From positions 1,117 to 65,116 of the forward strand of contig JAXGTH010000001.1 in assembly GCA_040775045.1 (NCBI GenBank): a stretch of 64,000 nt of DNA, written 5' to 3'. The notes beneath the pieces were generated by a model. That model was not told the origin of the DNA. It did no database searches and saw only the letters and a program-made list of their open reading frames with translations. Both the position numbers and the translations under genes were made by a program. The stretch is from Bacteroidales bacterium (GTDB taxonomy: Bacteria > Bacteroidota > Bacteroidia > Bacteroidales > B18-G4). Position 1 is the first letter of the stretch. Each line of letters begins with the position of its first letter. Shown here one piece after another: positions 1 to 64,000 of this stretch.

Positions 1-1
1 C

Positions 2-760
2 GGTTTTGAAAACCTGGGATACGGGAAATACAGGAACCTTGTCGACCTTATGGAACACCGTGACCTTGGCGAAAAGACCGTTTTATTCCTTGTGGATGGG
101 ATATGGGGAGGTGAACTTCCGGTGACGGAGCCGGTGAAATGGCAGATCGAGCCCTTCAACGACGACTGGCCAAACTCCATCTTCGTTTCGCAGGACCATG
201 TGGCCATCGAGTCGGTAGGATTTGATTTTGTGAAGGCACAGTTCGACGAATACATCGACATGTACGGTGCCGATGATTACCTCCACCAGGCAGCCGACTC
301 GGCAAACTGGGCCGAAGGCATTACCTATGACCCGGAGAATGACGGGCTGATCATCCCGAGCATGGGGGTGCATGAACACTGGAACAACGATATCGAAAAG
401 GAATATACACGGAACCTGGGCACCGGCGACGGCATTGAGCTGGTTAAGTACCTGGTTACCGGTACAGGTCGGGAGCATTTCGCTGCCGGTCTCAGCGTAA
501 AGGCTTATCCCAATCCTTTCGTAGAAACCGTCAGATTCGAATACAAGCTCGGGGGAACCGCTGATGTCAAGCTTGAGATTTTTGATCAACGGGGGTCGAA
601 ATGCTTTTCGTTACTCCGGAAACATTTGCAGCCGGGGACCCATTCATTCACCTGGGACGGACAGGGCTGCAGCGATGGGGTATATCATTATTGCATCTCC
701 GTTTACCGGGATCATTCGCGGGGAACGGGTAACGGTAAGGTCGTCAAGGCTAGCCGCTGA
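2..760 (+). CDS. Secreted protein, 3' part only (5' end outside the window), ending in a T9SS (Por) C-terminal sorting domain
   Basis: The frame is open from nt 2, with no stop before the first ATG at 50. The last ~80 aa 'KAYPNPFVETVRFEYKL..VKLEIFDQRGSK..LQPGTHSFTWDG' fit the Bacteroidota Por secretion tail pattern. Confidence 0.65.
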   Translation, partial: GFENLGYGKYRNLVDLMEHRDLGEKTVLFLVDGIWGGELPVTEPVKWQIEPFNDDWPNSIFVSQDHVAIESVGFDFVKAQFDEYIDMYGADDYLHQAADSANWAEGITYDPENDGLIIPSMGVHEHWNNDIEKEYTRNLGTGDGIELVKYLVTGTGREHFAAGLSVKAYPNPFVETVRFEYKLGGTADVKLEIFDQRGSKCFSLLRKHLQPGTHSFTWDGQGCSDGVYHYCISVYRDHSRGTGNGKVVKASR

Positions 761-768
761 CAGGCTGC

Positions 769-2016
769 TTACTTTCCTTCCCTGAGGATTTTGAGGCGCA
801 GGTTGTTGAGCGCCGTAAGAGAGGCTACGCGGATATTTCGCAGGCGGTCGTTGCCGAACTGGTGTTTTTTTGCAGATACCCCTTCAGGTCCGGCAACGGC
901 TATCCAGGTTGTCCCGACAGGTTTTTCATCGCTTCCTCCGCCGGGTCCGGCAACACCCGAAACGGCAATGGCATAATCGGTGCCAAACTTCTTCCTTACC
1001 CCCAGGGCCATTTCGATGACCGTTTGTTCACTCACCGCCCCGTGATCGATAAGCGTCTGCTCTTTAACGCCCAGCACGGCGGTTTTTATGTTGTTGGAAT
1101 AGGCGACCACTGAGCCCAGGAAATAATCTGAACTTCCGGCAATGCTTGTGAGCAGGTGGGCAATATAACCTCCGGTACAGCTTTCCGCTGTAGAGAGTGT
1201 AAAACCCCTCTCGCGGAGCAGCCTGCCTGTAACCTCTTCAAGCGTCACTTCTCCCGTACCGAACACATGGTCGGGAATCAGCTTGATCAGGGCAGAGATC
1301 CTTGCATCCATCTCCTCCTCCAGTGCCTGCGGGTCCTTGCCGGAGCCGCTCAGCCTCAGCCTGACGATACCCGGCTGGGGAAGGTAGGCAAGTTTCATGT
1401 TAGGTGGCAGGGCATTTTCCCAATCAGCAATGAGTTCCGCCAGGAATGATTCCCCTAAACCCTGGGTGAGCAGCTTTTTATGGATGATATGAAGCCCTCC
1501 TTTTTTTCCTGCCAGCTTTGGCATCACGTAATTAAGCATCATGGGCTTCATCTCGAAAGGCACACCCGGCATGGAAACATATATTATGCCGTCCTTTTCG
1601 AACCACATGCCGGGGGCCGTACCGTGTTCGTTGATGATAGGTGTGCAATTGTCGGGCACCTCAGCCTGGCGGCGGTTGACCTCACGGACCGGGAATCCAC
1701 GGCTGTAAAACATTTTCTCGATATACCTGAAAGAAGGTTCATGGAATACGAGCCCGGATCCGAAGTATTCGCACAGCGTAAGCTTCGTGATATCGTCTTT
1801 GGTGGGGCCCAGGCCGCCGGTGATGAGGATGACTTCGGCTCGTGACGATGCCTCCCTAAGCGAAGAAAGGATGTCGGACCGGTCATCCCCTATGGTGGTA
1901 ACCCTTACCACCCCGATGCCCGTGAGGCTGAGTTGTTCGGCTATCCAGGAGGCATTGGTGTTCACGACCTGGCCGATCAGCAGTTCATCCCCGATGCTGA
2001 TGATCTCTGCTGTCAT
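769..2016 (-). CDS. cinA: CinA-family competence/damage-inducible protein (MoCF-binding domain plus nicotinamide-nucleotide amidase domain)
   Basis: The N-terminus 'MTAEIISIGDELLIGQVVNTNASWIAEQL' and the C-terminal 'TLSTAESCTGG..VSGVAGPGGG' are the classic CinA/PncC signatures. Confidence 0.9.
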   Translation of the reverse strand: MTAEIISIGDELLIGQVVNTNASWIAEQLSLTGIGVVRVTTIGDDRSDILSSLREASSRAEVILITGGLGPTKDDITKLTLCEYFGSGLVFHEPSFRYIEKMFYSRGFPVREVNRRQAEVPDNCTPIINEHGTAPGMWFEKDGIIYVSMPGVPFEMKPMMLNYVMPKLAGKKGGLHIIHKKLLTQGLGESFLAELIADWENALPPNMKLAYLPQPGIVRLRLSGSGKDPQALEEEMDARISALIKLIPDHVFGTGEVTLEEVTGRLLRERGFTLSTAESCTGGYIAHLLTSIAGSSDYFLGSVVAYSNNIKTAVLGVKEQTLIDHGAVSEQTVIEMALGVRKKFGTDYAIAVSGVAGPGGGSDEKPVGTTWIAVAGPEGVSAKKHQFGNDRLRNIRVASLTALNNLRLKILREGK

Positions 2017-2019
2017 GTC

Positions 2020-2916
2020 CTAGTTGATCATATAGGCAAATCCCAGTTCCCTGGGGATGATCGACATCACGGGAACTTCAGCATTGGTAAGGATATACTG
2101 TGCCGAAGAACCCAGGAAAAGGTCGAAGAGCCCGGCTTCGCGCTGGGTCATGATCATGATCAGGTCGATATCCTGCTGCTCCTTTGCATAGTCGAGGATC
2201 ATGGGGGCCAGGATCTTCGGGGTCCCGCTGCGCTCAATGATCTCCCCTGTACATTCAACGCCTGCCTTGGTGATGAAGGTGGTAACCTGTTTCATCTGCC
2301 GTTGCAACTTGGTAAGGATTGACTTGCTTCCCGTCGACCAGTAAATGGAAACTACCTTGATGACAGATCCGAAGAGTTTTGCCATTTCTATGGCATGGCC
2401 TACCTTTTGCCTGGTCTCCTCCGTAAGGTCAAGGGGCAGCAGTATGCTCCTGCAGCCGTTTACCTTATGGGCATTCTTTACCGTGATCACCGGGCATTCG
2501 GCTTTCTTGATCACCCTGAGGGCATTGTTGCCGATGCTGTTGTTCGGCGAGTCGATCTTCTCGCTGTTGATGCCCTGCACAATGAACTTGGAGCTGAGGA
2601 GGTGCGAACCCTTGAGGATCTTGTCGTGTGCCTTGCCGTGTGAGATCACCGCGCTGACCTTGGTACCTGAACGTCTGGCAGCATCCGCCGCGATCTGCTG
2701 CAGCTGGTCGCGAACCTGGTCCTCGTATTCCTTGCGCATGGTCCTTGACCTTTCACCGCCAAAAGCGGCAAAAAGGCTCTGGTTATCCCTGATCACATGG
2801 AAAAGCGTGATCTCAAGGCCAGTCATCCTGGCCAGGTTGAACGATTCCTCAAGTGCCGCCAGAGAACGGTCCCGAAAATCGGTCGGGACAAGGATGGTAT
2901 TGTAGATGTTTTTCAT
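2020..2916 (-). CDS. Universal stress protein, tandem Usp domains
   Basis: Two Usp-like halves are present: 'ILVPTDFRDRS..ITLFHVI' and 'ILLPLDLTEETR..VVSIY'. Confidence 0.8.
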   Translation of the reverse strand: MKNIYNTILVPTDFRDRSLAALEESFNLARMTGLEITLFHVIRDNQSLFAAFGGERSRTMRKEYEDQVRDQLQQIAADAARRSGTKVSAVISHGKAHDKILKGSHLLSSKFIVQGINSEKIDSPNNSIGNNALRVIKKAECPVITVKNAHKVNGCRSILLPLDLTEETRQKVGHAIEMAKLFGSVIKVVSIYWSTGSKSILTKLQRQMKQVTTFITKAGVECTGEIIERSGTPKILAPMILDYAKEQQDIDLIMIMTQREAGLFDLFLGSSAQYILTNAEVPVMSIIPRELGFAYMIN

Positions 2917-2936
2917 GATCGTTTCGTTACGCGTTG

Positions 2937-2953
2937 CAAAAATATTAATTTTG
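2937..2953. promoter_or_regulatory. Back-to-back divergent Bacteroidota -7 boxes (TATTTTTG on minus strand for usp, TAATTTTG on plus strand for the phosphorylase gene)
   Basis: CAAAAATA at 2937-2944 is the reverse complement of TATTTTTG and lies 20 nt from the usp ATG. TAATTTTG at 2946-2953 lies 4 nt from ATG 2958. Both match the TAnnTTTG consensus. Confidence 0.45.
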
Positions 2954-2957
2954 TGTG

Positions 2958-3833
2958 ATGAAGCGCCTGAATGAATCGGAATTGATCATCAACCCCGACG
3001 GGAGCCTTTATCATATCCACCTCCGCCCGGAGCACCTTGCCAGGAAGATCATCCTCGTCGGCGATCCCCAGCGGGTACCCATGGTCTCATCGTATTTCGA
3101 CAAGGTCGAATTCGTCTTCGAGAACCGCGAGATCGTCACACATACGGGATACCTCAACAAAGTAAGGCTTACCGTAATGTCGACCGGCATGGGTACCGAC
3201 AACATCGATATTGTCATGAACGAGCTGGATGCGCTGGTCAATGTCAACCTTATCACCCGTACGGTAAAAGAAAAACACACCAGTCTGGATATTGTTCGGC
3301 TGGGCACTTCAGGGGCCATGCAACAGGATGTGCCGGTCGATTCGTTTGCCGTGGCCACGCATGGCCTTGGCATTGACGGGCTGATCCATTTTTACAGGCA
3401 TCCTTATGTATGCGACAACCGGATGACCAATGCCTTCGTCAGGCAGACCCGCTGGCCGAAGGCCTTATCGATCCCATACGCGGTAAAGGGTTCCCCTGAG
3501 CTGGCCGGACTTTTCAAGGAAGGCTTCCACAGGGGGATCACCATCACGGCCCCGGGGTTTTACGGCCCCCAGGGGCGGCAACTCAGGCTGCAGACAGCTT
3601 TCCCAGACCTTAATCGCAGGATCTCTGCATTTCATTACCACGGCAAAAGGATCATCAATTTCGAGATGGAAACCTCTGCCCTCTATGCGCTGGGAAGGAT
3701 GCTGGGGCATAACACCCTTACGGTTTGCTCTGTCCTTGCCAACAGGATGACGGAAACCTATTCGCGAAATCCCAAGGCTGCCATCAGGAAGCTCACCGGG
3801 ATACTGCTTGAAAAGCTTACGGAAAAGGGTTGA
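2958..3833 (+). CDS. Nucleoside phosphorylase, PNP/UDP family 1 (uridine/purine nucleoside phosphorylase-like)
   Basis: Family-like motifs are 'ILVGDPQRV', 'MSTGMGTDNIDIVMNEL', 'VRLGTSGA' and 'EMETSALY'. The ORF track starts at GTG 2955; ATG 2958 is preferred. Confidence 0.8.
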   Translation: MKRLNESELIINPDGSLYHIHLRPEHLARKIILVGDPQRVPMVSSYFDKVEFVFENREIVTHTGYLNKVRLTVMSTGMGTDNIDIVMNELDALVNVNLITRTVKEKHTSLDIVRLGTSGAMQQDVPVDSFAVATHGLGIDGLIHFYRHPYVCDNRMTNAFVRQTRWPKALSIPYAVKGSPELAGLFKEGFHRGITITAPGFYGPQGRQLRLQTAFPDLNRRISAFHYHGKRIINFEMETSALYALGRMLGHNTLTVCSVLANRMTETYSRNPKAAIRKLTGILLEKLTEKG

Positions 3834-3858
3834 TTTTCAGGAATGACAGATAATCCTG

Positions 3859-4698
3859 CTAAATGCCTTCTTTTATTTTAGTGCCCGTGAGCAACTGGTC
3901 GACATTGTGAGGGATGTAATTTCTGATGATGTTGCCCACCATGTTCACATAATCCTGCCCCTTGACGGAGTACCTGCTCAGGCCTGCAGCCAGGGCGAGC
4001 GGTTCGATGGGTTTCTTTTCCTCCCTGAACTGCAGCCTTGCATCACGGAGGCCGCGATACGCATGCCCTGTATTCAGGATCCAGAGATAATCCTCTATAC
4101 CGGCCATCTCTGTCGGATAGGTCTTTACGTAGAACGCTGCGCTGTCGTTAGCCGCGGGCTTCACGCCGCAGCCTTCTGTATAGCAGTGCACGCCGAAATA
4201 ATTATTGCCTTCCCTGGCAAAATCGGAGCTGCCCCAGCCCGACTCTATGATGGCCTGTGCCATCACCAGGGTGGGAGGGATGATATCTGCCCTCTTGAGC
4301 AGGTGCGTGATGGCTTGTCCGACAGCAGCCGGCTGATAAGTTTCTGCCGGCTGCAGCGGATCCAGGCGGTACTCCTTCAGAAGGGCGTTGAGCTCTCCGA
4401 TCTGGCGCTCACTCAGCCCCTCATGTTCATCCAGGCTGTCGCTCAGGTCGAGAATGCGGTTGCGCTGGACAAGGATCTGGTTGTTTGCCGTGTGGATCTC
4501 GGGCAGGAACCTGGCAAGGAATCGTTTGTGGGATAGGGGGATCTCCCTGATCGTTGTGATCTTTTCTGCATCCACCGGCAAGGGATCGATGATCTCATGA
4601 CGGGGCGAAGGCCTGGCGCAGGAGATCAGCAGGACTGGTAGGATGAACAAAATACCCTGTTTAAATGTCCGTTGATAATGTGCACTGAATTTTTTCAA
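3859..4698 (-). CDS. Lipoprotein with mannosyl-glycoprotein endo-beta-N-acetylglucosaminidase (glucosaminidase/FlgJ-like) domain
   Basis: A lipobox-like 'LLISCARP' is present, along with 'AQAIIESGWGSSDFAREGNNYFGV'. The apparent start codon is TTG. Confidence 0.75.
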   Translation of the reverse strand: MKKFSAHYQRTFKQGILFILPVLLISCARPSPRHEIIDPLPVDAEKITTIREIPLSHKRFLARFLPEIHTANNQILVQRNRILDLSDSLDEHEGLSERQIGELNALLKEYRLDPLQPAETYQPAAVGQAITHLLKRADIIPPTLVMAQAIIESGWGSSDFAREGNNYFGVHCYTEGCGVKPAANDSAAFYVKTYPTEMAGIEDYLWILNTGHAYRGLRDARLQFREEKKPIEPLALAAGLSRYSVKGQDYVNMVGNIIRNYIPHNVDQLLTGTKIKEGI

Positions 4699-4716
4699 AA
4701 TGGCACGATTAAGTAT

Positions 4717-4724
4717 TAATTTTG
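4717..4724 (+). promoter_or_regulatory. Candidate -7 box TAATTTTG
   Basis: It matches TAnnTTTG and lies 64 nt upstream of ATG 4788. Confidence 0.3.
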
Positions 4725-4787
4725 GTTACAATAATAACTAAAATCACATTCGCAATATAACTTCAAAAAGAACGGGAAATTGTTTCC

Positions 4788-5660
4788 ATGTCAACAACTG
4801 ATCAAAATAAGGAGTTGAAGGCGCTTGTAAGCATGCTGGATGAACCGGACAGTTTGGTCTACGATCAGATAAGGTCCAGGATCCATGCCTTTGGCATGGA
4901 TGCCATTCCCGTGCTTGAGGCCAGATGGGAGGATTCGTTTGATCCCCTTTTGCAGGAACGCATCGAAGAGATCATCCACAGGATACATTTCGACGACCTG
5001 CAGGCGGCCCTTTCAAGCTGGGTACAGCTTGGGAACGACGATCTGTTGAAAGGATTCATGATGGTTGCCCGTTACCAGTATCCGGATATAAATGCGGAAA
5101 AGGTTATAAAGCAGGTAGGCCAGCTGGTGCAGGATGTATGGCTGGAGCTCAACAGTAGCCTGACCGCCCTGGAAAAGATCAAGGTCGTTAACCATATCCT
5201 TTTCGATGTGCACAAATACAAGGGCAACAAAAGCAATATCAAGAGCCCCGACAATCTTTACCTGAATACCCTCCTCGAGACCAAAAAGGGGAACCCGCTT
5301 TCGATAGGGATCCTATACATCATCATTGCCCGAAGCCTTAAACTGCCGGTGTATGGTGTCGACCTTCCCAACCATTTTGTGCTGGCCTATCTTGAGGATT
5401 TCCCGGGTAGCGACGAAAGTCCCGACCAGGTCAACGCCCTTTTCTATATCAATCCCTTCAACAGGGGAACATTGTTCACCCATAACGAGATAGAGGCCTA
5501 TATCCGGCAGATGAACCTGCCGCACAACGAGACCTATTTCAATCCATGCACCAACATCACGATCATCAGGCGGGTGTTCGATGAATTGATCGACCTGCAC
5601 GAGATGCTGGGGAATAAGGGTAAAGTCGAGGAGCTGAAGAAACTGGCTGCAGTACTCTAG
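4788..5660 (+). CDS. Transglutaminase-like / SirB1-family protein
   Basis: 'KGNPLSIGILYIIIARSLKLPVYGVDLPNHFVLAY' resembles the Transglut_core2/SirB1 N-terminal region. Confidence 0.6.
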   Translation: MSTTDQNKELKALVSMLDEPDSLVYDQIRSRIHAFGMDAIPVLEARWEDSFDPLLQERIEEIIHRIHFDDLQAALSSWVQLGNDDLLKGFMMVARYQYPDINAEKVIKQVGQLVQDVWLELNSSLTALEKIKVVNHILFDVHKYKGNKSNIKSPDNLYLNTLLETKKGNPLSIGILYIIIARSLKLPVYGVDLPNHFVLAYLEDFPGSDESPDQVNALFYINPFNRGTLFTHNEIEAYIRQMNLPHNETYFNPCTNITIIRRVFDELIDLHEMLGNKGKVEELKKLAAVL

Positions 5661-5664
5661 TTGG

Positions 5665-6264
5665 TCATTTCCTGTTGCCAAAAATGCTGCCGATGGTTCT
5701 CATGATGATGCTGATATCTTTGGCCAGCGATCGTTCCCGTATGTATTTGAGGTTGAGTTCGAGCTTGGCCGGCATGATCTCCCGGACATAGGTGTTTTCC
5801 GGATCCCGGCTGGCTGCAAGCATTTCGGGTTCATCAATATAACGCAGTGAGGCATAGTCGGTCAGGCCGGGCCGTACGCTTAATACCTTTTTTTGTTCTT
5901 CGTCGTAAAGATCCACATACTTCCTCACTTCCGGCCTCGGTCCCACGAAACTCATATGGCCTGCCAGGATGTTGAAAAGCTGGGGCAGTTCATCAAGCTT
6001 GGTTTTCCTGAGCAGCCTGCCTGCGCGTGTTACACGGGGGTCATTGCCACCGAGGGTGAGCAGGCCCCGGGTGTCGGAACCCGGTACCATGGTCCGGAAC
6101 TTGTACATCCTGAAATCGCGGTTACCCCTGCCGACCCTTATCTGGGAATAGACCATCCCGCCCCGCGAACCGGCCCATACCCACAAGCCAATGATCATGA
6201 ACAGGGGCAGGAGCAACAGGATGGCGAACAGCGAAAGGACAATATCGAAGACCCGTTTGATCAT
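5665..6264 (-). CDS. Polyprenyl-phosphate sugar-phosphate transferase (small PglC/WbaP C-terminal type)
   Basis: There is one N-terminal TM helix, and the bacterial sugar transferase motifs 'YKFRTM', '[18 protein letters not shown]' are present. Confidence 0.85.
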
Positions 6265-7475
6265 AGGCCGGTTTCTTCTTCAACCGATGAAACCACGGCA
6301 GAGATCACCTCATCAACCTGGGCATCGGTGAGATCGTAATAGACAGGAAGGGATATGACCCTGCTGAAGCTGTCGTGGCTTACCGGGTAATCACCGATCC
6401 GGTAACCTTCATTCTTATAAAAGCTCAGCAGTGGCAGCGGGATGAAGTGTACATTCACCGAAACCCCCCGCGAAAAGATCCTGCTGATGATGCGGTCGCG
6501 CTGCTCTTCGCCGATGCCTTTCACCCTGAGCAGGTACACATGGTAGGAGGAGTGCCTTGAAGGATCCTCATATGGCGGTACAATGGCCCACGGCTTCCCT
6601 GAAAATGCATGGCTGTAGCGGTCGAAGATGGCCTTGCGGCGAGGGATCATGTCATCGTCATAACGTTCGAGTTCCACGATGCCCATGGCCGCCTGTATGT
6701 CGGTCATATTGTATTTGTATCCCGGTTCGATCACATCGTATTTCCAGTTCCCGGCCTGTGATTTTGCCAGTGCATCCTTGGTTTGTCCGTGAAGGGATTT
6801 TATGCAGAGATAGTTGTAGATATCCTGGTTGCTGAAGGGCGCGGGCAGGTTAAGGCAGATGGCTCCCCCCTCGGCCGTGGTCAGGTTTTTCACGGCGTGG
6901 AAAGAAAATACCGTGATATCCGTCAGCATGCCTGTTTTCTTACCGTTCAATGCCGCTCCGACAGAGTGCGCCGCGTCGGACAGCACCAGGATACGGCCAA
7001 GTTTTTCCTGCTCGGGGCCCGAAGGGACGAACATTTTCCTGATGCCCTCTTCGGCCACCAGGGCATTGATCTTCTCATAGTCGCAGGGCAGGCCGGCAAG
7101 GTCAACGGGGACGATCACCTTGGTTGAAGGGCTGATGGCTTCGCGTATGCGGTTCACATTGATGTTGAAGTCGTCGCCGATGTCGGCCAGCACGGGCCTG
7201 GCACCGCAATGTATCACTACATTTGCCGTTGCGGAATAGGTATAGGCCGGAACGATCACCTCGTCGCCCGGGCCCACACCAAACCAGCGCAGCATGAGTT
7301 CCAGCCCCGACGAGGCTGAATTTACACACAAAGTGGCTTCGTGCCCGCAATAGGCACTGATCATTTTTTCGAACTTCTTGGTGCGCGGGCCTGTAGTGAT
7401 CCAGCCCGACCGAAGGGCGTCGCTGACCTCATCGATGATCTTCTCGTCGATGCGGGGAGGAGAAAAGGGTATCAT
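6261..7475 (-). CDS. DegT/DnrJ/EryC1/StrS-family sugar aminotransferase (PglE-like)
   Basis: Family motifs are 'SGWITTGPRTKKFE', 'DAAHSVGA' and 'FSFHAVKNLTTAEGG' (PLP lysine context). The gene overlaps the downstream transferase by 4 nt. Confidence 0.85.
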   Translation of the reverse strand: MIPFSPPRIDEKIIDEVSDALRSGWITTGPRTKKFEKMISAYCGHEATLCVNSASSGLELMLRWFGVGPGDEVIVPAYTYSATANVVIHCGARPVLADIGDDFNINVNRIREAISPSTKVIVPVDLAGLPCDYEKINALVAEEGIRKMFVPSGPEQEKLGRILVLSDAAHSVGAALNGKKTGMLTDITVFSFHAVKNLTTAEGGAICLNLPAPFSNQDIYNYLCIKSLHGQTKDALAKSQAGNWKYDVIEPGYKYNMTDIQAAMGIVELERYDDDMIPRRKAIFDRYSHAFSGKPWAIVPPYEDPSRHSSYHVYLLRVKGIGEEQRDRIISRIFSRGVSVNVHFIPLPLLSFYKNEGYRIGDYPVSHDSFSRVISLPVYYDLTDAQVDEVISAVVSSVEEETGL

Positions 7476-7484
7476 GTCAGTAAG

Positions 7485-8438
7485 TTATTTCTTGTAGGAT
7501 GAAAGGAAATCATTGATGTTCCTTTCCACACGCCCGACCACATCAGTGACATCCGCCCTGACGAACGTATCGCCGGTGATCTTTTCAAAAAGCTCAATAT
7601 AACGGTCAGAGACAGAGTTCACGAATTCATCAGGCATTTGGGGCATTTCCTGTCCCTTCTGTCCCATGAAGCCTTTCGACATCAGCCATTCCCTGACGAA
7701 TTCCTTGCTGAGTTGTTTCTGTTGTTCACCCCTGGCCTGACGTTCCTCGTAACCGTCGAGGTAAAAATATCTTGATGAGTCGGGGGTGTGGATTTCGTCG
7801 ATCAGGTAAATCCTGTCGCCGATCTTCCCGAACTCGTATTTGGTGTCGACGAGGATCAGCCCCATCTCCCTGGCTATTTCCGAACCCCTGCGGAAAAGTT
7901 CCCTGGTGTATTTATCGAGGAGCAGATAGTCTTCCTCGGTAACAAGCCCCTGCCTGATGATCTCCTCTGCCGAGATGTCTTCATCGTGCGCACCGTCGAC
8001 GGCTTTGGTGGTAGGCGTGACGATGGGTTCGGGGAAGGCCTGGTGTTCCTTCATCCCGTCGGGGATGGGTACGCCGCAGATCTCCCTTGCCCCTTTGCTG
8101 TATGTGCGCCAGGAACTCCCGGTAAGATAGCCGCGAATGATCATTTCCACGGGAAAAGGTTTGCAAAAGCGTCCCACCGTGACCATGGGGTCGGGTACCG
8201 CCAGTTTCCAGTTGGGAACGATATCGGCCGTGGCATCGAGGAAACGGGCTGCGATCTGGTTCAGCACCTGGCCTTTGAAAGGAATGCCCTTTGGCAGCAC
8301 CACGTCGAAGGCCGAGATACGGTCGGTAACGACCATCACCATCAACTCATCGTCGATATTGTAAACATCGCGTACCTTCCCCTTGTAAACGCTCTTTTGT
8401 CCGGGGAAATTGAAATCTGTCCGGGTAATAGTGTTCAT
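7485..8438 (-). CDS. purC: Phosphoribosylaminoimidazole-succinocarboxamide (SAICAR) synthase
   Basis: The product starts '[26 protein letters not shown]...DRISAFD'. I trimmed the start from the 397-aa ORF to ATG 8438 because the longer form overlaps the lipoprotein gene and contains the -7 box. Confidence 0.9.
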
Positions 8439-8459
8439 CTTTGCAGTGTTTTTACCCTG

Positions 8460-8467
8460 CAAAAATA
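8460..8467 (-). promoter_or_regulatory. Candidate -7 box TATTTTTG for purC
   Basis: CAAAAATA on the plus strand is TATTTTTG on the minus strand, 21 nt upstream of ATG 8438. Confidence 0.45.
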
Positions 8468-8508
8468 GCGGAAATAGTTCAATCTGCCAATATGTATTCA
8501 GAAAGGCC

Positions 8509-8913
8509 CTATTCGCCCAGGCCCAGCTTATTGAGCCCCTCTTCAACCTTGTCGGAGATCTCCTCGAACCTTTTCTGGTAGGCTTCCTTCGAAGCGCATT
8601 CCACATAGTTGGTCCAGTCGGCACCCCAGGTCGAAAGCTCTTCTGCCAGTTTGGTGTAGTCCTGTGAAAGTTCGACATTTGTCGGATCCTTGATCCAGGC
8701 CTCCACCACCTTCAGGTAGTCGTCGGTCCACTGGTCGTACTTGTCAAGGAAATCATCGCAGTCCTTGATGGTGGCATCGCCGGCTTCCATGCTTTCTTCC
8801 GTTTGCCCGGTGGCTGCCGTTTCATCGCTGCTTTCGGTTTGTTGTTCGGTACTTCCCCCGCAGGAAAAGAGGAAGAATCCCATCATGAGGAACAGGTAAT
8901 AGTACTTTTTCAT
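8509..8913 (-). CDS. Small acidic lipoprotein, unknown function
   Basis: It has the signal/lipobox '[14 protein letters not shown]'. I recognised no domain. Confidence 0.6.
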
Positions 8914-9005
8914 AAATCAGTTTTGTTTGGGTTAATAAGTCCTGGCAAACGCTTCAGGAAAGTGTAAATATACATTAAAATAAACTGAATATCAAAAATG
9001 CGGGA

Positions 9006-9419
9006 TCATTTGATCCTGCTGATCATTTCCCTCGAAGGGTCGAAAAGGAATATCCTGTGGAATTCACTCTCGAATTGCCAGCTTCCGGTATTCTGGTGGA
9101 TCATCACATCTCCGGGCCCTTCGAGGATGATGATGAGCCAGTATTGATCCATACGTCGTTTCCTGTAAAGCTTCAGTTTGCCGTTCTTCCTGGCAATGCA
9201 TTCATCAATGGCCTCTTTTGTGAGGTAACGGCCATGGGCCTGGTTGATGATGATACTGGTAAGTTCTATTCCCGTGTTTGTTTTCCGGCTGCCGGCAAGG
9301 ATAAAGTCCGGCGACTCGGCCGGGATGATCTTACCGCCGACGTGCTCATCGTACAGGTTGAGAAACCTGTCGAGCCAGGCTCTTTCGGCACGCTTTTTTA
9401 TGTCCTGCTGGTCAGCCAT
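9006..9419 (-). CDS. Hypothetical protein (137 aa)
   Basis: An unassigned ORF on the same strand as phoH, immediately downstream of it. No family recognised. Confidence 0.45.
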   Translation of the reverse strand: MADQQDIKKRAERAWLDRFLNLYDEHVGGKIIPAESPDFILAGSRKTNTGIELTSIIINQAHGRYLTKEAIDECIARKNGKLKLYRKRRMDQYWLIIILEGPGDVMIHQNTGSWQFESEFHRIFLFDPSREMISRIK

Positions 9420-9468
9420 AACGTGTGAACCTTACTTCCCTGTCCGCTTATTCCCTGCCTGTTGCGGC

Positions 9469-10440
9469 TCAGGAATCCTTCTTTTTCTCATCCCGGTCGC
9501 GGCCGTAGGCGGCGATGATCTTGCTCACGAGTTTGTGCCGGATGATATCGCTCTCGTCGAGGTAGATGAATTCAATATCCCTGGTCCCCTTGAGGATCTT
9601 CTGTGAATGCACCAGGCCGGAGATCTGTTTCGGGGGCAGGTCGATCTGGGTAATGTCGCCGGTCACGATGAACTTTGATGATCGCCCCATGCGGGTGAGG
9701 AACATCTTGAGCTGGTTGGGCGTGGTATTCTGTGCTTCGTCGAGGATGGCAAAGGCGTGGTCGAGGGTACGGCCCCGCATGAAGGCCAGGGGAGCCACCT
9801 CAATGGTGCCGTCTTCAAGGTATGCCAGCAGTTTCTGGGTGGGGAGCATATCCCTGAGGGCGTCATACAGCGGCTGGAGGTAAGGGTCCAGTTTGTCCTT
9901 GAGGTCGCCGGGCAGGAATCCCAGGTTTTCGCCGGCCTCCACGGCCGGCCTGGTGAGGATGATCCTCTTCACCTCCTTGTTCTTCAGGGCCCTCACGGCA
10001 AGGGCTACGGCGGTATACGTCTTTCCCGTCCCGGCGGGGCCGATGGCGAAGATCAGGTCGTTATTGTCGCTGCCCGTAACCATCTTCCGCTGGTTGGCCG
10101 TTCGCGCCTTAACCAGCAGTCCCTCGCGGCCGAAAACCAGCACGTCGCCGCTTTTCTCGACGACGGCCTGCTCCGTGGTGCCGTTATCGTCGGAACCCAT
10201 GATCTGCAGCACATCATTCTCGGTGATCTTGCCGAAACGTTCGTAGGAGGTGAGGAGCAGCGAAAAGCGCCGTTCAAACTCATCCATCTCCTTTTCGGTT
10301 CCTGCTATCTTGATCAGGTCGCCCCTGGCAATGATCCTGAGCTGCGGGAACAATTTGATCATAAGGTTGAGATGGCTGTCGTTAACACCGTAGACCTCTA
10401 ACGGGCTGTAGGCTTCAATGGAGATGGTCTTTTCGTTCAT
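9469..10440 (-). CDS. phoH: PhoH-family ATPase
   Basis: Walker A 'GPAGTGKTYTAVALAV', plus 'LDEAQN' and 'TGDITQIDLP'. Confidence 0.9.
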   Translation of the reverse strand: MNEKTISIEAYSPLEVYGVNDSHLNLMIKLFPQLRIIARGDLIKIAGTEKEMDEFERRFSLLLTSYERFGKITENDVLQIMGSDDNGTTEQAVVEKSGDVLVFGREGLLVKARTANQRKMVTGSDNNDLIFAIGPAGTGKTYTAVALAVRALKNKEVKRIILTRPAVEAGENLGFLPGDLKDKLDPYLQPLYDALRDMLPTQKLLAYLEDGTIEVAPLAFMRGRTLDHAFAILDEAQNTTPNQLKMFLTRMGRSSKFIVTGDITQIDLPPKQISGLVHSQKILKGTRDIEFIYLDESDIIRHKLVSKIIAAYGRDRDEKKKDS

Positions 10441-10484
10441 TCAGTTGTGATAAACAGATCTTATTACCGCTTGTGTTCGTATCC

Positions 10485-10532
10485 CAAAAATAATTAAAAA
10501 ACGCATTGGTATATCCTAAATTATTACTTTTG
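10485..10532. promoter_or_regulatory. Divergent -7 boxes: TATTTTTG (minus, phoH) and TACTTTTG (plus, DUF62 gene)
   Basis: CAAAAATA lies at 10485-10492 and TACTTTTG at 10525-10532. The latter sits inside the long ORF-track version of the next gene, which argues for the ATG 10581 start. Confidence 0.4.
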
Positions 10533-10580
10533 ATAGCAGTTTTGAGCGAGAAGACCGAACAGCAGCAACAGAGATCATAC

Positions 10581-11357
10581 ATGCCCGTCATCACACTGAC
10601 CAGCGACTGGGGGATCAAGGACCATTACCTTGCATCTGTGAAGGGTGCCATCATGAAACAGGCTCCCGGTACAGGCATCGTCGACATCTCTCACATGATC
10701 ACCCCGCACGATCTTACCGAGGCCGCATTTGTGATCAGGAATTGTTATCGTGATTTCCCTGCAGGGACCATCCACATCATCGGGGTCAGCACGGAGGAGT
10801 CGGAGCGGTCGCCCCATACGGCTATCCTGGCCGGAGGGCAGTATTTCATCGGGGCCGACAACGGCATTTTTTCGCTCATCTTCGACGAGCCTCCCGAAAA
10901 GATCGTGGAGATCACGCTTATGCAGGATTCGGAGTATTTCACCTTTTCATCCCGTGACCGCTTCGTAAAGGCAGCGGCCCTGCTTGCGCAGGGCGAGGAT
11001 ATTACCGCCCTTGGCCCCGAAAGGGACAGCATCAACGAAAAGATCCTTTTCGCCCCCGTGGCTGAAAAGGATGTGATCAAGGGGCTTGTCATATATGTCG
11101 ACAATTACGGGAACCTGATCACGAACATCCATCGCAACAGGTTCAGGGAGGTTGGAAGGAACAGGGCATTCTCCATCATCGTGCGCACGGAGGAGATCCG
11201 GCGCATCCATGAATCGTACGCCGACGTTCCGGTAGGGGAGCTGCTGGCCCTCTTCGGATCGCACGGCTTCCTGGAGATCGCCATCAACAACGGTACGGCC
11301 GGCGGCCTGCTGGGCCTCAACCCTACCGACACGGTCAGGGTTGAGTTCAGGGATTGA
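10581..11357 (+). CDS. SAM hydrolase / SAM-dependent halogenase-family protein (DUF62)
   Basis: 'MPVITLTSDWGIKDHYLASVKGAI' is the typical DUF62 N-terminus. Confidence 0.75.
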   Translation: MPVITLTSDWGIKDHYLASVKGAIMKQAPGTGIVDISHMITPHDLTEAAFVIRNCYRDFPAGTIHIIGVSTEESERSPHTAILAGGQYFIGADNGIFSLIFDEPPEKIVEITLMQDSEYFTFSSRDRFVKAAALLAQGEDITALGPERDSINEKILFAPVAEKDVIKGLVIYVDNYGNLITNIHRNRFREVGRNRAFSIIVRTEEIRRIHESYADVPVGELLALFGSHGFLEIAINNGTAGGLLGLNPTDTVRVEFRD

Positions 11358-11446
11358 TCTTTTGCCTGATACTATATTCACGTTCTCTGCGTTTCCATAA
11401 AAATCACTATTTTAGCGCCCTGCTAAAGCACATCATCTGGGCACCT

Positions 11447-12178
11447 ATGTTTGCATTATTACGTAAGGAAATATCCGGATTTCTCAGTTCACTCATCGGC
11501 TATGTGGTGATCGTCGTCTTCCTGCTGGTGGTGAGTTTTTTCCTGTGGGTGATCCGCTTCGGGCAGAATATCATTGCCAACGGCTATGCCAGCATCGACG
11601 GGCTTTTTAGCATTGCACCCATGGTTTTCCTGTTCCTCATCCCGGCCATCACCATGCGCATGTTTGCCGAAGAGAAGAAATCAGGGACCATCGAATTGCT
11701 GCTCACGCAGCCGCTTTCCGACACCAGGATCATCCTGGCAAAGTTCTTTGCCGGTTTCTTCCTTGTTGTTTTCGCCCTCTTGCCCACCCTTGTGTATTAT
11801 TACTCCGTATACCAGCTGGGCATGCCCAAGGGCAATATCGATGCAGGGGCCATGTGGGGTTCATATATAGGTCTGCTTTTCCTGGGGGCAGCCTTCGTGG
11901 CCATAGGCCTCTTCGCCTCATCAATCACCGATAACCAGATCGTATCCTTTATCCTGGCAGCGCTGCTGTCGGCATTTTTCTATATCGGCTTTGAATTTCT
12001 CTGGCCGCTCGATATTTTGCAGCATGTAGGTCTGATCATCTCTTCCCTTGGCATTTATGCCCATTATGAGTCCATCAGCCGCGGGGTTGTCGATACGCGC
12101 GACCTATTGTATTTCATCAGCCTTATCGCATTTTTCCTGATGCTGACCAGGTTCTCGCTGGCCAGCAGGAAATGGTAG
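11447..12178 (+). CDS. gldF: Gliding-motility-associated ABC transporter permease GldF (ABC-2 type)
   Basis: 'MFALLRKEISGFLSSLIGYVVI', 'FAEEKKSGTIELLLTQP', multiple TM helices, and synteny with gldG. Confidence 0.75.
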   Translation: MFALLRKEISGFLSSLIGYVVIVVFLLVVSFFLWVIRFGQNIIANGYASIDGLFSIAPMVFLFLIPAITMRMFAEEKKSGTIELLLTQPLSDTRIILAKFFAGFFLVVFALLPTLVYYYSVYQLGMPKGNIDAGAMWGSYIGLLFLGAAFVAIGLFASSITDNQIVSFILAALLSAFFYIGFEFLWPLDILQHVGLIISSLGIYAHYESISRGVVDTRDLLYFISLIAFFLMLTRFSLASRKW

Positions 12179-13956
12179 GATATTTACGAAACAATGAAAC
12201 AGAAGCAATGGGCAAAAAGAAGATAAACCAGAAACGCAGCAGCTGGATAAGGCTTGCACTGGGTATCGTGATCATTGTGTTCGTGAATCTGATCGGCGCC
12301 CAGCTGTTTACCCGTATCGACCTGACGGCCGAGAAAAGGTATACCGTGAGCCCCGAAACCAGGGAGATGCTCCGCAACCTCGACGATATCGTTTATTTCC
12401 AGGTTTACCTCGAAGGCGACCTTACACCAAAGTACAAGAGGCTGCAGCGGGCTGTCAGGGAGATGCTCGACGAGTTCAGGGTGTTTTCCGACAGGGTACA
12501 GTATGATTTCATCAATCCCTCTGCCAGCGATGATCCCAAGGAACGCTTCAACACCCATGAAAACCTGAAGGACCGTGGCCTCATCGCCGCGGAGATCAGG
12601 GAAGATGATGCAGAAGGGGTCAAGTTCCGGGTGATCTTCCCCGGTACCATCGTATCCTATAAAGGCAGGGAAATGGCCGTTCAGCTTCTCCGCCCGGAGC
12701 GGGGTGCCACCGAGGATGAGATGGTCAACCGTTCGGTCGAGAACATGGAATATAACCTCGCCTATGCCATCAATCTGCTTACCAACGACGAAAAACCCCG
12801 GATCGCCTTTGTTGAGGGGCATGGGGAATATGAGCTGGAAAGGGTTGCCGACATCACCAGGGCACTACAGGAAAACTACCTCGTGGAGAGGGTAAGGCTG
12901 GCCGAACGGGTGAACGCGCTCACCGAAAGGGAGGAGACCGACACCGGCAAATACGTGATCAGGAACAAATACCAGGCCGTGGTGATCGCCGGCCCCGACT
13001 CGGTATTCAGCGAAAAGGACAAGTTCATCATCGACCAGTACATCATGCAGGGGGGGAAGGTGCTGTGGCTTGTGGATCCCGTGTTTGCGAGCATGGACAG
13101 CCTGCAGTTCGGCGGGGCCACCATGGGCATCACCAGCAACATCAACCTCGACGATATGCTGTTCAACTACGGGGTAAGGCTGAACACCGACCTCATCATG
13201 GACCTGGTTGCCCTGCCCATCCCGGTGACCACGGGCGAGGTGGCCGGACAGCCGCAGATCGACTTCTTTCCGTGGTTCTTCTTCCCGCTGGTGACGCCCC
13301 AGGTCAGCCACCCGGTGGTGAGCAACCTCAGCGCCGTGATGACCAATTTCGTGAGCAGCATCGACACCATCGGCATCCCCGGCATAACGAAGACCTACCT
13401 GCTGCATTCGTCGCCCTATGCCCGCAGCATGAACGCCCCGGTATACATTAACCTGGAGATCCTGGGACTTGAACCCGACCAGCGGCTTTACAATGAGCAG
13501 TATTTGCCGGTAGCCGTATTGCTCGAAGGACAATTCCCCTCGCTATACCGCAACCGCATACCCCCTTCCCTCTCCGGGGCGAAAGAGATCGGCTATACAG
13601 ATATGAGCCGGCCCACAGCCATGATCGTGGTGTCCGATGCCGATGTGATCAGGAACCAGCTTCATTACTCCAGGGGGTACCCGCTGCCGCTGGGCTTCGA
13701 CCAGTATACGGAACAAAGCTTCGGAAACAAAAAATTCATCCTCAATGCCATCGATTACCTTACAGAAGGGTCGGAGCTGATCACGATCCGGTCGAGAGAC
13801 CTAAAACTCCGCCTGCTCGACAATCAATACCTCAAGAATAACGATCTGAAATGGAAACTGATCAATGTGGCCGTGCCCCCGCTGATGGTCATCATCTTCG
13901 GGTTGATCTATATCCTTTTCAGAAAGCGAAGATTCACCGTAAAAACCAGATCATAG
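12172..13956 (+). CDS. gldG: Gliding-associated ABC transporter accessory protein GldG
   Basis: It has N- and C-terminal TM helices flanking a large ABC_transp_aux-like domain and directly follows gldF. ATG 12172 overlaps the gldF stop; the alternative start ATG 12208 ('MGKKKINQ') is equally plausible. Confidence 0.7.
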   Translation: MVGYLRNNETEAMGKKKINQKRSSWIRLALGIVIIVFVNLIGAQLFTRIDLTAEKRYTVSPETREMLRNLDDIVYFQVYLEGDLTPKYKRLQRAVREMLDEFRVFSDRVQYDFINPSASDDPKERFNTHENLKDRGLIAAEIREDDAEGVKFRVIFPGTIVSYKGREMAVQLLRPERGATEDEMVNRSVENMEYNLAYAINLLTNDEKPRIAFVEGHGEYELERVADITRALQENYLVERVRLAERVNALTEREETDTGKYVIRNKYQAVVIAGPDSVFSEKDKFIIDQYIMQGGKVLWLVDPVFASMDSLQFGGATMGITSNINLDDMLFNYGVRLNTDLIMDLVALPIPVTTGEVAGQPQIDFFPWFFFPLVTPQVSHPVVSNLSAVMTNFVSSIDTIGIPGITKTYLLHSSPYARSMNAPVYINLEILGLEPDQRLYNEQYLPVAVLLEGQFPSLYRNRIPPSLSGAKEIGYTDMSRPTAMIVVSDADVIRNQLHYSRGYPLPLGFDQYTEQSFGNKKFILNAIDYLTEGSELITIRSRDLKLRLLDNQYLKNNDLKWKLINVAVPPLMVIIFGLIYILFRKRRFTVKTRS

Positions 13957-13959
13957 CCC

Positions 13960-15018
13960 ATGAAAAGAAACAGATCCCTGCTCATCATAACCATAGTGAT
14001 CGTGATCATCGGCGTGTTGTTTTACATCAACCGCCGCTACACCACCCTCGATGATTCCGAAAGCGGATTTGCCATTGAAGATACCGCTTCGGTAACCAGG
14101 ATCTTCATGGCCGATATGAACAACCGTACCGTGGAACTCACCAGGGAGGATGTTGGAAAATGGACCCTCAACGGTGAAAAGCCCGCGCACAACTATAATG
14201 TGACCATGCTGTTGCGGACCATGAAGGATCTCACGGTGAGGTATCCGGTACCCCTGGCAGCCAGAGACAATGTGATCAGGAGGATGGCCACCATTTCCCG
14301 CAAGGTGGAGATCTACCAGGAAAAATACCGCATCAACCTTTTCGACCGCATAAAGCTCTTCCCGCACGAAAAGCTGACCAGGACCTATTATGTGGGCGAT
14401 GCCACACAGGACAACATGGGGAACTATATGCTCATGGAAGGCGCCGAACAGCCCTATGTGGTTTTCCTGCCGAGCCTGAGGGGTTATATCTATCCGCGCT
14501 ATTCGACGGATGTGGACGACTGGCGCGACCATACGATATTCCGTACACCGCTCCAGGACTTTCGCTCGGTGAAGATCGAATTCTTTGAAGAGCCCGAAGA
14601 ATCGTTCATCGTTGAATCAGACGATGAAGGCCACTTTTCGTTTACCACCCTTTACGACCAGCAGCAAAAACCTTACGACACGCTGCGCATGCTCCAGTTT
14701 GTTACGGCCTTCAAGGACATCCGCTTTGAATCCATGCTGAACAACAAGCTCGAACCTGAATATATCGATTCGATCGCTTCGGGTCCTGTGGCCCATATCA
14801 TCACCCTCAGGGAAACCGATGGCGATGAGTTTGTGGTAAAGACCTTTCGCAAGGGCGGTATCAGCGAGTTGTACGAGGAGGACGGGGTAGGGCTTGAACC
14901 GTTCGATCTCGACAGGCTGTATGCCTTTATCAACGACGGAAAGGACTTCGTGCTGATACAGTATTTTGTTTTCGACAAGGTGCTTCGCAATGCATCTTAT
15001 CTGCAGAACAGGGAATAG
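13960..15018 (+). CDS. Membrane-anchored protein, probably DUF4340-type partner of GldG
   Basis: It has a single N-terminal TM 'LLIITIVIVIIGVLFY' and lies 3 nt after gldG. The family call rests on remembered synteny only. Confidence 0.55.
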   Translation: MKRNRSLLIITIVIVIIGVLFYINRRYTTLDDSESGFAIEDTASVTRIFMADMNNRTVELTREDVGKWTLNGEKPAHNYNVTMLLRTMKDLTVRYPVPLAARDNVIRRMATISRKVEIYQEKYRINLFDRIKLFPHEKLTRTYYVGDATQDNMGNYMLMEGAEQPYVVFLPSLRGYIYPRYSTDVDDWRDHTIFRTPLQDFRSVKIEFFEEPEESFIVESDDEGHFSFTTLYDQQQKPYDTLRMLQFVTAFKDIRFESMLNNKLEPEYIDSIASGPVAHIITLRETDGDEFVVKTFRKGGISELYEEDGVGLEPFDLDRLYAFINDGKDFVLIQYFVFDKVLRNASYLQNRE

Positions 15019-15036
15019 CGCACCTTCCCCCCGGGG

Positions 15037-16278
15037 ATGAACCTTAAAGCTTTGAAACTCCTCATCGTTACACAGTACTACCCGCCGGAGACCGGTGCAG
15101 CACAAAACCGGCTGCATGAGCTTGCCATCAGGCTAAAGGCTAACGGGGTCGGGGTGAGCGTGCTAACAGCCATGCCCAATTACCCGCAAATGAGGGTTTA
15201 TGACGGTTACCGTGGCAGGTGCCGCATGAAGGAGGAGATCGACGGGATCACGGTTTACCGCTCCTGGATCTTTGCCGGAAGCAGCAGGTCGATCTTCATC
15301 CGGCTGCTCAATTATTTTTCTTTGGTGTTTACATCTTTTTTTGCCGGTTGGTTCCGAACAGGCAAATGTGACCTCATTATGTGCGAATCGCCTCCGCTTT
15401 TTCTGGGTATTTCAGCCTACCTGCTGTCGAAGGTCAAACGGGCCGGATTTGTGTTCAATGTTTCGGACCTCTGGCCCGAAAGTGCCGAAAAACTGGGACT
15501 AATCAGGTCACGCTTCCTGCTGGGCCTCAGCACCCGGCTCGAAGAGTTTTTGTACCGTAAAGCCCTGCTTGTGACCGGCCAGACACGGGGCATTGTCGAT
15601 AACATTTCAGGGCGGTTTCCGGCAAAAAAGGTTTACTGGCTTCCCAACGGGGCCAACCTCCGGCTTTACGAACCCGGGCGGATAAGAGGGAACTGGCGTA
15701 ATGATCATGGTTACAGGGATGAGGATTTCATCATCTTCTATGGCGGTATACTGGGGCATGCCCAGGGACTGGAGGTCATCCTCAGGGCGGCCCACAGGCT
15801 GAGGGAACATAAGGATATCAGCTTCGTGATCATGGGCAATGGACCCCGGAGGGAATGGCTGATCAATGAAAGGGACAGGCTGGCGCTGAAAAATGTAAGT
15901 TTCTTCGATACCGTTATAAAATCGAAGGTCCCGGTCATTTTGAATACCATTGATGTTTCAGTGATCCCCCTCAGGAAACTCGACCTGTTCAGGGGGGCCA
16001 TCCCTTCGAAGATCTTTGAGAGCCTGGCCATGAAGAAGCCCGTATTGCTCGGCGTGGAAGGTGAAGCGAAGCAACTCTTTATCGATGACGGGAAATGCGG
16101 CCTGGCCTTTGAACCTGAAAACGACCTCGATCTATCGGAAAAGATATTACTTTTATACCGCGACAGGCAAATGCTTTTGCAGATGGGTGAAAATGCCAGG
16201 AGCTACGTGGAGGAGAAATTCGACCGCGACGTCATCACCGACGACTTTTATCAGGTACTTACCAATATTGAACGATAA
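15037..16278 (+). CDS. Glycosyltransferase family 4 (WcaI-like)
   Basis: 'LIVTQYYPPETGAAQNRLHELA' is a WcaI-like N-terminus, and there is a C-terminal GT-B 'E..A..KPV' region. Confidence 0.85.
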   Translation: MNLKALKLLIVTQYYPPETGAAQNRLHELAIRLKANGVGVSVLTAMPNYPQMRVYDGYRGRCRMKEEIDGITVYRSWIFAGSSRSIFIRLLNYFSLVFTSFFAGWFRTGKCDLIMCESPPLFLGISAYLLSKVKRAGFVFNVSDLWPESAEKLGLIRSRFLLGLSTRLEEFLYRKALLVTGQTRGIVDNISGRFPAKKVYWLPNGANLRLYEPGRIRGNWRNDHGYRDEDFIIFYGGILGHAQGLEVILRAAHRLREHKDISFVIMGNGPRREWLINERDRLALKNVSFFDTVIKSKVPVILNTIDVSVIPLRKLDLFRGAIPSKIFESLAMKKPVLLGVEGEAKQLFIDDGKCGLAFEPENDLDLSEKILLLYRDRQMLLQMGENARSYVEEKFDRDVITDDFYQVLTNIER

Positions 16279-17542
16279 GATCTTGTTCCTCAGCAATAAA
16301 TATATCGCCCGGCTTTACCAGTACGAACTGATCGCCCTTGCCTTCCTCCTTCCCATTTACAGGAAAGTGATCCCTTATGCCATTGCCCTGATCGTGGTCA
16401 CCTGGTTCCTCGAGGGTGATTTCATGGCAAAGATCAAACGAGTGGTTAATTCAAGGCACAGGCGCTACACTCTGCTTTTCGCCTCCCTTTATGTTGTCTA
16501 TGCCATAGGATTGCTATATACGGAAAACCTGGGTGTCGGGTTTTTTGACCTGGAGGTGAAACTATCGCTGTTTATTTTCCCTGTGGTGTTCAGCAGTTTA
16601 CTGCCGGAAGTGTTCACTCCGGTGAGGGCCCGTGGGGTACTCTGGGCATTTGTTTTCGGTGTCTTTGCTTCGATGCTCCTGTGCTACGGCGTGGCCCTTT
16701 CGGATTACATCAAAAGTGGTTCGCTGACGGCTTTCTATTATAACCGGCTTTCGGTGCTTATCCATCCTTCTTACCTGTCGATGTATACCAGTTTTGCCAT
16801 CGCCATATTATTATATTTTCTATACAGGGGATTTATTATCGGCCGCATCAGACAGGGACTTGCCATATTGCTTGTCATGATGTTCGGGTTTTTTGTGGTC
16901 ATGCTGAGTTCCAAGGCAGGGATACTGGGCCTTGCATTCATCATCGCCCTATTTGCCGCCTACCTGATCCTTGCCGAACGAAAGCCGGTGAAAGGCCTTT
17001 TATCCGGTATGGCAATGACTGCCGGATTCCTCATACTACTGATGCTTTTTCCTGCCTCTTCGGCGCGTTTCGAGCAGACGCGCGACGCCCTGCAGCGGGC
17101 CGATGTCGCTGCTGATGAGATCGCCAACAGCTCAGGCGAACGCATCATGATATGGTGGTATTCCTTCGAGATCACCAACGAACATTTCCTGGGTGGCGTG
17201 GGCACCGGCGACGTGAAAGCCAACATGCTTCAGAAGTACCGTGAAAAGGGAATGGCCAATGCCCTGGCCCTGGAGCTGAATGCCCATAACCAGTACCTGC
17301 AGACCATGATCGCGATCGGCGTCATCGGGCTCATCGTGCTGATGCTCTGCCTGGTGCTGCCATTATTGTACAGCATGGAGCACCGGCATTACCTTTACCT
17401 TGCATTCCTCATCCTTGCCGGGTTCAATTTCCTCTTTGAGTCGATGCTCGAAACACAGGCCGGCGTGGTGTTCTATGCTTTCTTCAACGCTTACCTTTTT
17501 GCCATAATAAAAGATCCCGCCTCTGATGAAGCGGGATCATAA
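16268..17542 (+). CDS. O-antigen ligase-like (Wzy_C) polytopic membrane protein
   Basis: It has more than 10 TM helices and a central periplasmic loop. The ORF-track start (16061) overlaps GT4 by 218 nt. TTG 16268 overlaps the GT4 stop and is my preferred start, but this is uncertain. Confidence 0.55.
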   Translation: MNDKILFLSNKYIARLYQYELIALAFLLPIYRKVIPYAIALIVVTWFLEGDFMAKIKRVVNSRHRRYTLLFASLYVVYAIGLLYTENLGVGFFDLEVKLSLFIFPVVFSSLLPEVFTPVRARGVLWAFVFGVFASMLLCYGVALSDYIKSGSLTAFYYNRLSVLIHPSYLSMYTSFAIAILLYFLYRGFIIGRIRQGLAILLVMMFGFFVVMLSSKAGILGLAFIIALFAAYLILAERKPVKGLLSGMAMTAGFLILLMLFPASSARFEQTRDALQRADVAADEIANSSGERIMIWWYSFEITNEHFLGGVGTGDVKANMLQKYREKGMANALALELNAHNQYLQTMIAIGVIGLIVLMLCLVLPLLYSMEHRHYLYLAFLILAGFNFLFESMLETQAGVVFYAFFNAYLFAIIKDPASDEAGS

Positions 17543-17560
17543 TAAGATTTAAGGGTACCG

Positions 17561-18919
<1,359 letters not shown>

Positions 18920-19087
18920 TTAACGATGTGTTTGGTTGTCGAAAAATTGATTTTTGTGAAAATGATCACAATATTACTTAAAAAAAAACAAGTAAAGCAA
19001 GAAACACATATTATTTTGATTCTAAATAACATTGTACCTTAACACCTTCCATTCACAGGGAATTCGTAACTTTACGACAGGATAAAC

Positions 19088-22000
19088 ATGACCTATCAGA
19101 AGCCCATGGAAGAGCACAGCAAGCAGGATAAAGATCTTAAAAGACTACAGGCCGAAGCCCACGAACGGCTCAAGGAACTGGCCGCCATCAACCAGACCAC
19201 ACAGATCCTAACAGAAGGGAAAAGCATAGAAGAAACTCTTGGCAAACTGGTCGATATCCTTCCTCCTGCATGGCAGTACCCTGAATATACTGCTTCGCGG
19301 ATCACTTTTGGCGACCTGGAATTTACCAGCCGGAATTTTGTACCCACCAGCTGGGTGCAGAAGCAGTCGTTCGAAACCATCGACGGCATCAAGGGGAACA
19401 TCGAGGTCTATTACCTGCGTGAGTTCCCCGAACTTGACGAAGGCCCTTTCATGAAGGAAGAAAGGCACCTGATCAACAACCTGGCGGGGCTGATCACAGG
19501 CTACCTGAACAGCATCAAGGGCAAGAGCCTGCTCAGCAAGGAGCGCGACCGTATCCTCGAGGGCAATACCCGCAAATCGGTAACAACGCCTCTGGTCCAC
19601 AGCAGGCAGCTGCTTCAGAAATTTCTCAACAAGAGTAATTACGACCGTGACATATACCACGACCTGATGCCTTTCAAGGTGAAGGAGATCCTGCTGGTGG
19701 CCACCCTGTACGATGCCTACAGCATCGAAAAGGAAGGCCGGTTCTCCGAACACGTCCTGGGAGAATATCACCAGCTGAACCTGACTTCCGTCCCCAGGAT
19801 CACCGGGGTTTCCAATGAACAGGAAGCCATGGAGCAATTGCGGACAAGGCATTTCGACCTGGTGATCCTCATGATGGGAGCCGACAAGAAATCGCCCATG
19901 GCCCTGAGCTGCCAGATCAAGAACGAATATCCCTATATACCCGTCTTCCTGTTGCTCAACAACAACAGCGACATCGAATACGTGATGAAACGCAAGGCGT
20001 CCACGCAACATATCGATAAGGTCTTCGTCTGGAACGGCGAGTCGAAGGTGTTCTTTGCCATGATCAAGCACGTGGAGGACAAGATCAATGCAGAGAACGA
20101 CACCAGCGTAGGAATGGTCAGGGTGATCCTCCTGGTTGAGGATTCGCCCCAGTACTACTCCCGGTACCTGCCCATGCTCTATAATATCGTGCTCGAACAG
20201 ACCAAAAGGATCATCGACGATGTAAGTACGGACGAACTTTACAAGGTACTGAAACTCAGGGCCAGGCCTAAGATACTGCTGGCTTCAACCTTTGAGGAGG
20301 CCAAAGAGGTGATCGACAATTACAGGGATTACCTGCTCTGTCTTATCACCGACGTTAAGTTCCCGAGGAATGGGGAAGAGGACGAGGATGCTGGCCTCGA
20401 ACTGGTGAAATATGCCCGCAAAGCCATTAAGGACCTTCCCACGATCATACAATCCTCCGATGAGTCGGTGCTCGAGAAAACTTACAAGCTGAAAGCGACT
20501 TTCATCAACAAGAACTCGGAAACCCTGTCGCAGGATTTCAGGAGTTTTATCACGCACTACCTGGGATTCGGGAATTTCGTCTACAGGAACGAGAAGGGCA
20601 AGATCTTCGGGGTGGCCAGGTCGCTGAAGGAATTTGAAAAACAGTTGCAGACCATCCCTGATGAGTCGCTGCTGCATCATGCCAAAAAAGACCATTTTTC
20701 ACTGTGGCTCATGGCAAGGGGTGAAGTGCAGGCTGCAAAGATCCTCAATCCGCATAAGGTAAGTGATTTCAGCAGCCCGCAGAAGGTACGCGAATACATG
20801 CTTGAGATCATCACGAAATTCAGGAACGAGCAGGACAGGGGCAAGATCATTCCTTTCGACAAATCAGCCATCTCCGACGAATCCAATATCGTTTCCCTCA
20901 TGGAAGGATCACTCGGGGGGAAGGGCCGTGGCATCGCTTTTATCAACACGCTGATCTACAATTATGAGTTCAGCCAGTATGTGCCCGATATCCATGTTAA
21001 AGCGCCCAAAACCCTGCTGGTCGGCACGGAGGAGTTTGAATATTTCATGGGGCGCAACAAGCTTTACGATCTGGTGCTCAACGAGATGGATTATACCGTT
21101 GTCAAGAAGGAGTTTCTCAGGGCACCCCTCACCGATACCCTGGTGAAAAGGCTGAAGATCGTTCTGGAAGATATCCGTAAACCCCTGGCGATTCGATCGT
21201 CGGGGTTGTTCGAGGATTCCCTCGTACAACCCTTTGCCGGGATTTTCGAGACCTACATCCTGCCCAACAGTCATCCTGACCCCAGGGTTCGGCTTGAGCA
21301 GGTGATGGACGCGATCAGGCTTGTTTATGCGAGCGTATATTCCGAAACGGCCAGGGGTTATGTCAAGGCCATAAACTATAAGATCGAGGAGGAAAAGATG
21401 GCCGTTGTGATCCAGGAAGTGGTAGGCAATCATTACGGGCGTTATTTTTACCCTCATATCAGCGGGGTGGCCCAATCTTATAATTATTACCCGGTTTCGC
21501 ACATGCAGCCCGAGGAAGGCTTCGTGGTGGCAGCGATAGGCCTTGGCAAATACGTGGTGGAAGGGGAGAAGGCATACCGTTTCTCTCCGAAGTATCCCGA
21601 GATCGATATCAACAGTCCCAAGGACCAGTTCAAGAATTCGCAGGTACAGTTCTTTGCCGTGGATATGGAGAAGACCGAGCCAAACCTGCTCGAAGGCGAT
21701 ACGGCAGGCCTTGCCAGGCTCGACATCGATGATGCCGAGCAACACGGTACCTTGAAACATTGTGCATCGGTATTCAACCCGGACAACAACCAGATCATCC
21801 CGGGGCTGACGCATCAGGGCCCGCGCATCGTTAATTTTGCCAATATCCTCAAGTACGGGTATATCCCGCTGGCAAAGACCATAGAGGTGGTGCTTGATGT
21901 GGTGAAGGAAGCACTCGGGTCACCGGTGGAGATCGAATTTGCCATCGACCTGAACAAGGACAGGAGCGGTCTGGCATCTTTCTATCTGCTGCAAATAAAG

Positions 22001-22564
22001 CCTTTGCTCGGGAGTGCTTCCGATTACAATGTGAACCTCGACAAGATCAAAAAGGACCATATCCTCCTGTTTTCGGAAAAGGGCATGGGCAATGGTATCA
22101 TCGAGGACATCAGTGATGTGGTCTATGTCAATCCCCAGGCCTTCGACAAATCGAAGACGGAACAGATCGCGAAGGAAGTGGATAAGATCAATACAGCCCT
22201 GGTGGCCGAAAACAGGAAATATGTCCTGATCGGTCCCGGGCGTTGGGGTACCCGCGACCGGTGGATCGGCATTCCCGTTGCATGGCCGCAGATCTCCAAT
22301 GCCGGTGTGATCATCGAGACCAGCCTGGAGGATTTCCCGCTCGATGCCTCATCGGGCTCACATTTTTTCCATAACGTGACCTCCATGAATGTGGGATATT
22401 TCACGGTGCAGCCCGAATTCTCGAAAAGTTATATCCGTTATGAAATGCTGGAAAAGCAAGAACTTGTCGGGGAAACTGCATTTGTAAGGCATGTGCGCTT
22501 CCCGAAACCCCTCAAGGTGAGGATGGACGGTAAGAAACGTATTTCGGTGATCACCACGGAATAG
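19088..22564 (+). CDS. 1158-aa multidomain protein: N-terminal coiled-coil/GAF-like region, degenerate receiver, intact-looking receiver, PPDK_N-type ATP-grasp (PEP/pyruvate-binding) domain, conserved C-terminal domain
   Basis: The receiver shows 'VILLVEDS' and 'LLCLITDVKFP'. The ATP-grasp shows 'GSLGGKGRGIAF' and 'PLAIRSSGLFEDS..PFAGIFETY'. The C-terminus shows 'LIGPGRWGTRDRWIGIPVAWPQIS' and 'GSHFFHN'. It is a paralog of 34487-37462. Confidence 0.8.
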   Translation: MTYQKPMEEHSKQDKDLKRLQAEAHERLKELAAINQTTQILTEGKSIEETLGKLVDILPPAWQYPEYTASRITFGDLEFTSRNFVPTSWVQKQSFETIDGIKGNIEVYYLREFPELDEGPFMKEERHLINNLAGLITGYLNSIKGKSLLSKERDRILEGNTRKSVTTPLVHSRQLLQKFLNKSNYDRDIYHDLMPFKVKEILLVATLYDAYSIEKEGRFSEHVLGEYHQLNLTSVPRITGVSNEQEAMEQLRTRHFDLVILMMGADKKSPMALSCQIKNEYPYIPVFLLLNNNSDIEYVMKRKASTQHIDKVFVWNGESKVFFAMIKHVEDKINAENDTSVGMVRVILLVEDSPQYYSRYLPMLYNIVLEQTKRIIDDVSTDELYKVLKLRARPKILLASTFEEAKEVIDNYRDYLLCLITDVKFPRNGEEDEDAGLELVKYARKAIKDLPTIIQSSDESVLEKTYKLKATFINKNSETLSQDFRSFITHYLGFGNFVYRNEKGKIFGVARSLKEFEKQLQTIPDESLLHHAKKDHFSLWLMARGEVQAAKILNPHKVSDFSSPQKVREYMLEIITKFRNEQDRGKIIPFDKSAISDESNIVSLMEGSLGGKGRGIAFINTLIYNYEFSQYVPDIHVKAPKTLLVGTEEFEYFMGRNKLYDLVLNEMDYTVVKKEFLRAPLTDTLVKRLKIVLEDIRKPLAIRSSGLFEDSLVQPFAGIFETYILPNSHPDPRVRLEQVMDAIRLVYASVYSETARGYVKAINYKIEEEKMAVVIQEVVGNHYGRYFYPHISGVAQSYNYYPVSHMQPEEGFVVAAIGLGKYVVEGEKAYRFSPKYPEIDINSPKDQFKNSQVQFFAVDMEKTEPNLLEGDTAGLARLDIDDAEQHGTLKHCASVFNPDNNQIIPGLTHQGPRIVNFANILKYGYIPLAKTIEVVLDVVKEALGSPVEIEFAIDLNKDRSGLASFYLLQIKPLLGSASDYNVNLDKIKKDHILLFSEKGMGNGIIEDISDVVYVNPQAFDKSKTEQIAKEVDKINTALVAENRKYVLIGPGRWGTRDRWIGIPVAWPQISNAGVIIETSLEDFPLDASSGSHFFHNVTSMNVGYFTVQPEFSKSYIRYEMLEKQELVGETAFVRHVRFPKPLKVRMDGKKRISVITTE

Positions 22565-22767
22565 ATGCGTCATTTATTTAAAACAAATTTAAATAGATAA
22601 CCTGGATGTAGGATAATTGTTTGTAACTCAAATCCTAAGATGCCCTATGCCAGGAAAACGCTAAAGTTAGTGCCGAAACCCCGATGAATTTAATAGGTGG
22701 GCTGCGGTAATTTTTTTATCATTGTGTTATAAATTAACGGAACCGTAACAATATTAAAATCAAAAAC

Positions 22768-23631
22768 ATGAGCTACGAACTGATCTCTCTCAAACTTAAA
22801 TGTCCTGTTTGCGGGAAATCGCTGATGGATAGTGAACACCTGGTGGACAACGAACCCAGCATTTACCTGAATGTAAAAATGGCAGGGAAAAGCGGTGAGA
22901 TACGCCTGAGTTCGATCTATGGCAGTTATAATTACACGACCAATATCGAGATGCCGAAGGGTGAGGTGGCAGAATTTTACTGCCCGCACTGCAGCGCAGA
23001 GATTACCTCGGATGTCGAGTGCCTGAGTTGCAGGGCCCCCATGGTACCTTTTTACCTGGATATGGGTGGGAAGGTGACCATCTGCTCGAGGAGCGGATGC
23101 AAGAACCACTTCGTCGAGTTCGAAGATCTCTCCGTGGCCCTCAGGAAATTATACCAGGAATACGGGCTTGCCGGAAAAGACAGTTTCAGGCCCGACAGGG
23201 ACAGGGTCAGGGCGGAACAACCCGTTGATGAGGAAAAGGAGATCCTTGAATCGGGCACTTATCTGAATTCCTATTGCCCGCATTGCCACAAGAGCCTGAT
23301 CGAGGAAAATATGCTGAAGCTGAAAATACACAACGGGGAGGAGGGTTTCCTTTTATTAAGCCCGTACCTCAATGTATTCACCAGCAAGTCGACCATCTTT
23401 CTCGAAGAGGACAAGGCATTAAAGGATGTGCGTTGCTGGCATTGTGGAAAAAGCCTTATCCCTGAACAAAAGTCATGTGGCAAATGTGGTTCCGATGTCG
23501 TCAAGATAGAGGTCAGTGCCCGCACCAAACTGATCGATTTTTATATCTGTACCAAAAAGGGTTGCCGCTGGCACGGGCTCAGCGACGATGATTATTACGA
23601 TATCCGTTTGCAGGACAGCCTTGAATGGTGA
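22768..23631 (+). CDS. Cys-rich protein made of two tandem ~125-aa 8-Cys zinc-ribbon/rubredoxin-like modules
   Basis: Module 1 carries CPVC..CPHC..CLSC..CSRSGC. Module 2 carries CPHC..CWHC..CGKC..CTKKGC. Module 2 aligns by eye with the N-terminus of the NfnB-like protein. Confidence 0.7.
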   Translation: MSYELISLKLKCPVCGKSLMDSEHLVDNEPSIYLNVKMAGKSGEIRLSSIYGSYNYTTNIEMPKGEVAEFYCPHCSAEITSDVECLSCRAPMVPFYLDMGGKVTICSRSGCKNHFVEFEDLSVALRKLYQEYGLAGKDSFRPDRDRVRAEQPVDEEKEILESGTYLNSYCPHCHKSLIEENMLKLKIHNGEEGFLLLSPYLNVFTSKSTIFLEEDKALKDVRCWHCGKSLIPEQKSCGKCGSDVVKIEVSARTKLIDFYICTKKGCRWHGLSDDDYYDIRLQDSLEW

Positions 23632-23657
23632 GCATGGTATAACGAAATCTTGTTCTT

Positions 23658-24482
23658 ATGTTCCAGATCGTCAGAAAACAGGAAATGGCCAGGGGAACGA
23701 TCATACGTTTCGACCTGAGTGCCCCGAAGATCGCCAAAAAGGTCAAAGCCGGGCAATTTATTATCCTGAGGGTGAACGAAACCGGTGAGCGTATTCCCCT
23801 TACTGTTGCGGATAAGGACGAATTTGCCGGCATCATTACCATCATCTTCCAGGTGGTCGGTAAGACTACGGCCTTGATGCGCTCGCTTAACGAGGGCGAC
23901 CTGATCAGGGACGTGGTAGGCCCCCTCGGGAAACCGGCTCATGTCGAAAAGGTGGGAACCGTGGTGATGGTGGGCGGCGGGACAGGTGTAGCCATCCTCC
24001 ACCACGTGGCCAAAGCCTTTAAGGAAGCCGGCAATTTCGTGATCAGCATCGTCGGTGCCCGCGACAGGGAAATGCTTATCCTGGAGAATGAGATGAAGCA
24101 GATCAGCGATGAACTGGTGGTCACGACCGACGACGGCAGCTATGGTGAAAGGGGATTCGTTACGGATCCGCTGAAAAAGTACCTCGACGAACGCTACGAC
24201 ATCAAGCTTGTGTATGCCATCGGGCCCATCATAATGATGCAGAATGTGGTGAAACTGACAAAAAAGTACAAGATGCCCACCATGGTCAGCCTGAACCCCA
24301 TCATGATCGACGGTACGGGAATGTGTGGCGGCTGCAGGGTTAAAGTCGGCGACAAGGCCCAGTTCTGTTGCGTCGATGGCCCCGATTTCAATGGCTTCGA
24401 AGTTGATTTCGAAGAATTGATCAACAGGAATTCACTTTATCTGAAAGAAGAGAAAGACTCACTGCTTTTCTCGATCAGGTAA
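23658..24482 (+). CDS. nfnA: NfnA/SudB-type subunit (FAD/NAD(P)-binding, PyrK-like, 2Fe-2S)
   Basis: 'RIPLTVAD', 'VMVGGGTGVA' and the C-terminal 'GMCGGCRV...FCCVDGP' cluster motif. Confidence 0.85.
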   Translation: MFQIVRKQEMARGTIIRFDLSAPKIAKKVKAGQFIILRVNETGERIPLTVADKDEFAGIITIIFQVVGKTTALMRSLNEGDLIRDVVGPLGKPAHVEKVGTVVMVGGGTGVAILHHVAKAFKEAGNFVISIVGARDREMLILENEMKQISDELVVTTDDGSYGERGFVTDPLKKYLDERYDIKLVYAIGPIIMMQNVVKLTKKYKMPTMVSLNPIMIDGTGMCGGCRVKVGDKAQFCCVDGPDFNGFEVDFEELINRNSLYLKEEKDSLLFSIR

Positions 24483-24500
24483 TATCATAAAGCATTTGCC

Positions 24501-26330
24501 ATGTTAGACCAGGATGTTAAATACCTAAAATTTAAGACCTATCTTAATACTTACTGTCCGCATTGCCACGAGAGTTTCAATGTTGAAAAAAAGGACCGTA
24601 AGCAGATCAATTTTAAAGCGGTATATAAAAACGAAGACATCGACCTGGTCCTCAGTCCCTATCTCGACGTTTTTGAGGTGGAGGCCTCCACTGAGATTAT
24701 CCTGGGTGATACTGTCGATGATATCAAATGCCCGCATTGTGGCAAAAGTTTGATCCATAAGGATATGCCATGTGGAGAATGTGGTTCTCCGGTTGCCGAG
24801 GTGATCGTGTCGGCAGCTTCACGGCTCATCCCGTTTTTCCTCTGTTCCAAATATGGTTGTGAATGGCATGGGCTGAGCAAACGCGACGAGCGGCATATCA
24901 AGCTGAAGATCCCGAGGCAGGAGATGCCTGAGCAGGATCAGACCCTTCGCGTGCACAACTGGCAGGAAGTGCCATACGGTTATACCTCCGAACTGGCCCT
25001 GCTGGAGGCGGGCCGGTGCCTGCAGTGTAAAAAGCCTATGTGTGTTGAGGGTTGCCCGGTAAATGTCGACATCCCTTCGTTCATTGCACTCGTGGCCGAA
25101 GAGAAATTCAATGATGCGGCCAAGAAGATCAAGGAAAGGAATGTTTTTCCCGCCATCTGCGGCCGGGTCTGCCCCCAGGAGAGCCAGTGCGAATCGAAAT
25201 GCGTGCTGGGCCATAAGGACCAGCCTGTGGCTATCGGAAGGCTTGAACGTTTTGTTGCCGATTATGAACGTAAGATGGACCTGGTAAATGTTCCGACCAT
25301 CACAGAGAATACAGGCCAAAAGATCGCAGTGGTGGGTTCGGGCCCGGGAGGTCTCACAGTGGCTGCCGACATGCGGCAACTGGGTTACAGCGTTACGGTT
25401 TATGAGGCCCTTCATGAAACGGGAGGCGTGCTTACCTATGGCATCCCCGAGTTCAGGCTGCCCAAATCCATCGTGCAGTTCGAGATCGAGTACCTGAAGC
25501 AAATGGGTGTTCGCTTCGAGCTCAACCACGTGATCGGCAATATCCTCACCGTTGATGAATTGCTCGAACATTTCGATGCCGTCTTTGTAGGTGTAGGAGC
25601 AGGATTTCCCTTGTTCATGGGACTTGAGGGCGAAAGCCTGGGTAGCGTCTTTTCAGCCAATGAATATCTCACCCGGATGAACCTGATGAAGGCCTACCGC
25701 TTCCCTGAATACGACACTCCCATGCCTAAAGGGCACAAGGTGGTGGTGGTCGGTGGCGGCAATGTGGCCATGGACTGCGCACGTACCGCTGCACGATCGG
25801 GGGCCGATGAAGTGACCATCGTGTACCGCCGCTCACGGCATGAACTTCCCGCCAGGGCAGAGGAGGTACACCATGCTGAAGAGGAAGGGATCAGATTCAA
25901 ACTGCTGACCAACCCTGTCAGGTACATCGGTACCGACAATAACAAGGTAAAGGCGGTTGAATGTATCAGGATGGAACTGGGCGAGCCGGACGCCTCAGGG
26001 CGGAGACGCCCTATCCCCATACAGGATTCGAACTTTACGATTGAATGCGACATGGCCATCGTGGCTATCGGCAATGGCCCCAATCCCATCATCTTCAACT
26101 CAACCCCCGATATGGAACTCAACAAATGGGGCTATATCAAAACAGATCCCGAAAGCAATGAAACTACAAAGGCTTTCGTCTATGCGGGCGGCGATATCGT
26201 TACAGGTTCGGCTACGGTGATCCAGGCCATGGGTGCCGGAAGGATAGCTGCAAATGCCATGCATGAGCGACTGACTGCCATACGTGAAAAAAAGAAAAAA
26301 CCTGCCCCGAAGAAGAAGACCGTTAAATAG
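24501..26330 (+). CDS. nfnB: NfnB/SudA/GltD-type subunit with an N-terminal zinc-ribbon module fusion and a Lys-rich tail
   Basis: Residues 1 to ~140 carry CPHC..CPHC..CGEC..CSKYGC. The GltD core follows: 'CLQCKKPMCVEGCPVNVDIPSFI', 'ICGRVCPQE..CE..C', 'VAVVGSGPGGL', 'VVVVGGGNVAMDCART'. The tail reads 'REKKKKPAPKKKTVK'. Confidence 0.85.
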   Translation: MLDQDVKYLKFKTYLNTYCPHCHESFNVEKKDRKQINFKAVYKNEDIDLVLSPYLDVFEVEASTEIILGDTVDDIKCPHCGKSLIHKDMPCGECGSPVAEVIVSAASRLIPFFLCSKYGCEWHGLSKRDERHIKLKIPRQEMPEQDQTLRVHNWQEVPYGYTSELALLEAGRCLQCKKPMCVEGCPVNVDIPSFIALVAEEKFNDAAKKIKERNVFPAICGRVCPQESQCESKCVLGHKDQPVAIGRLERFVADYERKMDLVNVPTITENTGQKIAVVGSGPGGLTVAADMRQLGYSVTVYEALHETGGVLTYGIPEFRLPKSIVQFEIEYLKQMGVRFELNHVIGNILTVDELLEHFDAVFVGVGAGFPLFMGLEGESLGSVFSANEYLTRMNLMKAYRFPEYDTPMPKGHKVVVVGGGNVAMDCARTAARSGADEVTIVYRRSRHELPARAEEVHHAEEEGIRFKLLTNPVRYIGTDNNKVKAVECIRMELGEPDASGRRRPIPIQDSNFTIECDMAIVAIGNGPNPIIFNSTPDMELNKWGYIKTDPESNETTKAFVYAGGDIVTGSATVIQAMGAGRIAANAMHERLTAIREKKKKPAPKKKTVK

Positions 26331-26478
26331 CAGCCAGGCTTTCAACCAACCTGTAGCAGAGCCAGGTGAGCTCCGGCAATTCTTGTTTGTCGATGTTCAA
26401 GGGTAAATCGCATGGGCGCCTGACCCCCTTCCTGAACATTTTGCCCTTACAACTTGTTTCCTGAAAACAGCTTCAGGC

Positions 26479-27036
26479 ATGAAAATACACCGGGCCATAG
26501 GTATTTTACTTCTCCTGGCGGGAATGGCGTTCGTCATTTCATGCTCCAGTAACGACGACCCTGTCTATACCGAAAAGAAACCCACCGCCCTTGAGGTGAT
26601 CAATGCGCAGGGGGTGAGTGTTCCGGTGTATGATTTTGAGGGCTTCAGCCCCATGCTGGATTATTACAACGATACCCTCTATGTGTTTAACTTCTGGGCT
26701 ACCTGGTGCCAGCCCTGCGTGAAGGAAATGCCTTACTTCAACATGGCAGACTCGGCCTATGCCGGTATGCCGGTACGCATCGTGCTGGTCAGCCTCGATT
26801 TTACCGAAAATGTTGAGGATGTGCTGATCCCCTTCATCCTGGAAAAAGAGCTGCGGCCTGAGGTGATCGTGCTTGATGACCCCGATGCCAACAGCTGGAT
26901 ACCCGAGATCGATCCCTCCTGGGAAGGAGCCATACCGGCAACGCTGTTTTTCAAGATGAAAAAGCGCAAGTTCATGAACCAGGCCTTCACCTATGAGGAA
27001 CTTTCAAATGAAATTGACGAACTATTAAAACCTTGA
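26479..27036 (+). CDS. Lipoprotein, TlpA/ResA-like thiol:disulfide oxidoreductase
   Basis: Lipobox 'FVISCSS' and thioredoxin motif 'FWATWCQPC'. Confidence 0.75.
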   Translation: MKIHRAIGILLLLAGMAFVISCSSNDDPVYTEKKPTALEVINAQGVSVPVYDFEGFSPMLDYYNDTLYVFNFWATWCQPCVKEMPYFNMADSAYAGMPVRIVLVSLDFTENVEDVLIPFILEKELRPEVIVLDDPDANSWIPEIDPSWEGAIPATLFFKMKKRKFMNQAFTYEELSNEIDELLKP

Positions 27037-27040
27037 TAAT

Positions 27041-27646
27041 ATGAAAACTACAGTAATATTTTTCCTTTCCATGATCATCACCTCCTCCATGGCCTTTGCC
27101 GGCGGGTATGAGGTGGGCGACAAGGCCGGCGACTTCACCCTCAAAAATGTCGACGGCAAAATGGTTTCACTGACCGATTATCCCGAGGCCAAAGGTTTCA
27201 TCGTGATCTTTACCTGTAACCACTGTCCTTATTCAAAGCTTTATGAGGACCGCATCATCGCCCTCGACGCTAATTACAGGGACAAGGGGTTCCCGGTCAT
27301 TGCCATCAACCCGAACGACCCGGCCGTACAGCCCGAGGACAGCTACCCGCTGATGCAGGTGAGGGCAAGGGAAAAGGGTTTCACCTTCCCGTATCTTTTT
27401 GATGAGACCCAGGATGTAGCCAGGGCGTACGGGGCCACCCGGACACCGCACGTTTTTATCCTCTCCATGGATGAAGGTGACCTGATCGTAAAATACATCG
27501 GGGCCATCGACAACAACAGCAAGAGTGCTGCCGAAGCCAGCGAGAAATATGTTGAGGATGCCCTGAACGCCCTCCTCAGCGGCAACGATCCCGCAGTGAA
27601 TTATACCCGGGCTGTCGGATGCACGATAAAGTGGAAAGCGGACTGA
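27041..27646 (+). CDS. Exported thioredoxin-fold (redoxin/AhpC-TSA-like) protein
   Basis: A signal peptide is followed by 'IVIFTCNHCPYS' (CxxC). Confidence 0.75.
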   Translation: MKTTVIFFLSMIITSSMAFAGGYEVGDKAGDFTLKNVDGKMVSLTDYPEAKGFIVIFTCNHCPYSKLYEDRIIALDANYRDKGFPVIAINPNDPAVQPEDSYPLMQVRAREKGFTFPYLFDETQDVARAYGATRTPHVFILSMDEGDLIVKYIGAIDNNSKSAAEASEKYVEDALNALLSGNDPAVNYTRAVGCTIKWKAD

Positions 27647-27652
27647 CCTGCC

Positions 27653-27682
27653 GACCTCACAGGTCGCCCGACCTGTGAGGTC
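27653..27682 (+). terminator. Perfect 14-bp-stem hairpin after the thioredoxin genes
   Basis: GACCTCACAGGTCG-CC-CGACCTGTGAGGTC lies 7 nt after the stop codon. There is no T-tract. Each arm is itself a small palindrome. Confidence 0.5.
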
Positions 27683-27860
27683 AGGTCGAAGCCATTTGAC
27701 ATATATCTGACAATATTTTCAATTCCCCTGCCTTCTGTTTTGCAGACCAAGTTTTATATCAATTCATTATCTTCATTATCAGTCACATATATTCCTTATT
27801 CGGGGCAATTTAGACCATATATAAATTATGGGGTTTAAAGGGCTGGCATGAAACATTTTA

Positions 27861-27868
27861 TAAATTTG
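27861..27868 (+). promoter_or_regulatory. Candidate -7 box TAAATTTG for the nuoE-like operon
   Basis: It matches TAnnTTTG and lies 25 nt upstream of ATG 27893. Confidence 0.45.
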
Positions 27869-27892
27869 TCAGCGCCTTAAAACCTTTATAAA

Positions 27893-28411
27893 ATGCGGAT
27901 TGAAAGAATAGATGTGAAGCGGGAAACCGACGAGCAGGCTGCGGTCGATACCGGGTTGCTCAACCCCCTGATCGATAAGTATAAAAACCAGAAAGGAAAT
28001 CTCATTCCCCTGCTCCAGGGGGCGCAGGATATCTACGGTTATATCCCGCGCGAAGCTTTTGAAAAACTTTCGGCCGAAACCGGGATACCCCTCAGCGAGA
28101 TGTACGGGGTAGCCACCTTTTATGCGCAGTTCAGGCTGAAACCTGTTGGAAAGCATATCATAAAGGTTTGCCACGGCACAGCCTGCCATGTCCAGAATGC
28201 CAAATCGATCACAACTTCCCTGAAGGAGGCCCTCAAAGTGGACGACGGCGGAACCACGGAAGACGGGCTCTTCACCCTCGAGTCGGTAGCATGCCTGGGT
28301 TGCTGCTCCCTGGCACCGGTCATGATGATCGGCAACGAAACCTACGGCAAGCTTACAGGTGCCCAGGCTGTGAAGATCGTAAAGAACATCAGGATCAGTG
28401 AAAACAATTGA
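27893..28411 (+). CDS. NuoE/HydC/HndA-like thioredoxin-like [2Fe-2S] subunit
   Basis: 'LIPLLQGAQD', 'KVCHGTACH' and 'VACLGCCSLAPVMM'. Confidence 0.9.
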   Translation: MRIERIDVKRETDEQAAVDTGLLNPLIDKYKNQKGNLIPLLQGAQDIYGYIPREAFEKLSAETGIPLSEMYGVATFYAQFRLKPVGKHIIKVCHGTACHVQNAKSITTSLKEALKVDDGGTTEDGLFTLESVACLGCCSLAPVMMIGNETYGKLTGAQAVKIVKNIRISENN

Positions 28412-28437
28412 TTTGACAACACTTTTGAAACAATAAT

Positions 28438-30213
28438 ATGGAAACAAAAGTAATCGTTGGTCTCGGAAGTTGCGGCATCGCTGCCGGAGCGGGAAAAGTG
28501 TACGACAAGATAGCGGCCATCAAAAAAGCGGAGAACCTCACCTTCGAATTGAAAAAGACCTCGTGTATCGGTATGTGTTACCGGGAGCCGCTGGTCGAGA
28601 TCATCGACGATTCGGGAAGGTACCTTTACGGCGATATCGACGAAGAGCGCATCATTGAGGTGATCGATAAGCATGTCGGGCAGCAGAATCCCGTGAAGGA
28701 ATTCGTGGTGCAGTCGGACCTCTTCGAGACCGTCGACAACGAATATACCAACGACCAGGTGAAGATCGCCCTCCGTAACTGCGGGTATATCGATCCGGAG
28801 AGTATAGAGGAATACGAGGCCAGGGACGGATACCGTGCCATCCGCAAGATCGCGGGACATGGCATGTCGAGGCTCGATGTGATCCAGGAAGTCATCGCTT
28901 CGGGCCTGCGCGGCCGAGGGGGCGGGGGCTTCCCGACAGGGTTGAAATGGAAATTTGCGAACAACAACAAAGCCGATGAAAAATATATCATCTGTAATGC
29001 CGACGAGGGCGATCCCGGTGCTTTCATGGACCGTTCCGTGCTGGAGGGCGATCCCCACTCGGTGCTCGAAGGGATGATCATCGGGGCATACGCCATCGAG
29101 GCTACCGGCGGGGTGATCTATTGCCGTGCCGAGTACCCGCTGGCCATCAAACGCCTTCGCATTGCCATCGGGCAGGCCCGCGAAAAGGGCTACCTGGGGA
29201 AGAACATCCTCGGGATCGAGGGCTTCAACTTCGACATCTATATCAAGGAGGGTGCCGGGGCATTTGTGTGCGGGGAGGAAACCGCACTGATCGCCTCGGT
29301 AGAGGGCCAGCGCGGCATGCCACGCAAGCGTCCGCCCTTCCCGGCTGCTTCAGGATTGTGGAAGAAGCCCACCAACATCAATAACGTGGAAACCTTTGCC
29401 AACATTCCCTGGATCATCCAGCACGGGGCTTCCGAATATGCCAGGTACGGTACGGAGAAGAGCAAGGGCACCAAGGTATTTGCCCTGGCCGGCAAGATAA
29501 AGCGTTCAGGGCTGGTGGAAGTGCCCATGGGCATGAGCATCAGGGATGTGATCTTCAAGCTTGGCGGAGGGATTCAGGATGACAAGGAATTCAAGGCCGT
29601 GCAGATGGGCGGACCCTCGGGGGGCTGCATCCCGGCACACCTGGCCGACACCATCGTCGATTATGACTCGGTGAATGCCACCGGCGCCATCATGGGTTCC
29701 GGCGGGATGGTCGTGATGGACGAAACTACCTGTATGATCGACGTGGCCAAATTCTTCCTCGACTTCACGCAGAAGGAATCCTGCGGGAAATGTACCTTCT
29801 GCCGCATAGGCACCAAACGTATGCTGGAGATCCTTACAAGGATCACTGAAGGGAAAGGTGAAGAGGGCGACATCGAAAGGCTGGAGGAACTGGCTTACCA
29901 GATCAAGGACAACTCGCTTTGCGGCCTTGGGCAGACAGCTCCCAACCCGGTGCTCACCACCATAAAATACTTCAGGGATGAGTATGAGGCCCATATCCGG
30001 GATAAAAAATGCCCGGCCCACGTCTGCACCAACCTGCTCACCTATACCGTCGATGCCGAAAAGTGCACGGGCTGTACCGTATGTGCCAAAAATTGCCCGG
30101 TAGAGGCCATCAGCGGCGAGCGTAAGGAGGTCCACTTCATCGACCAGGAAAAATGCATCAAGTGCGGTGTGTGTTACACCAAATGCAAGTTCGACGCCAT
30201 AATCTTATCATAA
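28438..30213 (+). CDS. NuoF/HydB/HndC-like NADH-binding FMN/FeS subunit (N-terminal 2Fe-2S domain, C-terminal 2x[4Fe-4S])
   Basis: 'GRGGGGFPTGLKWKF' (FMN site), 'ESCGKCTFCR', 'CTGCTVCAKNCP' and 'CIKCGVCYTKC'. Confidence 0.9.
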   Translation: METKVIVGLGSCGIAAGAGKVYDKIAAIKKAENLTFELKKTSCIGMCYREPLVEIIDDSGRYLYGDIDEERIIEVIDKHVGQQNPVKEFVVQSDLFETVDNEYTNDQVKIALRNCGYIDPESIEEYEARDGYRAIRKIAGHGMSRLDVIQEVIASGLRGRGGGGFPTGLKWKFANNNKADEKYIICNADEGDPGAFMDRSVLEGDPHSVLEGMIIGAYAIEATGGVIYCRAEYPLAIKRLRIAIGQAREKGYLGKNILGIEGFNFDIYIKEGAGAFVCGEETALIASVEGQRGMPRKRPPFPAASGLWKKPTNINNVETFANIPWIIQHGASEYARYGTEKSKGTKVFALAGKIKRSGLVEVPMGMSIRDVIFKLGGGIQDDKEFKAVQMGGPSGGCIPAHLADTIVDYDSVNATGAIMGSGGMVVMDETTCMIDVAKFFLDFTQKESCGKCTFCRIGTKRMLEILTRITEGKGEEGDIERLEELAYQIKDNSLCGLGQTAPNPVLTTIKYFRDEYEAHIRDKKCPAHVCTNLLTYTVDAEKCTGCTVCAKNCPVEAISGERKEVHFIDQEKCIKCGVCYTKCKFDAIILS

Positions 30214-30236
30214 ACGAAAATCAAAGGACCAGCATA

Positions 30237-33200
30237 ATGAGTGAAAAGGTAAATGTTATACTGAACGGAAAGATCGTTCCCGGTATCAAGGGGGAAACCA
30301 TCCTCCAACTGGCCAAACGAAACGGGATCGAAATACCTACCCTTTGCAACGACCCCCGGCTTGAACCCTACACCTCGTGTTATGTTTGTGTGGTGGAGGT
30401 GGAAGGTCTCAGGGGCCTCCAGCCTTCATGCTCCACGAAGATATCGGAGGGGATGCGGATCGAAACGCATAACGAAAAGATCGCCGGAGCCAGGAAAACC
30501 GCCCTCGAACTGATCCTGAGCAATCATTATGCCGACTGTATCGGGCCATGCAAGCAAACGTGTCCGGCAGGTGTTGATGTCCAGGGGTATATCTCGCACA
30601 TCGAAAAGGGACAATACCACGATGCCGTGGCACTCATCAAGGAAACGAATCCCCTGCCCGCCATTTGCGGCCGTGTATGTGTGCGCCCGTGCGAGGTGGC
30701 ATGCCGCCGCAACCTGCTTGATGAAACTTCTCCTGTCGGGATCGACTACCTGAAACGCTTCGCGTCGGATTACGACCTGGAATCGGAAAATAAATGGAGA
30801 CCTCAGGTCAAGCCTGAAACTGGCAAAAAGGTTGCCATCATCGGTGCCGGCCCGGGAGGCCTCTCTGCCGCCTTCTTCCTGCGGAAGGAAGGCCACGATA
30901 TCGACATCTTCGAAGCCAGCCCCAAAGCGGGCGGATGGCTGAGGTACGGCATCCCTGAATATCGCCTGCCCAACGATATCCTGCAGAAAGAGGTTGACAA
31001 CATCACGGAAATGGGTGTACGCATCCATTATAAGAAACGCCTGGGTGATAACCTTAAATATGCTGACCTGCAAAAGAAATACGATGCCGTGGTACTTGCC
31101 ATAGGTTCGCAGAAAGGGACCATGATCGGGGTGGAAGGTGATGATGCCGAGCATGTCTTTTCAGGGATCGACTTCCTCAAGGAAATGGAGATGACCGGGA
31201 AACGATACGACTTCACTGGCAAAAGAGTTGCCGTGGTGGGCGGTGGGAATACCGCCATGGACTGCTGCCGTACTTCGATGCGTTGCGGTGCCGAAAAGGT
31301 ATTTGTCATCTACCGGCGTACCGAAAATGAGATGCCTGCCAACCCCATCGAAATCCATGAGTCGAAACTCGAAGGAGTGGAATACATGCTCCTCACCAAT
31401 CCGGTGAAGATCAACAAATCAAAGGACGGCAAGGTAAGGTCGGTCACCTGCCTGAAAATGGAACTGGGCGAACCTGATGCTTCAGGGAGGAGAAGGCCCG
31501 TGCCTATCCAGGGTTCGGAATTCGACCTGGAGGTTGATTTTGTGCTGGCCGCCATCGGGCAAAAGACGGATGTTGATTTCACCGACGACATGAACAAGGC
31601 CGTGAAGAAGGGTGAACTCAAGCTGAATCGCTGGGGCGATATCGATGCCGATCCGAAAACCTTGCAAACCGGTGTCGAGAACGTATTTGCCGCCGGGGAT
31701 AGCGTAACAGGCCCTGCCACACTGATCCAGGCCATCGGGCAGGCCAGGATCGCAGCCCACAGCTGCGACCTCTATCTTCGTGGTGAGGAGGTCAGTCCCT
31801 TCCCTTATGAATTCTTCAGCAGGCGCGACAACTTCAAGACACAGGTTAAGGAAGATTATACCGGGAAATACAGCAAGCAGGAGCGGGAAGAAATGCCCAC
31901 CCTCGACCCAAAGAAAAGAAAGAATTTCAAGGAGGTGGAGCTGGGATATGAAAGTGAGGAGGTGGCTAGACATGAAGCGCTGCGCTGCATGGAATGCGGA
32001 TGTACGGAGCTGTATACCTGCGACCTGAAAAAATATGCCACCGAATACCAGGCCCGCCAGGAAGGAGTGAGGGGCGAATATAAGGAATACGGGGTTGATT
32101 TCCGGCATCCTTTTGTCGAGATCGACAACAACAAATGCGTACTGTGTGCCCGCTGCGTCAGGATATGCCGCGATGTGGTCGGGGCCAATGCGCTTGGCCT
32201 GGTCAACAGGGGCTTCGACACCTTTGTTGCCCCCAGCATGGGCAACACATTGCAGGATACCATGTGTGAAAGCTGTGGCATGTGTATCAGCACCTGTCCG
32301 ACCGGAGCGATAACCGAGAACGTTCCATTCAAACCCGGCCCGGTAAGGCTCGAAAAAGTACAGGGCATCTGCAACTTCTGTTCCATCGGGTGTGAACTCG
32401 ACTATGAACACAAAAGCGGTTTCGTGATGCGTGTCGAAGGTCGCGACGGCCGTGTGAATGCCAACGGCAACCTTTGCAAGTACGGCAAGTTTGGTTATAA
32501 AAACCTGAACGACAAGTCGCGCCTGACAAAACCCATGATGAAGATCAACGGACGGTTCGAGGAGATCGGTTTCGATGAGGCATTCAGCATCATGGCTGAG
32601 AAAATTAAGTCCGTCGCACCCGACGACAATGCCTTCTTTGCCGGTGCACGGCTGAGCAATGAGGAGCTGTACCTGATCCAGAAGCTGGCCCGGGCCGGTG
32701 CCGGGACCAATAATGTAACATCTTTCCATTACCTGAACAGGGGGATGGGTTATGCGGGCAATTCAAGGGCGAACGTCCCCTTTACACAGTTAAAGGACGC
32801 CAGCAGGATATACCTGATCGGGGCGGAATTGAACCGCGATAATCCCGTCCTGGGCTTCATGGTGAACAATGCGAAGGTGATGCATCATGTCCCCGTTGAG
32901 CTCGTTACTGTTCATGACCCGAGCAGCATGGAGCACAAGGCCGGCAAGACGCTGAAAGTTAAGTCATATTACCATTTCATCAAGGCAGTGAACTACTACC
33001 TCGTGGCCAACAATTTCCATAACGGGCTCTTCATCGGCGATCTTTGTGAAGGTTTTGCAGCATACAGGGAAGACCTGCTGAAAGAAAATTTCGTCGATCT
33101 CATCGAAAAGTCAGGGGTGCAGTTCATGGACAGTGTTATCGAGTTTGCCAAGGCATACAACAATGAGCTGAATGCCGTGATCATCTTTTCCGAGAAAGAA

Positions 33201-33935
33201 CTGTGTTCAAATGCCTGCAGCGAGCTGTTTAATCTTGCCATGATCACCGGAAAGCTTGGGAAAACGGCCAACGGGCTGGTGAGCATCAAGGAAAAGAACA
33301 ATGCTCAGGGTATCTTCGATATGGGCATTTGCCCTTTGCTGGGAGTAGGCGGCATTGATATCCTCGACAAGAAACTCCAGGCGGGCATGAAAAAACTCTG
33401 GAAGGTGAAATCACTGCCTTCGGATGTTAATGCCAGCCAGTACGAGAGGCTTGAAAAGGGTAAGCTGAAGAACCTGTTCATCTTTGGTGAAGACCCGCTG
33501 GGGTGTACCAACGACAAGGTCAAGGTGGCCGGCTGGCTTACGGTAGCCGATTTTGTGGTGGTAATGGACTATTTCATGACCGGAACCGCGGCCCAGGCCG
33601 ACCTGGTGCTACCGGCAAGCTTCCCCTTTGAGTCGGGTGGTACCTTCACCAACACACAAAAGGTGATTCAGCACTTTGAGGCCGGTTTCGAGCCGGAAAA
33701 CGGGATGACTACACTGGAACAGCTGGCCATGCTGATGAAACACCTCGACATTCAGCAGGAAAGCACTCCGGATTCCGTGATGGCAGAGATCACAAAACTG
33801 CTTCCCGGGACAGATATCGACGGGAAGTACGCCTTTGCGACCACCAGGGAAACGAACAACTGCCATATGTTCGATCACGGCTGCGATCATATCGTGAAGT
33901 ATTTTGATGATGAATTCAACAACGCCTTTAAATAA
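30237..33935 (+). CDS. 1232-aa fusion subunit: NuoG-type N-terminal [2Fe-2S], inserted GltD/NfnB-like FAD/NAD(P)H module, [4Fe-4S] region, and a truncated molybdopterin-oxidoreductase-like domain without catalytic Cys/Sec
   Basis: The start is set at ATG 30237 ('MSEKVNVILNGK') after the nuoF-like stop. Motifs in order: 'LCNDP..SCYVCVVEV..SC'; 'CIGPCKQTCPAGVDVQGYI', 'ICGRVCVRPCEVAC', 'VAIIGAGPGGL', 'VAVVGGGNTAMDCCRT'; 'CVLCARCVRIC', 'CESCGMCISTCP', 'CNFCSIGC'. The FdhF 'CCARVUHGPSV' position reads 'TSFHYLNRGMGY'. Confidence 0.85.
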   Translation: MSEKVNVILNGKIVPGIKGETILQLAKRNGIEIPTLCNDPRLEPYTSCYVCVVEVEGLRGLQPSCSTKISEGMRIETHNEKIAGARKTALELILSNHYADCIGPCKQTCPAGVDVQGYISHIEKGQYHDAVALIKETNPLPAICGRVCVRPCEVACRRNLLDETSPVGIDYLKRFASDYDLESENKWRPQVKPETGKKVAIIGAGPGGLSAAFFLRKEGHDIDIFEASPKAGGWLRYGIPEYRLPNDILQKEVDNITEMGVRIHYKKRLGDNLKYADLQKKYDAVVLAIGSQKGTMIGVEGDDAEHVFSGIDFLKEMEMTGKRYDFTGKRVAVVGGGNTAMDCCRTSMRCGAEKVFVIYRRTENEMPANPIEIHESKLEGVEYMLLTNPVKINKSKDGKVRSVTCLKMELGEPDASGRRRPVPIQGSEFDLEVDFVLAAIGQKTDVDFTDDMNKAVKKGELKLNRWGDIDADPKTLQTGVENVFAAGDSVTGPATLIQAIGQARIAAHSCDLYLRGEEVSPFPYEFFSRRDNFKTQVKEDYTGKYSKQEREEMPTLDPKKRKNFKEVELGYESEEVARHEALRCMECGCTELYTCDLKKYATEYQARQEGVRGEYKEYGVDFRHPFVEIDNNKCVLCARCVRICRDVVGANALGLVNRGFDTFVAPSMGNTLQDTMCESCGMCISTCPTGAITENVPFKPGPVRLEKVQGICNFCSIGCELDYEHKSGFVMRVEGRDGRVNANGNLCKYGKFGYKNLNDKSRLTKPMMKINGRFEEIGFDEAFSIMAEKIKSVAPDDNAFFAGARLSNEELYLIQKLARAGAGTNNVTSFHYLNRGMGYAGNSRANVPFTQLKDASRIYLIGAELNRDNPVLGFMVNNAKVMHHVPVELVTVHDPSSMEHKAGKTLKVKSYYHFIKAVNYYLVANNFHNGLFIGDLCEGFAAYREDLLKENFVDLIEKSGVQFMDSVIEFAKAYNNELNAVIIFSEKELCSNACSELFNLAMITGKLGKTANGLVSIKEKNNAQGIFDMGICPLLGVGGIDILDKKLQAGMKKLWKVKSLPSDVNASQYERLEKGKLKNLFIFGEDPLGCTNDKVKVAGWLTVADFVVVMDYFMTGTAAQADLVLPASFPFESGGTFTNTQKVIQHFEAGFEPENGMTTLEQLAMLMKHLDIQQESTPDSVMAEITKLLPGTDIDGKYAFATTRETNNCHMFDHGCDHIVKYFDDEFNNAFK

Positions 33936-33945
33936 ATAACAGGAA

Positions 33946-34401
33946 ATGAAAGATCTGACAACATTTGATACCATACTCGATTTTGCCATTGAGGAAGAAC
34001 AGAAAGCGGTGGATTTCTATTCAGAACTTGCCGGACAGGCATCTTCCGACGATATGCGTCTTGTATTCGAGGAATTTGCACAAGAGGAGGTCAGGCATAA
34101 GACGAAACTCATGGAGGTGAAGGAAACAGGCATGACCAACATGCCGCCCGAGAATGTTGCCGACCTTAAGATCGCCGATTATACAGTCAATGTAAAGCCA
34201 ACGCCCGGCATGTCATACCAGGAGGCACTGGTCGTGGCCATGAACAAGGAAAAGGCTGCTTTCAGGCTCTACACTTCATTATCGCAAAGGGCTGATGATC
34301 CGGTGCTTAAAGAGCTTTTTGCCGCTCTTGCCCAGGAGGAATCAAAGCATAAACTGAGGTTCGAGGTGGAATATGATGAGTATGTGCTGAGGGAGAATTA
34401 A
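33946..34401 (+). CDS. Rubrerythrin/ferritin-like di-iron four-helix protein
   Basis: It has two E...ExxH pairs: 'EEEQKA...QEEVRHK' and 'NKEKAA...QEESKHK'. Confidence 0.7.
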   Translation: MKDLTTFDTILDFAIEEEQKAVDFYSELAGQASSDDMRLVFEEFAQEEVRHKTKLMEVKETGMTNMPPENVADLKIADYTVNVKPTPGMSYQEALVVAMNKEKAAFRLYTSLSQRADDPVLKELFAALAQEESKHKLRFEVEYDEYVLREN

Positions 34402-34411
34402 TAAGCTTGCC

Positions 34412-34450
34412 AATTAGGCCGCCAACCTTTTGAAGGTTGACAACCTAATT
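34412..34450 (+). terminator. Two-tier hairpin after the rubrerythrin-like gene
   Basis: AATTAGG-ccgc-CAACCTT-ttg-AAGGTTG-acaa-CCTAATT. Confidence 0.5.
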
Positions 34451-34452
34451 CG

Positions 34453-34460
34453 TACCTTTG
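34453..34460 (+). promoter_or_regulatory. Candidate -7 box TACCTTTG for the second REC/ATP-grasp gene
   Basis: It matches TAnnTTTG and lies 27 nt upstream of ATG 34487. Confidence 0.4.
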
Positions 34461-34486
34461 TCCCGGATAATTCACAATCAGATTAA

Positions 34487-37462
34487 ATGGCCGGGCCCAG
34501 CACCAACCTATCGAAGCATTTTTTTCACGACACTTCATTCGATACGCTGATGAAAAAGCGTATCTACCAAGTCCTGCTCATTTCCAGCGCCTATGATGCA
34601 TTCATCCTCGAAGAGGATGGCCGTATCGATGAGCAGATCTTCAACGAATACGTTTCGCTCAACCTTCGGTACCCGCCTCAATTCATCCAGGTGACCAAGG
34701 AAGAAAAAGCCTTCAGGGAGCTGGAGGAAGAGAATATCGATCTGGTCATCACCATGCTTAGTGCCGAAGACGAGGATACTTTCGGCATCGCCAAGAAGAT
34801 CAAAAAGAAGTATCCCAACATCCCCATTGTGGTGCTTACCCCTTTCTCGCGCAAGGTTTCGGTGAAACTCGACCAGGAAGACCTCGGCGCCATCGATTAC
34901 GTCTTCAGCTGGTTGGGCAATGCCGATCTCCTGCTGGCCATCATCAAGCTGATCGAGGACAAGATGAACGTGGAGCATGATGTGAATGAGGTGGGCGTGC
35001 AAACCATCATCCTGGTTGAGGATTCGGTGAGGTTCTATTCAAGCTACCTGCCGCACATTTACAAGATCATCTTCAAGCAATCGCAGGAGTTCATGACCGA
35101 GGGACTGAACGAGCACCAGCAGATGATGAGGATGCGCGGACGCCCAAAGATACTGCTGGCCAGGACCTATGAGGAAGCGCTTGGTTTTTATGAGAAATAC
35201 AAGAACAACCTGCTCGGGATCATTTCAGATCTCGCCTACTTGCGTAAGGGGGTCCACGACAGGGAAGCCGGTTTCCGTCTTGTAAAAAAGGTCAAGGCAG
35301 AAGACAACCTGATGCCGATCCTGCTGCAATCGTCGGAAGCCGGTGCGGCAGAGGTTGCCAAGGAACTCAGGGTGGGTTTCATCAACAAGCAGTCCAAGAC
35401 CATCTCCATCGAACTTAAAAATTTTATATCGGCATATTTCGCTTTCGGCGATTTTGTTTTTATCGATCCCGATACCATGGAGGAGATCGATCGCGCTCCG
35501 GACCTCAAGACCCTGCAGCGGAAGATCCACAAGATCCCCGACAAATCGCTGGTTTACCATCTTTCGCGGAACCATATCTCGAAATGGCTGAGGGCACGTG
35601 CGCTCTTCCCCCTTGCCGAGCGTTTCAGGGATGTGACCCTCGACGATTTCGATGACCTCAGCGAAGTGAGGAAGTATCTCTTCGATTCCATTGGGAATTA
35701 CCGTATGACCAAGGCCCGGGGCGTGATCGCGGAGTTCCGGCGCGACAGTTTCGATGAATATCTTTCCCTGTCGCGCATTGGGGAAGGATCTCTTGGAGGA
35801 AAGGCCCGCGGACTGGCATTCCTCGATTCCATGATCAAACGAAACCATTTTTACGACCGGTGGGAAGGGGTGAGGATATCAATCCCGAAAACCGTAGTGC
35901 TGGGTACCGACATCTTCGACCAGTTCATGGAAGAGAATGACCTTTACAAGGTGGCCATGTCGAACCTTACCGATGGCGAAATTCTGCAGAAATTCGTTGA
36001 GGCACGCCTGCCGTTCAGGATCAAGGAAGATCTGTATACCCTGATCTCCTTCCTCAAGAACCCACTGGCGGTAAGGTCGTCGAGCCTTCTCGAAGATTCT
36101 TACTACCAGCCCTTTGCAGGGATTTACAACACCTATATGATCCCGAACCTCGAGTCGGACGAGAGAAGAATGATGGAAATGCTTACCGAAGCCATCAAAA
36201 GCGTGTATGCATCCGCATACTATAAGGACAGCAAAGCCTATATGGCCGCCACCTCCAATGTGATCGACGAGGAGAAGATGGCCATCGTGCTGCAGCAGGT
36301 GGTGGGCAGGAGATATGCCAACAGGTTCTACCCTGTGATCTCCGGTGTGGCGCGGTCGATCAACTTCTATCCCATCGAGCCCGAAAGGCCTGAAGACGGT
36401 ATCGTGAATATCGCCCTCGGCCTGGGGAAGTATATCGTGGATGGGGGCATGACCCTGCGGTTCAGTCCCAAATACCCCAAAAAGGTGCTCCAGACCAGTA
36501 CGCCAGAGCTGGCCCTTCGCGAGACCCAGCGCATCTTCTATGCCCTCGACCTGATGGCCGACAGTTTCAAGCCATGTATCGATGATGCTGTTAACCTGCT
36601 TAAGCTGAGAGTGTCAGAAGCAGAGAAGGATAAGTCGATCAGGTATGTCGCCTCCACCTATGACTACCAGAGCAAGATGATCCGTGATGGCACTGCCACC
36701 GAAGGGAAGCGGCTGATCACCTTTTCGGCTATTCTTAACCATGATGTCCTTCCACTGGCCGACATCCTGCGGGTGGTGCTCGAAACCGGGCAGAGGGAGA
36801 TGGGTAAACCCATCGAGATCGAGTTTGCTGTCGATGTGAACCCCGTGAAAGGGGAACCGCATATCTTCCACCTGCTCCAGATCAGGCCAATCGTCGACAG
36901 TGACGAGACCGTGGATGTTGATATTGAAGGGATTGATGCCCGGAATTCACTCATGGTCAGCAATTCGGCCCTTGGAAACGGCTATATCCGGGATATCCGC
37001 GATATCGTTTATATCAAGCCGGAAAGTTTCGATTCGGCGCGCACCCTCGAGATCGCTGAACTGATCGGACAGGTCAATGACCGTTTCCTGGCCGAAGGCA
37101 AAAACTATATCCTCGTAGGTCCTGGCCGCTGGGGCTCTGCTGACCCGCACCTCGGGATCCCCGTTAAATGGCCGCAGATATCCGCTGCCAGGCTGATCGT
37201 GGAATCCGGACTGGAAGACTATCATATCGATCCCAGCCAGGGGACCCACTTTTTCCAGAACCTGACCTCCTTCAGGGTGGGATACTTCACCATCAACCCC
37301 TTCTTCAACGAGGGAAGCTATGATATTGGTTTCCTGGAAGCCCGCGAAGCCATTTATGAAGATGACTTTGTCAGGCATGTCAGATTTGATGATCCATTGC
37401 TGATCGCCATCGACGGTAAGAAGAACAAAGGGATGGTAATGAAGCCGGGGACCACATCCTGA
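34487..37462 (+). CDS. 991-aa paralog of 19088-22564: degenerate receiver, receiver, PPDK_N-type ATP-grasp, conserved C-terminal domain (lacks the ~165-aa N-terminal region)
   Basis: 'IILVEDS', 'LLGIISDLAY', 'GSLGGKARGLAF', 'PLAVRSSSLLEDS..PFAGIYNTY', 'LVGPGRWGSADPHLGIPVKWPQIS' and 'GTHFFQN'. It is colinear with the first copy over its whole length. Confidence 0.8.
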   Translation: MAGPSTNLSKHFFHDTSFDTLMKKRIYQVLLISSAYDAFILEEDGRIDEQIFNEYVSLNLRYPPQFIQVTKEEKAFRELEEENIDLVITMLSAEDEDTFGIAKKIKKKYPNIPIVVLTPFSRKVSVKLDQEDLGAIDYVFSWLGNADLLLAIIKLIEDKMNVEHDVNEVGVQTIILVEDSVRFYSSYLPHIYKIIFKQSQEFMTEGLNEHQQMMRMRGRPKILLARTYEEALGFYEKYKNNLLGIISDLAYLRKGVHDREAGFRLVKKVKAEDNLMPILLQSSEAGAAEVAKELRVGFINKQSKTISIELKNFISAYFAFGDFVFIDPDTMEEIDRAPDLKTLQRKIHKIPDKSLVYHLSRNHISKWLRARALFPLAERFRDVTLDDFDDLSEVRKYLFDSIGNYRMTKARGVIAEFRRDSFDEYLSLSRIGEGSLGGKARGLAFLDSMIKRNHFYDRWEGVRISIPKTVVLGTDIFDQFMEENDLYKVAMSNLTDGEILQKFVEARLPFRIKEDLYTLISFLKNPLAVRSSSLLEDSYYQPFAGIYNTYMIPNLESDERRMMEMLTEAIKSVYASAYYKDSKAYMAATSNVIDEEKMAIVLQQVVGRRYANRFYPVISGVARSINFYPIEPERPEDGIVNIALGLGKYIVDGGMTLRFSPKYPKKVLQTSTPELALRETQRIFYALDLMADSFKPCIDDAVNLLKLRVSEAEKDKSIRYVASTYDYQSKMIRDGTATEGKRLITFSAILNHDVLPLADILRVVLETGQREMGKPIEIEFAVDVNPVKGEPHIFHLLQIRPIVDSDETVDVDIEGIDARNSLMVSNSALGNGYIRDIRDIVYIKPESFDSARTLEIAELIGQVNDRFLAEGKNYILVGPGRWGSADPHLGIPVKWPQISAARLIVESGLEDYHIDPSQGTHFFQNLTSFRVGYFTINPFFNEGSYDIGFLEAREAIYEDDFVRHVRFDDPLLIAIDGKKNKGMVMKPGTTS

Positions 37463-37464
37463 AC

Positions 37465-37498
37465 AACCCACCCCGGCCCTCCCTTCCTGAAGGGAGGG
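37465..37498. repeat. Left inverted repeat plus complete GC-rich hairpin
   Basis: AACCCACCCCGGCCCTCCCTTC lies at 37465-37486. The hairpin is CCCTCCCTTC-ct-GAAGGGAGGG at 37477-37498. Confidence 0.85.
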
Positions 37499-37504
37499 AG
37501 AATT

Positions 37505-37867
37505 TCATCTGAACTCTTCTTTAATTCTTACGAGTACTTTATCAATATCGGCCAATTCCTCATTTTTGATCCTGATAATTTTTAGTCCTTTAGATTTCAA
37601 TATCAGATCACGTTTCTCATCCCTTGATTTTTGTTTTCGATGAATCGGGCCATCCAGTTCAATGACCAGTTTTTCCTCTGCGCAGTAAAAATCAGGGATA
37701 TAAAAGAAGTGGTTATTTCTTTTGGATTCATATATAATTGGGTGCTGTCGAAGAAACTTTTTCCCGCATAATTTCCTTTTTCGTAAAAATGACCAAAGAA
37801 ATTTTTCGTGTATGGTTTGTCGGCTTCTTAGCCGCCGCGATGTATTAATTATTTCATGATATTTCAT
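37505..37867 (-). CDS. DUF559 (Vsr-like endonuclease fold) domain protein
   Basis: 'RQTIHEKFLWSFLRKRKL.GKKFLRQHPI...YIPDFYC...KLVIELDG..H' is the DUF559 pattern. Confidence 0.8.
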   Translation of the reverse strand: MKYHEIINTSRRLRSRQTIHEKFLWSFLRKRKLCGKKFLRQHPIIYESKRNNHFFYIPDFYCAEEKLVIELDGPIHRKQKSRDEKRDLILKSKGLKIIRIKNEELADIDKVLVRIKEEFR

Positions 37868-37885
37868 AGTGCTCTGTGAGGCCCT

Positions 37886-37901
37886 TTATTATATTAATAC
37901 C
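37886..37901 (-). promoter_or_regulatory. Shared 16-nt upstream motif GGTATTAATATAATAA (minus-strand reading)
   Basis: It is identical to 45381-45396 and lies 19 nt upstream of the DUF559 ATG. Confidence 0.4.
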
Positions 37902-37920
37902 ATTTTTTGTGAAATGTCCC

Positions 37921-37954
37921 CCCTCCCTTCTGGAAGGGAGGGCCGGGGTGGGTT
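37921..37954. repeat. Right inverted repeat plus complete GC-rich hairpin
   Basis: The hairpin is CCCTCCCTTC-tg-GAAGGGAGGG at 37921-37942. GAAGGGAGGGCCGGGGTGGGTT lies at 37933-37954. Confidence 0.85.
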
Positions 37955-38043
37955 GGTAATGCACCCGGCTGGCAATTCACCAAACATTCGACCAGGCACA
38001 ATATTTCCTCCGGAATCCTGTTATTTTTTAAATCATAACCGTC

Positions 38044-38583
38044 ATGAAAAATGCAAACCTGATTTTACTGGCGCTCAGCCTTGTCCTTGTCTTTACCATG
38101 TGCAACCAAAAAACTGAAGACAACCGGACCCTGATCACCAAAAAGATCCAGTACGACGTACCCATCGTCAATACCGATGCCTCCTACGACTGGTGGATCG
38201 GCAACATTGCCGGTGCAGACCGCGAGACCCTGCTGAACAATATCTTCGAGCGTGTGCTCTCGGGTGATGTGCAGGCTTACGACTACTTCAACGAACCCCT
38301 GTCGGTGAACCAGGTCAGGAGCCTGCTGGTCGACAGTATCCACCAGACCCTGGTCCGCCCGGTAGATCCGTATCCCGAATACGATACGCTGATCATCAGC
38401 GAGATCACCCCGGCAGATATCAGCATGATCCGGTTCCTCGAAGAATGGAAGTATGACGAAAAGACCCTGAAACTGGATAAGAAGATCTTTGCCATGAGCC
38501 CTGTGATGATGGTAACGATCAACGGTCAGAAGATCACGCGGCCATTGTTCTGGATATACACTGACGAGGCGATCCTGAAATAG
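38044..38583 (+). CDS. Lipoprotein, unknown function
   Basis: Signal/lipobox 'LSLVLVFTMCNQ'. No recognised domain. Confidence 0.6.
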   Translation: MKNANLILLALSLVLVFTMCNQKTEDNRTLITKKIQYDVPIVNTDASYDWWIGNIAGADRETLLNNIFERVLSGDVQAYDYFNEPLSVNQVRSLLVDSIHQTLVRPVDPYPEYDTLIISEITPADISMIRFLEEWKYDEKTLKLDKKIFAMSPVMMVTINGQKITRPLFWIYTDEAILK

Positions 38584-38658
38584 GTAACGCGTGGGGTCAG
38601 TGTTGAATTCTGGGTTTTAAGCCTCGTGCTTTGGGTGTTATTCTGATTGCTGTAGGTT

Positions 38659-38690
38659 CTCAAATCTCACATCTCAATACTCATATCTCA
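38659..38690. repeat. Heptamer array CTCAnAT x4.5
   Basis: ctcaaat ctcacat ctcaata ctcatat ctca. Confidence 0.8.
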
Positions 38691-38710
38691 AAAAGCAAAG
38701 CTTTTAATAC

Positions 38711-38718
38711 TACTTTTG
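38711..38718 (+). promoter_or_regulatory. -7 box TACTTTTG, 4 nt before ATG 38723 (leaderless-type spacing)
   Basis: Exact TAnnTTTG match. Confidence 0.4.
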
Positions 38719-38722
38719 CTTC

Positions 38723-39964
38723 ATGCCCATGAAGCCTGAATATTATACCCTCGCCAACGGCATCCGTCTTGTGCATATCCCCTCCGCAAGCCCTGTGGCC
38801 CACCTTGGTGTGTTCATCAATACAGGGACCCGGGATGAACCCGAGGGGAAGGCCGGCCTGGCACACTTCATTGAGCATATGATCTTCAAGGGCACCAGAA
38901 GGCGTAAGGCCTTCCATGTGCTCAACAGGCTCGAAAGCGTGGGTGGTGAACTCAATGCCTTTACCACCAAGGAATATACCAGCATTTATGCTTCCTTCCT
39001 GAACACATGGTACCCCCGTGCCATGGAATTGATAGCAGACATCATCTTCCATTCGGTATTCCCCGAGCGGGAGATCGGCAAGGAGAAAGATGTGGTGATC
39101 GAGGAGATCAACTCTTACAGGGACAACCCATCGGAGTTGATCTATGATGAATTTGAAAGCGCCCTCTTCCGCGGCCATCCCATGGGAAGGCCGATCCTGG
39201 GCGAACCTGATGATGTAAGGGCATTCACCCGCGATGACATTACCGGTTTTTTCGCCAGGCAGTATGCCAGCGACAATATGGTGATCTGCTCAGTAGGTGC
39301 CATTGGCTTTTCAAGGCTTGTGAAATATCTAGAACATCATTTCGGTGTTTCAAACGGCACCTCAACACTTTCCCTGCGAACAAAAAGTGATGAATACATC
39401 CCTTTCAGGGAAATACAGCAGCGGCAGACCTACCAGAGCCACAGCATCATCGGTAACAGGGCTTATGCACGCAGCGACGGGAGACGGTTAACCTTCGGGC
39501 TGCTCAATAACATCCTGGGCGGACCCGGAATGAATTCAAGGCTCAATATGAGCATACGCGAAAAGTACGGTTATGCCTACAGCATCGATTCCTTTTACTT
39601 CCCATACTCGGATACCGGCGTGTGGGGCATCTATATGGGAACCGACAACGGCTCTACGCAAAAGGCTGTCGACCTGGTGATGAAGGAACTGAACAAACTC
39701 CGGCAGGTCAGGCTCGGAAGCCTGCAACTCTCACAGGCCAGGAAACAATACCGCGGCCAGATTGCCATCGCTTTCGACAACAATGTGAATGTGATGCTCA
39801 GTGGCGGCAGGGGATACCTGCATGACGGGAAGCTGTTGAGTGTTGAAGATATCTTCGACCGCATCGACAGTGTGACGGACTCCCATATCCTGGAGGTTGC
39901 CAATGAAATCTTCAACCCTGAAATGATCAGTACACTTACCTATACGTCAACATGGAATTCATGA
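38723..39964 (+). CDS. M16-family (pitrilysin-like) zinc peptidase
   Basis: Inverted zinc motif 'HFIEHMIFKGT', with 'E' downstream in 'VVIEEI'. Confidence 0.85.
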   Translation: MPMKPEYYTLANGIRLVHIPSASPVAHLGVFINTGTRDEPEGKAGLAHFIEHMIFKGTRRRKAFHVLNRLESVGGELNAFTTKEYTSIYASFLNTWYPRAMELIADIIFHSVFPEREIGKEKDVVIEEINSYRDNPSELIYDEFESALFRGHPMGRPILGEPDDVRAFTRDDITGFFARQYASDNMVICSVGAIGFSRLVKYLEHHFGVSNGTSTLSLRTKSDEYIPFREIQQRQTYQSHSIIGNRAYARSDGRRLTFGLLNNILGGPGMNSRLNMSIREKYGYAYSIDSFYFPYSDTGVWGIYMGTDNGSTQKAVDLVMKELNKLRQVRLGSLQLSQARKQYRGQIAIAFDNNVNVMLSGGRGYLHDGKLLSVEDIFDRIDSVTDSHILEVANEIFNPEMISTLTYTSTWNS

Positions 39965-40602
39965 ACGATGAATTATGGGAGTACCTGGCAGGGCATTGCC
40001 AGCCTGAACCTGAATTGCTAAGGCGGCTTGACAGGGAAACCAATCTTAAGGTGCCCTATCCCAACATGCTGACCGGGCATCTGCAGGGGCGGTTTCTGGC
40101 ATTTATCAGCGGCCTGCTAAAACCGAAGAAGGTCCTGGAAATCGGAACCTATACCGGCTATTCTGCCCTTTGCCTGGCCGAAGGCATTGCCGGTGGCGGG
40201 AGTCTCATCACCATAGATAATAATCCCGAAGTAGAGGATATCGCAATGCGCTACTTCCGCGAAGCGGGATTTGAAAACACCATCAGCAGGCTGCAGGGTA
40301 ACGCCCTTGAAATACTCCCCACGATAAATGAAACCTTCGACCTGATCTATCTCGATGCCGATAAAGAGAACTATCCCCGCTATTTGTCCCTCTGCAAGGA
40401 AAAACTTAATCCGGATGGCTTGCTCATGGCTGATAATACCCTCTGGGGCGGGAAAGTGCTGGAGCCCGGCCATCCGGGCGACCAGGAAACTGCCGGGATT
40501 AAAACCTTTAACCGCATGGTGAAGGACGACCCCGCGATCGATGCTCTGATCCTGCCACTGCGCGACGGGATCACCCTGATCAGGTGGAAAACCGCCAATT
40601 AA
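39961..40602 (+). CDS. Class I SAM-dependent O-methyltransferase (caffeoyl-CoA OMT / Methyltransf_3 family)
   Basis: 'VLEIGTYTGYSALCLAEG' and 'IYLDADKENY'. ATG 39961 overlaps the M16 stop as ATGA; ATG 39952 is an alternative start. Confidence 0.8.
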   Translation: MNDELWEYLAGHCQPEPELLRRLDRETNLKVPYPNMLTGHLQGRFLAFISGLLKPKKVLEIGTYTGYSALCLAEGIAGGGSLITIDNNPEVEDIAMRYFREAGFENTISRLQGNALEILPTINETFDLIYLDADKENYPRYLSLCKEKLNPDGLLMADNTLWGGKVLEPGHPGDQETAGIKTFNRMVKDDPAIDALILPLRDGITLIRWKTAN

Positions 40603-40688
40603 ATCTGAACCGATATCTGAAATCTGAACTATGAACCTGTACTCATATCTCAGGGCTCATATCTCAAATCTCTTGTCTCATTTTCTCA
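40603..40688. repeat. Heptamer-type repeats ATCTGAA x3-4 followed by CTCATATCTCA x2 and CTCA-rich decay, filling the convergent intergenic gap
   Basis: atctgaa..atctgaaatctgaactatgaa..ctcatatctcagggctcatatctcaaatctc..ctca..ctca. Confidence 0.7.
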
Positions 40689-41195
40689 TCAGTTCGTCTT
40701 GAACCTGTATTTTACCTCTTTCAACTCCTCGTTGGCCTTCACGATCTTTTTTTTCAGGTTTTCCTTATAGGCCATGGTCTTTTTCAAGAGTTCGCCGTCG
40801 CCGGAGGCGATGATCTGGGCTGCCAGGATGCCGGCATTCAGCGCCCCGTTGATGCCGACCGTAGCTACCGGGATGCCCGGGGGCATCTGCACGATGGCCA
40901 GCAGCGAGTCCAGCCCGTCAAGACTTGCATTGATGGGCACACCGATCACGGGCAATGGCGTCATGGAAGCGATCACCCCGGGAAGATGGGCTGCCATGCC
41001 GGCACCGGCTATGATTACCTTGATGCCATTGTTCATGGCATTTTTTGCAAACTTTTCCACCTCTTCGGGCGTCCGGTGGGCGGAAAGGGCATTGATCTCA
41101 AACGGGATCTCCATTTCATCCAGAAAGGCAGCGGCCTTCTCCATTACCGGGAGATCGGAGGTGCTGCCCATGATGATGCTAACAAGTGCTTTCAT
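40689..41195 (-). CDS. purE: N5-carboxyaminoimidazole ribonucleotide mutase
   Basis: 'VSIIMGSTSDLPVM', 'SAHRTP' and 'IIAGAGMAAHLPGV'. Confidence 0.9.
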   Translation of the reverse strand: MKALVSIIMGSTSDLPVMEKAAAFLDEMEIPFEINALSAHRTPEEVEKFAKNAMNNGIKVIIAGAGMAAHLPGVIASMTPLPVIGVPINASLDGLDSLLAIVQMPPGIPVATVGINGALNAGILAAQIIASGDGELLKKTMAYKENLKKKIVKANEELKEVKYRFKTN

Positions 41196-41231
41196 ATGAT
41201 TGCTGGTTACTGGTTACTGTTAGCTGGCTAA

Positions 41232-41279
41232 TGGTTTCCGGTTGCCGATATTAAACCAGTGAAATATAGCCGGAAACCA
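41232..41279 (-). other. 10-bp-stem hairpin in the purE 5' leader
   Basis: TGGTTTCCGG at 41232-41241 pairs with CCGGAAACCA at 41270-41279, with a 28-nt loop. It lies between the predicted -7 box and the purE ATG. Confidence 0.3.
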
Positions 41280-41297
41280 AAAGCTAGTCTTACAGTG

Positions 41298-41318
41298 CAA
41301 AAATATCATTTATATTTG
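41298..41318. promoter_or_regulatory. Back-to-back divergent -7 boxes (TATTTTTG minus strand for purE, TATATTTG plus strand for hpt)
   Basis: CAAAAATA at 41298-41305 and TATATTTG at 41311-41318. Confidence 0.45.
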
Positions 41319-41349
41319 TAATACCGTTACCGTGCAAGATACAGCAATC

Positions 41350-41889
41350 ATGAAGAAGATCAGGGTCAGGGACAGAGAATTCTCGCTCTTCCTCTCAAAG
41401 GAGAACATTACAAAAGCCGTCGATCAGGTGGCGGAAATGATCAATGCCGAACTGGCCGGCACCGATCCCATCTTCCTCTGCGTGCTGAACGGGGCCTTTA
41501 TCTTTGCATCCGACCTGCTGAAAAAGATTAATTTCGACTGTGAGGTTTCCTTCGTAAAGTTGTCGTCGTATGTAGGAACCCAGACAACCAGCACGGTTCG
41601 GGAGCTGATCGGTCTCGACAGGGTGTTGACGGGCAGGACCGTGGTGGTGGTTGAAGACATCATCGATACCGGCATCACCATGGATTACACGGTTAACAAA
41701 CTGAAGGAACTGGGTGCGGCGGATGTCAGGATCGCCACGCTCCTGTTAAAGCCTGCGGCATTCAGGATGAAGTACCCGATCGATTATGTTGGCATCGTAA
41801 TACCGAATAAGTTCATCGTGGGCTATGGCCTCGACTATGACGGCCATGGCCGCAACCTGCCGGATATTTACCAGATCGTAGAGCACTAA
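41350..41889 (+). CDS. hpt: Hypoxanthine(-guanine) phosphoribosyltransferase
   Basis: 'VVVVEDIIDTGITM' is the PRPP-binding motif. ATG 41350 is preferred over the GTG 41332 of the ORF track. Confidence 0.85.
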   Translation: MKKIRVRDREFSLFLSKENITKAVDQVAEMINAELAGTDPIFLCVLNGAFIFASDLLKKINFDCEVSFVKLSSYVGTQTTSTVRELIGLDRVLTGRTVVVVEDIIDTGITMDYTVNKLKELGAADVRIATLLLKPAAFRMKYPIDYVGIVIPNKFIVGYGLDYDGHGRNLPDIYQIVEH

Positions 41890-41892
41890 ATA

Positions 41893-42882
41893 ATGGGTAA
41901 CTCTAACTTCGTCGACTATGTAAAGATCAACTGCCGTTCGGGCAGGGGAGGAGCGGGATCAGCCCACCTCCGGAGGGAAAAGTTCGTACCGAAAGGGGGC
42001 CCTGACGGCGGCGACGGTGGCAGGGGAGGGCATATTGTGTTACAGGGCAACGCCCAGCTCTGGACACTCCTTCATATGAAATTTACAAAACATATAAAAG
42101 CGGCGAATGGCGAAGCCGGTGGCAGGCAGATGAGCACGGGCGCCAACGGTCAGGATGAGGTGATCGAGGTGCCACTGGGCACTGTGGCGAAACTGTCAGA
42201 CACAGAACAAATGCTCTGTGAGATCACAGAAGATGGCGAACGCCATATCCTCCTGGAAGGCGGGAAAGGCGGACTCGGCAATGTGCATTTCAAGTCGCCA
42301 ACCAACCAGACACCCCGCTATGCGCAACCGGGCGAAGCCGGACGAGAAGCATGGATCACCCTTGAATTGAAATTACTGGCCGACGTCGGGCTCGTCGGAT
42401 TTCCCAATGCCGGTAAATCAACATTGCTTTCGGTGGTTTCGGCAGCTAAACCCGAAATTGCCGACTATCCCTTCACGACCCTCAGACCCAACCTGGGGAT
42501 CGTTTCCTACCGCGACCACCGTTCTTTTGTGATGGCCGATAGTCCCGGTATCATTGAAGGTGCCCACGAAGGCAAAGGCCTTGGCCTTCGATTCCTTCGG
42601 CATATCGAAAGGAACTCGCTGCTGCTGTTCCTGGTGCCCTGCGATACGGACGACATTTCGAAGGAATACGATGTCCTTTTGAACGAACTGGATAAATATA
42701 ATCCTGAACTGCTCGACAAGGAAAGGATTCTGGCCATCACCAAGACCGATATGATCGATGCGGAATTGCAGGCAGAGATCGAAAAAGAATTGCCGGATAT
42801 TCCTTATGTATTCATCAGCTCCGTGGCCCGTAAAGGGCTCACGGAACTAAAAGACCTGATCTGGAAAAAACTTAATGGCTGA
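41893..42882 (+). CDS. obg: GTPase Obg/CgtA
   Basis: '[38 protein letters not shown]' is the Obg fold, with the G1 motif 'GFPNAGKST'. Confidence 0.92.
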
Positions 42883-43489
42883 TCTGATCGATAACCTTAT
42901 ACTATGGGACCGCAGCCTGTTCCTGGTCCTGAACGAAGCCCGCAGTGATTTCCTCGACTTCGTGATGTGGTGGGCCAGTGACAAATTTATCTGGATCCCT
43001 GTTTATGCCCTGTTCCTCTATCTTCTGTGGAGGCAATACAGGGGCAGGATTTGGATGGTGATCTTTTTTGCCGCCCTGCTCGTTTTTCTCAGCGATCAGA
43101 TTAGCGTACACCTGTTCAAGGATGTGGTACAACGGCTTCGTCCCTGCCATGAACCTGCCCTGGAAGGTATGGTGCAGCTCGTGAACAATAAGTGCGGAGG
43201 CCTGTATGGCTTTTATTCCTCACATGCCTCGAACATCTTCGCGATCAGCATTTTCTTTCTTTTACTTTACCGGAAGCATATGAGGTGGGCCATCCCGCTG
43301 GTCCTGGCCTGGGCATTGCTCATATGCTACAGCAGGATCTACCTTGGGGCCCATTACCCTGCCGACGTCATTGCCGGAGCAATTGCCGGCTCCATCCTGG
43401 GTTGGATGCTTGCAAGGTTCCTCAAAAACCTGATAAAACGGCAAACAATACCTTTGCCGTCGGAGAAAAGAACAAGTCCCGGGCCTTAA
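42875..43489 (+). CDS. PAP2-family phosphatase (undecaprenyl-diphosphatase/PgpB-like)
   Basis: PAP2 motifs 'QRLRP', 'SSHAS' and '[13 protein letters not shown]'. Confidence 0.8.
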
Positions 43490-43830
43490 TCTTCCTCAGG
43501 GTTGATCAGCTTATCAATCTCTTCCTTCAGCCTTTTATTCTCTTCAATTATCGCATCCATCTCTTTTTGAAGACCCTGCATCTCTTTTTTATCTTTTTCA
43601 GCTTCCTTTGCCAGTTTCTGGATGGTACCAGACATTTCCTTCTTTTCGCTGAGATGGGCTTTTATCTCTGCTTCCAGCTTCTGGATCTCCTTGCGGGCAT
43701 TGCCGAGATCTTTTTTATTCTGCTCACATTCCTTCCTTGAGCTGTCGAGATCGCCCTCCAGCCGCCGGATGTCCTGTATGCCTGATGTTAGCCTTTTCCT
43801 GATGATATCGAATTCTGTAATGATTGCCAT
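43486..43830 (-). CDS. Coiled-coil protein (114 aa)
   Basis: The sequence is Lys/Glu-rich with heptad character. I trimmed the start to ATG 43830 to avoid overlap with the upstream LysM gene. Confidence 0.5.
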   Translation of the reverse strand: MAIITEFDIIRKRLTSGIQDIRRLEGDLDSSRKECEQNKKDLGNARKEIQKLEAEIKAHLSEKKEMSGTIQKLAKEAEKDKKEMQGLQKEMDAIIEENKRLKEEIDKLINPEED

Positions 43831-43846
43831 GGCAGTGATTTTTTGA

Positions 43847-44362
43847 TTATTGACGAATAATGAGTTCCCTGCCGGCAACGATGAGGTCGGGATCTGTAAT
43901 TCCATTGTCGGCAGCGATTTCCGGATACCTGTTGCCATCGCCTAAATATTTAGCGGCAATATCGTAAAGGGTTTCCCCGGCCGCAATGATATGTTTGGTC
44001 TCCTTTGGCGTTGCGGCTTCCAGCCGGGCAAGCATCTCGGCCTCTTTCGCTTTCATCTCCGCAACATCTGATTTGAGTTGCTGGTTTTCGGCAGTGAGGG
44101 TCTGTATGGTGGTCTCGTAACCGGCCATCTTTTCCTGGTCCTCTGCAGAGGTGCCGGACGGCCCGGCAAAAAACAGGATCAGCAGGCATGCCACCAGGGC
44201 AATGAAAAACAGTATGATGAAGATCAAACTGGTCGTTTTTTGTCTTCGAAATGCACCTGCTGCTTTGTTCAGCGACCAGTATGCAGTCAGGTCGGTCTTG
44301 CACGAAGGGCAGGCAGACGTTCCGGCCTCCAGCCCTTTGTGGTTACAAATAGGACAGTCCAT
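43847..44362 (-). CDS. Zinc-ribbon / TM / coiled-coil / LysM-domain protein
   Basis: 'CPICNH..CPSC', TM 'LIFIILFFIALVACLLILFF', and the C-terminal LysM 'HIIAAGETLYDIAAKYLGDGNRYPEIAADNGI'. Confidence 0.7.
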   Translation of the reverse strand: MDCPICNHKGLEAGTSACPSCKTDLTAYWSLNKAAGAFRRQKTTSLIFIILFFIALVACLLILFFAGPSGTSAEDQEKMAGYETTIQTLTAENQQLKSDVAEMKAKEAEMLARLEAATPKETKHIIAAGETLYDIAAKYLGDGNRYPEIAADNGITDPDLIVAGRELIIRQ

Positions 44363-44468
44363 AGTTCAGGGTTTGTTTGGGTTAAATCGGAAGGATATAA
44401 ATATACGATATATTCGTGTTGTTTGCAAGTGTATATGATGCGAATGCAAAGTGCTAAGGATGACGATG

Positions 44469-44534
44469 CCTTGCTGCGCAAGGAAACTCTAAATCCTAAG
44501 CCTTGCTGTGCAAGGAAATCCTAAATCCTAAATC
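44469..44534. repeat. Two hairpin+heptamer units (CCTTGC-TGy-GCAAGG followed by CTAAATC-type heptamers)
   Basis: CCTTGCTGCGCAAGG at 44469-44483 and CCTTGCTGTGCAAGG at 44501-44515, each followed by (c)ctaaat(c)ctaa. Confidence 0.8.
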
Positions 44535-44538
44535 ACTA

Positions 44539-44831
44539 CTGTCCGGGATAATTTATTGCGAAACGATATAGTCTTTTATTGGAAGGGCTTTGGTGAGGGT
44601 AGACTGTTTAGAGCCTGCTTTGATGTTTTATTGTCTGCAATGCCTCGACTACCGCTCGGCATGACAAGGCACTGTTTTTTTAGGGAATAAGGGCGCGGCA
44701 CTCAATAACTTGATTTCATTGGTGTGCCGCGCCCGTATTCCTATTTTATTGACTTTGATTTGTCACCGCGAGCGAAGTCGAGCGGTTCTAACAATTACGC
44801 GTTTTTCGCTGCTTAGAAATATCCCGGACAG
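44539..44831. mobile_element. 293-bp non-coding palindromic, MITE-like element with 12-bp terminal inverted repeats
   Basis: TIRs are CTGTCCGGGATA (44539-44550) and TATCCCGGACAG (44820-44831). Internal imperfect IRs lie at 44641-44666 and 44761-44786. The central 18-bp stem is GGAATAAGGGCGCGGCAC (44684-44701) paired with GTGCCGCGCCCGTATTCC (44724-44741), with 1 mismatch. Confidence 0.35.
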
Positions 44832-44836
44832 CAATG

Positions 44837-44926
44837 ATCCTAAATCCTAAATCCTAAATTCTAAGTTCAAAATCATAAGCCTTGCTGCGCAAGGAAACCC
44901 TAAATTCTAAATTCTAATTCCTAAAG
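44837..44926. repeat. Heptamer array (ATCCTAA/ATTCTAA) with embedded hairpin CCTTGCTGCGCAAGG (44880-44894) and 18-nt IR copy (44859-44876)
   Basis: Read directly from the sequence. Confidence 0.8.
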
Positions 44927-44978
44927 AAATTTAAAATACAAAGGTTAAAGGCTAGAAAGTTTTGGGCGAACCTGAATT

Positions 44979-45353
44979 TCATCTGGTCTTGGTAACTATA
45001 GAACCGAATATTTTAGTCAGTTCCATTGCTTCCCTTACCAGAGATGCCCTTTCCATTTCAAGCATTTCATTTTCATACATATCCAGCAGGCGTAAAAAAA
45101 GCACACACTCCTTGGCTTCCTTCCTGCAAATCATGCTTCTGTACACGAAGTCCTTCCTGCTGATTGCCTCCCCAGCTTCAATATAATTGGCCGCGACAGA
45201 TCCTGAAGCCCTGATCAACTGCTTTCCGTCTTCAATGTTTGCCCTGGTCTTCATGATCTTCTTAAGGAATGACCTCACACTGATCGCAAACTTTTGCGTA
45301 CGTGCCTCAAGATCAAGTTTTCTCTCAGTTGTAATAGTATCCTTTTCTTCCAT
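44979..45353 (-). CDS. Four-helix-bundle protein (23S rRNA intervening-sequence protein family)
   Basis: 'LEARTQKFAISVRSFLKKI', 'QLIRASGSVAANYIEA' and 'F..R..ICRKEAKE' are typical of this family. Confidence 0.75.
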   Translation of the reverse strand: MEEKDTITTERKLDLEARTQKFAISVRSFLKKIMKTRANIEDGKQLIRASGSVAANYIEAGEAISRKDFVYRSMICRKEAKECVLFLRLLDMYENEMLEMERASLVREAMELTKIFGSIVTKTR

Positions 45354-45380
45354 GATTTATTAGTTTTGTTATTACCCCGC

Positions 45381-45396
45381 TTATTATATTAATACC
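45381..45396 (-). promoter_or_regulatory. Shared 16-nt upstream motif GGTATTAATATAATAA (minus-strand reading)
   Basis: It is identical to 37886-37901 and lies 28 nt upstream of the four-helix-bundle ATG. Confidence 0.4.
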
Positions 45397-45469
45397 CAAA
45401 AATTGAAAAAGTCACACCCTAAACGAGATTTTTTTTGAACTTAAAGCCTTTGGCCATTTGATTTTTATA

Positions 45470-45576
45470 ATGATTTTGAACTTAGAATTTTGAATTTATT
45501 TAGGATTTAGAATTTAGAGTTTGGGATTTCTTTTGGATTTTGGATTTAGGATTTAGAGCTTCCTTGCGAAGCAAGG
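45470..45576. repeat. Inverted copy of the heptamer array (TTTAGGA/TTTAGAA) with 18-nt IR copy (45470-45487) and hairpin CCTTGCGAAGCAAGG (45562-45576)
   Basis: 45470-45487 is the exact reverse complement of 44859-44876. Confidence 0.8.
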
Positions 45577-45602
45577 CCCATGCTTCAGAATTCCTAAAAT
45601 AC

Positions 45603-45610
45603 TATCTTTG
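45603..45610 (+). promoter_or_regulatory. -7 box TATCTTTG, 4 nt before ATG 45615 (leaderless-type spacing)
   Basis: Exact TAnnTTTG match. It lies inside the longer ORF-track version of the CDF gene. Confidence 0.4.
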
Positions 45611-45614
45611 CGTT

Positions 45615-46532
45615 ATGGAACCACGGCATCGCCAGATCATCACTGCATCATGGGTGAGCATTGCAGGAAATGCGCTGCTTTCGATCATGAAAATCACCGT
45701 TGGATTACTGGCGGGCAGTATGGCGGTAGTGGCCGACGGGGTGGACTCCGCCGGCGATATCCTCACTTCGGTGATCACGCTCATTACGGCGCACATCATG
45801 AGCCGGCCCCCTGATATCAAATACCCATATGGGTATGAGCGTGCCGATACCGTGGCATCCAAAGCCCTTTCCTTCGTGATTTTCTTTGCCGGTGCGCAGC
45901 TTGCCATTGCCACAGTGGATAAACTTCTCGAAGGGGGTCATGAAAAGGTGCCTGATATCTTTGCCATATGGGTGATCGTTGCTTCGATCCTCGGGAAGCT
46001 TCTGCTTGCGCTGTATCAGTTCCGGGTAGGGAAGAAGACCGGCTCCTCCATGCTGGTGGCCAACGCCCGCAATATGCAAAGTGATATGCTGATCTCCATG
46101 GCTGTGCTCATTGGATTGTTGTTCACTTTTATCTTAAATCTGCCCTTGATCGACAGCATTACGGCCCTGGCAGTTTCATTCTGGATCATGGCCACCGGTA
46201 TCCGCATCTTCTTCCAGACCAACCGTGATCTTATGGATGGCATGGACAACCCGGAATTATACAAGGAAGTATTCAGGCTGGCCTCAGAGGTTGAGGGCGC
46301 ATTTAATCCCCACGGGGCAAGGATCCGAAAGTCGGGCAATAAACTGGTGATCGAGATCCATATTGAGGTGTCCGGCTCCATAAGCGTTACGGAGGCACAT
46401 GATATCTCGCACCGCGTGGAAGCAAACATCAGGAAAAGCGTAAAGGATGTATACGATGTGATCATCCATGTTGAGCCATACGGTAATGTCGAAGCCGACG
46501 AGAAATTCGGCGTGTCGAACAAGGACGTATAA
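45615..46532 (+). CDS. Cation diffusion facilitator (CDF) family metal efflux transporter
   Basis: 'SIAGNALLSIMKITVGLLAGSMAVVADGVDSAGD' and a C-terminal cytoplasmic domain ending 'VIIHVEP'. Confidence 0.85.
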   Translation: MEPRHRQIITASWVSIAGNALLSIMKITVGLLAGSMAVVADGVDSAGDILTSVITLITAHIMSRPPDIKYPYGYERADTVASKALSFVIFFAGAQLAIATVDKLLEGGHEKVPDIFAIWVIVASILGKLLLALYQFRVGKKTGSSMLVANARNMQSDMLISMAVLIGLLFTFILNLPLIDSITALAVSFWIMATGIRIFFQTNRDLMDGMDNPELYKEVFRLASEVEGAFNPHGARIRKSGNKLVIEIHIEVSGSISVTEAHDISHRVEANIRKSVKDVYDVIIHVEPYGNVEADEKFGVSNKDV

Positions 46533-46746
46533 GGTTAACACCGGCCCTTAGGAAAATACTGGCTTCCCGCAAATGCCATGATCAAATTCATTGATGTGCC
46601 TGAAGCCCAATGCCTGCGGCATTCCGGCGGGCGATGATGTTAATAATTCCCTTAAAAACTCGGAAGTGCAAGATACCCCAACCGGAGAATTATATATAAT
46701 TTTACGCCTGATTTGTTTGAGTTATTGACCCAAAACCAACCCGGAC

Positions 46747-49700
46747 ATGATCATTTTTTACCAGGTAACTCCCAGAAAGTTTTATGCGCTCAAGGTGAAA
46801 TCGGCCTTGTCCAGGACCGACAAGGAAAAACTTTCATGGTTGTTTGAAGAGTGTGAGCCCGTTCCCGGGGAAAAACTGTCCGGCACTTTTATCGGTCCGC
46901 GTAAAGAGATGATCACCCCATGGAGCACCAATGCAGTGGAGATCACCAGGAACATGGGTGTACACGGCATCGAGCGGATCGAAGAGTTTTTTCTCACCGA
47001 CGATGCCGACCCGGCTTACGACCGGATGTTGCAGGCCAGGTATACGGGCCTTGACCAGGATATCTTCACGATAAACCGTAAACCCGAACCTGTGACCTTC
47101 CTGCACGATATCAGGGCCTATAACGAAAGCGAAGGGCTTGCGCTCAGCGATGAAGAGATCGAATACCTCGACGGGATCAGTGAGAAGATAGGCAGGAAGC
47201 TCACCGACAGCGAGGTTTATGGTTTTGCACAGGTAAACTCGGAACACTGCCGGCATAAGATCTTCAATGGTACCTTCATCATCGACGGAAAGGAGAAAAA
47301 AGAATCCCTGTTCGCACTCATCAAGAAAACTTCAAAAGTAAATCCCAATAAGCTGGTTTCAGCTTATAAGGATAACGTTGCGTTTGTCCTGGGCCCTCCG
47401 GCCGAGCAATTTGCGCCTGCAAACCAGGATAAGGCCGACTATTTTGAGATTACCGATATCGATACGGTGCTGTCGCTCAAGGCCGAAACACATAACTTCC
47501 CTACAACGGTCGAACCTTTTAACGGTGCATCAACGGGAACCGGCGGCGAGATCCGCGACCGGCTGGCAGGCGGAAAAGCCAGCATACCACTGATCGGCAC
47601 TGCCGTATATATGACCTCTTATCCCCGCCTGGAAGGGCAAAGGAGGTGGGAATCATTCAGCAAGGCAAGGCCGTGGCTCTACCAGACTCCGGCAGAGATC
47701 CTGATCAAGGCCTCCAACGGAGCAAGCGATTTCGGGAATAAGTTCGGCCAGCCACTGGTTTGTGGCAGCCTGCTCACTTTTGAGCATGAAAGCAACGACA
47801 AGACCTTCGGCTATGATAAAGTGGTCATGCTGGCTGGAGGAGTCGGCTTTGCAAGGAAAGAAGACAGCGAAAAGGAAGCCCCGGAAGCCGGCGACATCAT
47901 CGTTGTGCTTGGTGGCGATAACTACCGCATCGGGATGGGCGGGGGAGCCGTATCATCGGTTGATACCGGTGAATACGGCAATGCCATCGAACTGAATGCG
48001 GTTCAGCGTGCCAACCCCGAAATGCAGAAAAGAGTGGCCAACGTCATCAGGGCCATGGCCGAGCAACAGCGCAACCCGATCATCTCCATCCACGACCATG
48101 GTGCGGGTGGGCACCTTAATTCCCTGTCGGAACTGGTAGAAGCTTCCGGCGGAAGGATCAACATCAGGAAACTACCCGTCGGTGATCCCACACTGTCGGC
48201 CAGGGAGATCATCGGAAATGAATCACAGGAAAGGATGGGACTGGTCATCAAGCCGGAGAATATTGAATTGCTGGAAGAGATCGCCGACCGTGAAAGGGCT
48301 CCTATATTCAAGGTGGGTAAAGTTACCGGCGACATGAAACTTGTCTTCGAAGATGAAGCGAAAAATCCCATCGACCTCAAGATCGAATATCTTTTCGGCA
48401 ATCCGCCCCGGACAACCCTGAACGACAATACTGCAGGTAATGCTTTCAGCGCTCCCGAATATGCGACTGAAAAGCTCGGGGATTACCTGGAAGACCTGTT
48501 GCAGATGGAAGCCGTGGCCTGCAAGGACTGGCTCACCAACAAGGTCGACAGGTCGGTTACCGGTCGTGTGGGCCTGCAGCAGTGCACGGGCCCCATCCAA
48601 TTGCCACTCAACAACCTGGGTATCGCTGCCCTCGATTACCGTGGCATCAAAGGCATTGCAACGGCCATCGGCCACGCCCCCGTGGCCGGACTGGTATCGG
48701 CCGAAAATGGTTCAGTGCTGGCGGTGGCCGAAGCACTCACCAACATTGTATGGGCGCCCATAACCGATGGGATCAAAGGGATCTCCCTCAGTGCCAACTG
48801 GATGTGGCCTGCCAGGAATGCGGGTGAAGATGCACGTCTGTACCATGCCGTCAAGGCAGTGAGCGATTTTGCCATTAAACTGGGGATCAACATCCCGACA
48901 GGCAAGGACAGTCTCTCGATGACACAGAAATACCCTGACGGGAAAAAGGTATTTTCACCAGGAACGGTGATCATCTCGGCCATGGGCGAGTGCACTGATA
49001 TTAAAAAAGCCGTCAGCCCTTACCTTGCCCTGCATTACGATGCCCCGGTCATATATGTTGATTTCTCGGGCGACAGCCACTGCCTTGGCGGAAGCAGCTT
49101 TGCCCAGATGGTGAACGGATTGGGCCCAACAACGCCGACAGTTAAGGATCCTGACAGATTCATAAAGGCTTTCACTGCCCTGCAGGAATGTATCAAGGCC
49201 GGGCTCATCCTCGCCGGACATGATATTTCGGCCGGAGGACTGATCACAAGCCTCCTGGAGATGACTTTCCCGGTCAACGATATGGGCCTTGACCTCAGCC
49301 TCGACAGTACAGGTGAAAAAGATATCATTAAACTGCTCTTCAGTGAAAATCCGGGGGTGATCATGCAGGTAAAGGATAGCGGGAAGGTGCTCGAGCTGTT
49401 TCAAAAGCAGGGTATCGCTGCCCACCTGCTTGGCAAGACCATCAGGGAACTCAGGGTGGATATTGCCCATGAAGGAATGAAATATTCCTTCGACATCAAC
49501 AGGTACAGAAAGATCTGGTATAAGACCTCCTACCTCTTCGATTCCCTGCAGACCGGGTCAGGCCTGGCCGTTGCGAGATATGAGAATTATTGCAGGCAGG
49601 ATCTCAGGTTCAATTTTCCGAAAACATTCGGGGGAGGGTTAACTGAATACAGGATCAGTCATGAGCGCAGGGACAAAAGTGGTGTCAGGGCTGCCATCAT

Positions 49701-50433
49701 CAGGGAGAAGGGTGTGAACGGCGACCGTGAGATGGCTTACTCCATGTACCTGGCTGGATTTGACGTTAAGGACGTGCATATGACCGATCTCATTTCCGGC
49801 CAGGAAACCCTCGAGGATATCAACTTCATCGTGTTTGTTGGGGGCTTCTCCAATTCCGACGTTCTGGGTTCGGCAAAAGGCTGGGCAGGCGCATTCCTGT
49901 TCAATCCCAGGGCAAAGGAAACCCTGGACATGTTCTATTCGAGGAATGATACCCTGAGCCTGGGCATATGTAACGGTTGCCAGCTCATGGTCGAACTGGG
50001 CCTCATTTATCCCGATCATCCCGAACAGCCAAAAATGAAACCGAATAAATCGGGTAAATTCGAGTCAGCCTTCCTGAATGTGAGCATCGAAGAGAACGAG
50101 AGCGTGATGCTCGGGAGCCTTTCGGGTTCCAGGCTGGGTATCTGGGTTGCCCACGGTGAGGGAAGGTTTTGTTTTCCTTACTACAACGATAAGTATATTA
50201 TCCCTGTAACATACACTTACGAGGCTTATCCGGGAAATCCGAATGGTTCTGATTTCAATGCGGCAGCCATTTGCTCGAACGATGGCCGCCACCTGGCCAT
50301 GATGCCGCACCTGGAAAGGGCTGTATTCCCGTGGCAATGGGCTTACTATCCTGAAGACCGTACTTCTGATGAGGTTTCGCCATGGATAGAAGCTTTTGTG
50401 AATGCACGGAAATGGATCGAGAAAAATACCTGA
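46747..50433 (+). CDS. purL: Phosphoribosylformylglycinamidine synthase, single-chain large form
   Basis: 1228 aa, with 'SEHCRHKIF', 'ETHNFPT.VEPFNGA.TG.GG.IRD' and the C-terminal glutaminase 'LGICNGCQ' and 'MMPH.ER'. Confidence 0.95.
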   Translation: MIIFYQVTPRKFYALKVKSALSRTDKEKLSWLFEECEPVPGEKLSGTFIGPRKEMITPWSTNAVEITRNMGVHGIERIEEFFLTDDADPAYDRMLQARYTGLDQDIFTINRKPEPVTFLHDIRAYNESEGLALSDEEIEYLDGISEKIGRKLTDSEVYGFAQVNSEHCRHKIFNGTFIIDGKEKKESLFALIKKTSKVNPNKLVSAYKDNVAFVLGPPAEQFAPANQDKADYFEITDIDTVLSLKAETHNFPTTVEPFNGASTGTGGEIRDRLAGGKASIPLIGTAVYMTSYPRLEGQRRWESFSKARPWLYQTPAEILIKASNGASDFGNKFGQPLVCGSLLTFEHESNDKTFGYDKVVMLAGGVGFARKEDSEKEAPEAGDIIVVLGGDNYRIGMGGGAVSSVDTGEYGNAIELNAVQRANPEMQKRVANVIRAMAEQQRNPIISIHDHGAGGHLNSLSELVEASGGRINIRKLPVGDPTLSAREIIGNESQERMGLVIKPENIELLEEIADRERAPIFKVGKVTGDMKLVFEDEAKNPIDLKIEYLFGNPPRTTLNDNTAGNAFSAPEYATEKLGDYLEDLLQMEAVACKDWLTNKVDRSVTGRVGLQQCTGPIQLPLNNLGIAALDYRGIKGIATAIGHAPVAGLVSAENGSVLAVAEALTNIVWAPITDGIKGISLSANWMWPARNAGEDARLYHAVKAVSDFAIKLGINIPTGKDSLSMTQKYPDGKKVFSPGTVIISAMGECTDIKKAVSPYLALHYDAPVIYVDFSGDSHCLGGSSFAQMVNGLGPTTPTVKDPDRFIKAFTALQECIKAGLILAGHDISAGGLITSLLEMTFPVNDMGLDLSLDSTGEKDIIKLLFSENPGVIMQVKDSGKVLELFQKQGIAAHLLGKTIRELRVDIAHEGMKYSFDINRYRKIWYKTSYLFDSLQTGSGLAVARYENYCRQDLRFNFPKTFGGGLTEYRISHERRDKSGVRAAIIREKGVNGDREMAYSMYLAGFDVKDVHMTDLISGQETLEDINFIVFVGGFSNSDVLGSAKGWAGAFLFNPRAKETLDMFYSRNDTLSLGICNGCQLMVELGLIYPDHPEQPKMKPNKSGKFESAFLNVSIEENESVMLGSLSGSRLGIWVAHGEGRFCFPYYNDKYIIPVTYTYEAYPGNPNGSDFNAAAICSNDGRHLAMMPHLERAVFPWQWAYYPEDRTSDEVSPWIEAFVNARKWIEKNT

Positions 50434-50439
50434 GCTGAA

Positions 50440-51201
50440 ATGAGAAAGACAGTTTTCATTACCGGTGCCACAGCCGGGATAGGAGAGGCATGTGCAAAGA
50501 AATTTGCCTCGATGGGATATCAGATCATTATCACGGGAAGGAGGAAAAAGCGCCTGGACAAACTGGCTGCCATGCTGGAAAAAGACTTTAGGACAGCCGC
50601 TCTTCCCTTGGTTCTTGATGTCAGGGACAAGGCCAGGGTGAAAGCCATGATAGGTTCGTTGCCCGATGACTGGAACAGTATCGATGTGCTCATCAATAAC
50701 GCCGGCCTGGCATTGGGCCTGGATCACTTCCATGAAGGGTCGGAGGATGACTGGGATGTCATGATCGACACCAATATCAAAGGATTGCTTTATGTCGGGA
50801 GGGCGGTCGCACAGCTGATGGTCTCACAGGGATACGGGCACATCATCAATATCGGTTCCATCGCCGGTAAGGAGGTATATCCCAAAGGCAATGTATACAG
50901 TGCGACGAAACATGCTGTTGATGCCATTACCAAAGGCATGAGGCTCGACTTGCTCGGCAAGGGCATCAGGGTGTCCCAGCTGGCCCCCGGAGCTGTTGAG
51001 ACAGAATTCAGCATGGTGCGTTTCAAGGGGGATGAAGAGAGGGCAGCCAGGGTGTACAGGGATTATATACCGCTTAAGGCTGAAGATATTGCTGAAGTGG
51101 CTTACTTTGTAACAACACTTCCGCCACACGTCAATATTAATGATGTAGTGATCATGCCTGCCGACCAGGCGAATGCCGTCACGTTCGATAAAAAAAAATA
51201 A
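50440..51201 (+). CDS. SDR-family NAD(P)-dependent oxidoreductase (YdfG-like)
   Basis: 'ITGATAGIGEA', 'NNAG' and 'YSATKHAV'. Confidence 0.85.
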   Translation: MRKTVFITGATAGIGEACAKKFASMGYQIIITGRRKKRLDKLAAMLEKDFRTAALPLVLDVRDKARVKAMIGSLPDDWNSIDVLINNAGLALGLDHFHEGSEDDWDVMIDTNIKGLLYVGRAVAQLMVSQGYGHIINIGSIAGKEVYPKGNVYSATKHAVDAITKGMRLDLLGKGIRVSQLAPGAVETEFSMVRFKGDEERAARVYRDYIPLKAEDIAEVAYFVTTLPPHVNINDVVIMPADQANAVTFDKKK

Positions 51202-51255
51202 GATTTTAAGGTTTTTTTCTAATATTGTATCCCGAATCCATGTTGAATTAATCTG

Positions 51256-53025
51256 ATGAGGATGGAAATCAAGCGGATCTTCGATCTCTTACCCTACTAC
51301 AAAAGCAACTTTGAACCCAAAGACGATGTCCTTGCCGGAAAGGAAGACGGCATCTGGGTAAAATACAGTATCGACCAGTATATCGAAATCGTTGACCATA
51401 TCAGTTACGGTCTGATCAGCTTAGGCATCATGCCCGGCGACCGCGTAGCCACCATATCCAATAACAGGCCTGAATGGAATTTTCTTGATATGGCCATTTC
51501 GCGTATCGGCGCTATCCACGTGCCTGTATACCCCACCATCAGCGAAGCTGACTATACCTATATCCTGAACCATTCGGGAGTCAAGCTGGTATTTGTGGCA
51601 GGTAAGGAACTGCTGAGAAAGATACAGCACATCCTGCCGGAGGTAAAAAGCCTTGAAGGGCTATACACCTTCAAGCACATTGACGATGTAAAACACCTGG
51701 ACGAACTCATTAATCTGGGAAAGGAAAATCCCGTCCCGGAGGAAGTACATAAGCGAAGTGAAGCGATCAACGAGCACGACGTGGTTACGATCATCTATAC
51801 TTCGGGGACTACAGGTATCCCAAAAGGGGTGATGCTGTCGCACCATAACCTGCTCAGCAATGCCATGGCGGTGTACCACATATTCCCGATCGACCAGTAT
51901 TCGCGCGGCCTGAGCTACCTGCCGCTATGCCATGTCTATGAGCGGATGAACATCTATACCTACCATTATCTCGGCACCTCGATCTATTATGCCGAGAATA
52001 TGGGGACGATAGGCGACAATATCAGGGAGATCAGCCCCCACATCCTTACCACGGTACCCCGTTTGCTCGAAAAAGTATATGACAAGATCATGGCAAAGGG
52101 GCACAAGCTCTCGGGGATCAAAAAGAAGTTGTTCTTCTGGGCAGTAGGCCTGGGCCTGAACTATGAGGTGAGCGGGAAAAGCATGTTTTACAGGATACAG
52201 CTTGCCATTGCCAACAAGCTTATCTTCAGTAAATGGCGTGAAGCCCTCGGCGGACAGATGCGGGTGATCGTGTCGGGTGGTGCTGCCCTTCAGCCGAGGC
52301 TTGCAAAGGTCTTTACTGCCGCCCGCATTCCTGTGCTCGAAGGTTATGGCCTTACCGAAACCTCACCTGTTGTCGCAGTGAATACTTTCGACAAGGGCGG
52401 GACGGCGTTCGGAACCGTAGGGAAGCCCCTTGCCAATGTAGAGGTGAAAATCGCCGACGATGGTGAGATCCTCGTTAAGGGTCCCAATGTGATGAAAGGT
52501 TATTACATGGAGCCCGATCAGACTGCCGCAGTCATCGATACCGATAACTGGTTCCATACCGGTGATATCGGAAGGCTTGAGCCTGAAGGACACCTGCGCA
52601 TCACCGGAAGGAAAAAAGAGATCTTTAAAACCTCCCTGGGCAAATACATCAGCCCCGCCCAGATCGAAAATAAATTCACCGAATCACCAATGATCGACGC
52701 CCTCATGGTGGTAGGGGAGAACCAGAAATACGCGGCAGCGCTCATCGTCCCTGATTTCACCTACCTGCGCACCTGGTGCCAGGAAAACCAGGTCAAATAC
52801 AGCACCAACGAGGAAATGGTGGGGCAAAAACCCGTCAGGGACCTTTTCAAGCGGGAAGTCGATCACTTCAATACCTTCCTTGGAAATACCGAAAAGATCA
52901 TGAACTTTGACATCATGGGGAAGGAATGGTCGGTTGAGAACGGAGAACTTACCGCCAGCCTCAAGCTGAGGCGTAATTTCATCATGGAAAAATATGCCGG
53001 AGAAGTGGAAGGACTTTTTAAATAA
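51256..53025 (+). CDS. Long-chain-fatty-acid--CoA ligase (AMP-forming)
   Basis: 'IIYTSGTTGIPKGVMLSHHN', 'GYGLTETS' and 'WFHTGDIG'. The alternative start is ATG 51262. Confidence 0.85.
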   Translation: MRMEIKRIFDLLPYYKSNFEPKDDVLAGKEDGIWVKYSIDQYIEIVDHISYGLISLGIMPGDRVATISNNRPEWNFLDMAISRIGAIHVPVYPTISEADYTYILNHSGVKLVFVAGKELLRKIQHILPEVKSLEGLYTFKHIDDVKHLDELINLGKENPVPEEVHKRSEAINEHDVVTIIYTSGTTGIPKGVMLSHHNLLSNAMAVYHIFPIDQYSRGLSYLPLCHVYERMNIYTYHYLGTSIYYAENMGTIGDNIREISPHILTTVPRLLEKVYDKIMAKGHKLSGIKKKLFFWAVGLGLNYEVSGKSMFYRIQLAIANKLIFSKWREALGGQMRVIVSGGAALQPRLAKVFTAARIPVLEGYGLTETSPVVAVNTFDKGGTAFGTVGKPLANVEVKIADDGEILVKGPNVMKGYYMEPDQTAAVIDTDNWFHTGDIGRLEPEGHLRITGRKKEIFKTSLGKYISPAQIENKFTESPMIDALMVVGENQKYAAALIVPDFTYLRTWCQENQVKYSTNEEMVGQKPVRDLFKREVDHFNTFLGNTEKIMNFDIMGKEWSVENGELTASLKLRRNFIMEKYAGEVEGLFK

Positions 53026-53036
53026 TGGTACTGAAC

Positions 53037-54038
53037 TCAGTGCATGATCCTGAAAACCATTTCCCTCAGAAGTTCTCCTTCTGAAGCCGATACATTGTTC
53101 AGCCCTTTTGATTTCAGGTCATACTCCCTCAACATCTTTATGGCACGAAGGCTTCTTTCGAGCGTAAAAAACCTTGCCGCATTCCGGTAATCACCCACGA
53201 AGAATGGACTGACCGAAAGCTCGGCAGCCACCTTCTTGTTATCGCTTTTATCTTTCAGGGAATGGAAGATCATGATCTTGGCGAAAAACTGATACAAGAG
53301 TGTCGTGGTGAGCACAAGCGGATTACTCCTGGGATTGGCTGCAAAATGCTTGCATATGAGGTTTACCCGGTAATGATCATTTTCGCCCATGGCCTTTTGC
53401 AGTTCGAACACGTTAAAGTCCTTACTGATGCCTATGTTTTCCTCAATCACGGCCTCATCGATCCTTTCGCCGGGTTTCAGGCTTATGGAAAGCTTACCCA
53501 GTTCCATGCTGATCCTGGTGAGGTCGTTGCCAAGATGCGCCGTCAAAAGGCGCGCGGCACCAGGGGTGATCGTCATGTTACTGCTCTTCAGATAGCTTTC
53601 GATCCATGCCGGGACCTGGTTGTCGTACAGCCGGTCGGACCTGAACCAGACCCCTGTTTTCTGGATGCTTTTGGCCAGCGTTTTCCGTGAATCGTAGGCC
53701 TGGTGCTTATGGCATATCACCAGGATGGTGGACGGTACCGGGGCATCTGCATAACGCACGAGTTCATCCAGCTTGTCGATCACCTGTGCTTCCCTGACGA
53801 TCACCACCTGGTAGTTGGCCATCATGGGGTAACGCCTGGCAGTGTCGATGATCGTCCCTACGTTGGTATCCTTGCCGTAAAGGATGGTCTGGTTAAATTC
53901 CCTGTCGGCCTCTGAAAGCACATGGTCGGCAATATAATCGGTGATGATGTCGATGAAATACTCTTCTTCGCCATGCAGGAAATATACGGGTTTGTATATT
54001 TTGTTCTTCAGGTCGTTAAGGATCTCGTGGAATTTCAT
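53037..54038 (-). CDS. holA: DNA polymerase III delta subunit
   Basis: 'PVYFLHGEEEYFID' at the N-terminus, plus size and layout typical of Bacteroidota HolA. It has a 4-nt overlap with amn. Confidence 0.8.
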   Translation of the reverse strand: MKFHEILNDLKNKIYKPVYFLHGEEEYFIDIITDYIADHVLSEADREFNQTILYGKDTNVGTIIDTARRYPMMANYQVVIVREAQVIDKLDELVRYADAPVPSTILVICHKHQAYDSRKTLAKSIQKTGVWFRSDRLYDNQVPAWIESYLKSSNMTITPGAARLLTAHLGNDLTRISMELGKLSISLKPGERIDEAVIEENIGISKDFNVFELQKAMGENDHYRVNLICKHFAANPRSNPLVLTTTLLYQFFAKIMIFHSLKDKSDNKKVAAELSVSPFFVGDYRNAARFFTLERSLRAIKMLREYDLKSKGLNNVSASEGELLREMVFRIMH

Positions 54039-54832
54039 ATGCCGTCCTGGTCGTCCTTATAGTCGAAATAGAGATGTTTTACCGTCAGGCCCTTATTGAT
54101 GAGCATTTTGAGGGCATCGATGCCGATCCGGAGATGATTTTCCGTGAATTTTTCGCTCACTTCATTATCGCTTTGCTGTGTCTTCACCCCGCTGGAGATC
54201 ATGGGCTGGTCGGAAACGAGCAATAGCGCTCCCGAAGGGATCTCGTTATGGAAACCAACGATGAATATGGTTGCCGTTTCCATGTCGATGGCCATGCTGC
54301 GCGTGCGCCGGAGGTGTTCCTTGAAATTGTCGTCGTACTCCCACACCCTGCGGTTGGTGGTGTAAACGGTACCGGTCCAGTAGTCGAGCCCGGAATCGCG
54401 TATGGTTGTCGAAACGGCTTTCTGAAGGTTAAAGGCCGGCAGGGCAGGCACCGACTTGTGCATGTAATCGTCTGAAGTACCCTCACCCCTGATGGCCGCG
54501 ATGGGGAGGATGAGGTCGCCTACCTCATTTTTTCGCTTGAGGCCGCCGCATTTGCCGAGGAAAAGTGCGGCCTTGGGTTGGATGGCGCTCAGCAGGTCCA
54601 TGATGGTGGCAGCATTTGCACTGCCAATGCCAAAATTGATGATGGTGATGTTATTGGCCGTGGCACAGGGCATGGGCCTGTTCATGCCCCTGATCTCCAC
54701 ATTGTTCCATGCGGCAAAAAGCTCGACATATTTCGTGAAGTTTGTCAGGAGAATATATTTGCCGAAATTCTCGAGCTTTTCTCCCGTATACCTCGGGAGC
54801 CAGTTTTGTACGATCTCTTCCTTTGTTTTCAT
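54035..54832 (-). CDS. amn: AMP nucleosidase (short Bacteroidota form, PNP_UDP_1 fold)
   Basis: 'WLPRYTG', 'FLGKCGGL' and 'AIDMETATIF'. Confidence 0.75.
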   Translation of the reverse strand: MKTKEEIVQNWLPRYTGEKLENFGKYILLTNFTKYVELFAAWNNVEIRGMNRPMPCATANNITIINFGIGSANAATIMDLLSAIQPKAALFLGKCGGLKRKNEVGDLILPIAAIRGEGTSDDYMHKSVPALPAFNLQKAVSTTIRDSGLDYWTGTVYTTNRRVWEYDDNFKEHLRRTRSMAIDMETATIFIVGFHNEIPSGALLLVSDQPMISSGVKTQQSDNEVSEKFTENHLRIGIDALKMLINKGLTVKHLYFDYKDDQDGI

Positions 54833-54849
54833 GCCGGCACGATTTTTAA

Positions 54850-54857
54850 CAAAAATA
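54850..54857 (-). promoter_or_regulatory. -7 box TATTTTTG for amn-holA
   Basis: CAAAAATA on the plus strand, 17 nt from the amn ATG. Confidence 0.45.
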
Positions 54858-54915
54858 AGGCTTTTATGACATTAGCCTCCCTGCAGGATGACCGAAAAAC
54901 CTTCCTTCCGAAAAT

Positions 54916-54929
54916 TTTTTTGCAAAAAA
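54916..54929. promoter_or_regulatory. Perfect 14-nt palindrome TTTTTTGCAAAAAA in the amn/lanC divergent region
   Basis: Read directly. It is centred about 42 nt upstream of the lanC ATG. Confidence 0.3.
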
Positions 54930-54951
54930 GGTGCGACATTTTTGCATTTTC

Positions 54952-54961
54952 GGTATTAATA
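54952..54961 (+). promoter_or_regulatory. GGTATTAATA core of the shared cassette motif, 3 nt before the lanC ATG
   Basis: It has the same 10-mer and the same sense orientation as upstream of the DUF559 and four-helix-bundle genes. Confidence 0.3.
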
Positions 54962-54964
54962 GAT

Positions 54965-56194
54965 ATGGGGTGGAAGGTTTTTCTTCCTGAAAGGTTCTTC
55001 GAACCTGTGGAAAACAAGATCCATGAAATAGCTGGATCGGTCGGGGACTGTGTCCCGGAAGGGCCGGGATTGATGGGTGGAAAGGCAGGTTTGGCTTGTT
55101 TCTATGCCTGCTATGCCGACTGGACAGGGGACCGGGCCGCCGACGGGCTGGCAGCAGACCTGATTGGGCAGGCGCTCAATCCTGCTGCCGGCCGTTTTCC
55201 TTCCTTCAGCCATTCCGATGGACTGGCAGGCATAGCCTGGCTCATCCATGTCCTGGCAAAAGAGGGGATCCTAACACACGACGCTTCTTCCGTGTTTGAT
55301 TACCTTGATGGCCCGCTCTATGAGGCCATGATGGCCGAGATCAGGGCGGGGAATTATGATTTCCTGCACGGGGCTTTAGGCATTTCCCTCTATTTCCTGA
55401 GGCAAACGAACAACCGGAAATACCGGCTGTACCTTGCGGAAATGGTCAGTGTACTCGGGAATAATGCGGAACAGGATGACGCAGGCGGCCTGAAGTGGAT
55501 GTCTGTACTTGAGCCAGAATCCGGAAAAACAGGCTATAACCTGAGTTTGTCTCATGGCATGGCCTCGATCGTGATCATGCTCGCCAGGTTTATCCATGCC
55601 GGCATTTCTGTTACCGATTGCAGCGTGTTGCTTGCGGCTTTAATGAAGTACTTCGACCGCCAATGGCTTGACCCCGAAGAGCATCAGTCTTGTTTTCCGG
55701 CCTGGGCCATCGAAAGCATGGACGAACTTCATGCAAGCCGCCTGGCCTGGTGCTATGGTGATCCGGGGATTGGCCTGGCGTATTATGAAGCAGGAAAATG
55801 CCTGCAGGGAACCTCATATATGAGCCGTGGACTGGATATCCTGATGCGTTCTGCGGAAAGAAGGGATCCTGCCGACAATGGGGTGAGGGATGCAGGGATC
55901 TGCCACGGCGCTGCCGGTCTGGCGTTATTTTACAACATCCTTTATCAGAAAACCGGGTACACGGTCTTCGCTGAAGCTTCATTGCACTGGCTTGACGTTT
56001 GCCTGAACATGGCCGTGCACGATACCGGTATTGCCGGATATAAGAGTTGGTACCTGCCGGAGTATGGAGGTTGGAAGAACAATGCCGGATTACTCGAAGG
56101 CGCCGCAGGTATCGGGCTTGTGCTCTTGTCATTCATTCACCAGCGAAAGCCTGCATGGGCCGGTGGGCTGTTATTATCCGTTGAAAATGCATAA
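54965..56194 (+). CDS. lanC: LanC-like lanthionine cyclase
   Basis: 'LSLSHGMASI' (active-site His), 'AWCYGDPGIG' and 'GICHGAAGLALF' (Zn ligands Cys/Cys-His), and Gly-rich repeats 'GLMGGKAGL' and 'LLEGAAGIGL'. The start is set to ATG 54965 because the ORF-track 5' extension overlaps amn; ATG 54866 is not excluded. Confidence 0.85.
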   Translation: MGWKVFLPERFFEPVENKIHEIAGSVGDCVPEGPGLMGGKAGLACFYACYADWTGDRAADGLAADLIGQALNPAAGRFPSFSHSDGLAGIAWLIHVLAKEGILTHDASSVFDYLDGPLYEAMMAEIRAGNYDFLHGALGISLYFLRQTNNRKYRLYLAEMVSVLGNNAEQDDAGGLKWMSVLEPESGKTGYNLSLSHGMASIVIMLARFIHAGISVTDCSVLLAALMKYFDRQWLDPEEHQSCFPAWAIESMDELHASRLAWCYGDPGIGLAYYEAGKCLQGTSYMSRGLDILMRSAERRDPADNGVRDAGICHGAAGLALFYNILYQKTGYTVFAEASLHWLDVCLNMAVHDTGIAGYKSWYLPEYGGWKNNAGLLEGAAGIGLVLLSFIHQRKPAWAGGLLLSVENA

Positions 56195-58424
56195 ATCCAA
56201 AGACAGGGCATTATCAGTCGATGAAACCTTCATGCTGAGGGTGCCTTTCCTGCCCCTGAGCATACTGGGAGAAATATCGGATACGGCTGATATCGAAACA
56301 CTGCTCAGGAAATATTATTCCCTGCCCATGGTTGCCCGGGCCCTCTACCTGGCTTCACCGGATCTTTATGACCGGGCAAGGGAATGGCTTGGCAGCAAGG
56401 GATCATGCAGTGCGGACAATTCCAGGATCAGGAATTCGCTGCTGAAATATCTTATCAGGATGTCGTCGAGGTGCACCCCTTTCGGCATGTTTGCCGGCAT
56501 ATGTTCGGGGAGTCTTTCCGATGAGACGCGGATTGAAATTGCAGCCCCTGAAACCCATAGCATATTTACCAGGCCCGACATGCATTTTCTGTGCGGCCTT
56601 GCGTCGGCAATAAGCGGAACGGAAAAGATCCGCAGGCAGCTGTTTTATACCGTCAATACAAGCCTTTACAGGGTCGGTGACGAGTACAGGTATGTAGAAT
56701 ATTTCGTGGATGAAAACGGCCTGCGAAGTTACCGGCTCCAGAGCACTCCGCATACCCCGTATCTCGAACAGGTGTTCGGCAGGGCATCGAGGCCTGCCGG
56801 CATTGCTGAACTGGTGGATTCGCTTGGGATTTTCGGGCCCGACCATACCGAGGCTGAAACCTATGTGAGGATGCTGATCGATAACCAGGTACTTGTTTCG
56901 GACCTTGAACCCAATGTAAGTGGCACAGGGTTTTTTGAAAAGATCCTGGAAAAGACGCAGGAAGCCGGGGATGACAGCCTTATGCTGTTATCCAGTAAAC
57001 TGAATGAAATCCATGACCACGCCAAGGGGTGTGATCCTGAAGCAGGCATTGCCGGCTTTCGATCCCTGGAACGGGAAATCGAAAGAATGAATATCCCCTT
57101 TTCCCGCGGGACACTGCTGCAGGCCGACATGTGCATTTCCCACCATCATTGTTCCCTGTCGAAAGATATCAGTGATTCTTTGCTTGATGCCATGCCGCTG
57201 ATGATGCGGCTTGCTTCTTCACCCGGGCACAGCTTACTGAAAAATTTCAGGGAGAACTTCGTCAGGCGGTATGATGATGCGGAGGTTCCCCTGGCGCTTG
57301 CTCTTGACGCAGAAGCAGGCCCGGGTTATTTGCCGGAAGATATCATTGCAGGCGATTCCTCGCTGCTGCACGGATTAAGGCTGCCGGCCATGGGTAAGGG
57401 GGAAAAGACCATTCACTGGAATGATGCCGACCGAATGTTGTTGAGAAAGATGCAGGGATGCCTGCTTAACGGTGATCTGGAAATGGAACTTACCGAAAAG
57501 GATTTGCTTTCATTGCCCGGGCATCAACATCCTTTGCCTGATAGTTTTTCACTGATGGCACGTATCACGGGAAGAACGACCCCTGACAGCGGTAAACCGA
57601 TCATTCAAATCGTTTCCATGGGCGGAACAAGCTGTTCAAACCTGGCAGGAAGATTCTGCAATTATGATGACAGACTCAGGAAAGCCATTGAAAGGATACA
57701 CCGGGCCGAACAATCCCTTTACAGCGATTCCATACTTGCGGAGATCGTACACCTCCCCCAGCAAAGAACGGGCAATATTTTGATGCGGCCCGTGCTGAGA
57801 CCGTACGAGATCCCCTATCTGGCAAGCCCGGGCGTAAGACACGATCACACCATACCGGTTACCGACCTGATGGTATCGGTCAGCAGGGACAGGGTATTGC
57901 TGAGGTCGAAACGGCTTGATAAGTTCATCATCCCGAGGATGTCGAATGCCCACAACTTTTCGGTAGGATCACTGGCCGTATACCGTTTCCTGTGCGACCT
58001 TCAGGCGCAGGATGTATGCACCATGCCTGGATTCTCCTGGAATATCCTGGCGCAGGATGCGGTTTTCCTGCCCAGGGTCACGTTCAGGGAATTCATCCTG
58101 TGTCCGGCATGCTGGAACCTGGATCAGGACGAAGTCCGTGCTTTCAGGGATGCACGGACCGAAACTGAGAGGGCTGTGACCATGCGTACTATTCGCAGCG
58201 CATACAGTATCCCGAGATATGTACTTCTGTCGCATGGCGACAATGAACTCTGGCTCGACCTTGAAAATGAAGCATGTGTCGCAGTATTACAGGCAGAGAT
58301 GAAAGGCAGGCGGGATTTGCGCCTGCAGGAATGGCTTTATGAAGAGGACATGAAAGTTGTCCGCAGCCGGGATGGCGGCTACGCCAACGAATTTGTTCTC
58401 TTTTTTTATCAACAGGAGGTGTGA
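56187..58424 (+). CDS. lanB: Lantibiotic dehydratase, N-terminal (glutamylation) part of a split LanB
   Basis: The N-terminus 'ETFMLRVPFLPLSIL', its size (745 aa), and its position between lanC and the LanB C-terminal gene. ATG 56187 overlaps the lanC stop (ATGCATAA). Confidence 0.8.
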   Translation: MHKSKDRALSVDETFMLRVPFLPLSILGEISDTADIETLLRKYYSLPMVARALYLASPDLYDRAREWLGSKGSCSADNSRIRNSLLKYLIRMSSRCTPFGMFAGICSGSLSDETRIEIAAPETHSIFTRPDMHFLCGLASAISGTEKIRRQLFYTVNTSLYRVGDEYRYVEYFVDENGLRSYRLQSTPHTPYLEQVFGRASRPAGIAELVDSLGIFGPDHTEAETYVRMLIDNQVLVSDLEPNVSGTGFFEKILEKTQEAGDDSLMLLSSKLNEIHDHAKGCDPEAGIAGFRSLEREIERMNIPFSRGTLLQADMCISHHHCSLSKDISDSLLDAMPLMMRLASSPGHSLLKNFRENFVRRYDDAEVPLALALDAEAGPGYLPEDIIAGDSSLLHGLRLPAMGKGEKTIHWNDADRMLLRKMQGCLLNGDLEMELTEKDLLSLPGHQHPLPDSFSLMARITGRTTPDSGKPIIQIVSMGGTSCSNLAGRFCNYDDRLRKAIERIHRAEQSLYSDSILAEIVHLPQQRTGNILMRPVLRPYEIPYLASPGVRHDHTIPVTDLMVSVSRDRVLLRSKRLDKFIIPRMSNAHNFSVGSLAVYRFLCDLQAQDVCTMPGFSWNILAQDAVFLPRVTFREFILCPACWNLDQDEVRAFRDARTETERAVTMRTIRSAYSIPRYVLLSHGDNELWLDLENEACVAVLQAEMKGRRDLRLQEWLYEEDMKVVRSRDGGYANEFVLFFYQQEV

Positions 58425-59294
58425 ATGGAAACACGCAATCATTTTCCCGGGGGTGAATGGCTTTACCTGAAAATATACGGAGGCCATAAAACGCTGGAGA
58501 GGGCGCTTGTGGAAAAGTTGTGGCCGTTAAATGCGGAGTTCTTGGATAAAGGGCTTGCCAGACTATGGTTTTTCGTACGATATACAGACCCTGATCTACA
58601 CCTTCGATACCGCTTAAGGTTAAATGAAAATGCCTGCGATGAAGGATTGATCCGGGCAGTCAGGGAAGCACTGGAACCTTTTTTATCGCAGGGGCTGATA
58701 TGGCGCGTAGAGGTGGCAACCTACCGGAGGGAGATGGAACGCTATGGATGCCATACCATGGAATTTGCCGAGCAGCTGTTCTTTCATGACAGCCGGGCCT
58801 GCCTGGATTTTCTCCGGGGTGAAGCGGATCCGGTCGGTGATACCCGCTGGCTCTATGCCCTGGCATCTGCTGATGCCTGCCTTTGTGATTTCGGTTATGA
58901 CCTGCAGGCCAGGAAGGAGATCATGATGAGGCTTAACCGTGGTTATGGGACCGAATTTGGAAAGGATGGCACGCTGGCAGGACAAATATCTGAACGTTTC
59001 CGCTCCTATCGGGACATGATACAGGAAACCCTTGACCGGACATCGCATCATCCAATAAGCGCGATCCTGTCAAAACGCTCAGAGGCAAATGCAGATCCGG
59101 TAGAATCGATTAGAAAGACTTACACCTCCGGTGCTAAGGTGCCCGATATGGACGATCTGGTCAGCAGCATCATCCATATGTCGATGAACAGGATCTTCCC
59201 GTTCAACAACCGGCTGCATGAAATGGTCATCTACGACCTGCTATTCAGGTACTACAAATCGGCCCTCGCCAGGACCGGGAATATTGCGGGTTGA
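58425..59294 (+). CDS. LanB C-terminal (glutamate-elimination, SpaB_C / thiopeptide-type bacteriocin biosynthesis) domain protein
   Basis: 'GEWLYLKIYGG', 'WFFVRYTDPDLHLRYR' and 'Y.RE.ERYG'. Its ATG abuts the previous stop (TGAATG). Confidence 0.85.
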   Translation: METRNHFPGGEWLYLKIYGGHKTLERALVEKLWPLNAEFLDKGLARLWFFVRYTDPDLHLRYRLRLNENACDEGLIRAVREALEPFLSQGLIWRVEVATYRREMERYGCHTMEFAEQLFFHDSRACLDFLRGEADPVGDTRWLYALASADACLCDFGYDLQARKEIMMRLNRGYGTEFGKDGTLAGQISERFRSYRDMIQETLDRTSHHPISAILSKRSEANADPVESIRKTYTSGAKVPDMDDLVSSIIHMSMNRIFPFNNRLHEMVIYDLLFRYYKSALARTGNIAG

Positions 59295-59325
59295 GCCCAT
59301 TGCTACCGCCCTCCCGTCCATACTT

Positions 59326-59388
59326 CTCAGTACTCATATCTCAATACTCATATCTCAATACTCATATCTCAATACTCATTTCTCATGT
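59326..59388. repeat. Nine tandem heptamers (CTCAnnT), i.e. 14-bp unit ACTCATATCTCAAT x3 plus degenerate ends
   Basis: ctcagta ctcatat ctcaata ctcatat ctcaata ctcatat ctcaata ctcattt ctcatgt. The array lies inside the lan operon gap. Confidence 0.9.
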
Positions 59389-59434
59389 AACCATAATCCG
59401 CCTGATCGAGTATAAGGATAATTGCAGTATTATT

Positions 59435-61624
59435 ATGGCAAAGTTTCCATTTTATAAGCAGCTTGATGCAATGGATTGCGGTCCCAGTTGCCTTCGCATG
59501 ATCGCGAAGTACCACGGGCGCAATTACAGCGTGCAGACCCTGCGTGAGCGAAGCCATATCACACGTGAAGGCGTGTCGCTGCTGGGCACCAGCGATGCTG
59601 CCGAATCCATTGGCTTTCGGACCATGGGTGTGCGTGTCGGCTTGGATCAGCTTGCGAAAGAGTCGCCTCTGCCATGCATTGCCCACTGGAAACAAAACCA
59701 TTTTGTGGTGATTTACCGCATCACCCGGAAACATGTGCACGTAGCCGATCCCGCCCATGGCCTGATCCGGTATACCCGGCAGGAGTTCCTGGCCCAGTGG
59801 GCCAGCACGAAGTCGGAGGGCGAACCACAGGGGATCTGCCTGCTGCTGGAGCCAACACCTGATTTTTTCAGGCAGGAGGGAGAGGTCAGGGACAAGCGCA
59901 CTTTCCGCTTCCTGTTCTCCTATCTCAAGCCCTACGGGCGTTTTATTACCCAGCTGGTGCTGGGGATGGTCCTTGGTGCGTTGCTGCAGCTCATCTTCCC
60001 CTTCCTCACCCAGGCCATCGTCGATATTGGTATTGCCAACCAGGACCTTGGCTTCATCACCCTCATCCTGATCGCCCAGCTGGTACTTTTCATCAGCCAG
60101 GCCTCGGTCGAATTTATCCGGAGCTGGATATTGCTGCATATCAGCACCAGGGTGAATATTTCACTGATCTCCGATTTCCTGATCAAGCTCATGAAATTGC
60201 CGATAGGCTTTTTCGACAGCAAGATGATCGGCGACCTCATGCAGCGTATCGGTGACCATACGAGGATCGAGAACTTCCTCACGGTTTCCTCGCTCAATAT
60301 CCTGTTCTCCATGGTCACCCTGCTGATCTTCGGCATAGTGCTGGCCATATACAGCCTGGATATCTTCCTGATCTTCGTCATCGGCAGCGGTCTGTATATT
60401 GCCTGGGTGTTGCTCTTCATGAAAAAGAGGCGCGATGTCGACTTCAAGCGCTTCGCACAGATGGCCGACAACCAGAGCAACCTGATCCAGCTCATCACGG
60501 GCATGCAGGAGATCAAACTCAACAACTGCGAGAAACAGAAGCGCTGGGACTGGGAAAAGATCCAGGCCCGCCTTTTCAAGATAAACATCCGGGGCCTTGC
60601 CCTCAACCAGTACCAGCAGGCAGGGGCCGTGTTCTTCAACCAGACCAAGAACATCCTGATCATTTTCGTGGCTGCCGATTCGGTGGTGAGGGGCGACATG
60701 ACCCTAGGTATGATGATGGCCGTGCAGTATATCATTGGCCAGCTCAACAGCCCCATCGACCAGATGATCACATTCTTCCGCTCGGCGCAGGATGCCAAGA
60801 TCAGCCTTGAACGTCTTGGAGAGATCCACCAGCAGGATGAAGAGGAAAAGGCCGACGAGCCCAAGGTGGCCTCCCTGCCTGCCAGGAAAAGCATCAGCCT
60901 TCACGATTTGAGTTTCAGGTACGCAGGTCCGCAATCCCCGCCGGTATTAAAAAACCTGAACTTCGAAATCCCGGAGAAGAAACTAACTGCCATCGTGGGG
61001 CCCAGCGGGAGCGGCAAGACAACCCTGGTAAAGCTGTTGCTCGGTTTTTACCCTCCGGAGAGAGGAGAAGTCAAGGTGGGTGAACTCAATATCAGGAACA
61101 TTAATGGCCGCTACTGGCGCCAGCAGTGCGGGGCCGTCATGCAGGACGGTTTCATATTCTCCGATACCATCGCCCGCAACATTGCCGTAAGCGATGAATA
61201 TATCGACCGTGAGAATCTGCTTCATGCCGTAAATGTTGCCAACATCCAGGATTTTATCGAATCGCTTCCCCTTGCATACAATACAAAAATTGGCCAGGAA
61301 GGTATCGGACTGAGCCAGGGTCAGAAGCAACGTATCCTCATAGCGAGGGCAGTTTACAAGAATCCTGAGTACCTTTTCTTCGACGAAGCCACGAACGCCC
61401 TCGATGCAAATAACGAAAAGTTGATCATGTCGAAACTCAATGAGTTCTTCGAGGGGAAAACGGCCGTGGTGGTGGCCCACCGGCTCAGCACGGTGACCAA
61501 TGCCGACCAGATCATCGTGCTTGACAAGGGTGAAGTGGTGGAAAAGGGGACGCATGAAGAATTGACCCGCCTGAAGGGAGCTTATTACGAACTGGTGAAA
61601 AACCAACTTGAATTAGGCAATTAG
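59435..61624 (+). CDS. lanT: Peptidase-C39-domain ABC exporter (double-glycine leader-cleaving bacteriocin/lanthipeptide transporter)
   Basis: 'QLDAMDCGPSCLRMI' (catalytic Cys), 'HFVV', six TM helices, Walker A 'GPSGSGKTT', the signature 'LSQGQKQR' and 'LFFDEATNALD'. Confidence 0.9.
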   Translation: MAKFPFYKQLDAMDCGPSCLRMIAKYHGRNYSVQTLRERSHITREGVSLLGTSDAAESIGFRTMGVRVGLDQLAKESPLPCIAHWKQNHFVVIYRITRKHVHVADPAHGLIRYTRQEFLAQWASTKSEGEPQGICLLLEPTPDFFRQEGEVRDKRTFRFLFSYLKPYGRFITQLVLGMVLGALLQLIFPFLTQAIVDIGIANQDLGFITLILIAQLVLFISQASVEFIRSWILLHISTRVNISLISDFLIKLMKLPIGFFDSKMIGDLMQRIGDHTRIENFLTVSSLNILFSMVTLLIFGIVLAIYSLDIFLIFVIGSGLYIAWVLLFMKKRRDVDFKRFAQMADNQSNLIQLITGMQEIKLNNCEKQKRWDWEKIQARLFKINIRGLALNQYQQAGAVFFNQTKNILIIFVAADSVVRGDMTLGMMMAVQYIIGQLNSPIDQMITFFRSAQDAKISLERLGEIHQQDEEEKADEPKVASLPARKSISLHDLSFRYAGPQSPPVLKNLNFEIPEKKLTAIVGPSGSGKTTLVKLLLGFYPPERGEVKVGELNIRNINGRYWRQQCGAVMQDGFIFSDTIARNIAVSDEYIDRENLLHAVNVANIQDFIESLPLAYNTKIGQEGIGLSQGQKQRILIARAVYKNPEYLFFDEATNALDANNEKLIMSKLNEFFEGKTAVVVAHRLSTVTNADQIIVLDKGEVVEKGTHEELTRLKGAYYELVKNQLELGN

Positions 61625-61634
61625 TCAGAATAAT

Positions 61635-62969
61635 ATGGCAGAAGATACCCGGCATAAGACCATTGAATTCCGCAGTGAACCTGTTCAGGAGATACTGGGC
61701 TCGGTACCGTCGTGGATCATCAGGTGGGGAACCACCCTGTTCTTCGTAGTCGTGGCGCTGCTCATCATGGGGAGCTGGTTATTCAAATACCCCGAAGTGG
61801 TTCCCAACCTGGATATAGAAGTAGTGACCACACAACCACCCGCCTTTGTCGTGGCAAGGTCGACGGGAAAGATCAATGAGTTTTTCATCACCGATAAGCA
61901 AAAAGTGATGCAGGGCGACAGCATTGCCGTGATCGAGAATCCTGCTGATCATCATGACATGTTTTTCCTGAGGGATGAGATGCGCAGGTTTGGCAGGCTT
62001 CTGGATGAAAATGATGTCAGGGCGATTACCGGGTTCGATTTCATGAATAACCTGCAGCTGGGCGATGCCCAGGATGAATATGCCGATTTCCTCAAGGATT
62101 TCCTTGACCTGAAGAACTTTGTCGAACTTAATTACTACAACAAAAAGATAGCCACGATCGAGCAGCAGATCAGCGATTACAACCTCTACTACAATTACAT
62201 GTATACGCAGAAGCAGACCCTCGAAGAGGACTACAAGCTGGAGGCAGGCGATTACCAGCGTTACGAGGCACTTTACGACAGTAACGCCATTTCCCGCTCT
62301 GAACTCGACAACCTGAAAAGTGAGCTTCTGCAAAAGCAGCATGCCTATGAGGGTGCACGTACCAACCTGGCAAATACACAAATAAAGATCGAAGAATTGA
62401 GAAGTGATATTCTCGACCTGGGACTGCAATACGAAAAGGAAAAGAATGAGCTTGAACTGGCCATCAGGCGGTCGTTCAACAACCTCCAGGGGGCCATCAG
62501 CAAATGGCAGCAGGACTTCCTGATCGTTGCCCCGATAGAGGGAAGCGCAACCTTCAATAAATTCTGGTCGGAGAACCAGAACATTACGGCAGGTGAAAAG
62601 ATCATCAGCATTGTACCGGCCGATTCATCCAACATCATTGGTAAACTAACCATGCCCATCTACCGTTCGGGTAAGGTCCGCGTGGGACAAAAGGTAAATA
62701 TCCGGTTCGATAATTACCCTTATATGGAATTCGGGATGGTGACCGGGTACGTGGAGAAGATCTCGATCGTTCCGGCCGACAATACGTATGCCGTCGATGT
62801 TGCCTTTCCTGAAGGATTGCGGACCAACTACAATGTTGACCTGCCCTTCAACCAAAAGATGACCGGCAAGGCGGAGATCGTCACCCAGGACATCAGGTTG
62901 CTGACCCGGATCATCCGGCCGATCAGATCGCTGATACAGAACCGCTCAATGAGGTCGGTACAGGAATAA
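61635..62969 (+). CDS. HlyD-family membrane fusion/secretion protein
   Basis: An N-terminal TM helix, a long coiled-coil and a C-terminal beta-barrel-like region, directly after the ABC exporter. Confidence 0.8.
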   Translation: MAEDTRHKTIEFRSEPVQEILGSVPSWIIRWGTTLFFVVVALLIMGSWLFKYPEVVPNLDIEVVTTQPPAFVVARSTGKINEFFITDKQKVMQGDSIAVIENPADHHDMFFLRDEMRRFGRLLDENDVRAITGFDFMNNLQLGDAQDEYADFLKDFLDLKNFVELNYYNKKIATIEQQISDYNLYYNYMYTQKQTLEEDYKLEAGDYQRYEALYDSNAISRSELDNLKSELLQKQHAYEGARTNLANTQIKIEELRSDILDLGLQYEKEKNELELAIRRSFNNLQGAISKWQQDFLIVAPIEGSATFNKFWSENQNITAGEKIISIVPADSSNIIGKLTMPIYRSGKVRVGQKVNIRFDNYPYMEFGMVTGYVEKISIVPADNTYAVDVAFPEGLRTNYNVDLPFNQKMTGKAEIVTQDIRLLTRIIRPIRSLIQNRSMRSVQE

Positions 62970-62978
62970 GGTTGTCAC

Positions 62979-63446
62979 ATGATGCATGAACTCAATCTCC
63001 CATCGTATGATTTTCGTGTTCGAACGGAAGGCGGGAAGCCCAGGATCTTCGACGAGGTTCGGAAGAAATTCGTCGCCCTGACCCCCGAAGAATGGGTCAG
63101 GCAGCATTTTATCATGTTCCTCATTCATCACAGGTCTACACCCGCGGGACTCATCATCATGGAGAAGATCCTCACCATGAATACCATGACACGCCGACCG
63201 GATATCCTGGTCCACGACAGGCGCGGAAGGCCCCTGATGATCATTGAATGCAAAGCTCCCGGCGTGAAAGTAACACAGGAAACCTTCGACCAGGTAGCCA
63301 GGTATAATGCTGTGCTGCATGTGCCCTACCTGGTGGTGACAAATGGCATGGTGCATTATTGTTGCCGGATGGATTACCGGGATAATACCTTCCATTTCCT
63401 TCAGGACATCCCTGACTATAACGAGATCGCCTCCGTGGCCGATTAA
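62979..63446 (+). CDS. HsdR_N-type (PD-(D/E)xK fold) small protein
   Basis: 'TPEEWVRQ', 'RPDILV' and 'MIIECKAP' are typical of the stand-alone 'type I restriction enzyme HsdR N-terminal domain' proteins of Bacteroidota. Confidence 0.7.
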   Translation: MMHELNLPSYDFRVRTEGGKPRIFDEVRKKFVALTPEEWVRQHFIMFLIHHRSTPAGLIIMEKILTMNTMTRRPDILVHDRRGRPLMIIECKAPGVKVTQETFDQVARYNAVLHVPYLVVTNGMVHYCCRMDYRDNTFHFLQDIPDYNEIASVAD

Positions 63447-63739
63447 ATTTCCTTGATCAACTCAAGGAATTCCTTGTACGGGATTGCCGGCAGGCTCTCA
63501 GCCTGCAGGGCGCCGTTGGCCTGGCTGATCATCGACACCTTGGCGGCCGTTTCGATATCAGGGGCTTCGTAGATATCAAGAAAGTCATATTGCCCAAGCA
63601 GGGCATAGTGGGCAATGAACCTGATCTCGGGGCATTTTTCCTTAACGAGTTCAAGCCAGGTGCCACCGATGGCGGAGCGGTCTTTCATGCGCTTGGTCAG
63701 TTCCGGGCTAAGTTTTGTAAGCAGGATATACGTTTGCAT
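63443..63739 (-). CDS. GYD-domain protein
   Basis: 'MQTYILLTKLSPE', 'LLGQYDFLDIYEAPD'. The start is trimmed to ATG 63739. Confidence 0.7.
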   Translation of the reverse strand: MQTYILLTKLSPELTKRMKDRSAIGGTWLELVKEKCPEIRFIAHYALLGQYDFLDIYEAPDIETAAKVSMISQANGALQAESLPAIPYKEFLELIKEI

Positions 63740-63893
63740 GGTGCATTTTTTTAAATTCCCCTTAAGATAGTAAAATTTTCTAAAGATGTCAACAAGCGGC
63801 ATATAATTCATGCAGAATTGCAAAACACTAATTCACAGGCTTTAATTTTTTGCAAATAATTAGGCCCCGGCACTCTTGCTAAATAAAAATTTT

Positions 63894-63901
63894 TAACTTT
63901 G
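63894..63901 (+). promoter_or_regulatory. -7 box TAACTTTG
   Basis: It matches TAnnTTTG and lies 23 nt upstream of ATG 63925. Confidence 0.35.
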
Positions 63902-63924
63902 CGTGTATTCAAAAACCTCCTGCA

Positions 63925-64000
63925 ATGAAAAGAATCATCATCCAGATCTTACTCCTGCTCGTGATCCTTGCCCTGATCTACTTTGTTTATGAGAGCGTTA
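63925..64000 (+). CDS. Start of a membrane protein gene (truncated by window end)
   Basis: ATG followed by the hydrophobic stretch 'MKRIIIQILLLLVILALIYFVYESV'. Only 25 codons are visible. Confidence 0.35.
   Translation, partial: MKRIIIQILLLLVILALIYFVYESV

Follow-up and report, generated by a model that had tools for sequence, protein, structure and literature searches.

A receiver-coupled PPDK_N-type ATP-grasp protein family encoded beside glutamate dehydrogenase genes, with a possible role as phosphotransferases of the glutamate dehydrogenase system

Results

Genes and domains at the locus

In this work, we analyzed an open reading frame located at positions 19088 to 22564 of a 64,000-nucleotide stretch of DNA from a Bacteroidales bacterium, the whole of which is referred to here as the window. 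Its product is designated Q, and the product of a paralogous gene in the same window is designated PAR. The features of the locus are the following (window coordinates):

17561..18916, minus strand: NADP-specific glutamate dehydrogenase (GDH; Pfam ELFV_dehydrog_N and ELFV_dehydrog; NCBIfam NF006929, 773.8 bits, cut-off 536)
19088..22564, plus strand: Q, whole ORF (ATG start, 1158 aa, translated without internal stops)
19142..19537, plus strand: N-terminal GAF-like sensor module (about residues 19-150)
19673..20092, plus strand: REC1, pseudo-receiver (about residues 196-335)
20114..20557, plus strand: REC2, receiver (about residues 343-490)
20558..20902, plus strand: conserved beta-hairpin and helical linker domain, DUF5752-like (about residues 491-605)
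20909..22015, plus strand: PPDK_N-type ATP-grasp (residues 608-976; Pfam PF01326, E 2e-36)
22055..22561, plus strand: family-specific CTD (residues 990-1158, ~170 aa; invariants from alignment A1; AF2 pLDDT 90.8)
22768..23631, plus strand: zinc-ribbon protein of 287 aa (Pfam Zn_Ribbon_1 and DZR)
23658..26330, plus strand: NfnA-like and NfnB/GltD-like pair, NAD(P)H/ferredoxin oxidoreductase (23658-24482 and 24501-26330)
34487..37462, plus strand: PAR (991 aa; 37% identity by tblastn over Q residues 183-1150)

All the motifs quoted in a first-pass annotation of the ORF were found in the Q translation: LLVATLYD (202-209), FDLVILMMG (256-264), LLVEDS (348-353), L-ITD (419-422) and F-INK (472-475) in the receiver part; GSLGGKGRG (607-615), RSSGLFEDS (703-711) and PFAGIFETY (715-723) in the ATP-grasp part; and GPGRWGTRDRWIGIPVAWPQIS (1049-1070) and GSHFFHN (1090-1096) in the CTD. 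The domain order claimed there was also right and, along 19088..22564 (plus strand), runs GAF-like module, pseudo-receiver, receiver, DUF5752-like domain, PPDK_N ATP-grasp and CTD. The databases hold more than 5000 homologs, one entry being 100% identical, and the CTD is present in 2170 clusters at 50% identity, so the ORF does not arise from chance. As the same annotation had anticipated, the sources name these homologs “PEP/pyruvate-binding domain-containing protein”, “phosphoenolpyruvate synthase” or “hypothetical”, and no published function for the family was found in the literature searched. PADLOC defence-protein models matched neither Q, PAR nor the zinc-ribbon neighbour.

Sensor and receiver modules

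The GAF-like module is present in a single copy in Q and in two to four copies in homologs (221 copies detected, at most four per protein). The GAF-like character suspected for this N-terminal region agrees with the result for a profile of the module (alignment A3), whose top PDB matches were the GAF domains of Aquifex Nlh1 and Nlh2 (E 0.004, aligned at both domain ends); Pfam GAF gave no match. In REC1, which has a weak Pfam Response_reg match over residues 235-298 and is related to REC2 by hhalign (probability 90%, E 1.6e-6), the sequence at the acidic pocket is “AT” and a Met stands at the acceptor position (FDLVILMMG), opposite D57 of CheY in the hhalign alignment; this receiver thus has no acceptor Asp and is degenerate, as had been proposed. 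REC2, described in the same annotation as retaining the key residues, does keep an intact phospho-acceptor set formed by E351/D352, D422 (codon 20351-20353), S456/S457 and K475, with D422 placed opposite D57 of CheY and the QSS motif opposite T87, and its motifs are kept in both paralog families. An unusual insertion follows strand 1 in both Q receivers, whose scores are under the Pfam threshold or close to it: with Response_reg (PF00072, cut-off 30.2 bits) we obtained 21.1 bits for Q, 29.8 for PAR, 32.6 for the homolog P0160 and 36.6 for the L130 protein, and the alignment of the Q receiver with CheY by hhalign was in the correct register with E 0.01-0.02. The linker that follows is matched by PF19027 in homologs (E about 1e-5); its AF2 secondary structure comprises E8-11, E17-21 and H24-92, and its conserved motifs are FG.F and SL..H....H.S.W..AR.

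ATP-grasp domain and CTD

The assignment of the ATP-grasp domain to the PPDK_N type held, with the motifs of PEP synthase and rifampin phosphotransferase (RPH) intact (GGK, RSSxxxEDS..QPFAG..TY, EIEFA and LQI(K/R)P). Its profile matched the RPH ATP domain 5hv6 (E 1.7e-4) in an alignment that includes the AVRSS..ED....FAG..TY block, and Foldseek retrieved RPH, PEP synthase and PPDK structures with E values from 1e-12 to 1e-5, among them 5hv3 (E 1.1e-12), 2ols (E 4.1e-10), 5hv6_B (TM 0.69, target-normalised) and 1kbl. The PEP/pyruvate TIM barrel, already reported as missing, is absent from Q: there is no Pfam match to PF02896 (PEP-utilizers_C), and the ATP-grasp is followed by only 182 residues, which are modelled as a single alpha/beta domain. 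About 15 residues lie between the end of PPDK_N (976) and the start of the CTD (990), with no RPH-like substrate-binding domain in between.

The CTD invariants are GNG, GPGRWG, a D, an E and G-[ST]-H-F-F-x-N, which contains His1092 (codon 22361-22363), and MDGKK is found near the end of the domain. The G-[ST]-H-F-F-x-N motif is kept in 144 of 150 representatives (50% identity), and the CTD follows PPDK_N in all eight Pfam-scanned proteins of differing architecture (with receivers or none, tandem or fused), as well as in three type-2 partner proteins, described below. Families only 30-40% identical retain GGK, RSS..ED, E-x-E-F, LQ-x-[RK]-P and the CTD His with little or no change. The AF2 model places His1092 in a loop that follows a parallel strand and precedes a short helix, and the elements are ordered b-b-a-b-a-b-[His]-a-b-b-b, an order which we take to match that of the PPDK His domain.

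A canonical swivel-His domain, which the first-pass annotation could not find, was not detected by any approach applied, namely Pfam, HMM against PDB sequences, hhalign and Foldseek with the CTD alone. PEP-utilizers (PF00391) had no Pfam match in Q at E<=0.1 and none at E<=10 among 29 isolated CTDs; Pfam likewise gave no match to the CTD itself; the GG..[SC]H[AG]A motif was found in 0 of 240 homologs; the CTD HMM matched no PDB sequence; hhalign against verified swivel domains gave a probability below 1% in two inconsistent registers; and the best Foldseek hit of the CTD alone had E 0.14, with TM <=0.34. When the ATP-grasp and CTD together were the query, Foldseek aligned 377-389 columns with the RPH ATP domain alone, 413-445 with full RPH, 475 with PEP synthase and 673-699 with PPDK in 10 of 12 matches (the other two being 1vbg, 590, and 1jde, 463). 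An extension of ~250 columns, read from alignment lengths alone, was therefore seen against PPDK only, the target in which the His domain directly follows the ATP-grasp. Given the order of the secondary-structure elements, the location of the His and this extension, we regard the CTD as a plausible but unproven candidate for a cryptic phosphohistidine carrier. The earlier description of Q as the nucleotide-binding half of a dikinase agrees with the searches as far as the canonical swivel domain and the TIM barrel are concerned, but it undervalues the CTD, which accompanies the ATP-grasp in every member examined and has an invariant [ST]-His.

Paralog and gene neighbourhood

Q had been described as the first of two paralogs, and the second is the gene at 34487-37462. 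PAR has the architecture of Q without the GAF-like module (Pfam PPDK_N 9.4e-41, Response_reg 7.1e-7), with the acceptor Asp at D247, GPGRWG at 878 and GTHFFQN at 919 (His921). The next large ORF, 30153-33935, is not the paralog but encodes a GltD/NuoG-like oxidoreductase. In 19 of 80 Bacteroidales loci, PAR and the Q ortholog are neighbours, and a GDH gene lies no more than 400 bp from 13 of these 19 PAR copies.

The new element of this analysis is genomic, namely the linkage of the Q family to GDH genes. In the window, the GDH gene is divergent from Q with a 171-bp spacer, and no neighbour of the family is more conserved than GDH. Among the 80 species-level Bacteroidales loci, 67 had at least 3 kb of upstream sequence and 45 of these had a GDH gene upstream of Q. 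In remote relatives (31-40% identical), GDH lay directly upstream on the same strand in six of eight informative loci (L081, L082, L083, L084, L087 and L089), five of them with a GDH of the 427-429-aa type, only 33-35% identical to that of the window and belonging to a different GDH subfamily. In a metagenome sample of 80 loci with 87 family genes, a GDH gene was found within 3.5 kb of 40 of the 87, and of 20 of the 37 that had full flanks, at a median gap of 249 bp and in all four orientations. The adjacency is frequent, not universal: it is absent in about 45% of the full-flank genes, and in L086 and L088. The GDH operon of other lineages additionally codes for a protein with GAF-like, ATP-grasp, CTD and NTP_transf_2 domains (the type-2 partner), and that of L089 also encodes a PAS, GAF-like and GerE regulator; the GAF-like module of both proteins is the one found in Q. 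With this partner and this regulator, the content of these operons fits a dedicated GDH control module.

Other neighbours are less constant. Of the 80 related loci, 17 have the zinc-ribbon gene downstream of Q, and the Nfn pair (NCBIfam NF004862, 384 bits, cut-off 220; TIGR01316, 583 bits, cut-off 471.75) is linked to Q in a subset only (L003, L006, L011, L028, L043 and L048). Pfam scans of the neighbours revealed no histidine kinase gene near Q within the window and no separate PEP-utilizers carrier gene in it, and a scan for the GGxTSH motif over the window and the 80 loci was empty.

Discussion

The presence of Q family genes beside GDH genes across many bacteria may indicate a role in the control of nitrogen assimilation. 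We tentatively propose, with a probability of roughly 45%, that Q is a phosphotransferase that depends on ATP, is gated by its receiver and acts on GDH or on the GDH pathway. As part of this reading, Q and PAR would be signalling enzymes of the response-regulator type, whose output is a two-domain catalytic core made up of the PPDK_N ATP-grasp and the CTD. Phosphorylation of Asp422 of REC2 by a partner histidine kinase or, in Q, binding of a ligand to the GAF-like module would release the core; the ATP-grasp would then bind ATP and transfer a phosphoryl group to the invariant His1092 of the CTD, the acceptor being a histidine in all characterised PPDK_N enzymes. The CTD would in turn hand the phosphoryl group over to an acceptor other than pyruvate, since the TIM barrel is absent. 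This acceptor would lie within the GDH system, most probably GDH itself or a GDH-controlling protein, so that control would run from the receiver to GDH as a post-translational switch of GDH-dependent ammonia assimilation or glutamate catabolism under two-component control. The first-pass annotation had left the phosphoryl acceptor unknown; the conserved gene linkage now points to the GDH system, although adjacency does not distinguish modification of GDH from action on a GDH substrate or product, or from mere co-regulation.

A rival reading is that of a small-molecule dikinase or phosphotransferase, whose acceptor, either a metabolite from the GDH node or some other small compound, would bind to the CTD or the DUF5752-like domain and whose receivers would merely tune a metabolic enzyme. 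Such an enzyme would resemble RPH, phenylphosphate synthase or PigC, the prodigiosin ligase. The nearest solved or curated relatives (RPH; PEP synthase, PigC and RedH models) do act on small molecules, and the GDH linkage and, in the window, the NfnAB-like NADPH-forming genes would fit a metabolic role. The CTD is also rich in invariant polar residues (R, D, E, S, H, N, D), beyond the need of a pure carrier, which suggests a binding site of its own. Nevertheless, we consider this reading unlikely: Q has no recognisable RPH-like substrate-binding domain, the GDH step needs no obvious phosphorylated metabolite, and GAF-like repeats, two receivers and a nucleotidyltransferase-bearing partner are typical of signalling or protein-modifying systems. 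Phenylphosphate synthase and the phenol-phosphorylating systems related to it have their ATP-binding and His-carrier parts on separate polypeptides, and the acetovanillone catabolic genes represent one such system. By analogy, Q could be a nucleotide-binding half without an internal carrier, passing the phosphoryl group directly to an acceptor, for instance its own receiver Asp, or to a carrier protein in trans, which would agree with the failure of all profile and fold searches to detect a canonical swivel domain. This is improbable in view of the CTD and its invariant His alongside the ATP-grasp in every member examined, of the lack of a carrier gene in the scans of the window and the 80 loci, and of the fact that direct Asp phosphorylation is not known for PPDK_N enzymes.

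Pseudo-enzymes are common among signalling proteins and one Q receiver is already degenerate, and a non-catalytic energy or ligand sensor, in which the ATP-grasp only binds nucleotide and GDH or another partner is controlled by protein-protein contact, was thus also weighed. Against it, the (near-)invariance of the catalytic ATP-grasp motifs and the CTD His at 30-40% identity is the pattern expected from selection on chemistry, and we give this reading a low chance of being correct. The homolog names “phosphoenolpyruvate synthase” and “pyruvate, phosphate dikinase” would make Q an ordinary PEP synthase or PPDK, a reading which we reject as practically untenable given the absence of PF00391 and PF02896 and NCBIfam scores far below the cut-offs (PEP synthase equivalogs reached at best 54 bits, over the ATP-grasp only, against cut-offs of 598-1063; NF004881: 883).

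Returning to the receiver-gated phosphotransferase, a bolder form of it is rather doubtful, though it deserves mention: the family may be a previously unrecognised post-translational GDH switch, in which a two-component-controlled phosphohistidine relay (from ATP-grasp to His1092) phosphorylates GDH or a GDH-bound regulator, with a fused nucleotidyltransferase in some lineages. If true, this would be the GDH counterpart of the glutamine synthetase (GS) adenylylation cascade, and a possible molecular basis for an old observation in Bacteroides, the reversible inactivation of GDH in vivo that Yamamoto is said to have described in B. fragilis in 1987.

The Q family joins the ATP-binding half of a pyruvate dikinase to a new end domain that bears a histidine. 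The best structural and sequence neighbours of its ATP-grasp are RPH (PDB 5hv1, 5hv3 and 5fbs) and the three-domain “PpsA-like” phosphotransferases. Like Q, RPH has no PEP/pyruvate TIM barrel and transfers phosphate to a non-pyruvate acceptor, as is proposed for Q. In contrast, RPH contains a large domain for rifampin binding and ends in a canonical swivel domain (GG..TH, PF00391), neither of which is detectable in Q; Q instead combines its novel CTD with a DUF5752-like domain, two receivers and a GAF-like module. PPDK and PEP synthase (PF01326 + PF00391 + PF02896) have an N-terminal ATP-grasp of the same family as that of Q and share with Q the order of ATP-grasp followed by an alpha/beta domain of ~120-170 aa with an [ST]-His at a helix start; Q differs from them in the absence of the TIM barrel, in a His domain unrecognisable by profile and in its receiver and GAF-like N-terminus. 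Enzymatic response regulators such as CheB, PleD and RpfG resemble Q in coupling a catalytic output at the C-terminus to an N-terminal receiver whose Asp, Ser/Thr and Lys are intact, and the tandem of pseudo-receiver and receiver recalls PleD in particular; the literature searched contained no account of a response regulator with a PPDK_N-type ATP-grasp as its output. Lastly, and by analogy only, the GlnE/GlnD cascade of GS adenylylation also relies on sensor-rich modifying enzymes encoded with a central nitrogen-assimilation enzyme, and in some lineages the GDH operon joins the ATP-grasp and CTD core to an NTP_transf_2 domain, which we take to belong to the nucleotidyltransferase superfamily of GlnE and GlnD. 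No homology to GlnE or GlnD was found beyond this superfamily, and the proposed target of the Q family would be GDH instead of GS.

Identity of Q and its paralog

The ORF at 19088-22564 (+) is genuine: its 1158-aa product (Q) carries all motifs quoted in the first-pass annotation where they were expected, and the domain architecture proposed there proved correct. Pfam gave a single confident domain on Q, PPDK_N (residues 608-976, E 2e-36), and a sub-threshold Response_reg match; homologs reached the Pfam receiver threshold. Neither the PEP-utilizers mobile domain nor the PEP-utilizers_C TIM barrel was matched by Pfam on the whole of Q, in line with the earlier statement that a PEP/pyruvate TIM barrel is missing. 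Matches to the NCBIfam models for PEP synthase, PigC, RedH and rifampin phosphotransferase (RPH) were confined to the ATP-grasp domain, the best scoring 54 bits against a cut-off of 883. With that score and the missing PEP-utilizers and PEP-utilizers_C matches, a misread PEP synthase was excluded. In source databases, homologs are labelled 'PEP/pyruvate-binding domain-containing protein', 'phosphoenolpyruvate synthase' or 'hypothetical', much as had been anticipated; these names are hereby corrected, the family proteins not being PEP synthases.

The second paralog announced in the first pass exists, but it is not the next large ORF; ORF 30153-33935 was ruled out, being a GltD/NuoG/Fdh-like oxidoreductase fusion. 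The paralog (PAR) lies at 34487-37462 (+), has 991 aa and is 37% identical to Q residues 183-1150. Homology searches returned more than 5000 matches with Q, including one database entry 100% identical, and more than 8000 with PAR, so that Q belongs to a very large family. Searching 1.84 billion representatives with a profile of the C-terminal domain (CTD, residues 990-1158 of Q) yielded 2170 clusters at E<=1e-3, of which 575 reached E<=1e-30, which puts the family at 2170 clusters or more at 50% identity. Uncultured anaerobic Bacteroidales, Lentimicrobiaceae and related metagenome-assembled genomes account for all 80 of the best-matching genome loci, and four of the related metagenome loci are on contigs labelled human gut metagenome. 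PADLOC anti-phage defence models gave no match. A scan for sigma-70 promoters and terminators around the Q gene remained at background level, a result of little weight since these hosts use other promoter types. Upstream in the window, the genes for a GT4 glycosyltransferase (15037-16278) and a Wzy_C O-antigen-ligase-like protein (16061-17542, GTG start) overlap as listed by ~220 bp; the real start of the latter probably lies further downstream.

Sensory domains and conserved core

Two conserved regions of Q outside the receivers and the ATP-grasp domain were characterized:

Residues ~19-150: GAF-like module; best PDB matches of its profile, the Aquifex Nlh1/Nlh2 GAF domains (E 0.004)
Residues ~491-605: conserved beta-hairpin plus helical domain; DUF5752 (PF19027) match in several homologs (E ~1e-5)

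The N-terminal module has the signature ERLKEL..IN.T..I...LP..WQYP....RI...W..Q.F.TID..G.IE..Y..FP..EGPF..EER.LI.N., and its profile matched both domain ends of Nlh1/Nlh2; at the level of sequence profiles, 'GAF-like' would thus be a reasonable, if weakly supported, label. Q has one copy and homologs have one to four (41, 83, 2 and 2 proteins with one, two, three and four copies, respectively), tandem repeats of two to four copies being seen in many orthologs (for example P0030, P0031, P0062 and the locus L147 at 1714-3342). An hhalign comparison of the two receiver-like domains showed them to be homologous (probability 90%, E 1.6e-6). When compared with CheY, the first has Met in place of Asp57, whereas the second places Asp422 on Asp57 and a QSS motif on Thr87, and has the Lys of FINK; the Asp, QSS and Lys residues of the second are kept across both paralog families.

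Architectures of family members (core, ATP-grasp plus CTD)
Core only: ~570 aa
Core plus linker domain: ~715 aa, from tblastn coordinates
Form with two receivers: ~990 aa, the commonest
Form with at least one GAF-like module: ~1150-1560 aa
Tandem fusion: ~1640 aa

The CTD came after PPDK_N in all eight Pfam-scanned proteins of varied architecture. Because this order holds in all of these, the ATP-grasp domain and the CTD would together make up the conserved catalytic unit, with receivers and GAF-like modules as putative regulatory add-ons.

The ATP-grasp domain of Q keeps the motifs GGK, RSS..EDS..QPFAG..TY, EIEFA and LQI(K/R)P, and the central ATP-grasp block of the family profile aligns with the RPH structure 5hv6 (E 1.7e-4). 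An AF2 model of residues 490-1158 (pLDDT 82.6) retrieved, by Foldseek, RPH (E 1.1e-12), PEP synthase 2ols (4.1e-10) and PPDK (1.6e-7).

The CTD and the search for a hidden swivel domain

The CTD takes up the last 170 residues, and its invariants include GNG, GPGRWG, D, E, S-x-G-x-H-F-F-x-N and D. The first pass had found no phosphohistidine swivel domain, and indeed the canonical form was absent from Q by all profile methods. Even with the E limit relaxed to 10, Pfam matched nothing on 29 CTDs taken in isolation, the CTD HMM hit nothing relevant among PDB sequences, and the GG..[SC]H motif was present in none of 240 homologs. A 164-sequence CTD alignment was also compared by hhalign with the PPDK His domain alone, with five PDB-verified swivel domains and with a 123-sequence swivel profile, obtained from those five sequences (taken from PDB alignments) by homology search. 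The probability stayed below 1% (E ~0.1), and since two incompatible registers appeared, His-to-His and GIPV-to-GIPA, neither is trustworthy. The CTD-only AF2 model (pLDDT 90.8), searched alone with Foldseek, gave a best E of 0.14 and a TM of at most 0.34.

Other features of the CTD recall a His domain. The model runs strand-strand-helix-strand-helix-strand-[loop with His]-helix-strand-strands, an order that we take to be also that of the PPDK central domain. The invariant His (His1092 in Q) sits in a loop after a parallel strand, just ahead of a short helix, and follows directly on Ser or Thr in 137 of 150 representatives; the greedy hhalign path of the five-swivel comparison places it on PPDK His455. 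With the ATP-grasp plus CTD model, Foldseek alignments extended over 377-389 columns for the isolated RPH ATP domain, 413-445 for full RPH, 475 for PEP synthase and 673-699 for 10 of 12 PPDK matches, the remaining two being 1vbg (590) and 1jde (463). The His domain of RPH lies 450 residues downstream, whereas that of PPDK directly follows the ATP-grasp domain. The ~250 extra columns are what would be expected if the alignment extended from the CTD onto the His domain, a suggestive agreement in alignment lengths only. The His loop of the two-domain model has a pLDDT below 50, which would be compatible with a mobile catalytic loop and proves nothing. Altogether, we consider it plausible, at about even odds, that the CTD is a cryptic, strongly diverged His-carrier domain; if so, it would count among the phosphohistidine swivel domains as a very divergent one.

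Linkage to glutamate dehydrogenase

An NADP-specific glutamate dehydrogenase (GDH) gene (17561-18916; NF006929, 773.8 bits against a cut-off of 536) is divergent from Q in the window. Among 80 species-representative genome loci with Q orthologs, GDH was found upstream within 3.5 kb in 45 of the 67 with at least 3 kb of upstream sequence, and downstream in a few more. PAR adjoins Q in 19 of the 80, and 13 of these 19 copies have a same-strand GDH gene within 400 bp. For six of the 13 the gene is a second GDH, ~60% identical to that of the window; for the other seven it is the upstream GDH of Q.

The linkage extends to distant relatives. Nine representatives 31-40% identical to Q and PAR were inspected: six loci (L081, L082, L083, L084, L087 and L089) have GDH directly upstream in the same orientation, two (L086 and L088) lack it near the family member, and the L090 sequence is too short to judge. 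Five of the six remote GDHs are of a 427-429-aa type, 33-35% identical to the window enzyme, so that inherited synteny alone does not explain a linkage that spans GDH subfamilies. In a further, independent set, 80 metagenome loci collected with remote-clade seeds, GDH lay within 3.5 kb of 40 of 87 family genes, or 20 of the 37 with full flanks, at a median gap of 249 bp and in all four relative orientations. A genome has one or two GDH genes, and at that number adjacency by chance would be expected in well under 1% of cases. The link between family and GDH is strong, and it was previously unreported. The first-pass view that the phosphoryl acceptor is wholly unknown is in this respect incomplete, as gene linkage points to the GDH system. 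Anatomy, motif conservation and gene linkage are direct observations.

Partner proteins and other neighbours

In L082, L083 and L087, beside GDH and a receiver-type member, the next gene encodes a second ATP-grasp plus CTD protein; in the proteins P0241 and P0264 such a second-type unit is fused to a first, receiver-less core unit.

Second-type family members
L083, 4792-7968
L082, 4427-6856
L087, 5641-7935
P0241 and P0264, fused proteins

Their CTDs carry GPGRWG and GTHFFQD, and all but L087 start with a GAF-like module homologous to Q residues 19-154. An NTP_transf_2/Pol-beta nucleotidyltransferase domain containing the motif GS-x(n)-D-x-D forms the C-terminal end of the second units of L083 and P0264; none was found in those of L087 and P0241, and L082 ends at a contig edge.

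Regulatory genes were seen at two of the remote loci. In L089, a 400-aa regulator with PAS, GAF-like and GerE/LuxR helix-turn-helix regions (5319-6521) is encoded directly upstream of GDH, its GAF-like region being 26% identical over Q residues 4-196; the type of sensor module found in Q may also control gdh transcription in that lineage. In L084 (2347-7507), the GDH gene beside a fused family member is flanked by a hybrid histidine kinase (HisKA-HATPase_c-REC), divergent from GDH, and by a SelO protein-adenylyltransferase homolog. No histidine kinase was found in the window regions scanned; the one in L084 may fill this gap, unless its position there is a coincidence.

Between Q and PAR lie genes for a zinc-ribbon protein, an NfnAB-like pair, a thioredoxin-like protein, a peroxiredoxin, NuoE-like and NuoF-like proteins, a GltD-NuoG fusion and a rubrerythrin, including a redox block:

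27893-28411: NuoE-like
28438-30213: NuoF-like
30153-33935: 1260-aa fusion of a GltD-like flavoprotein with NuoG/formate-dehydrogenase-like molybdopterin domains
33946-34401: rubrerythrin

The block (27893-34401) may encode an NAD(P)H/ferredoxin complex of the electron-bifurcating kind. Linkage of this block, its NuoE-like and NuoF-like genes included, and of the NfnAB-like pair to Q is confined to a subset of loci, and we regard the genes between Q and PAR as secondary context, with NADPH supply for the NADP-GDH as a natural theme. The C-terminal half of the zinc-ribbon protein (22768-23631), residues 153-282, shares 42% identity with an N-terminal extension that the NfnB/GltD-like protein, encoded two genes further on, carries (24504-24908); the shared segment is a duplicated module. 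Further along the window there is a lanthipeptide-type gene cluster (56031-62969):

56031-58424: LanB dehydratase, N-terminal part
58425-59294: LanB, C-terminal part
59291-61624: C39-peptidase ABC exporter
61635-62969: HlyD-family protein

Discussion

The best-supported reading of Q is that of a receiver-gated, ATP-dependent phosphotransferase, all of whose chemistry we infer from known PPDK_N enzymes. Phosphorylation of Asp422 would activate the core, perhaps likewise, in Q, ligand binding to the GAF-like module; the ATP-grasp domain would phosphorylate His1092 in the CTD, and the CTD would hand the phosphoryl group on to an acceptor in the GDH system. The signalling-cascade build, the tendency of each paralog to pair with its own GDH gene and the addition, in some lineages, of a nucleotidyltransferase domain of protein-modifying type incline us to see that acceptor in GDH itself or in a protein that regulates it.

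The main rival keeps the GDH node and places a small-molecule acceptor there, an option that also fits the gene linkage. Another takes the 'nucleotide-binding half of a dikinase' of the first pass literally, the phosphoryl group going to a separate carrier protein or straight to the acceptor: that description holds insofar as a canonical swivel domain and TIM barrel are absent, but it treats as an afterthought a CTD that may itself be the carrier. Q could also be a non-catalytic nucleotide sensor. Among these, a receiver-gated phosphotransferase remains the reading that we prefer.

A literature search on PPDK_N, on receivers with PEP synthase output and on DUF5752 found no study of the Q/PAR family, so that no documented function contradicts the first-pass annotation. 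Two older Bacteroides observations on GDH may be relevant: a ~3-kb downstream fragment was reportedly needed for enzyme activity in E. coli in a 1996 study (Baggio and Morrison), and B. fragilis GDH is said to undergo reversible inactivation. The idea that BT1971/BT1972 of B. thetaiotaomicron form a Q/PAR pair between two GDH genes was rejected: BT1971 is a catalase, and BT1969 is a malic enzyme. On a metagenome contig with maeB-gdh synteny (L130), a 990-aa family member lies 305 bp past the gdh 3' end, which keeps alive a link to the 'trans-acting' region of 1996 as a lead only and proves nothing.

In anaerobic Bacteroidota, including members of the human gut, GDH is a main entry of ammonia into biomass and a main exit of amino-acid carbon, and to our knowledge the molecular basis of its post-translational control there has not been worked out so far. 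By combining receivers, a dikinase-type ATP-grasp domain, a new His-bearing domain and a tie to GDH genes, the family is a concrete, testable candidate for the missing GDH regulator. If confirmed, it would constitute a new output class among response regulators. In comparison with PPDK, PEP synthase and RPH, the family is a new variant on the PPDK_N phosphotransferase theme, with a novel His-bearing domain and response-regulator control.

Follow-up and report, generated by a model that had tools for sequence, protein, structure and literature searches.

Receiver-containing ATP-grasp proteins genomically coupled to glutamate dehydrogenase: a Bacteroidales paralog pair and its relatives across phyla

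Two paralogous proteins encoded in a 64,000-nucleotide stretch of a Bacteroidales genome (the window), A (19088..22564, + strand, 1158 aa) and B (34487..37462, + strand, 991 aa), are members of a large uncharacterised family of response-regulator-type proteins, whose conserved and dominant partner across phyla is glutamate dehydrogenase (GDH). We propose, with about as much confidence as doubt, that A and B act as receiver-controlled, ATP-dependent regulators of GDH and of NADPH-linked ammonium assimilation, by a mechanism that we infer. The family comprises about 1000 clusters (50% identity) at E <= 1e-30, spread over several phyla, and its members are currently annotated either as 'PEP/pyruvate-binding domain-containing protein' or as 'phosphoenolpyruvate synthase'. 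The latter annotation is wrong, and the misannotation is widespread. Our literature searches on the A/B family, on DUF5752 and on receiver-PPDK_N proteins found nothing relevant.

A and B align by BLASTP over 976 residues (A183-1150 with B6-979) at 37% identity and 61% positives, with 10 gaps (E = 0), in agreement with the first-pass annotation of this DNA, which had described them as colinear paralogs; all the motif blocks it had quoted are present in both translations. The domain order common to the two proteins is pseudo-receiver, receiver, DUF5752-like linker, PPDK_N-type ATP-grasp and C-terminal domain. A starts with an extra N-terminal sensor-like module (~aa 25-145), for which no Pfam match and no PDB sequence match was found; the idea of a GAF domain is thus backed by neither. 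Orthologues of A are widespread at 53-91% identity and carry the module in 1-4 copies. The first receiver-like domain is a pseudo-receiver, since in B an invariant Met (M90) replaces the phospho-acceptor Asp, at the position where the phospho-Asp of CovR/YycF aligns. In the second receiver, the acidic pocket, the phospho-acceptor Asp, the Ser/Thr and the Lys are all present, the residues being E178/D179, D248, S282/S283 and K301 in B, and E351/D352, D422 and K475 in A. D248, S282 and K301 (B numbering) do not vary among 100 A-type and B-type sequences, and the outgroup alignment retains an invariant Asp and Lys in the receiver (D252 and K305), as well as an invariant His (H925). With 29.8 bits in B and 21.1 bits in A, the Pfam receiver match falls short of the gathering threshold of 30.2. 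When the AF2 model of B (mean pLDDT 79) was searched with Foldseek, the receiver half matched PleD and single REC domains, PleD structures being the top matches for the N-terminal half. PleD-type regulators resemble A and B in placing tandem receivers, one phosphorylatable and one degenerate, before an enzymatic output, although this output is an ATP-grasp in A/B and not a GGDEF cyclase. The order of the two receivers in PleD is the reverse of that in A/B.

The ATP-grasp had been correctly recognised as the output domain: PPDK_N (PF01326) matches aa 608-976 of A (E 2e-36) and aa 435-814 of B (E 9e-41). Its motifs, which in B read GGKxRG, RSSxLxEDS, EIEFA and LQIRP, are conserved in the family and align to the nucleotide-binding region of rifampin phosphotransferase (RPH), and the predicted nucleotide-binding motifs are intact. 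The corresponding PPDK_N motifs (GGK, RSS..ED..FAG, E.E and LQ.RP) are common to A/B and the PEP-utilising dikinases RPH, PEP synthase and PPDK. RPH is both the best structural match (5hv1, E 3.6e-13), in a list of top Foldseek matches that also includes HpeI (9goj) and PleD, and the only PDB sequence-profile match of the family. In profile and fold searches with the family, the matches stop at the ATP-grasp. Unlike these dikinases, which have a swivelling phospho-His domain (PEP-utilizers, PF00391) and a PEP/pyruvate TIM-barrel or rifampin-binding domain, A and B gave no Pfam match to the swivel domain at E <= 0.01, and none to a substrate domain of either kind (PEP-utilizers_C TIM barrel or rifampin-binding). 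They have instead the N-terminal receivers and a 175-aa C-terminal domain (aa 812-991 in B), which carries a GPGRWG motif and an invariant His (H1092 in A, H921 in B). This domain models at pLDDT 88 in B, with the His in a flexible loop (pLDDT ~62-64), and the modelled domain has no PDB match better than E 0.03, probability 0.28, the PDB fold comparison set including PPDK, PEPS, RPH and EI structures. A G-T/S-H-F-F motif had raised the idea of a divergent swivel phospho-His domain; we rejected it because there is no Pfam match and because a confident model is without a PDB match. Searches with the C-terminal domain gave no functional clue.

The invariant loop His bears on the idea of a self-contained phosphorelay, in which phosphate would pass from the ATP-grasp to the C-terminal His and on to the protein's own or a partner's receiver Asp, making an ATP/energy-sensing module. 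PPDK_N domains normally pass phosphate to a His, a canonical receiver Asp lies in the same chain as the flexible-loop His, and no histidine kinase is consistently encoded near family loci. We nevertheless regard such a relay as very unlikely: by fold search the C-terminal domain is unlike any phospho-His carrier fold, and the receiver is N-terminal, the usual input position. Furthermore, REC-less short forms and REC-less fusions exist in the family; a receiver is therefore not essential for the catalytic module to function. Some polypeptides are natural fusions that contain two catalytic modules (P0251, P0269 and P0305).

The coupling to GDH is seen first in the window, where gdhA (17561..18916, - strand; Pfam ELFV_dehydrog_N and ELFV_dehydrog) is transcribed divergently from A, just outside the region described by the first-pass annotation. 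The encoded enzyme is predicted to belong to the NADP-specific class, matching the NCBIfam equivalog NF006929 (PRK09414) at 774 bits versus a cut-off of 536. The same divergent GDH(-)|A(+) arrangement is found in loci L005, L008, L019, L021, L069, L075, L076, L080, L081, L129 and L136, and in Bacteroidales GDH is the commonest neighbour family (26/80 loci). It is also the sole strong recurrence in outgroups (Planctomycetota, Acidobacteriota and others), where it neighbours the family in 46 loci versus at most six for any other family. Among outgroup loci with both flanks, 23/42 (55%) have an adjacent GDH, and in 29/58 the GDH gene lies immediately upstream on the same strand. When the family is collapsed to 55%-identity clusters, a GDH-adjacent member is present in 10 of the 21, and the linkage extends to a Phycisphaerae MAG and one other distant genome. 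Outgroup phyla usually have a single family member (X) directly beside the GDH gene, alternating X>GDH>X>GDH-like arrays occur, and the GDH beside A and the GDH beside B belong to distinct GDH classes. In five loci of an unrelated outgroup lineage the order is GDH>X>NfnA>NfnB. The adjacency is frequent and not obligatory: in every lineage, roughly one locus in two lacks a GDH gene inside the flanks.

That about half of all loci have neither GDH nor redox neighbours could be taken to mean that there is no functional link, the neighbourhood being inherited synteny or chance and the paralogs acting elsewhere. Synteny can indeed persist without common function, as in the block BamA-OmpH-MurI-KorAB-A-B-FabD-FolE, which is conserved in one clade. 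However, GDH adjacency recurs across phyla, in lineages that share no other neighbour, and chance adjacency is, by a rough estimate from 1-3 GDH genes per several-thousand-gene genome, well under 1%; we therefore consider the absence of any link extremely improbable. The same block contains the 2-oxoacid:ferredoxin oxidoreductase genes KorAB, found directly upstream of A in 24-25 loci. We downgraded KorAB as a partner of A, because its adjacency belongs to this long housekeeping block of one clade and does not recur in outgroups.

Co-localisation with GDH and, in that clade, with the 2-oxoacid:ferredoxin oxidoreductase would also be expected if A and B were receiver-gated small-molecule dikinases or ligases at the 2-oxoglutarate/glutamate node, in a pathway common with GDH. 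The closest relatives of the family (rifampin phosphotransferase, HpeI, PigC/RedH and PEP synthase) all phosphorylate small molecules. We judge this unlikely, as A/B have neither a swivel His domain nor a recognisable substrate domain, the KorAB adjacency lies inside the housekeeping block, and the one-to-one pairing with GDH classes, together with the alternating arrays, resembles enzyme-specific partners rather than pathway steps.

The genes between A and B had been described as redox-related and encoded on the same strand, which domain and family profile matches bear out; all are on the + strand. The first encodes a multi-Zn-ribbon protein (22768..23631; Pfam Zn_Ribbon_1/DZR) with six CxxC pairs. 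It is followed by a NfnA-type small subunit (23658..24482), FAD/NAD-binding and with a 2Fe-2S cluster (Pfam DHODB_Fe-S_bind and NAD_binding_1), and, after a gap of 18 bp, by a GltD-like NfnB-type large subunit (24501..26330; Pfam Fer4_20 and Pyr_redox_2). Both exceed the NCBIfam cut-offs of the respective models, NfnA-like PRK06222 (384 bits versus 220) and NfnB/GltA-like TIGR01316 (583 bits versus 472). With a small FAD/2Fe-2S subunit encoded next to a large GltD-like subunit that has two 4Fe-4S clusters, the pair at 23658-26330 is predicted to encode an enzyme of the NfnSL type (NfnAB). Unlike known NfnSL, the NfnB of the window carries an additional N-terminal Zn-ribbon module of ~130 aa, and a standalone Zn-ribbon protein precedes NfnAB. 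The C-terminal half of the standalone protein is 42% identical to the NfnB N-terminal extension, and its association with NfnAB is kept in locus L005. Two exported TlpA/ResA-like thioredoxin-fold proteins come next, one with a lipoprotein-type signal peptide and a CQPC motif (26479-27036), the other with a signal peptide and CNHC (27041-27646); they match Pfam AhpC-TSA/Redoxin/Thioredoxin, and their NCBIfam ResA/TlpA matches are weak.

The following three genes had been described as a NuoE/NuoF/GltD-NuoG trio. The genes are as described, and PDB matches identify them more precisely as a predicted StnABC/NfnABC (Bfu-family) transhydrogenase. The NuoE-type 2Fe-2S subunit (27893..28411, StnA/NfnC-like) best matches 9bov_C (1.8e-55), 9n5u_C 'NfnC' (5.7e-52) and 8oh5_A (1.5e-47), and the NuoF-type FMN/NADH subunit (28438..30213, StnB/NfnB(Bfu)-like) has full-length best matches to 8oh5_B (5e-263), 9bov_B (1.3e-257) and 9n5u_B 'NfnB' (2.1e-256). 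The third (30234..33935, StnC/NfnA(Bfu)-like) is a fusion, whose Pfam domain order comprises 2Fe-2S, GltD-like NADP(H), NuoG-like Fe-S cluster and molybdopterin-fold modules, and which matches 9bov_A (1.2e-241), 8oh5_C (4.5e-231) and 9n5u_A 'NfnA' (5.2e-197). Its longest open reading frame begins at 30153, overlapping the preceding gene; the likely start is 30234, because the PDB alignments begin at residues 5-7 counted from there. The genes are contiguous, with gaps of 10-26 bp, and all three match 8oh5 and 9bov/9n5u full length, so that the subunits of the electron-bifurcating transhydrogenases StnABC (Sporomusa ovata) and NfnABC (Bfu family) each have a counterpart at 27893-33935. The assignment of the two transhydrogenase types also draws on published work (PMC10482914, PMC12018979, PMC7483475). 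A 151-aa rubrerythrin/ferritin-like protein (33946..34401; Pfam Rubrerythrin, E 2e-15) completes the island; its gene usually trails the Stn genes, being kept in L001, L008 and L010 and absent in L018. Together, these assignments place two predicted ferredoxin-dependent NADH/NADPH transhydrogenases, one of the NfnAB and one of the Stn/NfnABC type, at a single Bacteroidales locus, a side-by-side coexistence that sets it apart from the known NfnSL and StnABC systems.

The first-pass annotation had proposed that A and B regulate or post-translationally modify the redox enzymes they flank, and had made conservation of the bracket in relatives the test of this proposal. The comparison covered 65 species-representative B loci, all with an upstream flank of 4 kb or more, and shows no wide conservation of the bracket: A directly adjoins B in 28 species, with gaps of 39-256 bp, and in 2 redox genes separate the two. 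A further 4 species have redox genes upstream of B, A being beyond the range covered, and in 31 neither A nor redox genes are found by B. On a B-orthologue tree (a quick neighbour-joining tree, with locus gene calls based on tblastn and open reading frames), loci with the tandem order GDH< A> B> GDH> take the basal position, and the redox-split loci are confined to the window's own clade. Most likely, then, the bracket is a derived state that arose when a tandem A-B pair was split, and the ancestral Bacteroidales arrangement appears to have been gdh(NADP class)< A> B> gdh(second class)>. In the window, A retains its divergent NADP-GDH neighbour and B has lost its GDH neighbour.

Regulation of the flanked NfnAB and Stn enzymes would be consistent with the finding that the transhydrogenase module between A and B differs among relatives: L018 and L008 have Stn alone, L021 has Nfn alone, and the window and L005 have the two together. 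Stn also lies directly upstream of B in L020, where A is not seen, and NfnAB directly downstream of GDH-X in the five outgroup loci. Such genes are, however, near a family member in only 6/65 Bacteroidales species and 5/78 outgroup loci, relatives at 71% identity have B without redox genes nearby, and GDH is ~5-10 times commoner and the only strongly recurrent outgroup neighbour. Control of these enzymes by A and B is thus distinctly unlikely, the dominant partner being GDH instead. The broader link to pyridine-nucleotide balancing is supported in another form, through the Stn and Nfn modules in A-B gaps, the GDH>X>NfnA>NfnB order and the NADP-GDH partner.

Transcription signals within the window also suggest that the A-B region is composed of several units. 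A perfect 13-bp-stem hairpin (27653..27682, + strand) lies directly 3' of the second thioredoxin-fold gene (RNA fold of 27648-27700, -30 kcal/mol), and a second (34412-34450, + strand) lies upstream of the -7 box of B. Both had been called terminators; the hairpins are real features of the sequence, but they are not canonical intrinsic terminators, having no T-tract, and a terminator scan requiring a T-run called neither. The predicted Bacteroidota -7 boxes (TAnnTTTG) are confirmed on the + strand at 27861..27868 (TAAATTTG), ~25 nt upstream of the NuoE-like gene, and at 34453-34460 (TACCTTTG), ~27 nt upstream of B; the motif occurs just 21 times on the + strand of the entire window. Sigma-70 promoter and terminator scans returned counts at shuffle expectation and are uninformative for Bacteroidota. 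With a separate -7 box in front of B and hairpins that point to more than one transcription unit, co-regulation within the window is no more than a possibility.

We favour a model in which every member of the family uses ATP to regulate specifically the GDH encoded beside it, and thereby NADPH-linked ammonium assimilation. A histidine kinase would phosphorylate the receiver Asp (D422 in A, D248 in B), although we identified no cognate kinase for A or B. This phosphorylation, and in A the N-terminal sensor module as well, would turn the activity of the ATP-grasp on or off; the domain would use ATP, possibly via the invariant His in the C-terminal loop, and its output may be covalent modification of GDH or another form of ATP-dependent GDH control. 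The transhydrogenase modules would have been recruited to the locus as NADPH suppliers for GDH, probably because the NfnAB and Stn types make the NADPH that the NADP-specific GDH consumes. A narrower version, in which the family consists of receiver-gated ATP-dependent enzymes that covalently modify GDH, one per isoform, via a new phospho-His C-terminal fold, is possible but doubtful. Known PPDK_N relatives phosphorylate small molecules or glucans through the swivel His domain that A/B do not have, and we know of no protein-modifying activity for any PPDK_N-type ATP-grasp. The proposed logic, in which a regulator responds to a signal, uses ATP and is dedicated to one central enzyme of ammonium assimilation, is that of GlnE adenylyltransferase, which acts on glutamine synthetase, and of PknG-GarA/OdhI, which controls GDH and 2-oxoglutarate dehydrogenase. 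The analogy is functional only, there being no sequence or fold kinship.

The idea that B. thetaiotaomicron BT1970-BT1973 is a gdhA-A-B-gdhB cluster was rejected, BT1971 being described as a catalase (PMC12596196). A literature search for reversible inactivation of GDH in Bacteroides yielded no relevant paper. Bacteroides GDH undergoes such inactivation, by a mechanism that to our knowledge is still unexplained. Many anaerobes, Bacteroidales among them, take ammonium into biomass mainly through GDH, and, as far as we know, the post-translational control of its activity in these phyla is not understood. The genes of the family described here are linked to GDH, in many cases as one-to-one pairs with different GDH classes, and some lineages also link them to NADPH-producing transhydrogenases, which makes the family a candidate regulator joining two-component signalling, ATP, NADPH supply and ammonium assimilation. 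If its members do modify GDH, the family would be the GDH counterpart of GlnE acting on glutamine synthetase, present in Bacteroidota, Planctomycetota, Acidobacteriota and other phyla, and could explain the reversible inactivation of Bacteroides GDH.

The 1158-aa protein A (19088-22564) and the 991-aa protein B (34487-37462) are paralogs that align colinearly over 976 residues at 37% identity (E = 0), and all motif blocks quoted for them in the first-pass annotation are found in both translations. Their architecture was derived from two successive family alignments, of 14 and of 100 members, together with an AlphaFold prediction for B whose mean pLDDT is 79. It comprises a pseudo-receiver with an invariant Met at the phospho-Asp position; a receiver whose acidic residue, phospho-acceptor Asp (D422 in A, D248 in B), Ser and Lys are all invariant; a linker weakly resembling DUF5752, whose model cut-off is passed in some homologues; a PPDK_N ATP-grasp with intact nucleotide-binding motifs; and a 175-aa C-terminal domain in which a GPGRWG motif and a His never vary, the His residing in a low-confidence loop of the model. 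In Foldseek searches, the N-terminal half of the B model is nearest to PleD and the catalytic half to rifampin phosphotransferase (5hv1, E 3.6e-13) and HpeI (9goj); rifampin phosphotransferase, through its ATP-grasp part only, is also the sole PDB match of the family profile. Modelled alone, the C-terminal domain reaches pLDDT 88, and a structure search with it returned no significant neighbour (best match E 0.03, probability 0.28). Neither the swivel His domain nor the substrate domain of PEP synthases and PPDKs is present in the family; its members are thus not PEP synthases or PPDKs, and their usual database names are misannotations. With rifampin phosphotransferase as the nearest fold, a less likely alternative is that the family is a small-molecule dikinase or ligase. 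We found no literature on it.

The N-terminal module of A (residues ~25-145, window 19160-19520) has no match in Pfam or PDB and is present in 1-4 tandem copies among orthologues (examples are P0150, P0219, P0323 and P0344), with the consensus ERLKEL..IN.TT....P.AWQYPE....RI....F..T.W..Q.F.TID...G.IE..YL......EGPF..EER.LI.N; it is probably an undescribed sensor domain. Three homologues from the representatives search (P0251, P0269 and P0305) are single polypeptides of 1520-1650 aa with two catalytic modules, the first B-like and without REC, the second more divergent, plus one A-type sensor module.

The first-pass description of A and B bracketing a redox island is confirmed. From A through B there are eleven genes, all on the + strand, and the nine between them encode a multi-Zn-ribbon protein (22768-23631), NfnA-like and NfnB/GltA-like proteins (both above the NCBIfam cut-off), two exported thioredoxin-fold proteins with CxxC, NuoE-like and NuoF-like proteins, a 1233-aa protein in which 2Fe-2S, GltD, NuoG-like and molybdopterin-fold modules are fused, and a rubrerythrin-like protein. 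For each of the three "Nuo-like" genes, the top full-length hits in the PDB (E 1e-47 to 1e-263) are StnABC (8oh5, Sporomusa ovata) and NfnABC (9bov, 9n5u), which are Bfu-family electron-bifurcating NADH/ferredoxin:NADP+ transhydrogenases (PMC10482914, PMC12018979, PMC7483475). From these matches and the NfnAB-type pair, the island is predicted to encode two different enzymes interconverting NADH and reduced ferredoxin with NADPH. In the StnC-like fusion gene, the longest ORF begins at 30153, within the previous gene (61-nt overlap); both the PDB alignments and the length of orthologues (1233 aa) point to the ATG at 30234 as the likely true start. The standalone Zn-ribbon protein is internally duplicated, and the ~130-aa N-terminal extension of NfnB (24501-24920) matches its C-terminal half at 42% identity (E 2e-36). 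The NfnAB variant of the window thus carries a dedicated Zn-ribbon module in a fused as well as a free form; the Zn-ribbon/NfnA/NfnB trio is also found in a relative's locus, L005.

TAnnTTTG -7 boxes are indeed located upstream of the NuoE-like gene and of B. The hairpins at 27653-27682 and 34412-34450, both previously called terminators, are real and lack T-tracts; the former has a perfect 13-bp GC-rich stem (GACCTCACAGGTC GCCC GACCTGTGAGGTC), directly follows the stop codon that ends the second thioredoxin-fold gene, and may be a terminator, an RNA stability element or a repeat element. Downstream of B, a DUF559 gene (Vsr-like endonuclease fold; 37505-37867, - strand) is flanked by 35-nt inverted repeats, 97% complementary, at 37464-37498 and 37921-37955. 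This unit (37464-37955) looks like a small inserted cassette; it is missing in the closest relative (L001), where a GldN-like gene directly follows B.

The B family contains >8000 database clusters and the A family >5000. The check proposed earlier, that the bracket be conserved in relatives, instead revealed a lineage-specific rearrangement. L001, at 83% identity, keeps the island; at 71% identity (L002-L004), B occurs without redox genes and only the downstream GldN/M16/methyltransferase genes are kept. A locus with an A orthologue at 66% identity (L008) has a compact GDH< A> NuoE NuoF fusion Rbr B> order (GDH, glutamate dehydrogenase; Rbr, rubrerythrin-like; arrowheads, gene direction), and in L007 an A orthologue stands alone, adjoining a true PPDK. 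We ran tblastn with all proteins of the window to score 80 B-type loci from a one-genome-per-species scan; the relatives are without exception MAGs or metagenome contigs with flanks of at most 7-10 kb, and gene calls are ORF/tblastn based. Among the 65 of these loci with at least 4 kb upstream, A directly adjoins B in 28 (43%; gaps 39-256 bp), redox genes split the pair in two (Stn-type in L018, Nfn-type in L021), redox genes precede B while A is out of range in four, and neither is near B in 31. In an approximate NJ tree of B orthologues, basal clades have GDH< A> B> GDH>, one large clade has KorA KorB A B, and redox-associated loci occur in the window's clade only, interleaved with B-alone loci. 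Tree positions and locus counts together make the bracket most likely a derived state, a tandem A-B pair parted by inserted modules, rather than an ancestral one. In L005, a gene on the opposite strand (14028-17258), coding for a cadherin-like protein of 1076 aa that bears a T9SS sorting domain, lies between A and the Zn-ribbon/Nfn genes, which shows that the A-B gap is a repeated recipient of insertions.

In different relatives, the same gap contains Stn genes alone, Nfn genes alone or both, and five loci of an outgroup lineage have GDH> X> NfnA> NfnB>, X being the outgroup family member. Such recurrence speaks for selected co-localisation and in part bears out the proposed link to pyridine-nucleotide balancing, with GDH at the centre instead. 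The earlier interpretation as a whole is partly supported. The recurrence also speaks for a less likely alternative, that A and B regulate the transhydrogenases themselves.

Unbiased clustering of all neighbouring ORFs places GDH as the most frequent neighbour in Bacteroidales (26/80 loci), followed by the 2-oxoacid:ferredoxin oxidoreductase pair KorA/KorB. The latter immediately precedes A in the same orientation, within the block BamA, OmpH, OmpH, glutamate racemase-like, KorA, KorB, A, B, FabD(-), FolE(-), PTPS(-), seen in L029, L045, L048, L051 and ~20 other loci; since this is a long housekeeping synteny block of one clade, we discounted KorA/KorB as a meaningful partner. A candidate Bacteroides thetaiotaomicron order (BT1970-BT1973 as gdhA-A-B-gdhB) was checked and rejected, BT1971 being described as a catalase (PMC12596196). 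GDH linkage spans several unrelated contexts: divergent and upstream of A, as in the window (17561-18916), or downstream of B and co-directional, with or without A. Outgroup members (Planctomycetota, Aminicenantes, Acidobacteriota and Thermoanaerobaculia, per their sources) have the same architecture and ~40% identity to A and B alike. GDH is adjacent or one gene away in 2/4 annotated outgroup contigs. Across 80 further loci, from a metagenome scan with the outgroup alignment, it is immediately upstream on the same strand in 29/58, adjoins on either side in 23 of the 42 with both flanks, and is the sole strongly recurrent neighbour (46 loci, against at most six for any other family). After collapsing the family at 55% identity, 10 of 21 clusters contain a GDH-adjacent member. 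On a rough estimate, chance GDH adjacency is well below 1%, a figure to set against the reading that the neighbourhood carries no functional link. The GDH adjoining A belongs to the PRK09414 "NADP-specific" class, whose coenzyme is NADPH; relatives have a PRK14030-class GDH downstream of B; and the second GDH of outgroup arrays, X(992)> GDH(453)> X(1002)> GDH-like(433)> in L120 and X> GDH> GDH-like> short REC-less X> in L158, is archaeal-type. These distinct classes suggest that each GDH isoform has its own family member.

The analysis establishes the domain architecture, the genomic coupling, and that residues of the receiver and the ATP-grasp are conserved. We propose that an ATP-dependent activity, whose target would be the neighbouring GDH or the GDH/NADPH node, would be gated by the receiver, joined in A by the sensor module, and that the invariant His of the C-terminal domain may be a candidate phospho-carrier. 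With both this His and the receiver Asp invariant, the family could alternatively, though less probably, be a self-contained His-to-Asp relay. A response regulator of the NarL/GerE type is repeatedly encoded a few kb or less from family members (L002-L004, L007, L012, L038, L077, L118 and other outgroup loci), in L002-L004 together with a HAMP/HisKA_3 histidine kinase, a possible lead to the cognate kinase. The A/B family is widespread and its conserved partner is GDH; the bracket exposes a previously unstudied receiver/ATP-grasp family.

Follow-up and report, generated by a model that had tools for sequence, protein, structure and literature searches.

An eight-cysteine module repeated at an NfnAB-type locus and associated with related oxidoreductase subunits in other genomes

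In a 64,000-nucleotide (nt) stretch of a Bacteroidales bacterium contig (the window), a gene for a cysteine-rich protein of 287 amino acids (aa) lies directly upstream of genes for NfnA-like and NfnB-like subunits. The locus raises two questions: what is the cysteine-rich sequence, and what has it to do with the enzyme encoded beside it? A preliminary description of the window had proposed that one module with eight Cys residues occurs twice in the 287-aa protein and a third time fused to NfnB, so decorating an NfnAB-type operon.

Three copies of one module

All features given with coordinates here are on the + strand. The open reading frame (ORF) of the 287-aa protein (22768-23631), which lacks a signal peptide, is followed after 26 nt by the NfnA ORF (23658-24482, 274 aa) and then after 18 nt by the NfnB ORF (24501-26330, 609 aa); this codirectional arrangement is as previously described. 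In the 287-aa protein, module 1 is followed by a helix (aa 121 to 133), a disordered linker (aa 134 to 153), module 2, and the terminal sequence DSLEW-COOH. Module 1 (aa 9 to 121; 22789-23130), the divergent copy, gave foreign-HMM matches of 46 to 49 bits; the canonical module 2 (aa 154 to 287; 23227-23628), which bears an LSPYLNVF motif as well as the DSLEW tail, gave 163 to 164 bits; and module 3, the N-terminal part of NfnB (aa 1 to 136; 24501-24908), gave 119 to 124 bits. Their Cys pairs (C12/15, C72/75, C85/88, and C106/111 in module 1; C170/173, C223/226, C237/240, and C261/266 in module 2; C19/22, C77/80, C91/94, and C115/120 in module 3) are in register, and each fourth pair is followed by a His (His114, His269, and His123, respectively).

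Compared by blastp with composition-based statistics switched off, module 2 matched the NfnB N terminus over 135 aa with 42% identity (E = 7e-40), and module 1 matched module 3 with 25% identity (E = 2e-8) and module 2 with 23% identity (E = 2e-6). An independent HMM, made without any window sequence from 12 stand-alone modules found in other organisms, scored modules 1, 2, and 3 at 49.3, 164.4, and 124.1 bits. With the same HMM, shuffled sequences with the Cys residues kept in place (n = 300) averaged −0.1 to 2.3 bits, and their highest scores ranged from 12.3 bits (module 1) to 23.8 bits; thus, the likeness among the modules goes well beyond common Cys spacing. These alignments confirm that the three segments are homologous copies of one module of ∼130 aa, as had been proposed from inspection by eye. 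A six-frame scan of the entire window found exactly these three copies.

Across 124 instances of the domain, each of the eight Cys residues was conserved in 94 to 100% and the trailing His in 86%; Cys6 is missing from some members, and the trailing His is also lost in some. The knuckles follow the pattern CPxC ... CPHC ... CxxC ... CxRxGCxxH, with a variable residue after the second Cys of every knuckle. A C-terminal DSxEW tail is conserved and present in many, but not all, members.

Known families and structures

We then asked whether the module belongs to a known family. Among 15 proteins searched against Pfam and NCBIfam, no curated family covered the whole module at its cutoff. Pfam Zn_Ribbon_1 matched module 2 with 39.4 bits over aa 223 to 243 only, and generic ribbon matches reach just 21 of the ∼130 residues. 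Like the generic zinc ribbons (PF13240, PF12773, and small zinc finger proteins of the HVO_2753 type), the module has CPxC/CxxC knuckles at β-hairpin turns, and the second and third knuckles of module 2 exceed the PF13240 and PF12773 cutoffs, whereas the fused copy, module 3, falls short of them (15.2 bits versus 25). However, those models are ∼21 to 45 residues long and none spans the whole unit; the module has in addition a conserved β-sheet insert (LSPYLNVF), a fourth knuckle of the form Cx4C-xx-H, and often the DSxEW tail. Rubredoxin families gave no match at E ≤ 1, and the PDB gave none by sequence or by Foldseek.

Many homologues have weak precomputed matches to PF09334, a profile whose positions of about 108 to 227 represent the zinc knuckle insertion of methionyl-tRNA synthetase (MetRS; Pyrococcus abyssi structure 1RQG), and one homologue (P0315) reached 25.5 bits against a cutoff of 20.1 across the knuckle region. 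The window protein matched PF09334 with just E = 0.013 and solved MetRS with a nonsignificant E = 0.46, and the synthetase core is absent from the module proteins. The resemblance is at most a remote structural one.

The family is small, with 357 representatives at E ≤ 1e-3 in 1.84 billion proteins. Homologues of the two-module protein form 739 clusters of ∼286 to 291 aa, all unnamed or annotated as hypothetical. Judged by these searches, the module is a previously undescribed family, specific and distinct from the generic ribbon. The claim that it is not a described Nfn accessory held up: neither the curated libraries, nor the solved structures, nor a survey of Nfn architectures (PMC6405883) describes it. 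Some members carry the label "HypA/HybF-like" from JGI pipelines, which has its basis in generic knuckle likeness only.

The NfnAB pair and its neighbors

The identity of the two enzyme subunits was borne out by family and structure matches. NfnA (NF004862, 3e-115; Pyrococcus furiosus NfnS, 5jca_S, E = 2.6e-92) is predicted to bind FAD, NAD, and a [2Fe-2S] cluster ligated by Asp and three Cys residues; the ligand motif DGTGMCGxC...CVDGP of the P. furiosus protein is kept. The NfnB core (aa 139 to 590; 24915-26270) contains the NfnB-type N-terminal segment, a Fer4_20 domain for two [4Fe-4S] clusters (1.5e-43), and an FAD/NADPH-binding Pyr_redox_2 domain (1.4e-34). It matches residues 5 to 461 of Thermotoga maritima NfnB (4ylf_B, E = 6.8e-169), P. 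furiosus NfnL (5.9e-148), and TIGR01316 (583 bits; cutoff, 472). Its first [4Fe-4S] motif, CLQCKKPMCVEGCP, begins at Cys173. From these matches, nfnA and the NfnB core are a genuine NfnSL (NfnAB) pair, of the ferredoxin/NADH:NADP+ transhydrogenase type. Both subunits align end to end with the known enzymes (T. maritima 4YLF/4YRY and P. furiosus NfnI, 5JCA), sharing the cluster ligand motifs, the NfnB-specific N-terminal segment, and the gene order, with nfnA directly upstream of nfnB; Arg452 of the window protein aligns with PfArg333.

Unlike those enzymes, the window NfnB has an additional N-terminal Cys8 module of 136 aa, a Lys-rich C-terminal tail, and a two-module gene ahead of nfnA. The alignment with solved NfnL/NfnB chains begins at aa 139, where the module ends, and module 3 is absent from every one of those chains. 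The tail (aa 591 to 609 and the stop codon, 26271-26330), which ends the protein in REKKKKPAPKKKTVK, has a net charge of +8. It had been singled out as unusual and proved to characterize the NfnB subfamily that bears the module: in 51 such proteins its median length is 17 aa with 7 K/R, whereas neither plain NfnB paralogues nor the form in which module and NfnB are split has it. Module, tail, and third gene occur in none of the four published architecture patterns, A to D (PMC6405883).

Downstream lie the genes of a Bfu-type NfnABC/Stn transhydrogenase (27893-33935), encoding NuoE-like (27893-28411), NuoF-like (28438-30213), and BfuA-type large (30234-33935) subunits, which were assigned from Pfam domains and PDB matches (9bov_A, 1.2e-241; 8oh5_C, 4.5e-231; Thermococcus sibiricus NfnA, 9n5u_A, 5.2e-197). 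A gene for a ferritin/rubrerythrin-like protein without a rubredoxin domain of its own follows that operon after 10 nt. Directly upstream of the two-module gene is one for a 1,158-aa ATP-grasp protein (PPDK_N) in which a receiver-like domain is weakly matched (19088-22564; PF01326, 2e-36), and PPDK_N proteins with receiver domains are found on both sides of the locus.

Occurrence in other genomes

Genes for the two-module protein, NfnA, and module-bearing NfnB occur together as a trio at no fewer than 40 genome loci and ∼25 metagenome loci, and this trio is kept across phyla (Bacteroidales, Ignavibacteria and relatives, and one metagenome-assembled genome [MAG] labeled Chlorobiota). Fusion of the module to the N terminus of NfnB was present in at least 120 clusters. 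The module also occurs as a gene of its own in the order nfnA-module-nfnB, in the order nfnA-nfnB-module within a NiFe-hydrogenase cluster, in rnf operons where it overlaps the stop codon of an RnfB::GltD fusion, and at the head of operons with multiheme cytochrome and rnf genes. In four clusters it is fused to the C terminus of NuoE, adjoining NuoF or NuoF::GltD, and a second two-module gene precedes nuoE-nuoF. A GltD-type gene lay within 1.5 kb of the module at 86 of 144 loci, and a further 19 had NfnA at the contig end, NuoE/F, or cytochrome/Rnf genes; these counts overstate independence, as the loci are phylogenetically related. Bfu-type genes recur next to the trio and at two loci (L053 and L073) directly abut the two-module gene.

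Thus, the idea that the module decorates NfnAB enzymes stood insofar as the trio is conserved, but not as an exclusive association: modules also occur with NuoE, with rnf genes, fused to CBS pairs (four clusters), and in a few unrelated neighborhoods. The module is a mobile accessory that is not Nfn specific, and its partners are nearly always subunits of the GltD/NfnB type (NADPH-FAD-2x[4Fe-4S]) or the NuoE/F type, from NAD(P) oxidoreductases linked to ferredoxin, a denominator broader than Nfn. Other fusions are to a Mur ligase and in a cyclase-AAA_16-module protein.

Could these be generic zinc ribbons that sit beside nfnAB through gene order inherited in a few related lineages? The origin of most loci from related Bacteroidales MAGs would fit, as would the modules in unrelated contexts. 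So would the tie of the two-module gene in Bacteroidales to an upstream PPDK_N/REC gene (48 genome loci), which is at least as tight as that to nfnAB and at ∼8 loci persists where adjacent nfnAB is absent; Ignavibacteria loci lack this neighbor. However, inherited order cannot account for covalent fusions, the family is no generic ribbon, and the same partner types recur in six or more fusion or adjacency architectures, in organisms labeled Bacteroidota, Ignavibacteriota, Deltaproteobacteria, Cytophagia, KSB1, and Cloacimonadota. This explanation is already disfavored, and we regard it as very improbable. The module is probably an unrecognized accessory part of ferredoxin-linked energy-coupling enzymes.

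Predicted fold and metal sites

AlphaFold2 predicted a confident all-β fold for the module in both proteins, with every Cys pair at a hairpin turn. The 287-aa model had a mean pLDDT of 79.8 (modules, 85 to 93; linker, <50), and in NfnB the module block (aa 11 to 130) had a pLDDT of about 84 to 93. Because the linker after the module was of low confidence and the whole-chain pTM was 0.52, the placement of the module on NfnB cannot be read from this model. The four predicted β-hairpin knuckles would be enough for two tetrahedral metal sites per module, and a nested pairing (2 with 3, 1 with 4) is likely; covariation analysis gave no confirmation of it. The double knuckles of the MetRS insertion are nested, and the pairing proposed here would match that arrangement.

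If each module held one or two Fe(Cys)4 centers of the rubredoxin type (or another Fe-S center), it could lengthen the path of electrons in NfnB, NuoE, or RnfB. In that case, the free two-module protein might act as a one-electron carrier, either diffusible or docked, that joins the NfnSL and Bfu-type enzymes or supplies a partner, for instance the ferritin/rubrerythrin-like protein encoded nearby. This is a serious rival to the docking role considered below, possible though doubtful. Flavorubredoxin and rubrerythrin are oxidoreductases with fused rubredoxin-type domains, and the module resembles those domains in presenting four-Cys knuckle sites appended to redox enzymes of anaerobes and in being plausible as a one-electron relay; the hosts all appear to be anaerobic and rich in Fe-S enzymes. 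Eight invariant Cys residues are placed in four knuckles, and the fusion sites all border cluster-binding domains (before Fer4_20 of NfnB, after the [2Fe-2S] domain of NuoE, and beside the polyferredoxin RnfB). The N-terminal domain of NfnB contains the distal cluster, the most likely binding point for ferredoxin (PMC5861303), and in Bfu enzymes the NuoE-type 2Fe-2S domain, which is mobile, lies next to the ferredoxin site (PMC12018979). NCBIfam model PRK12775 is an NfnA-NfnB-ferritin fusion. As cited in PMC7521041, iron binding has been reported for TA0289, a CBS-linked zinc ribbon protein, which also counts against assuming Zn in the module.

On the other side, the module has two sites, no rubredoxin family match, and no conserved Gly in the CxxCG/CPxCG positions, whereas rubredoxins conserve the Gly after the second knuckle Cys. 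Rubredoxin potentials are far more positive than the low-potential branch to which the module is attached. Loss of Cys6 and of the trailing His in some members, the fusions to CBS, cyclase, and Mur ligase proteins (contexts without electron transfer), and the lack of a conserved ferritin-like gene beside the trio (L053 and L073) also argue against a relay.

Possible roles of the module

We tentatively favor, at somewhat less than even odds, a metal-stabilized adaptor or docking domain located where these enzymes face ferredoxin; the two-module protein would be a third component of Nfn. Docking is preferred to electron transfer because the residue after the second knuckle Cys varies and Cys6 is sometimes lacking, because the CBS, cyclase, and Mur ligase fusions show the module as a generic appended domain, and because NfnB proteins with the module also have the basic tail. 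The canonical NfnSL enzyme would thereby become a three-component system of NfnA, module-bearing NfnB, and the free two-module protein. The metal sites would be structural and probably occupied by Zn. The fused module, directly before the cluster-binding N-terminal domain, would mark the ferredoxin-facing end of NfnB, where the two-module protein may bind as a third subunit through module-module contacts, through pairing of its acidic DSxEW-COOH terminus with the Lys-rich tail of NfnB, or both. Once bound, it might govern which partners gain access, how the enzyme assembles, or how it couples to the neighboring Bfu-type Nfn. If so, NfnAB-type enzymes possess an overlooked accessory component. 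The ∼14 informative loci without a GltD, NuoE/F, or Rnf neighbor and the PPDK_N/REC linkage in Bacteroidales speak against this reading.

Structural Zn has a precedent in ferredoxin-dependent bifurcating enzymes of the type encoded next door: in the Bfu family (HydABC, NfnABC/Stn), Zn ions stand in for Fe-S clusters within the NuoF-like subunit (PMC12018979), although those sites are not a separate module and have no sequence in common with it.

A part in assembly or stability, as an accessory Zn subunit that aids Fe-S cluster insertion or stabilizes the cluster-binding domain, seems improbable. NDUFS6/NUMM of mitochondrial complex I, a small Zn-binding accessory subunit on the NADH-dehydrogenase/Fe-S arm that aids Fe-S assembly and stability, is a precedent for such a role, but it is eukaryotic, has a single Cys3His site, and shows no detectable homology to the module. 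The module nearly always adjoins cluster-rich subunits, tight or overlapping gene junctions suggest stoichiometric coproduction, and the "HypA/HybF-like" labels, though based on generic knuckle likeness, point the same way. Permanent fusion of maturation factors to their targets is rare, however; the T. maritima and P. furiosus NfnAB enzymes assemble without the module, as their solved chains lack it, and plain NfnB paralogues are present in the same loci as module-bearing NfnB.

It is also unlikely, in our estimate, that the Cys sites form a thiol/Zn redox or metal sensor, or a sensor output, that gates the enzyme under oxidative stress or according to iron or nucleotide status. Known Zn-thiolate switches are not homologous, fusion to catalytic subunits and strict eight-Cys conservation are equally compatible with a constitutive role, whether structural or as a cofactor, and the neighborhoods of the CBS fusions are unrelated. 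CBS pairs are sensors of adenosyl ligands, and their fusion to the module would suit such a switch, as would the cyclase-AAA_16-module protein and the receiver-domain PPDK_N proteins that flank the locus. The conserved DSxEW tail could serve as a plug or docking peptide. Finally, Fur genes adjoin the module at two loci (L004 and L005) and lie near it at a third (L086).

Homology of the three Cys8 modules

The preliminary description held that one Cys-rich module occurs three times: as the two halves (modules 1 and 2) of a 287-aa protein encoded at 22768 to 23631 (+ strand) and as the N-terminus (module 3) of a 609-aa NfnB encoded at 24501 to 26330 (+ strand). We found the three segments to be homologous, with the eight Cys in register in each and with significant pairwise alignments. 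Module 2 and the NfnB N-terminus are 42% identical (E = 7e-40); module 1 is a divergent copy, 23 to 25% identical to the others (E = 2e-6 versus module 2 and 2e-8 versus module 3). An independent HMM, trained on 12 stand-alone modules taken from other organisms, scored modules 1, 2, and 3 at 49, 164, and 124 bits, respectively. If the similarity of module 1 reflected mere Cys spacing, shuffled sequences would score as well, but 300 shuffles with every Cys fixed peaked far lower, at 12 to 24 bits. A six-frame scan of the 64-kb window found exactly three copies.

The wider family supplied 124 near-full-length domain instances, in which conservation is 94 to 100% for the eight Cys and 86% for the trailing His; the consensus is CPxC ... 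CPHC ... CxxC ... CxRxGCxxH. Four stand-alone modules (P0281, P0285, P0299, and P0301) have no sixth Cys, and three of these also have Q or Y for the trailing His. In this subgroup, one presumed metal site of the two may be unnecessary or may have different ligands.

Identity of the partner genes

Between the two module genes lies an open reading frame for a 274-aa NfnA/NfnS subunit (23658 to 24482, + strand); the three genes are codirectional, with gaps of 26 nt and then 18 nt. The 274-aa product matched NF004862 (3e-115) and Pyrococcus furiosus NfnS (5jca_S; E = 2.6e-92). The ligands of the NfnA [2Fe-2S] cluster are one Asp and three Cys (PMC12221290), and their motif is kept (DGTGMCGGCRV...FCCVDGP versus DGTGMCGACRV...FACVDGP in P. 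furiosus); Asp217 of NfnA in native numbering is D223 in the PDB chain (5jca_S alignment).

The NfnB core, aa 139 to 593, aligned end to end with residues 5 to 461 of Thermotoga maritima NfnB (4ylf_B; E = 6.8e-169) and likewise aligned with P. furiosus NfnL. It contains the expected large-subunit domains, PF14691 Fer4_20 for two [4Fe-4S] clusters (1.5e-43; aa 150 to 259) and PF07992 Pyr_redox_2 for FAD and NADPH (1.4e-34; aa 274 to 580). A true NfnB is distinguished from an NfnB-like Fnor by an extended N-terminal segment, an equivalent of P. furiosus Arg333, and an nfnA gene directly upstream (PMC12221290). The window protein has the segment (aa 139 to 172 align to residues 5 to 38 of the T. 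maritima and 8 to 41 of the P. furiosus protein); its Arg452 aligns with PfNfnI-B Arg333, with conservation of 90% or more among 92 sequences; and nfnA is directly upstream, 18 nt away. These three features and the NfnA match establish the partner genes as a canonical NfnSL pair. All solved NfnL chains start where the extra 136 to 138 residues of the window NfnB end. The window system differs from NfnSL by an extra domain on NfnB and a third gene, both made of zinc-ribbon-type knuckles.

Searches for a known family

No Pfam-A 2025 or NCBIfam 2026 model covered the ~130-aa unit above its cutoff, either in the window proteins or in 12 diverse stand-alone members. The NCBIfam matches to module proteins were all knuckle length and far below the cutoffs. 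In module 2, PF13240 Zn_Ribbon_1 scored 39.4 bits (cutoff, 25) over aa 223 to 243 only, and PF12773 DZR scored 31.2 bits (cutoff, 27.3) over aa 168 to 241. Zn_Ribbon_1 gave 15.2 bits on the NfnB module, under the cutoff of 25; none of the Pfam zinc-ribbon models passed on module 1; and the zinc-ribbon matches in stand-alone members were short subthreshold stretches only. No rubredoxin model matched at an E value of ≤1 (window proteins) or ≤0.01 (stand-alone members), and, unlike in the rubredoxin pattern CxxCG...CPxCG, Gly is not conserved after the second Cys of the knuckles. Profile searches of the PDB with the module returned C2H2-finger artifacts only, and Foldseek found no match at an E value of <1e-3 in the PDB or BFVD.

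Source annotations call the module proteins "hypothetical" or give generic COG labels, and the fused NfnB is annotated solely as "NADPH-dependent glutamate synthase." A cluster look-up for module proteins returned no functional name other than "hypothetical protein." A published survey of Nfn architectures recognizes four patterns, and the module is in none of them (PMC6405883). We conclude that the module is new to the curated resources and to the Nfn literature searched.

Three candidate relatives were rejected. The MetRS zinc-knuckle model PF09334 passed on one relative (P0315), but the comparison with solved MetRS gave an E value of only 0.46. The Zn sites of Bfu enzymes, where Zn takes the place of a cluster within the NuoF-like subunit, are unrelated. 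The module profile did not match the PDB entry of TA0289, a CBS-linked Zn-ribbon protein, which we treat as an analogy only.

Distribution and partner architectures

The module family is a small one: when 1.84 billion proteins were searched exhaustively with a profile, 357 representatives were found at an E value of ≤1e-3 and 143 at ≤1e-10, the majority being stand-alone proteins of 130 to 160 aa. Uncultured Bacteroidales commonly encode the two-module protein (739 clusters) and the module::NfnB fusion (at least 120 clusters at ≥75% identity, including P0150, which matches the window protein at 100% identity). All 73 of 73 genome loci were in metagenome-assembled genomes, of Bacteroidales, Lentimicrobiaceae, and Ignavibacterium and of organisms labeled Chlorobiota, Cytophagia, and Syntrophaceae; fused forms also carry the labels KSB1 and Cloacimonadota.

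As a trio, the two-module gene, nfnA, and module::nfnB occur together at no fewer than 40 genome loci and about 25 metagenome loci. There is also a split form, in which a 151-aa module gene and a 421-aa nfnB follow the two-module gene and nfnA, and elsewhere the two-module gene adjoins, or is sandwiched by, nfnAB pairs whose NfnB is plain, i.e., has no module. Beyond Nfn, a module gene follows nfnA-like and nfnB-like genes inside a NiFe-hydrogenase cluster; a single-module gene overlaps the stop of an RnfB::GltD gene at the end of an rnf operon (seven loci); and another overlaps the start of a gene for a membrane-anchored multiheme cytochrome, followed at L088 by rnfC-(D)-G-E-A. C-terminal fusions of the module to NuoE form four 50%-identity clusters, beside NuoF or NuoF::GltD, a 2Fe2S/4Fe4S protein, and a GltB-like protein, and at L097 a second two-module gene lies immediately 5′ of nuoE-nuoF. 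The module is also fused to CBS pairs (four clusters), to a cyclase-AAA_16 protein, and to a Mur ligase, and there are a few unrelated neighborhoods.

A GltD-type gene lies within 1.5 kb of the module at 86 of 144 loci, which are phylogenetically related. Another 10 have NfnA at the contig end, 9 have NuoE/F or cytochrome/Rnf genes, and 7 are too short to judge; about half of the remaining 32 end at contig edges. The variety of fusions and adjacencies with the same partner types would be hard to explain by inherited gene order, and that the genes are neighbors by chance is very unlikely indeed. The module had been proposed as a decoration of Nfn. The Nfn linkage is recurrent, but the module also occurs with Rnf, NuoE/F, and hydrogenase-linked partners and hence is not Nfn specific; rather, ferredoxin-linked NAD(P) oxidoreductases of a wider range share it as a mobile accessory.

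Several of these loci have further features. At L001:2027-4563 and L087:3860-6447, the protein whose stop the single-module gene overlaps is RnfB fused to a GltD-like NADPH/FAD domain (695 aa), an Rnf variant for which we found no description in the literature searched. At L083:5001-11134 and L078:5518-10749, NuoE::module is accompanied by NuoF (a 1,084-aa NuoF::GltD at L083), the 2Fe2S/4Fe4S protein, and a GltB-like FMN-domain protein, with a sigma-54 activator gene upstream; the set looks like a NuoEF-driven glutamate-synthase-like complex. In the hydrogenase cluster (L144:371-12041), the NfnA-like, NfnB-like, and module genes lie between two [NiFe]-hydrogenase sets, one group-4-like and one sulfhydrogenase-like, and the module gene begins at the next base, one past the nfnB-like stop. 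The second two-module paralogue at L097 (9217-10711) is between module::nfnB and nuoE-nuoF, which suggests that a two-module protein can also be dedicated to a Bfu-type complex.

Predicted fold and terminal tails

In the AlphaFold2 models, every module is an all-beta unit predicted with confidence (block pLDDT, about 85 to 93), and the Cys pairs are at hairpin turns; in the 287-aa protein, a helix (aa 121 to 133) and a disordered linker (aa 134 to 153) connect the modules. In the NfnB model, residues 137 to 162 were of low confidence and the whole-chain pTM was 0.52, so the model is uninformative about docking of the module to the core. Because the Zn_Ribbon_1 match (39 bits) covers knuckles 2 and 3 of module 2, the sequence suggests a nested arrangement, with knuckles 2 and 3 as an inner ribbon and 1 and 4 as an outer clasp. 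Knuckle pairing was also sought by mean-field DCA with 673 and 437 instances (Neff, 237 and 148); the signal came mainly from indels and subfamilies, and no usable pairing emerged. The pI values of the modules range from 5.1 to 8.4, which is not distinctive, and we rejected module charge as a mimic of ferredoxin.

Module-bearing NfnBs end in a Lys-rich tail (median, 17 aa with 7 K/R; n = 51) that is absent from plain NfnB paralogues and from the split form. Many stand-alone modules, as well as module 2, end in an acidic tail, DSxEW-COOH. Plain NfnB paralogues convergent to the two-module gene (L017, L022, L033, L062, L069, L112, L115, and L120) have no Lys tail, and several end in GEW, GKW, SNW, or GVW; the last residue of stand-alone modules (DSxEW) is also Trp, which may be a coincidence.

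Proposed role of the module

With its two subunits and five cofactors, NfnSL is treated as the simplest model of a bifurcating enzyme. In many uncultured Bacteroidales, Ignavibacteria, and related anaerobes, it has an extra conserved module and a third gene that annotation ignores or calls "hypothetical." RnfB is the ferredoxin-side subunit of Rnf. The module is joined, covalently or genetically, to GltD/NfnB-type and NuoE-type subunits, and in NfnB it directly adjoins the canonical N-terminus of the domain in which two [4Fe-4S] clusters are bound. The most likely binding site of ferredoxin is close to this domain's distal cluster (PMC5861303). The NuoE-type 2Fe-2S domain of Bfu enzymes is a mobile one, situated next to the ferredoxin site (PMC12018979). 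We infer that the module is at the low-potential, ferredoxin-facing end of these enzymes. Its occurrence on or beside equivalent subunits of Rnf, NuoEF-type, and hydrogenase-linked systems points to a common need at the ferredoxin/NAD(P)H interface that has yet to be studied, candidates being partner docking, an extra redox center, and regulation. Of the last kind would be a regulatory switch, which we consider fairly improbable; a role as an assembly factor is slightly less probable again.

We tentatively favor the module as a metal-stabilized docking or adaptor domain; the third component of Nfn would then be the two-module protein. This protein would bind by module-module contacts, by pairing of its acidic tail with the basic tail of NfnB, or by both. 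Docking is favored because the knuckles are without the Gly that is conserved in rubredoxins, because a rubredoxin family match is absent, because one site is degenerate in some members, and because the module is also appended to CBS, cyclase, and ligase proteins. The main alternative, only somewhat less probable, is a rubredoxin-like Fe relay or carrier. In its favor are the position of the module next to cluster domains, the anaerobic Fe-S context, a nearby ferritin/rubrerythrin-like gene, and the precedent of TA0289, cited secondhand in PMC7521041 as iron binding.

A bolder form of the Fe relay, which we think unlikely, would make the module a new class of iron-binding, redox-active carrier domain and the free two-module protein a dedicated shuttle or bridge, wiring NfnSL to the neighboring Bfu-type Nfn and, in other lineages, wiring Rnf, NuoEF-GltS-like, and hydrogenase-linked NfnB homologues. 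If the iron-carrier reading were true, several unrelated bifurcating or ion-pumping enzymes would have, at their low-potential end, an alternative to ferredoxin that has gone unrecognized; if the module were purely a structural Zn scaffold, the gain would mainly be better annotation and a new domain family. The three-protein module system is small and soluble and hence experimentally tractable.

Neighboring genes

Downstream of the trio, Pfam domains identified NuoE-like (27893 to 28411, + strand) and NuoF-like (28438 to 30213, + strand) genes of a Bfu-type NfnABC/Stn, a transhydrogenase unrelated to NfnSL. Its 1,233-aa large subunit (30234 to 33935, + strand) has 2Fe-2S, GltD-like, and molybdopterin-like domains. 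In the PDB, this large subunit matched 9bov_A (1.2e-241), 8oh5_C (4.5e-231), and Thermococcus sibiricus NfnA 9n5u_A (5.2e-197). With the NfnSL pair, the window thus encodes both unrelated Nfn types between 23658 and 33935, and the two types are side by side in many Bacteroidales and Ignavibacteria loci. The ferritin/rubrerythrin-like gene (151 aa; 33946 to 34401), which has no rubredoxin domain of its own, starts 10 nt past the Bfu large-subunit gene. One NCBIfam model, PRK12775, describes a trifunctional fusion of NfnA, NfnB, and ferritin, and Nfn may therefore be linked to a diiron protein.

Directly upstream of the two-module gene is a gene for a 1,158-aa PPDK_N (ATP-grasp) protein with a receiver-like domain (19088 to 22564, + strand), an arrangement found in 48 Bacteroidales loci, about eight of which have no adjacent nfnAB. 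Ignavibacteria and Chlorobiota-labeled loci keep the trio and the Bfu-type genes and have no PPDK_N gene; thus, the Nfn linkage is what is constant across phyla. A second PPDK_N protein with a receiver-like domain (991 aa; 34487 to 37462) lies on the far side, so that the pair flank the entire Nfn/Bfu region; these proteins may regulate or modify the locus.

Promoter and terminator scans gave counts equal to the shuffle expectation, and the single match to the Bacteroidetes-type TTTG...TAnnTTTG was elsewhere. The interval between the two Nfn systems contains two thioredoxin-fold genes (AhpC/TSA, TlpA-like; 26479 to 27646) for products whose N-termini resemble signal or lipoprotein sequences, and this pair is limited to the closest relatives (L008, L010, L011, L015, and L072). 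A glutamate dehydrogenase gene, gdhA (17561 to 18916, − strand), recurs near the two-module gene, which hints at a tie to NADPH/glutamate metabolism; at L093:5533-7936, the two-module gene is directly upstream of gdhA, and nfnAB is not nearby.
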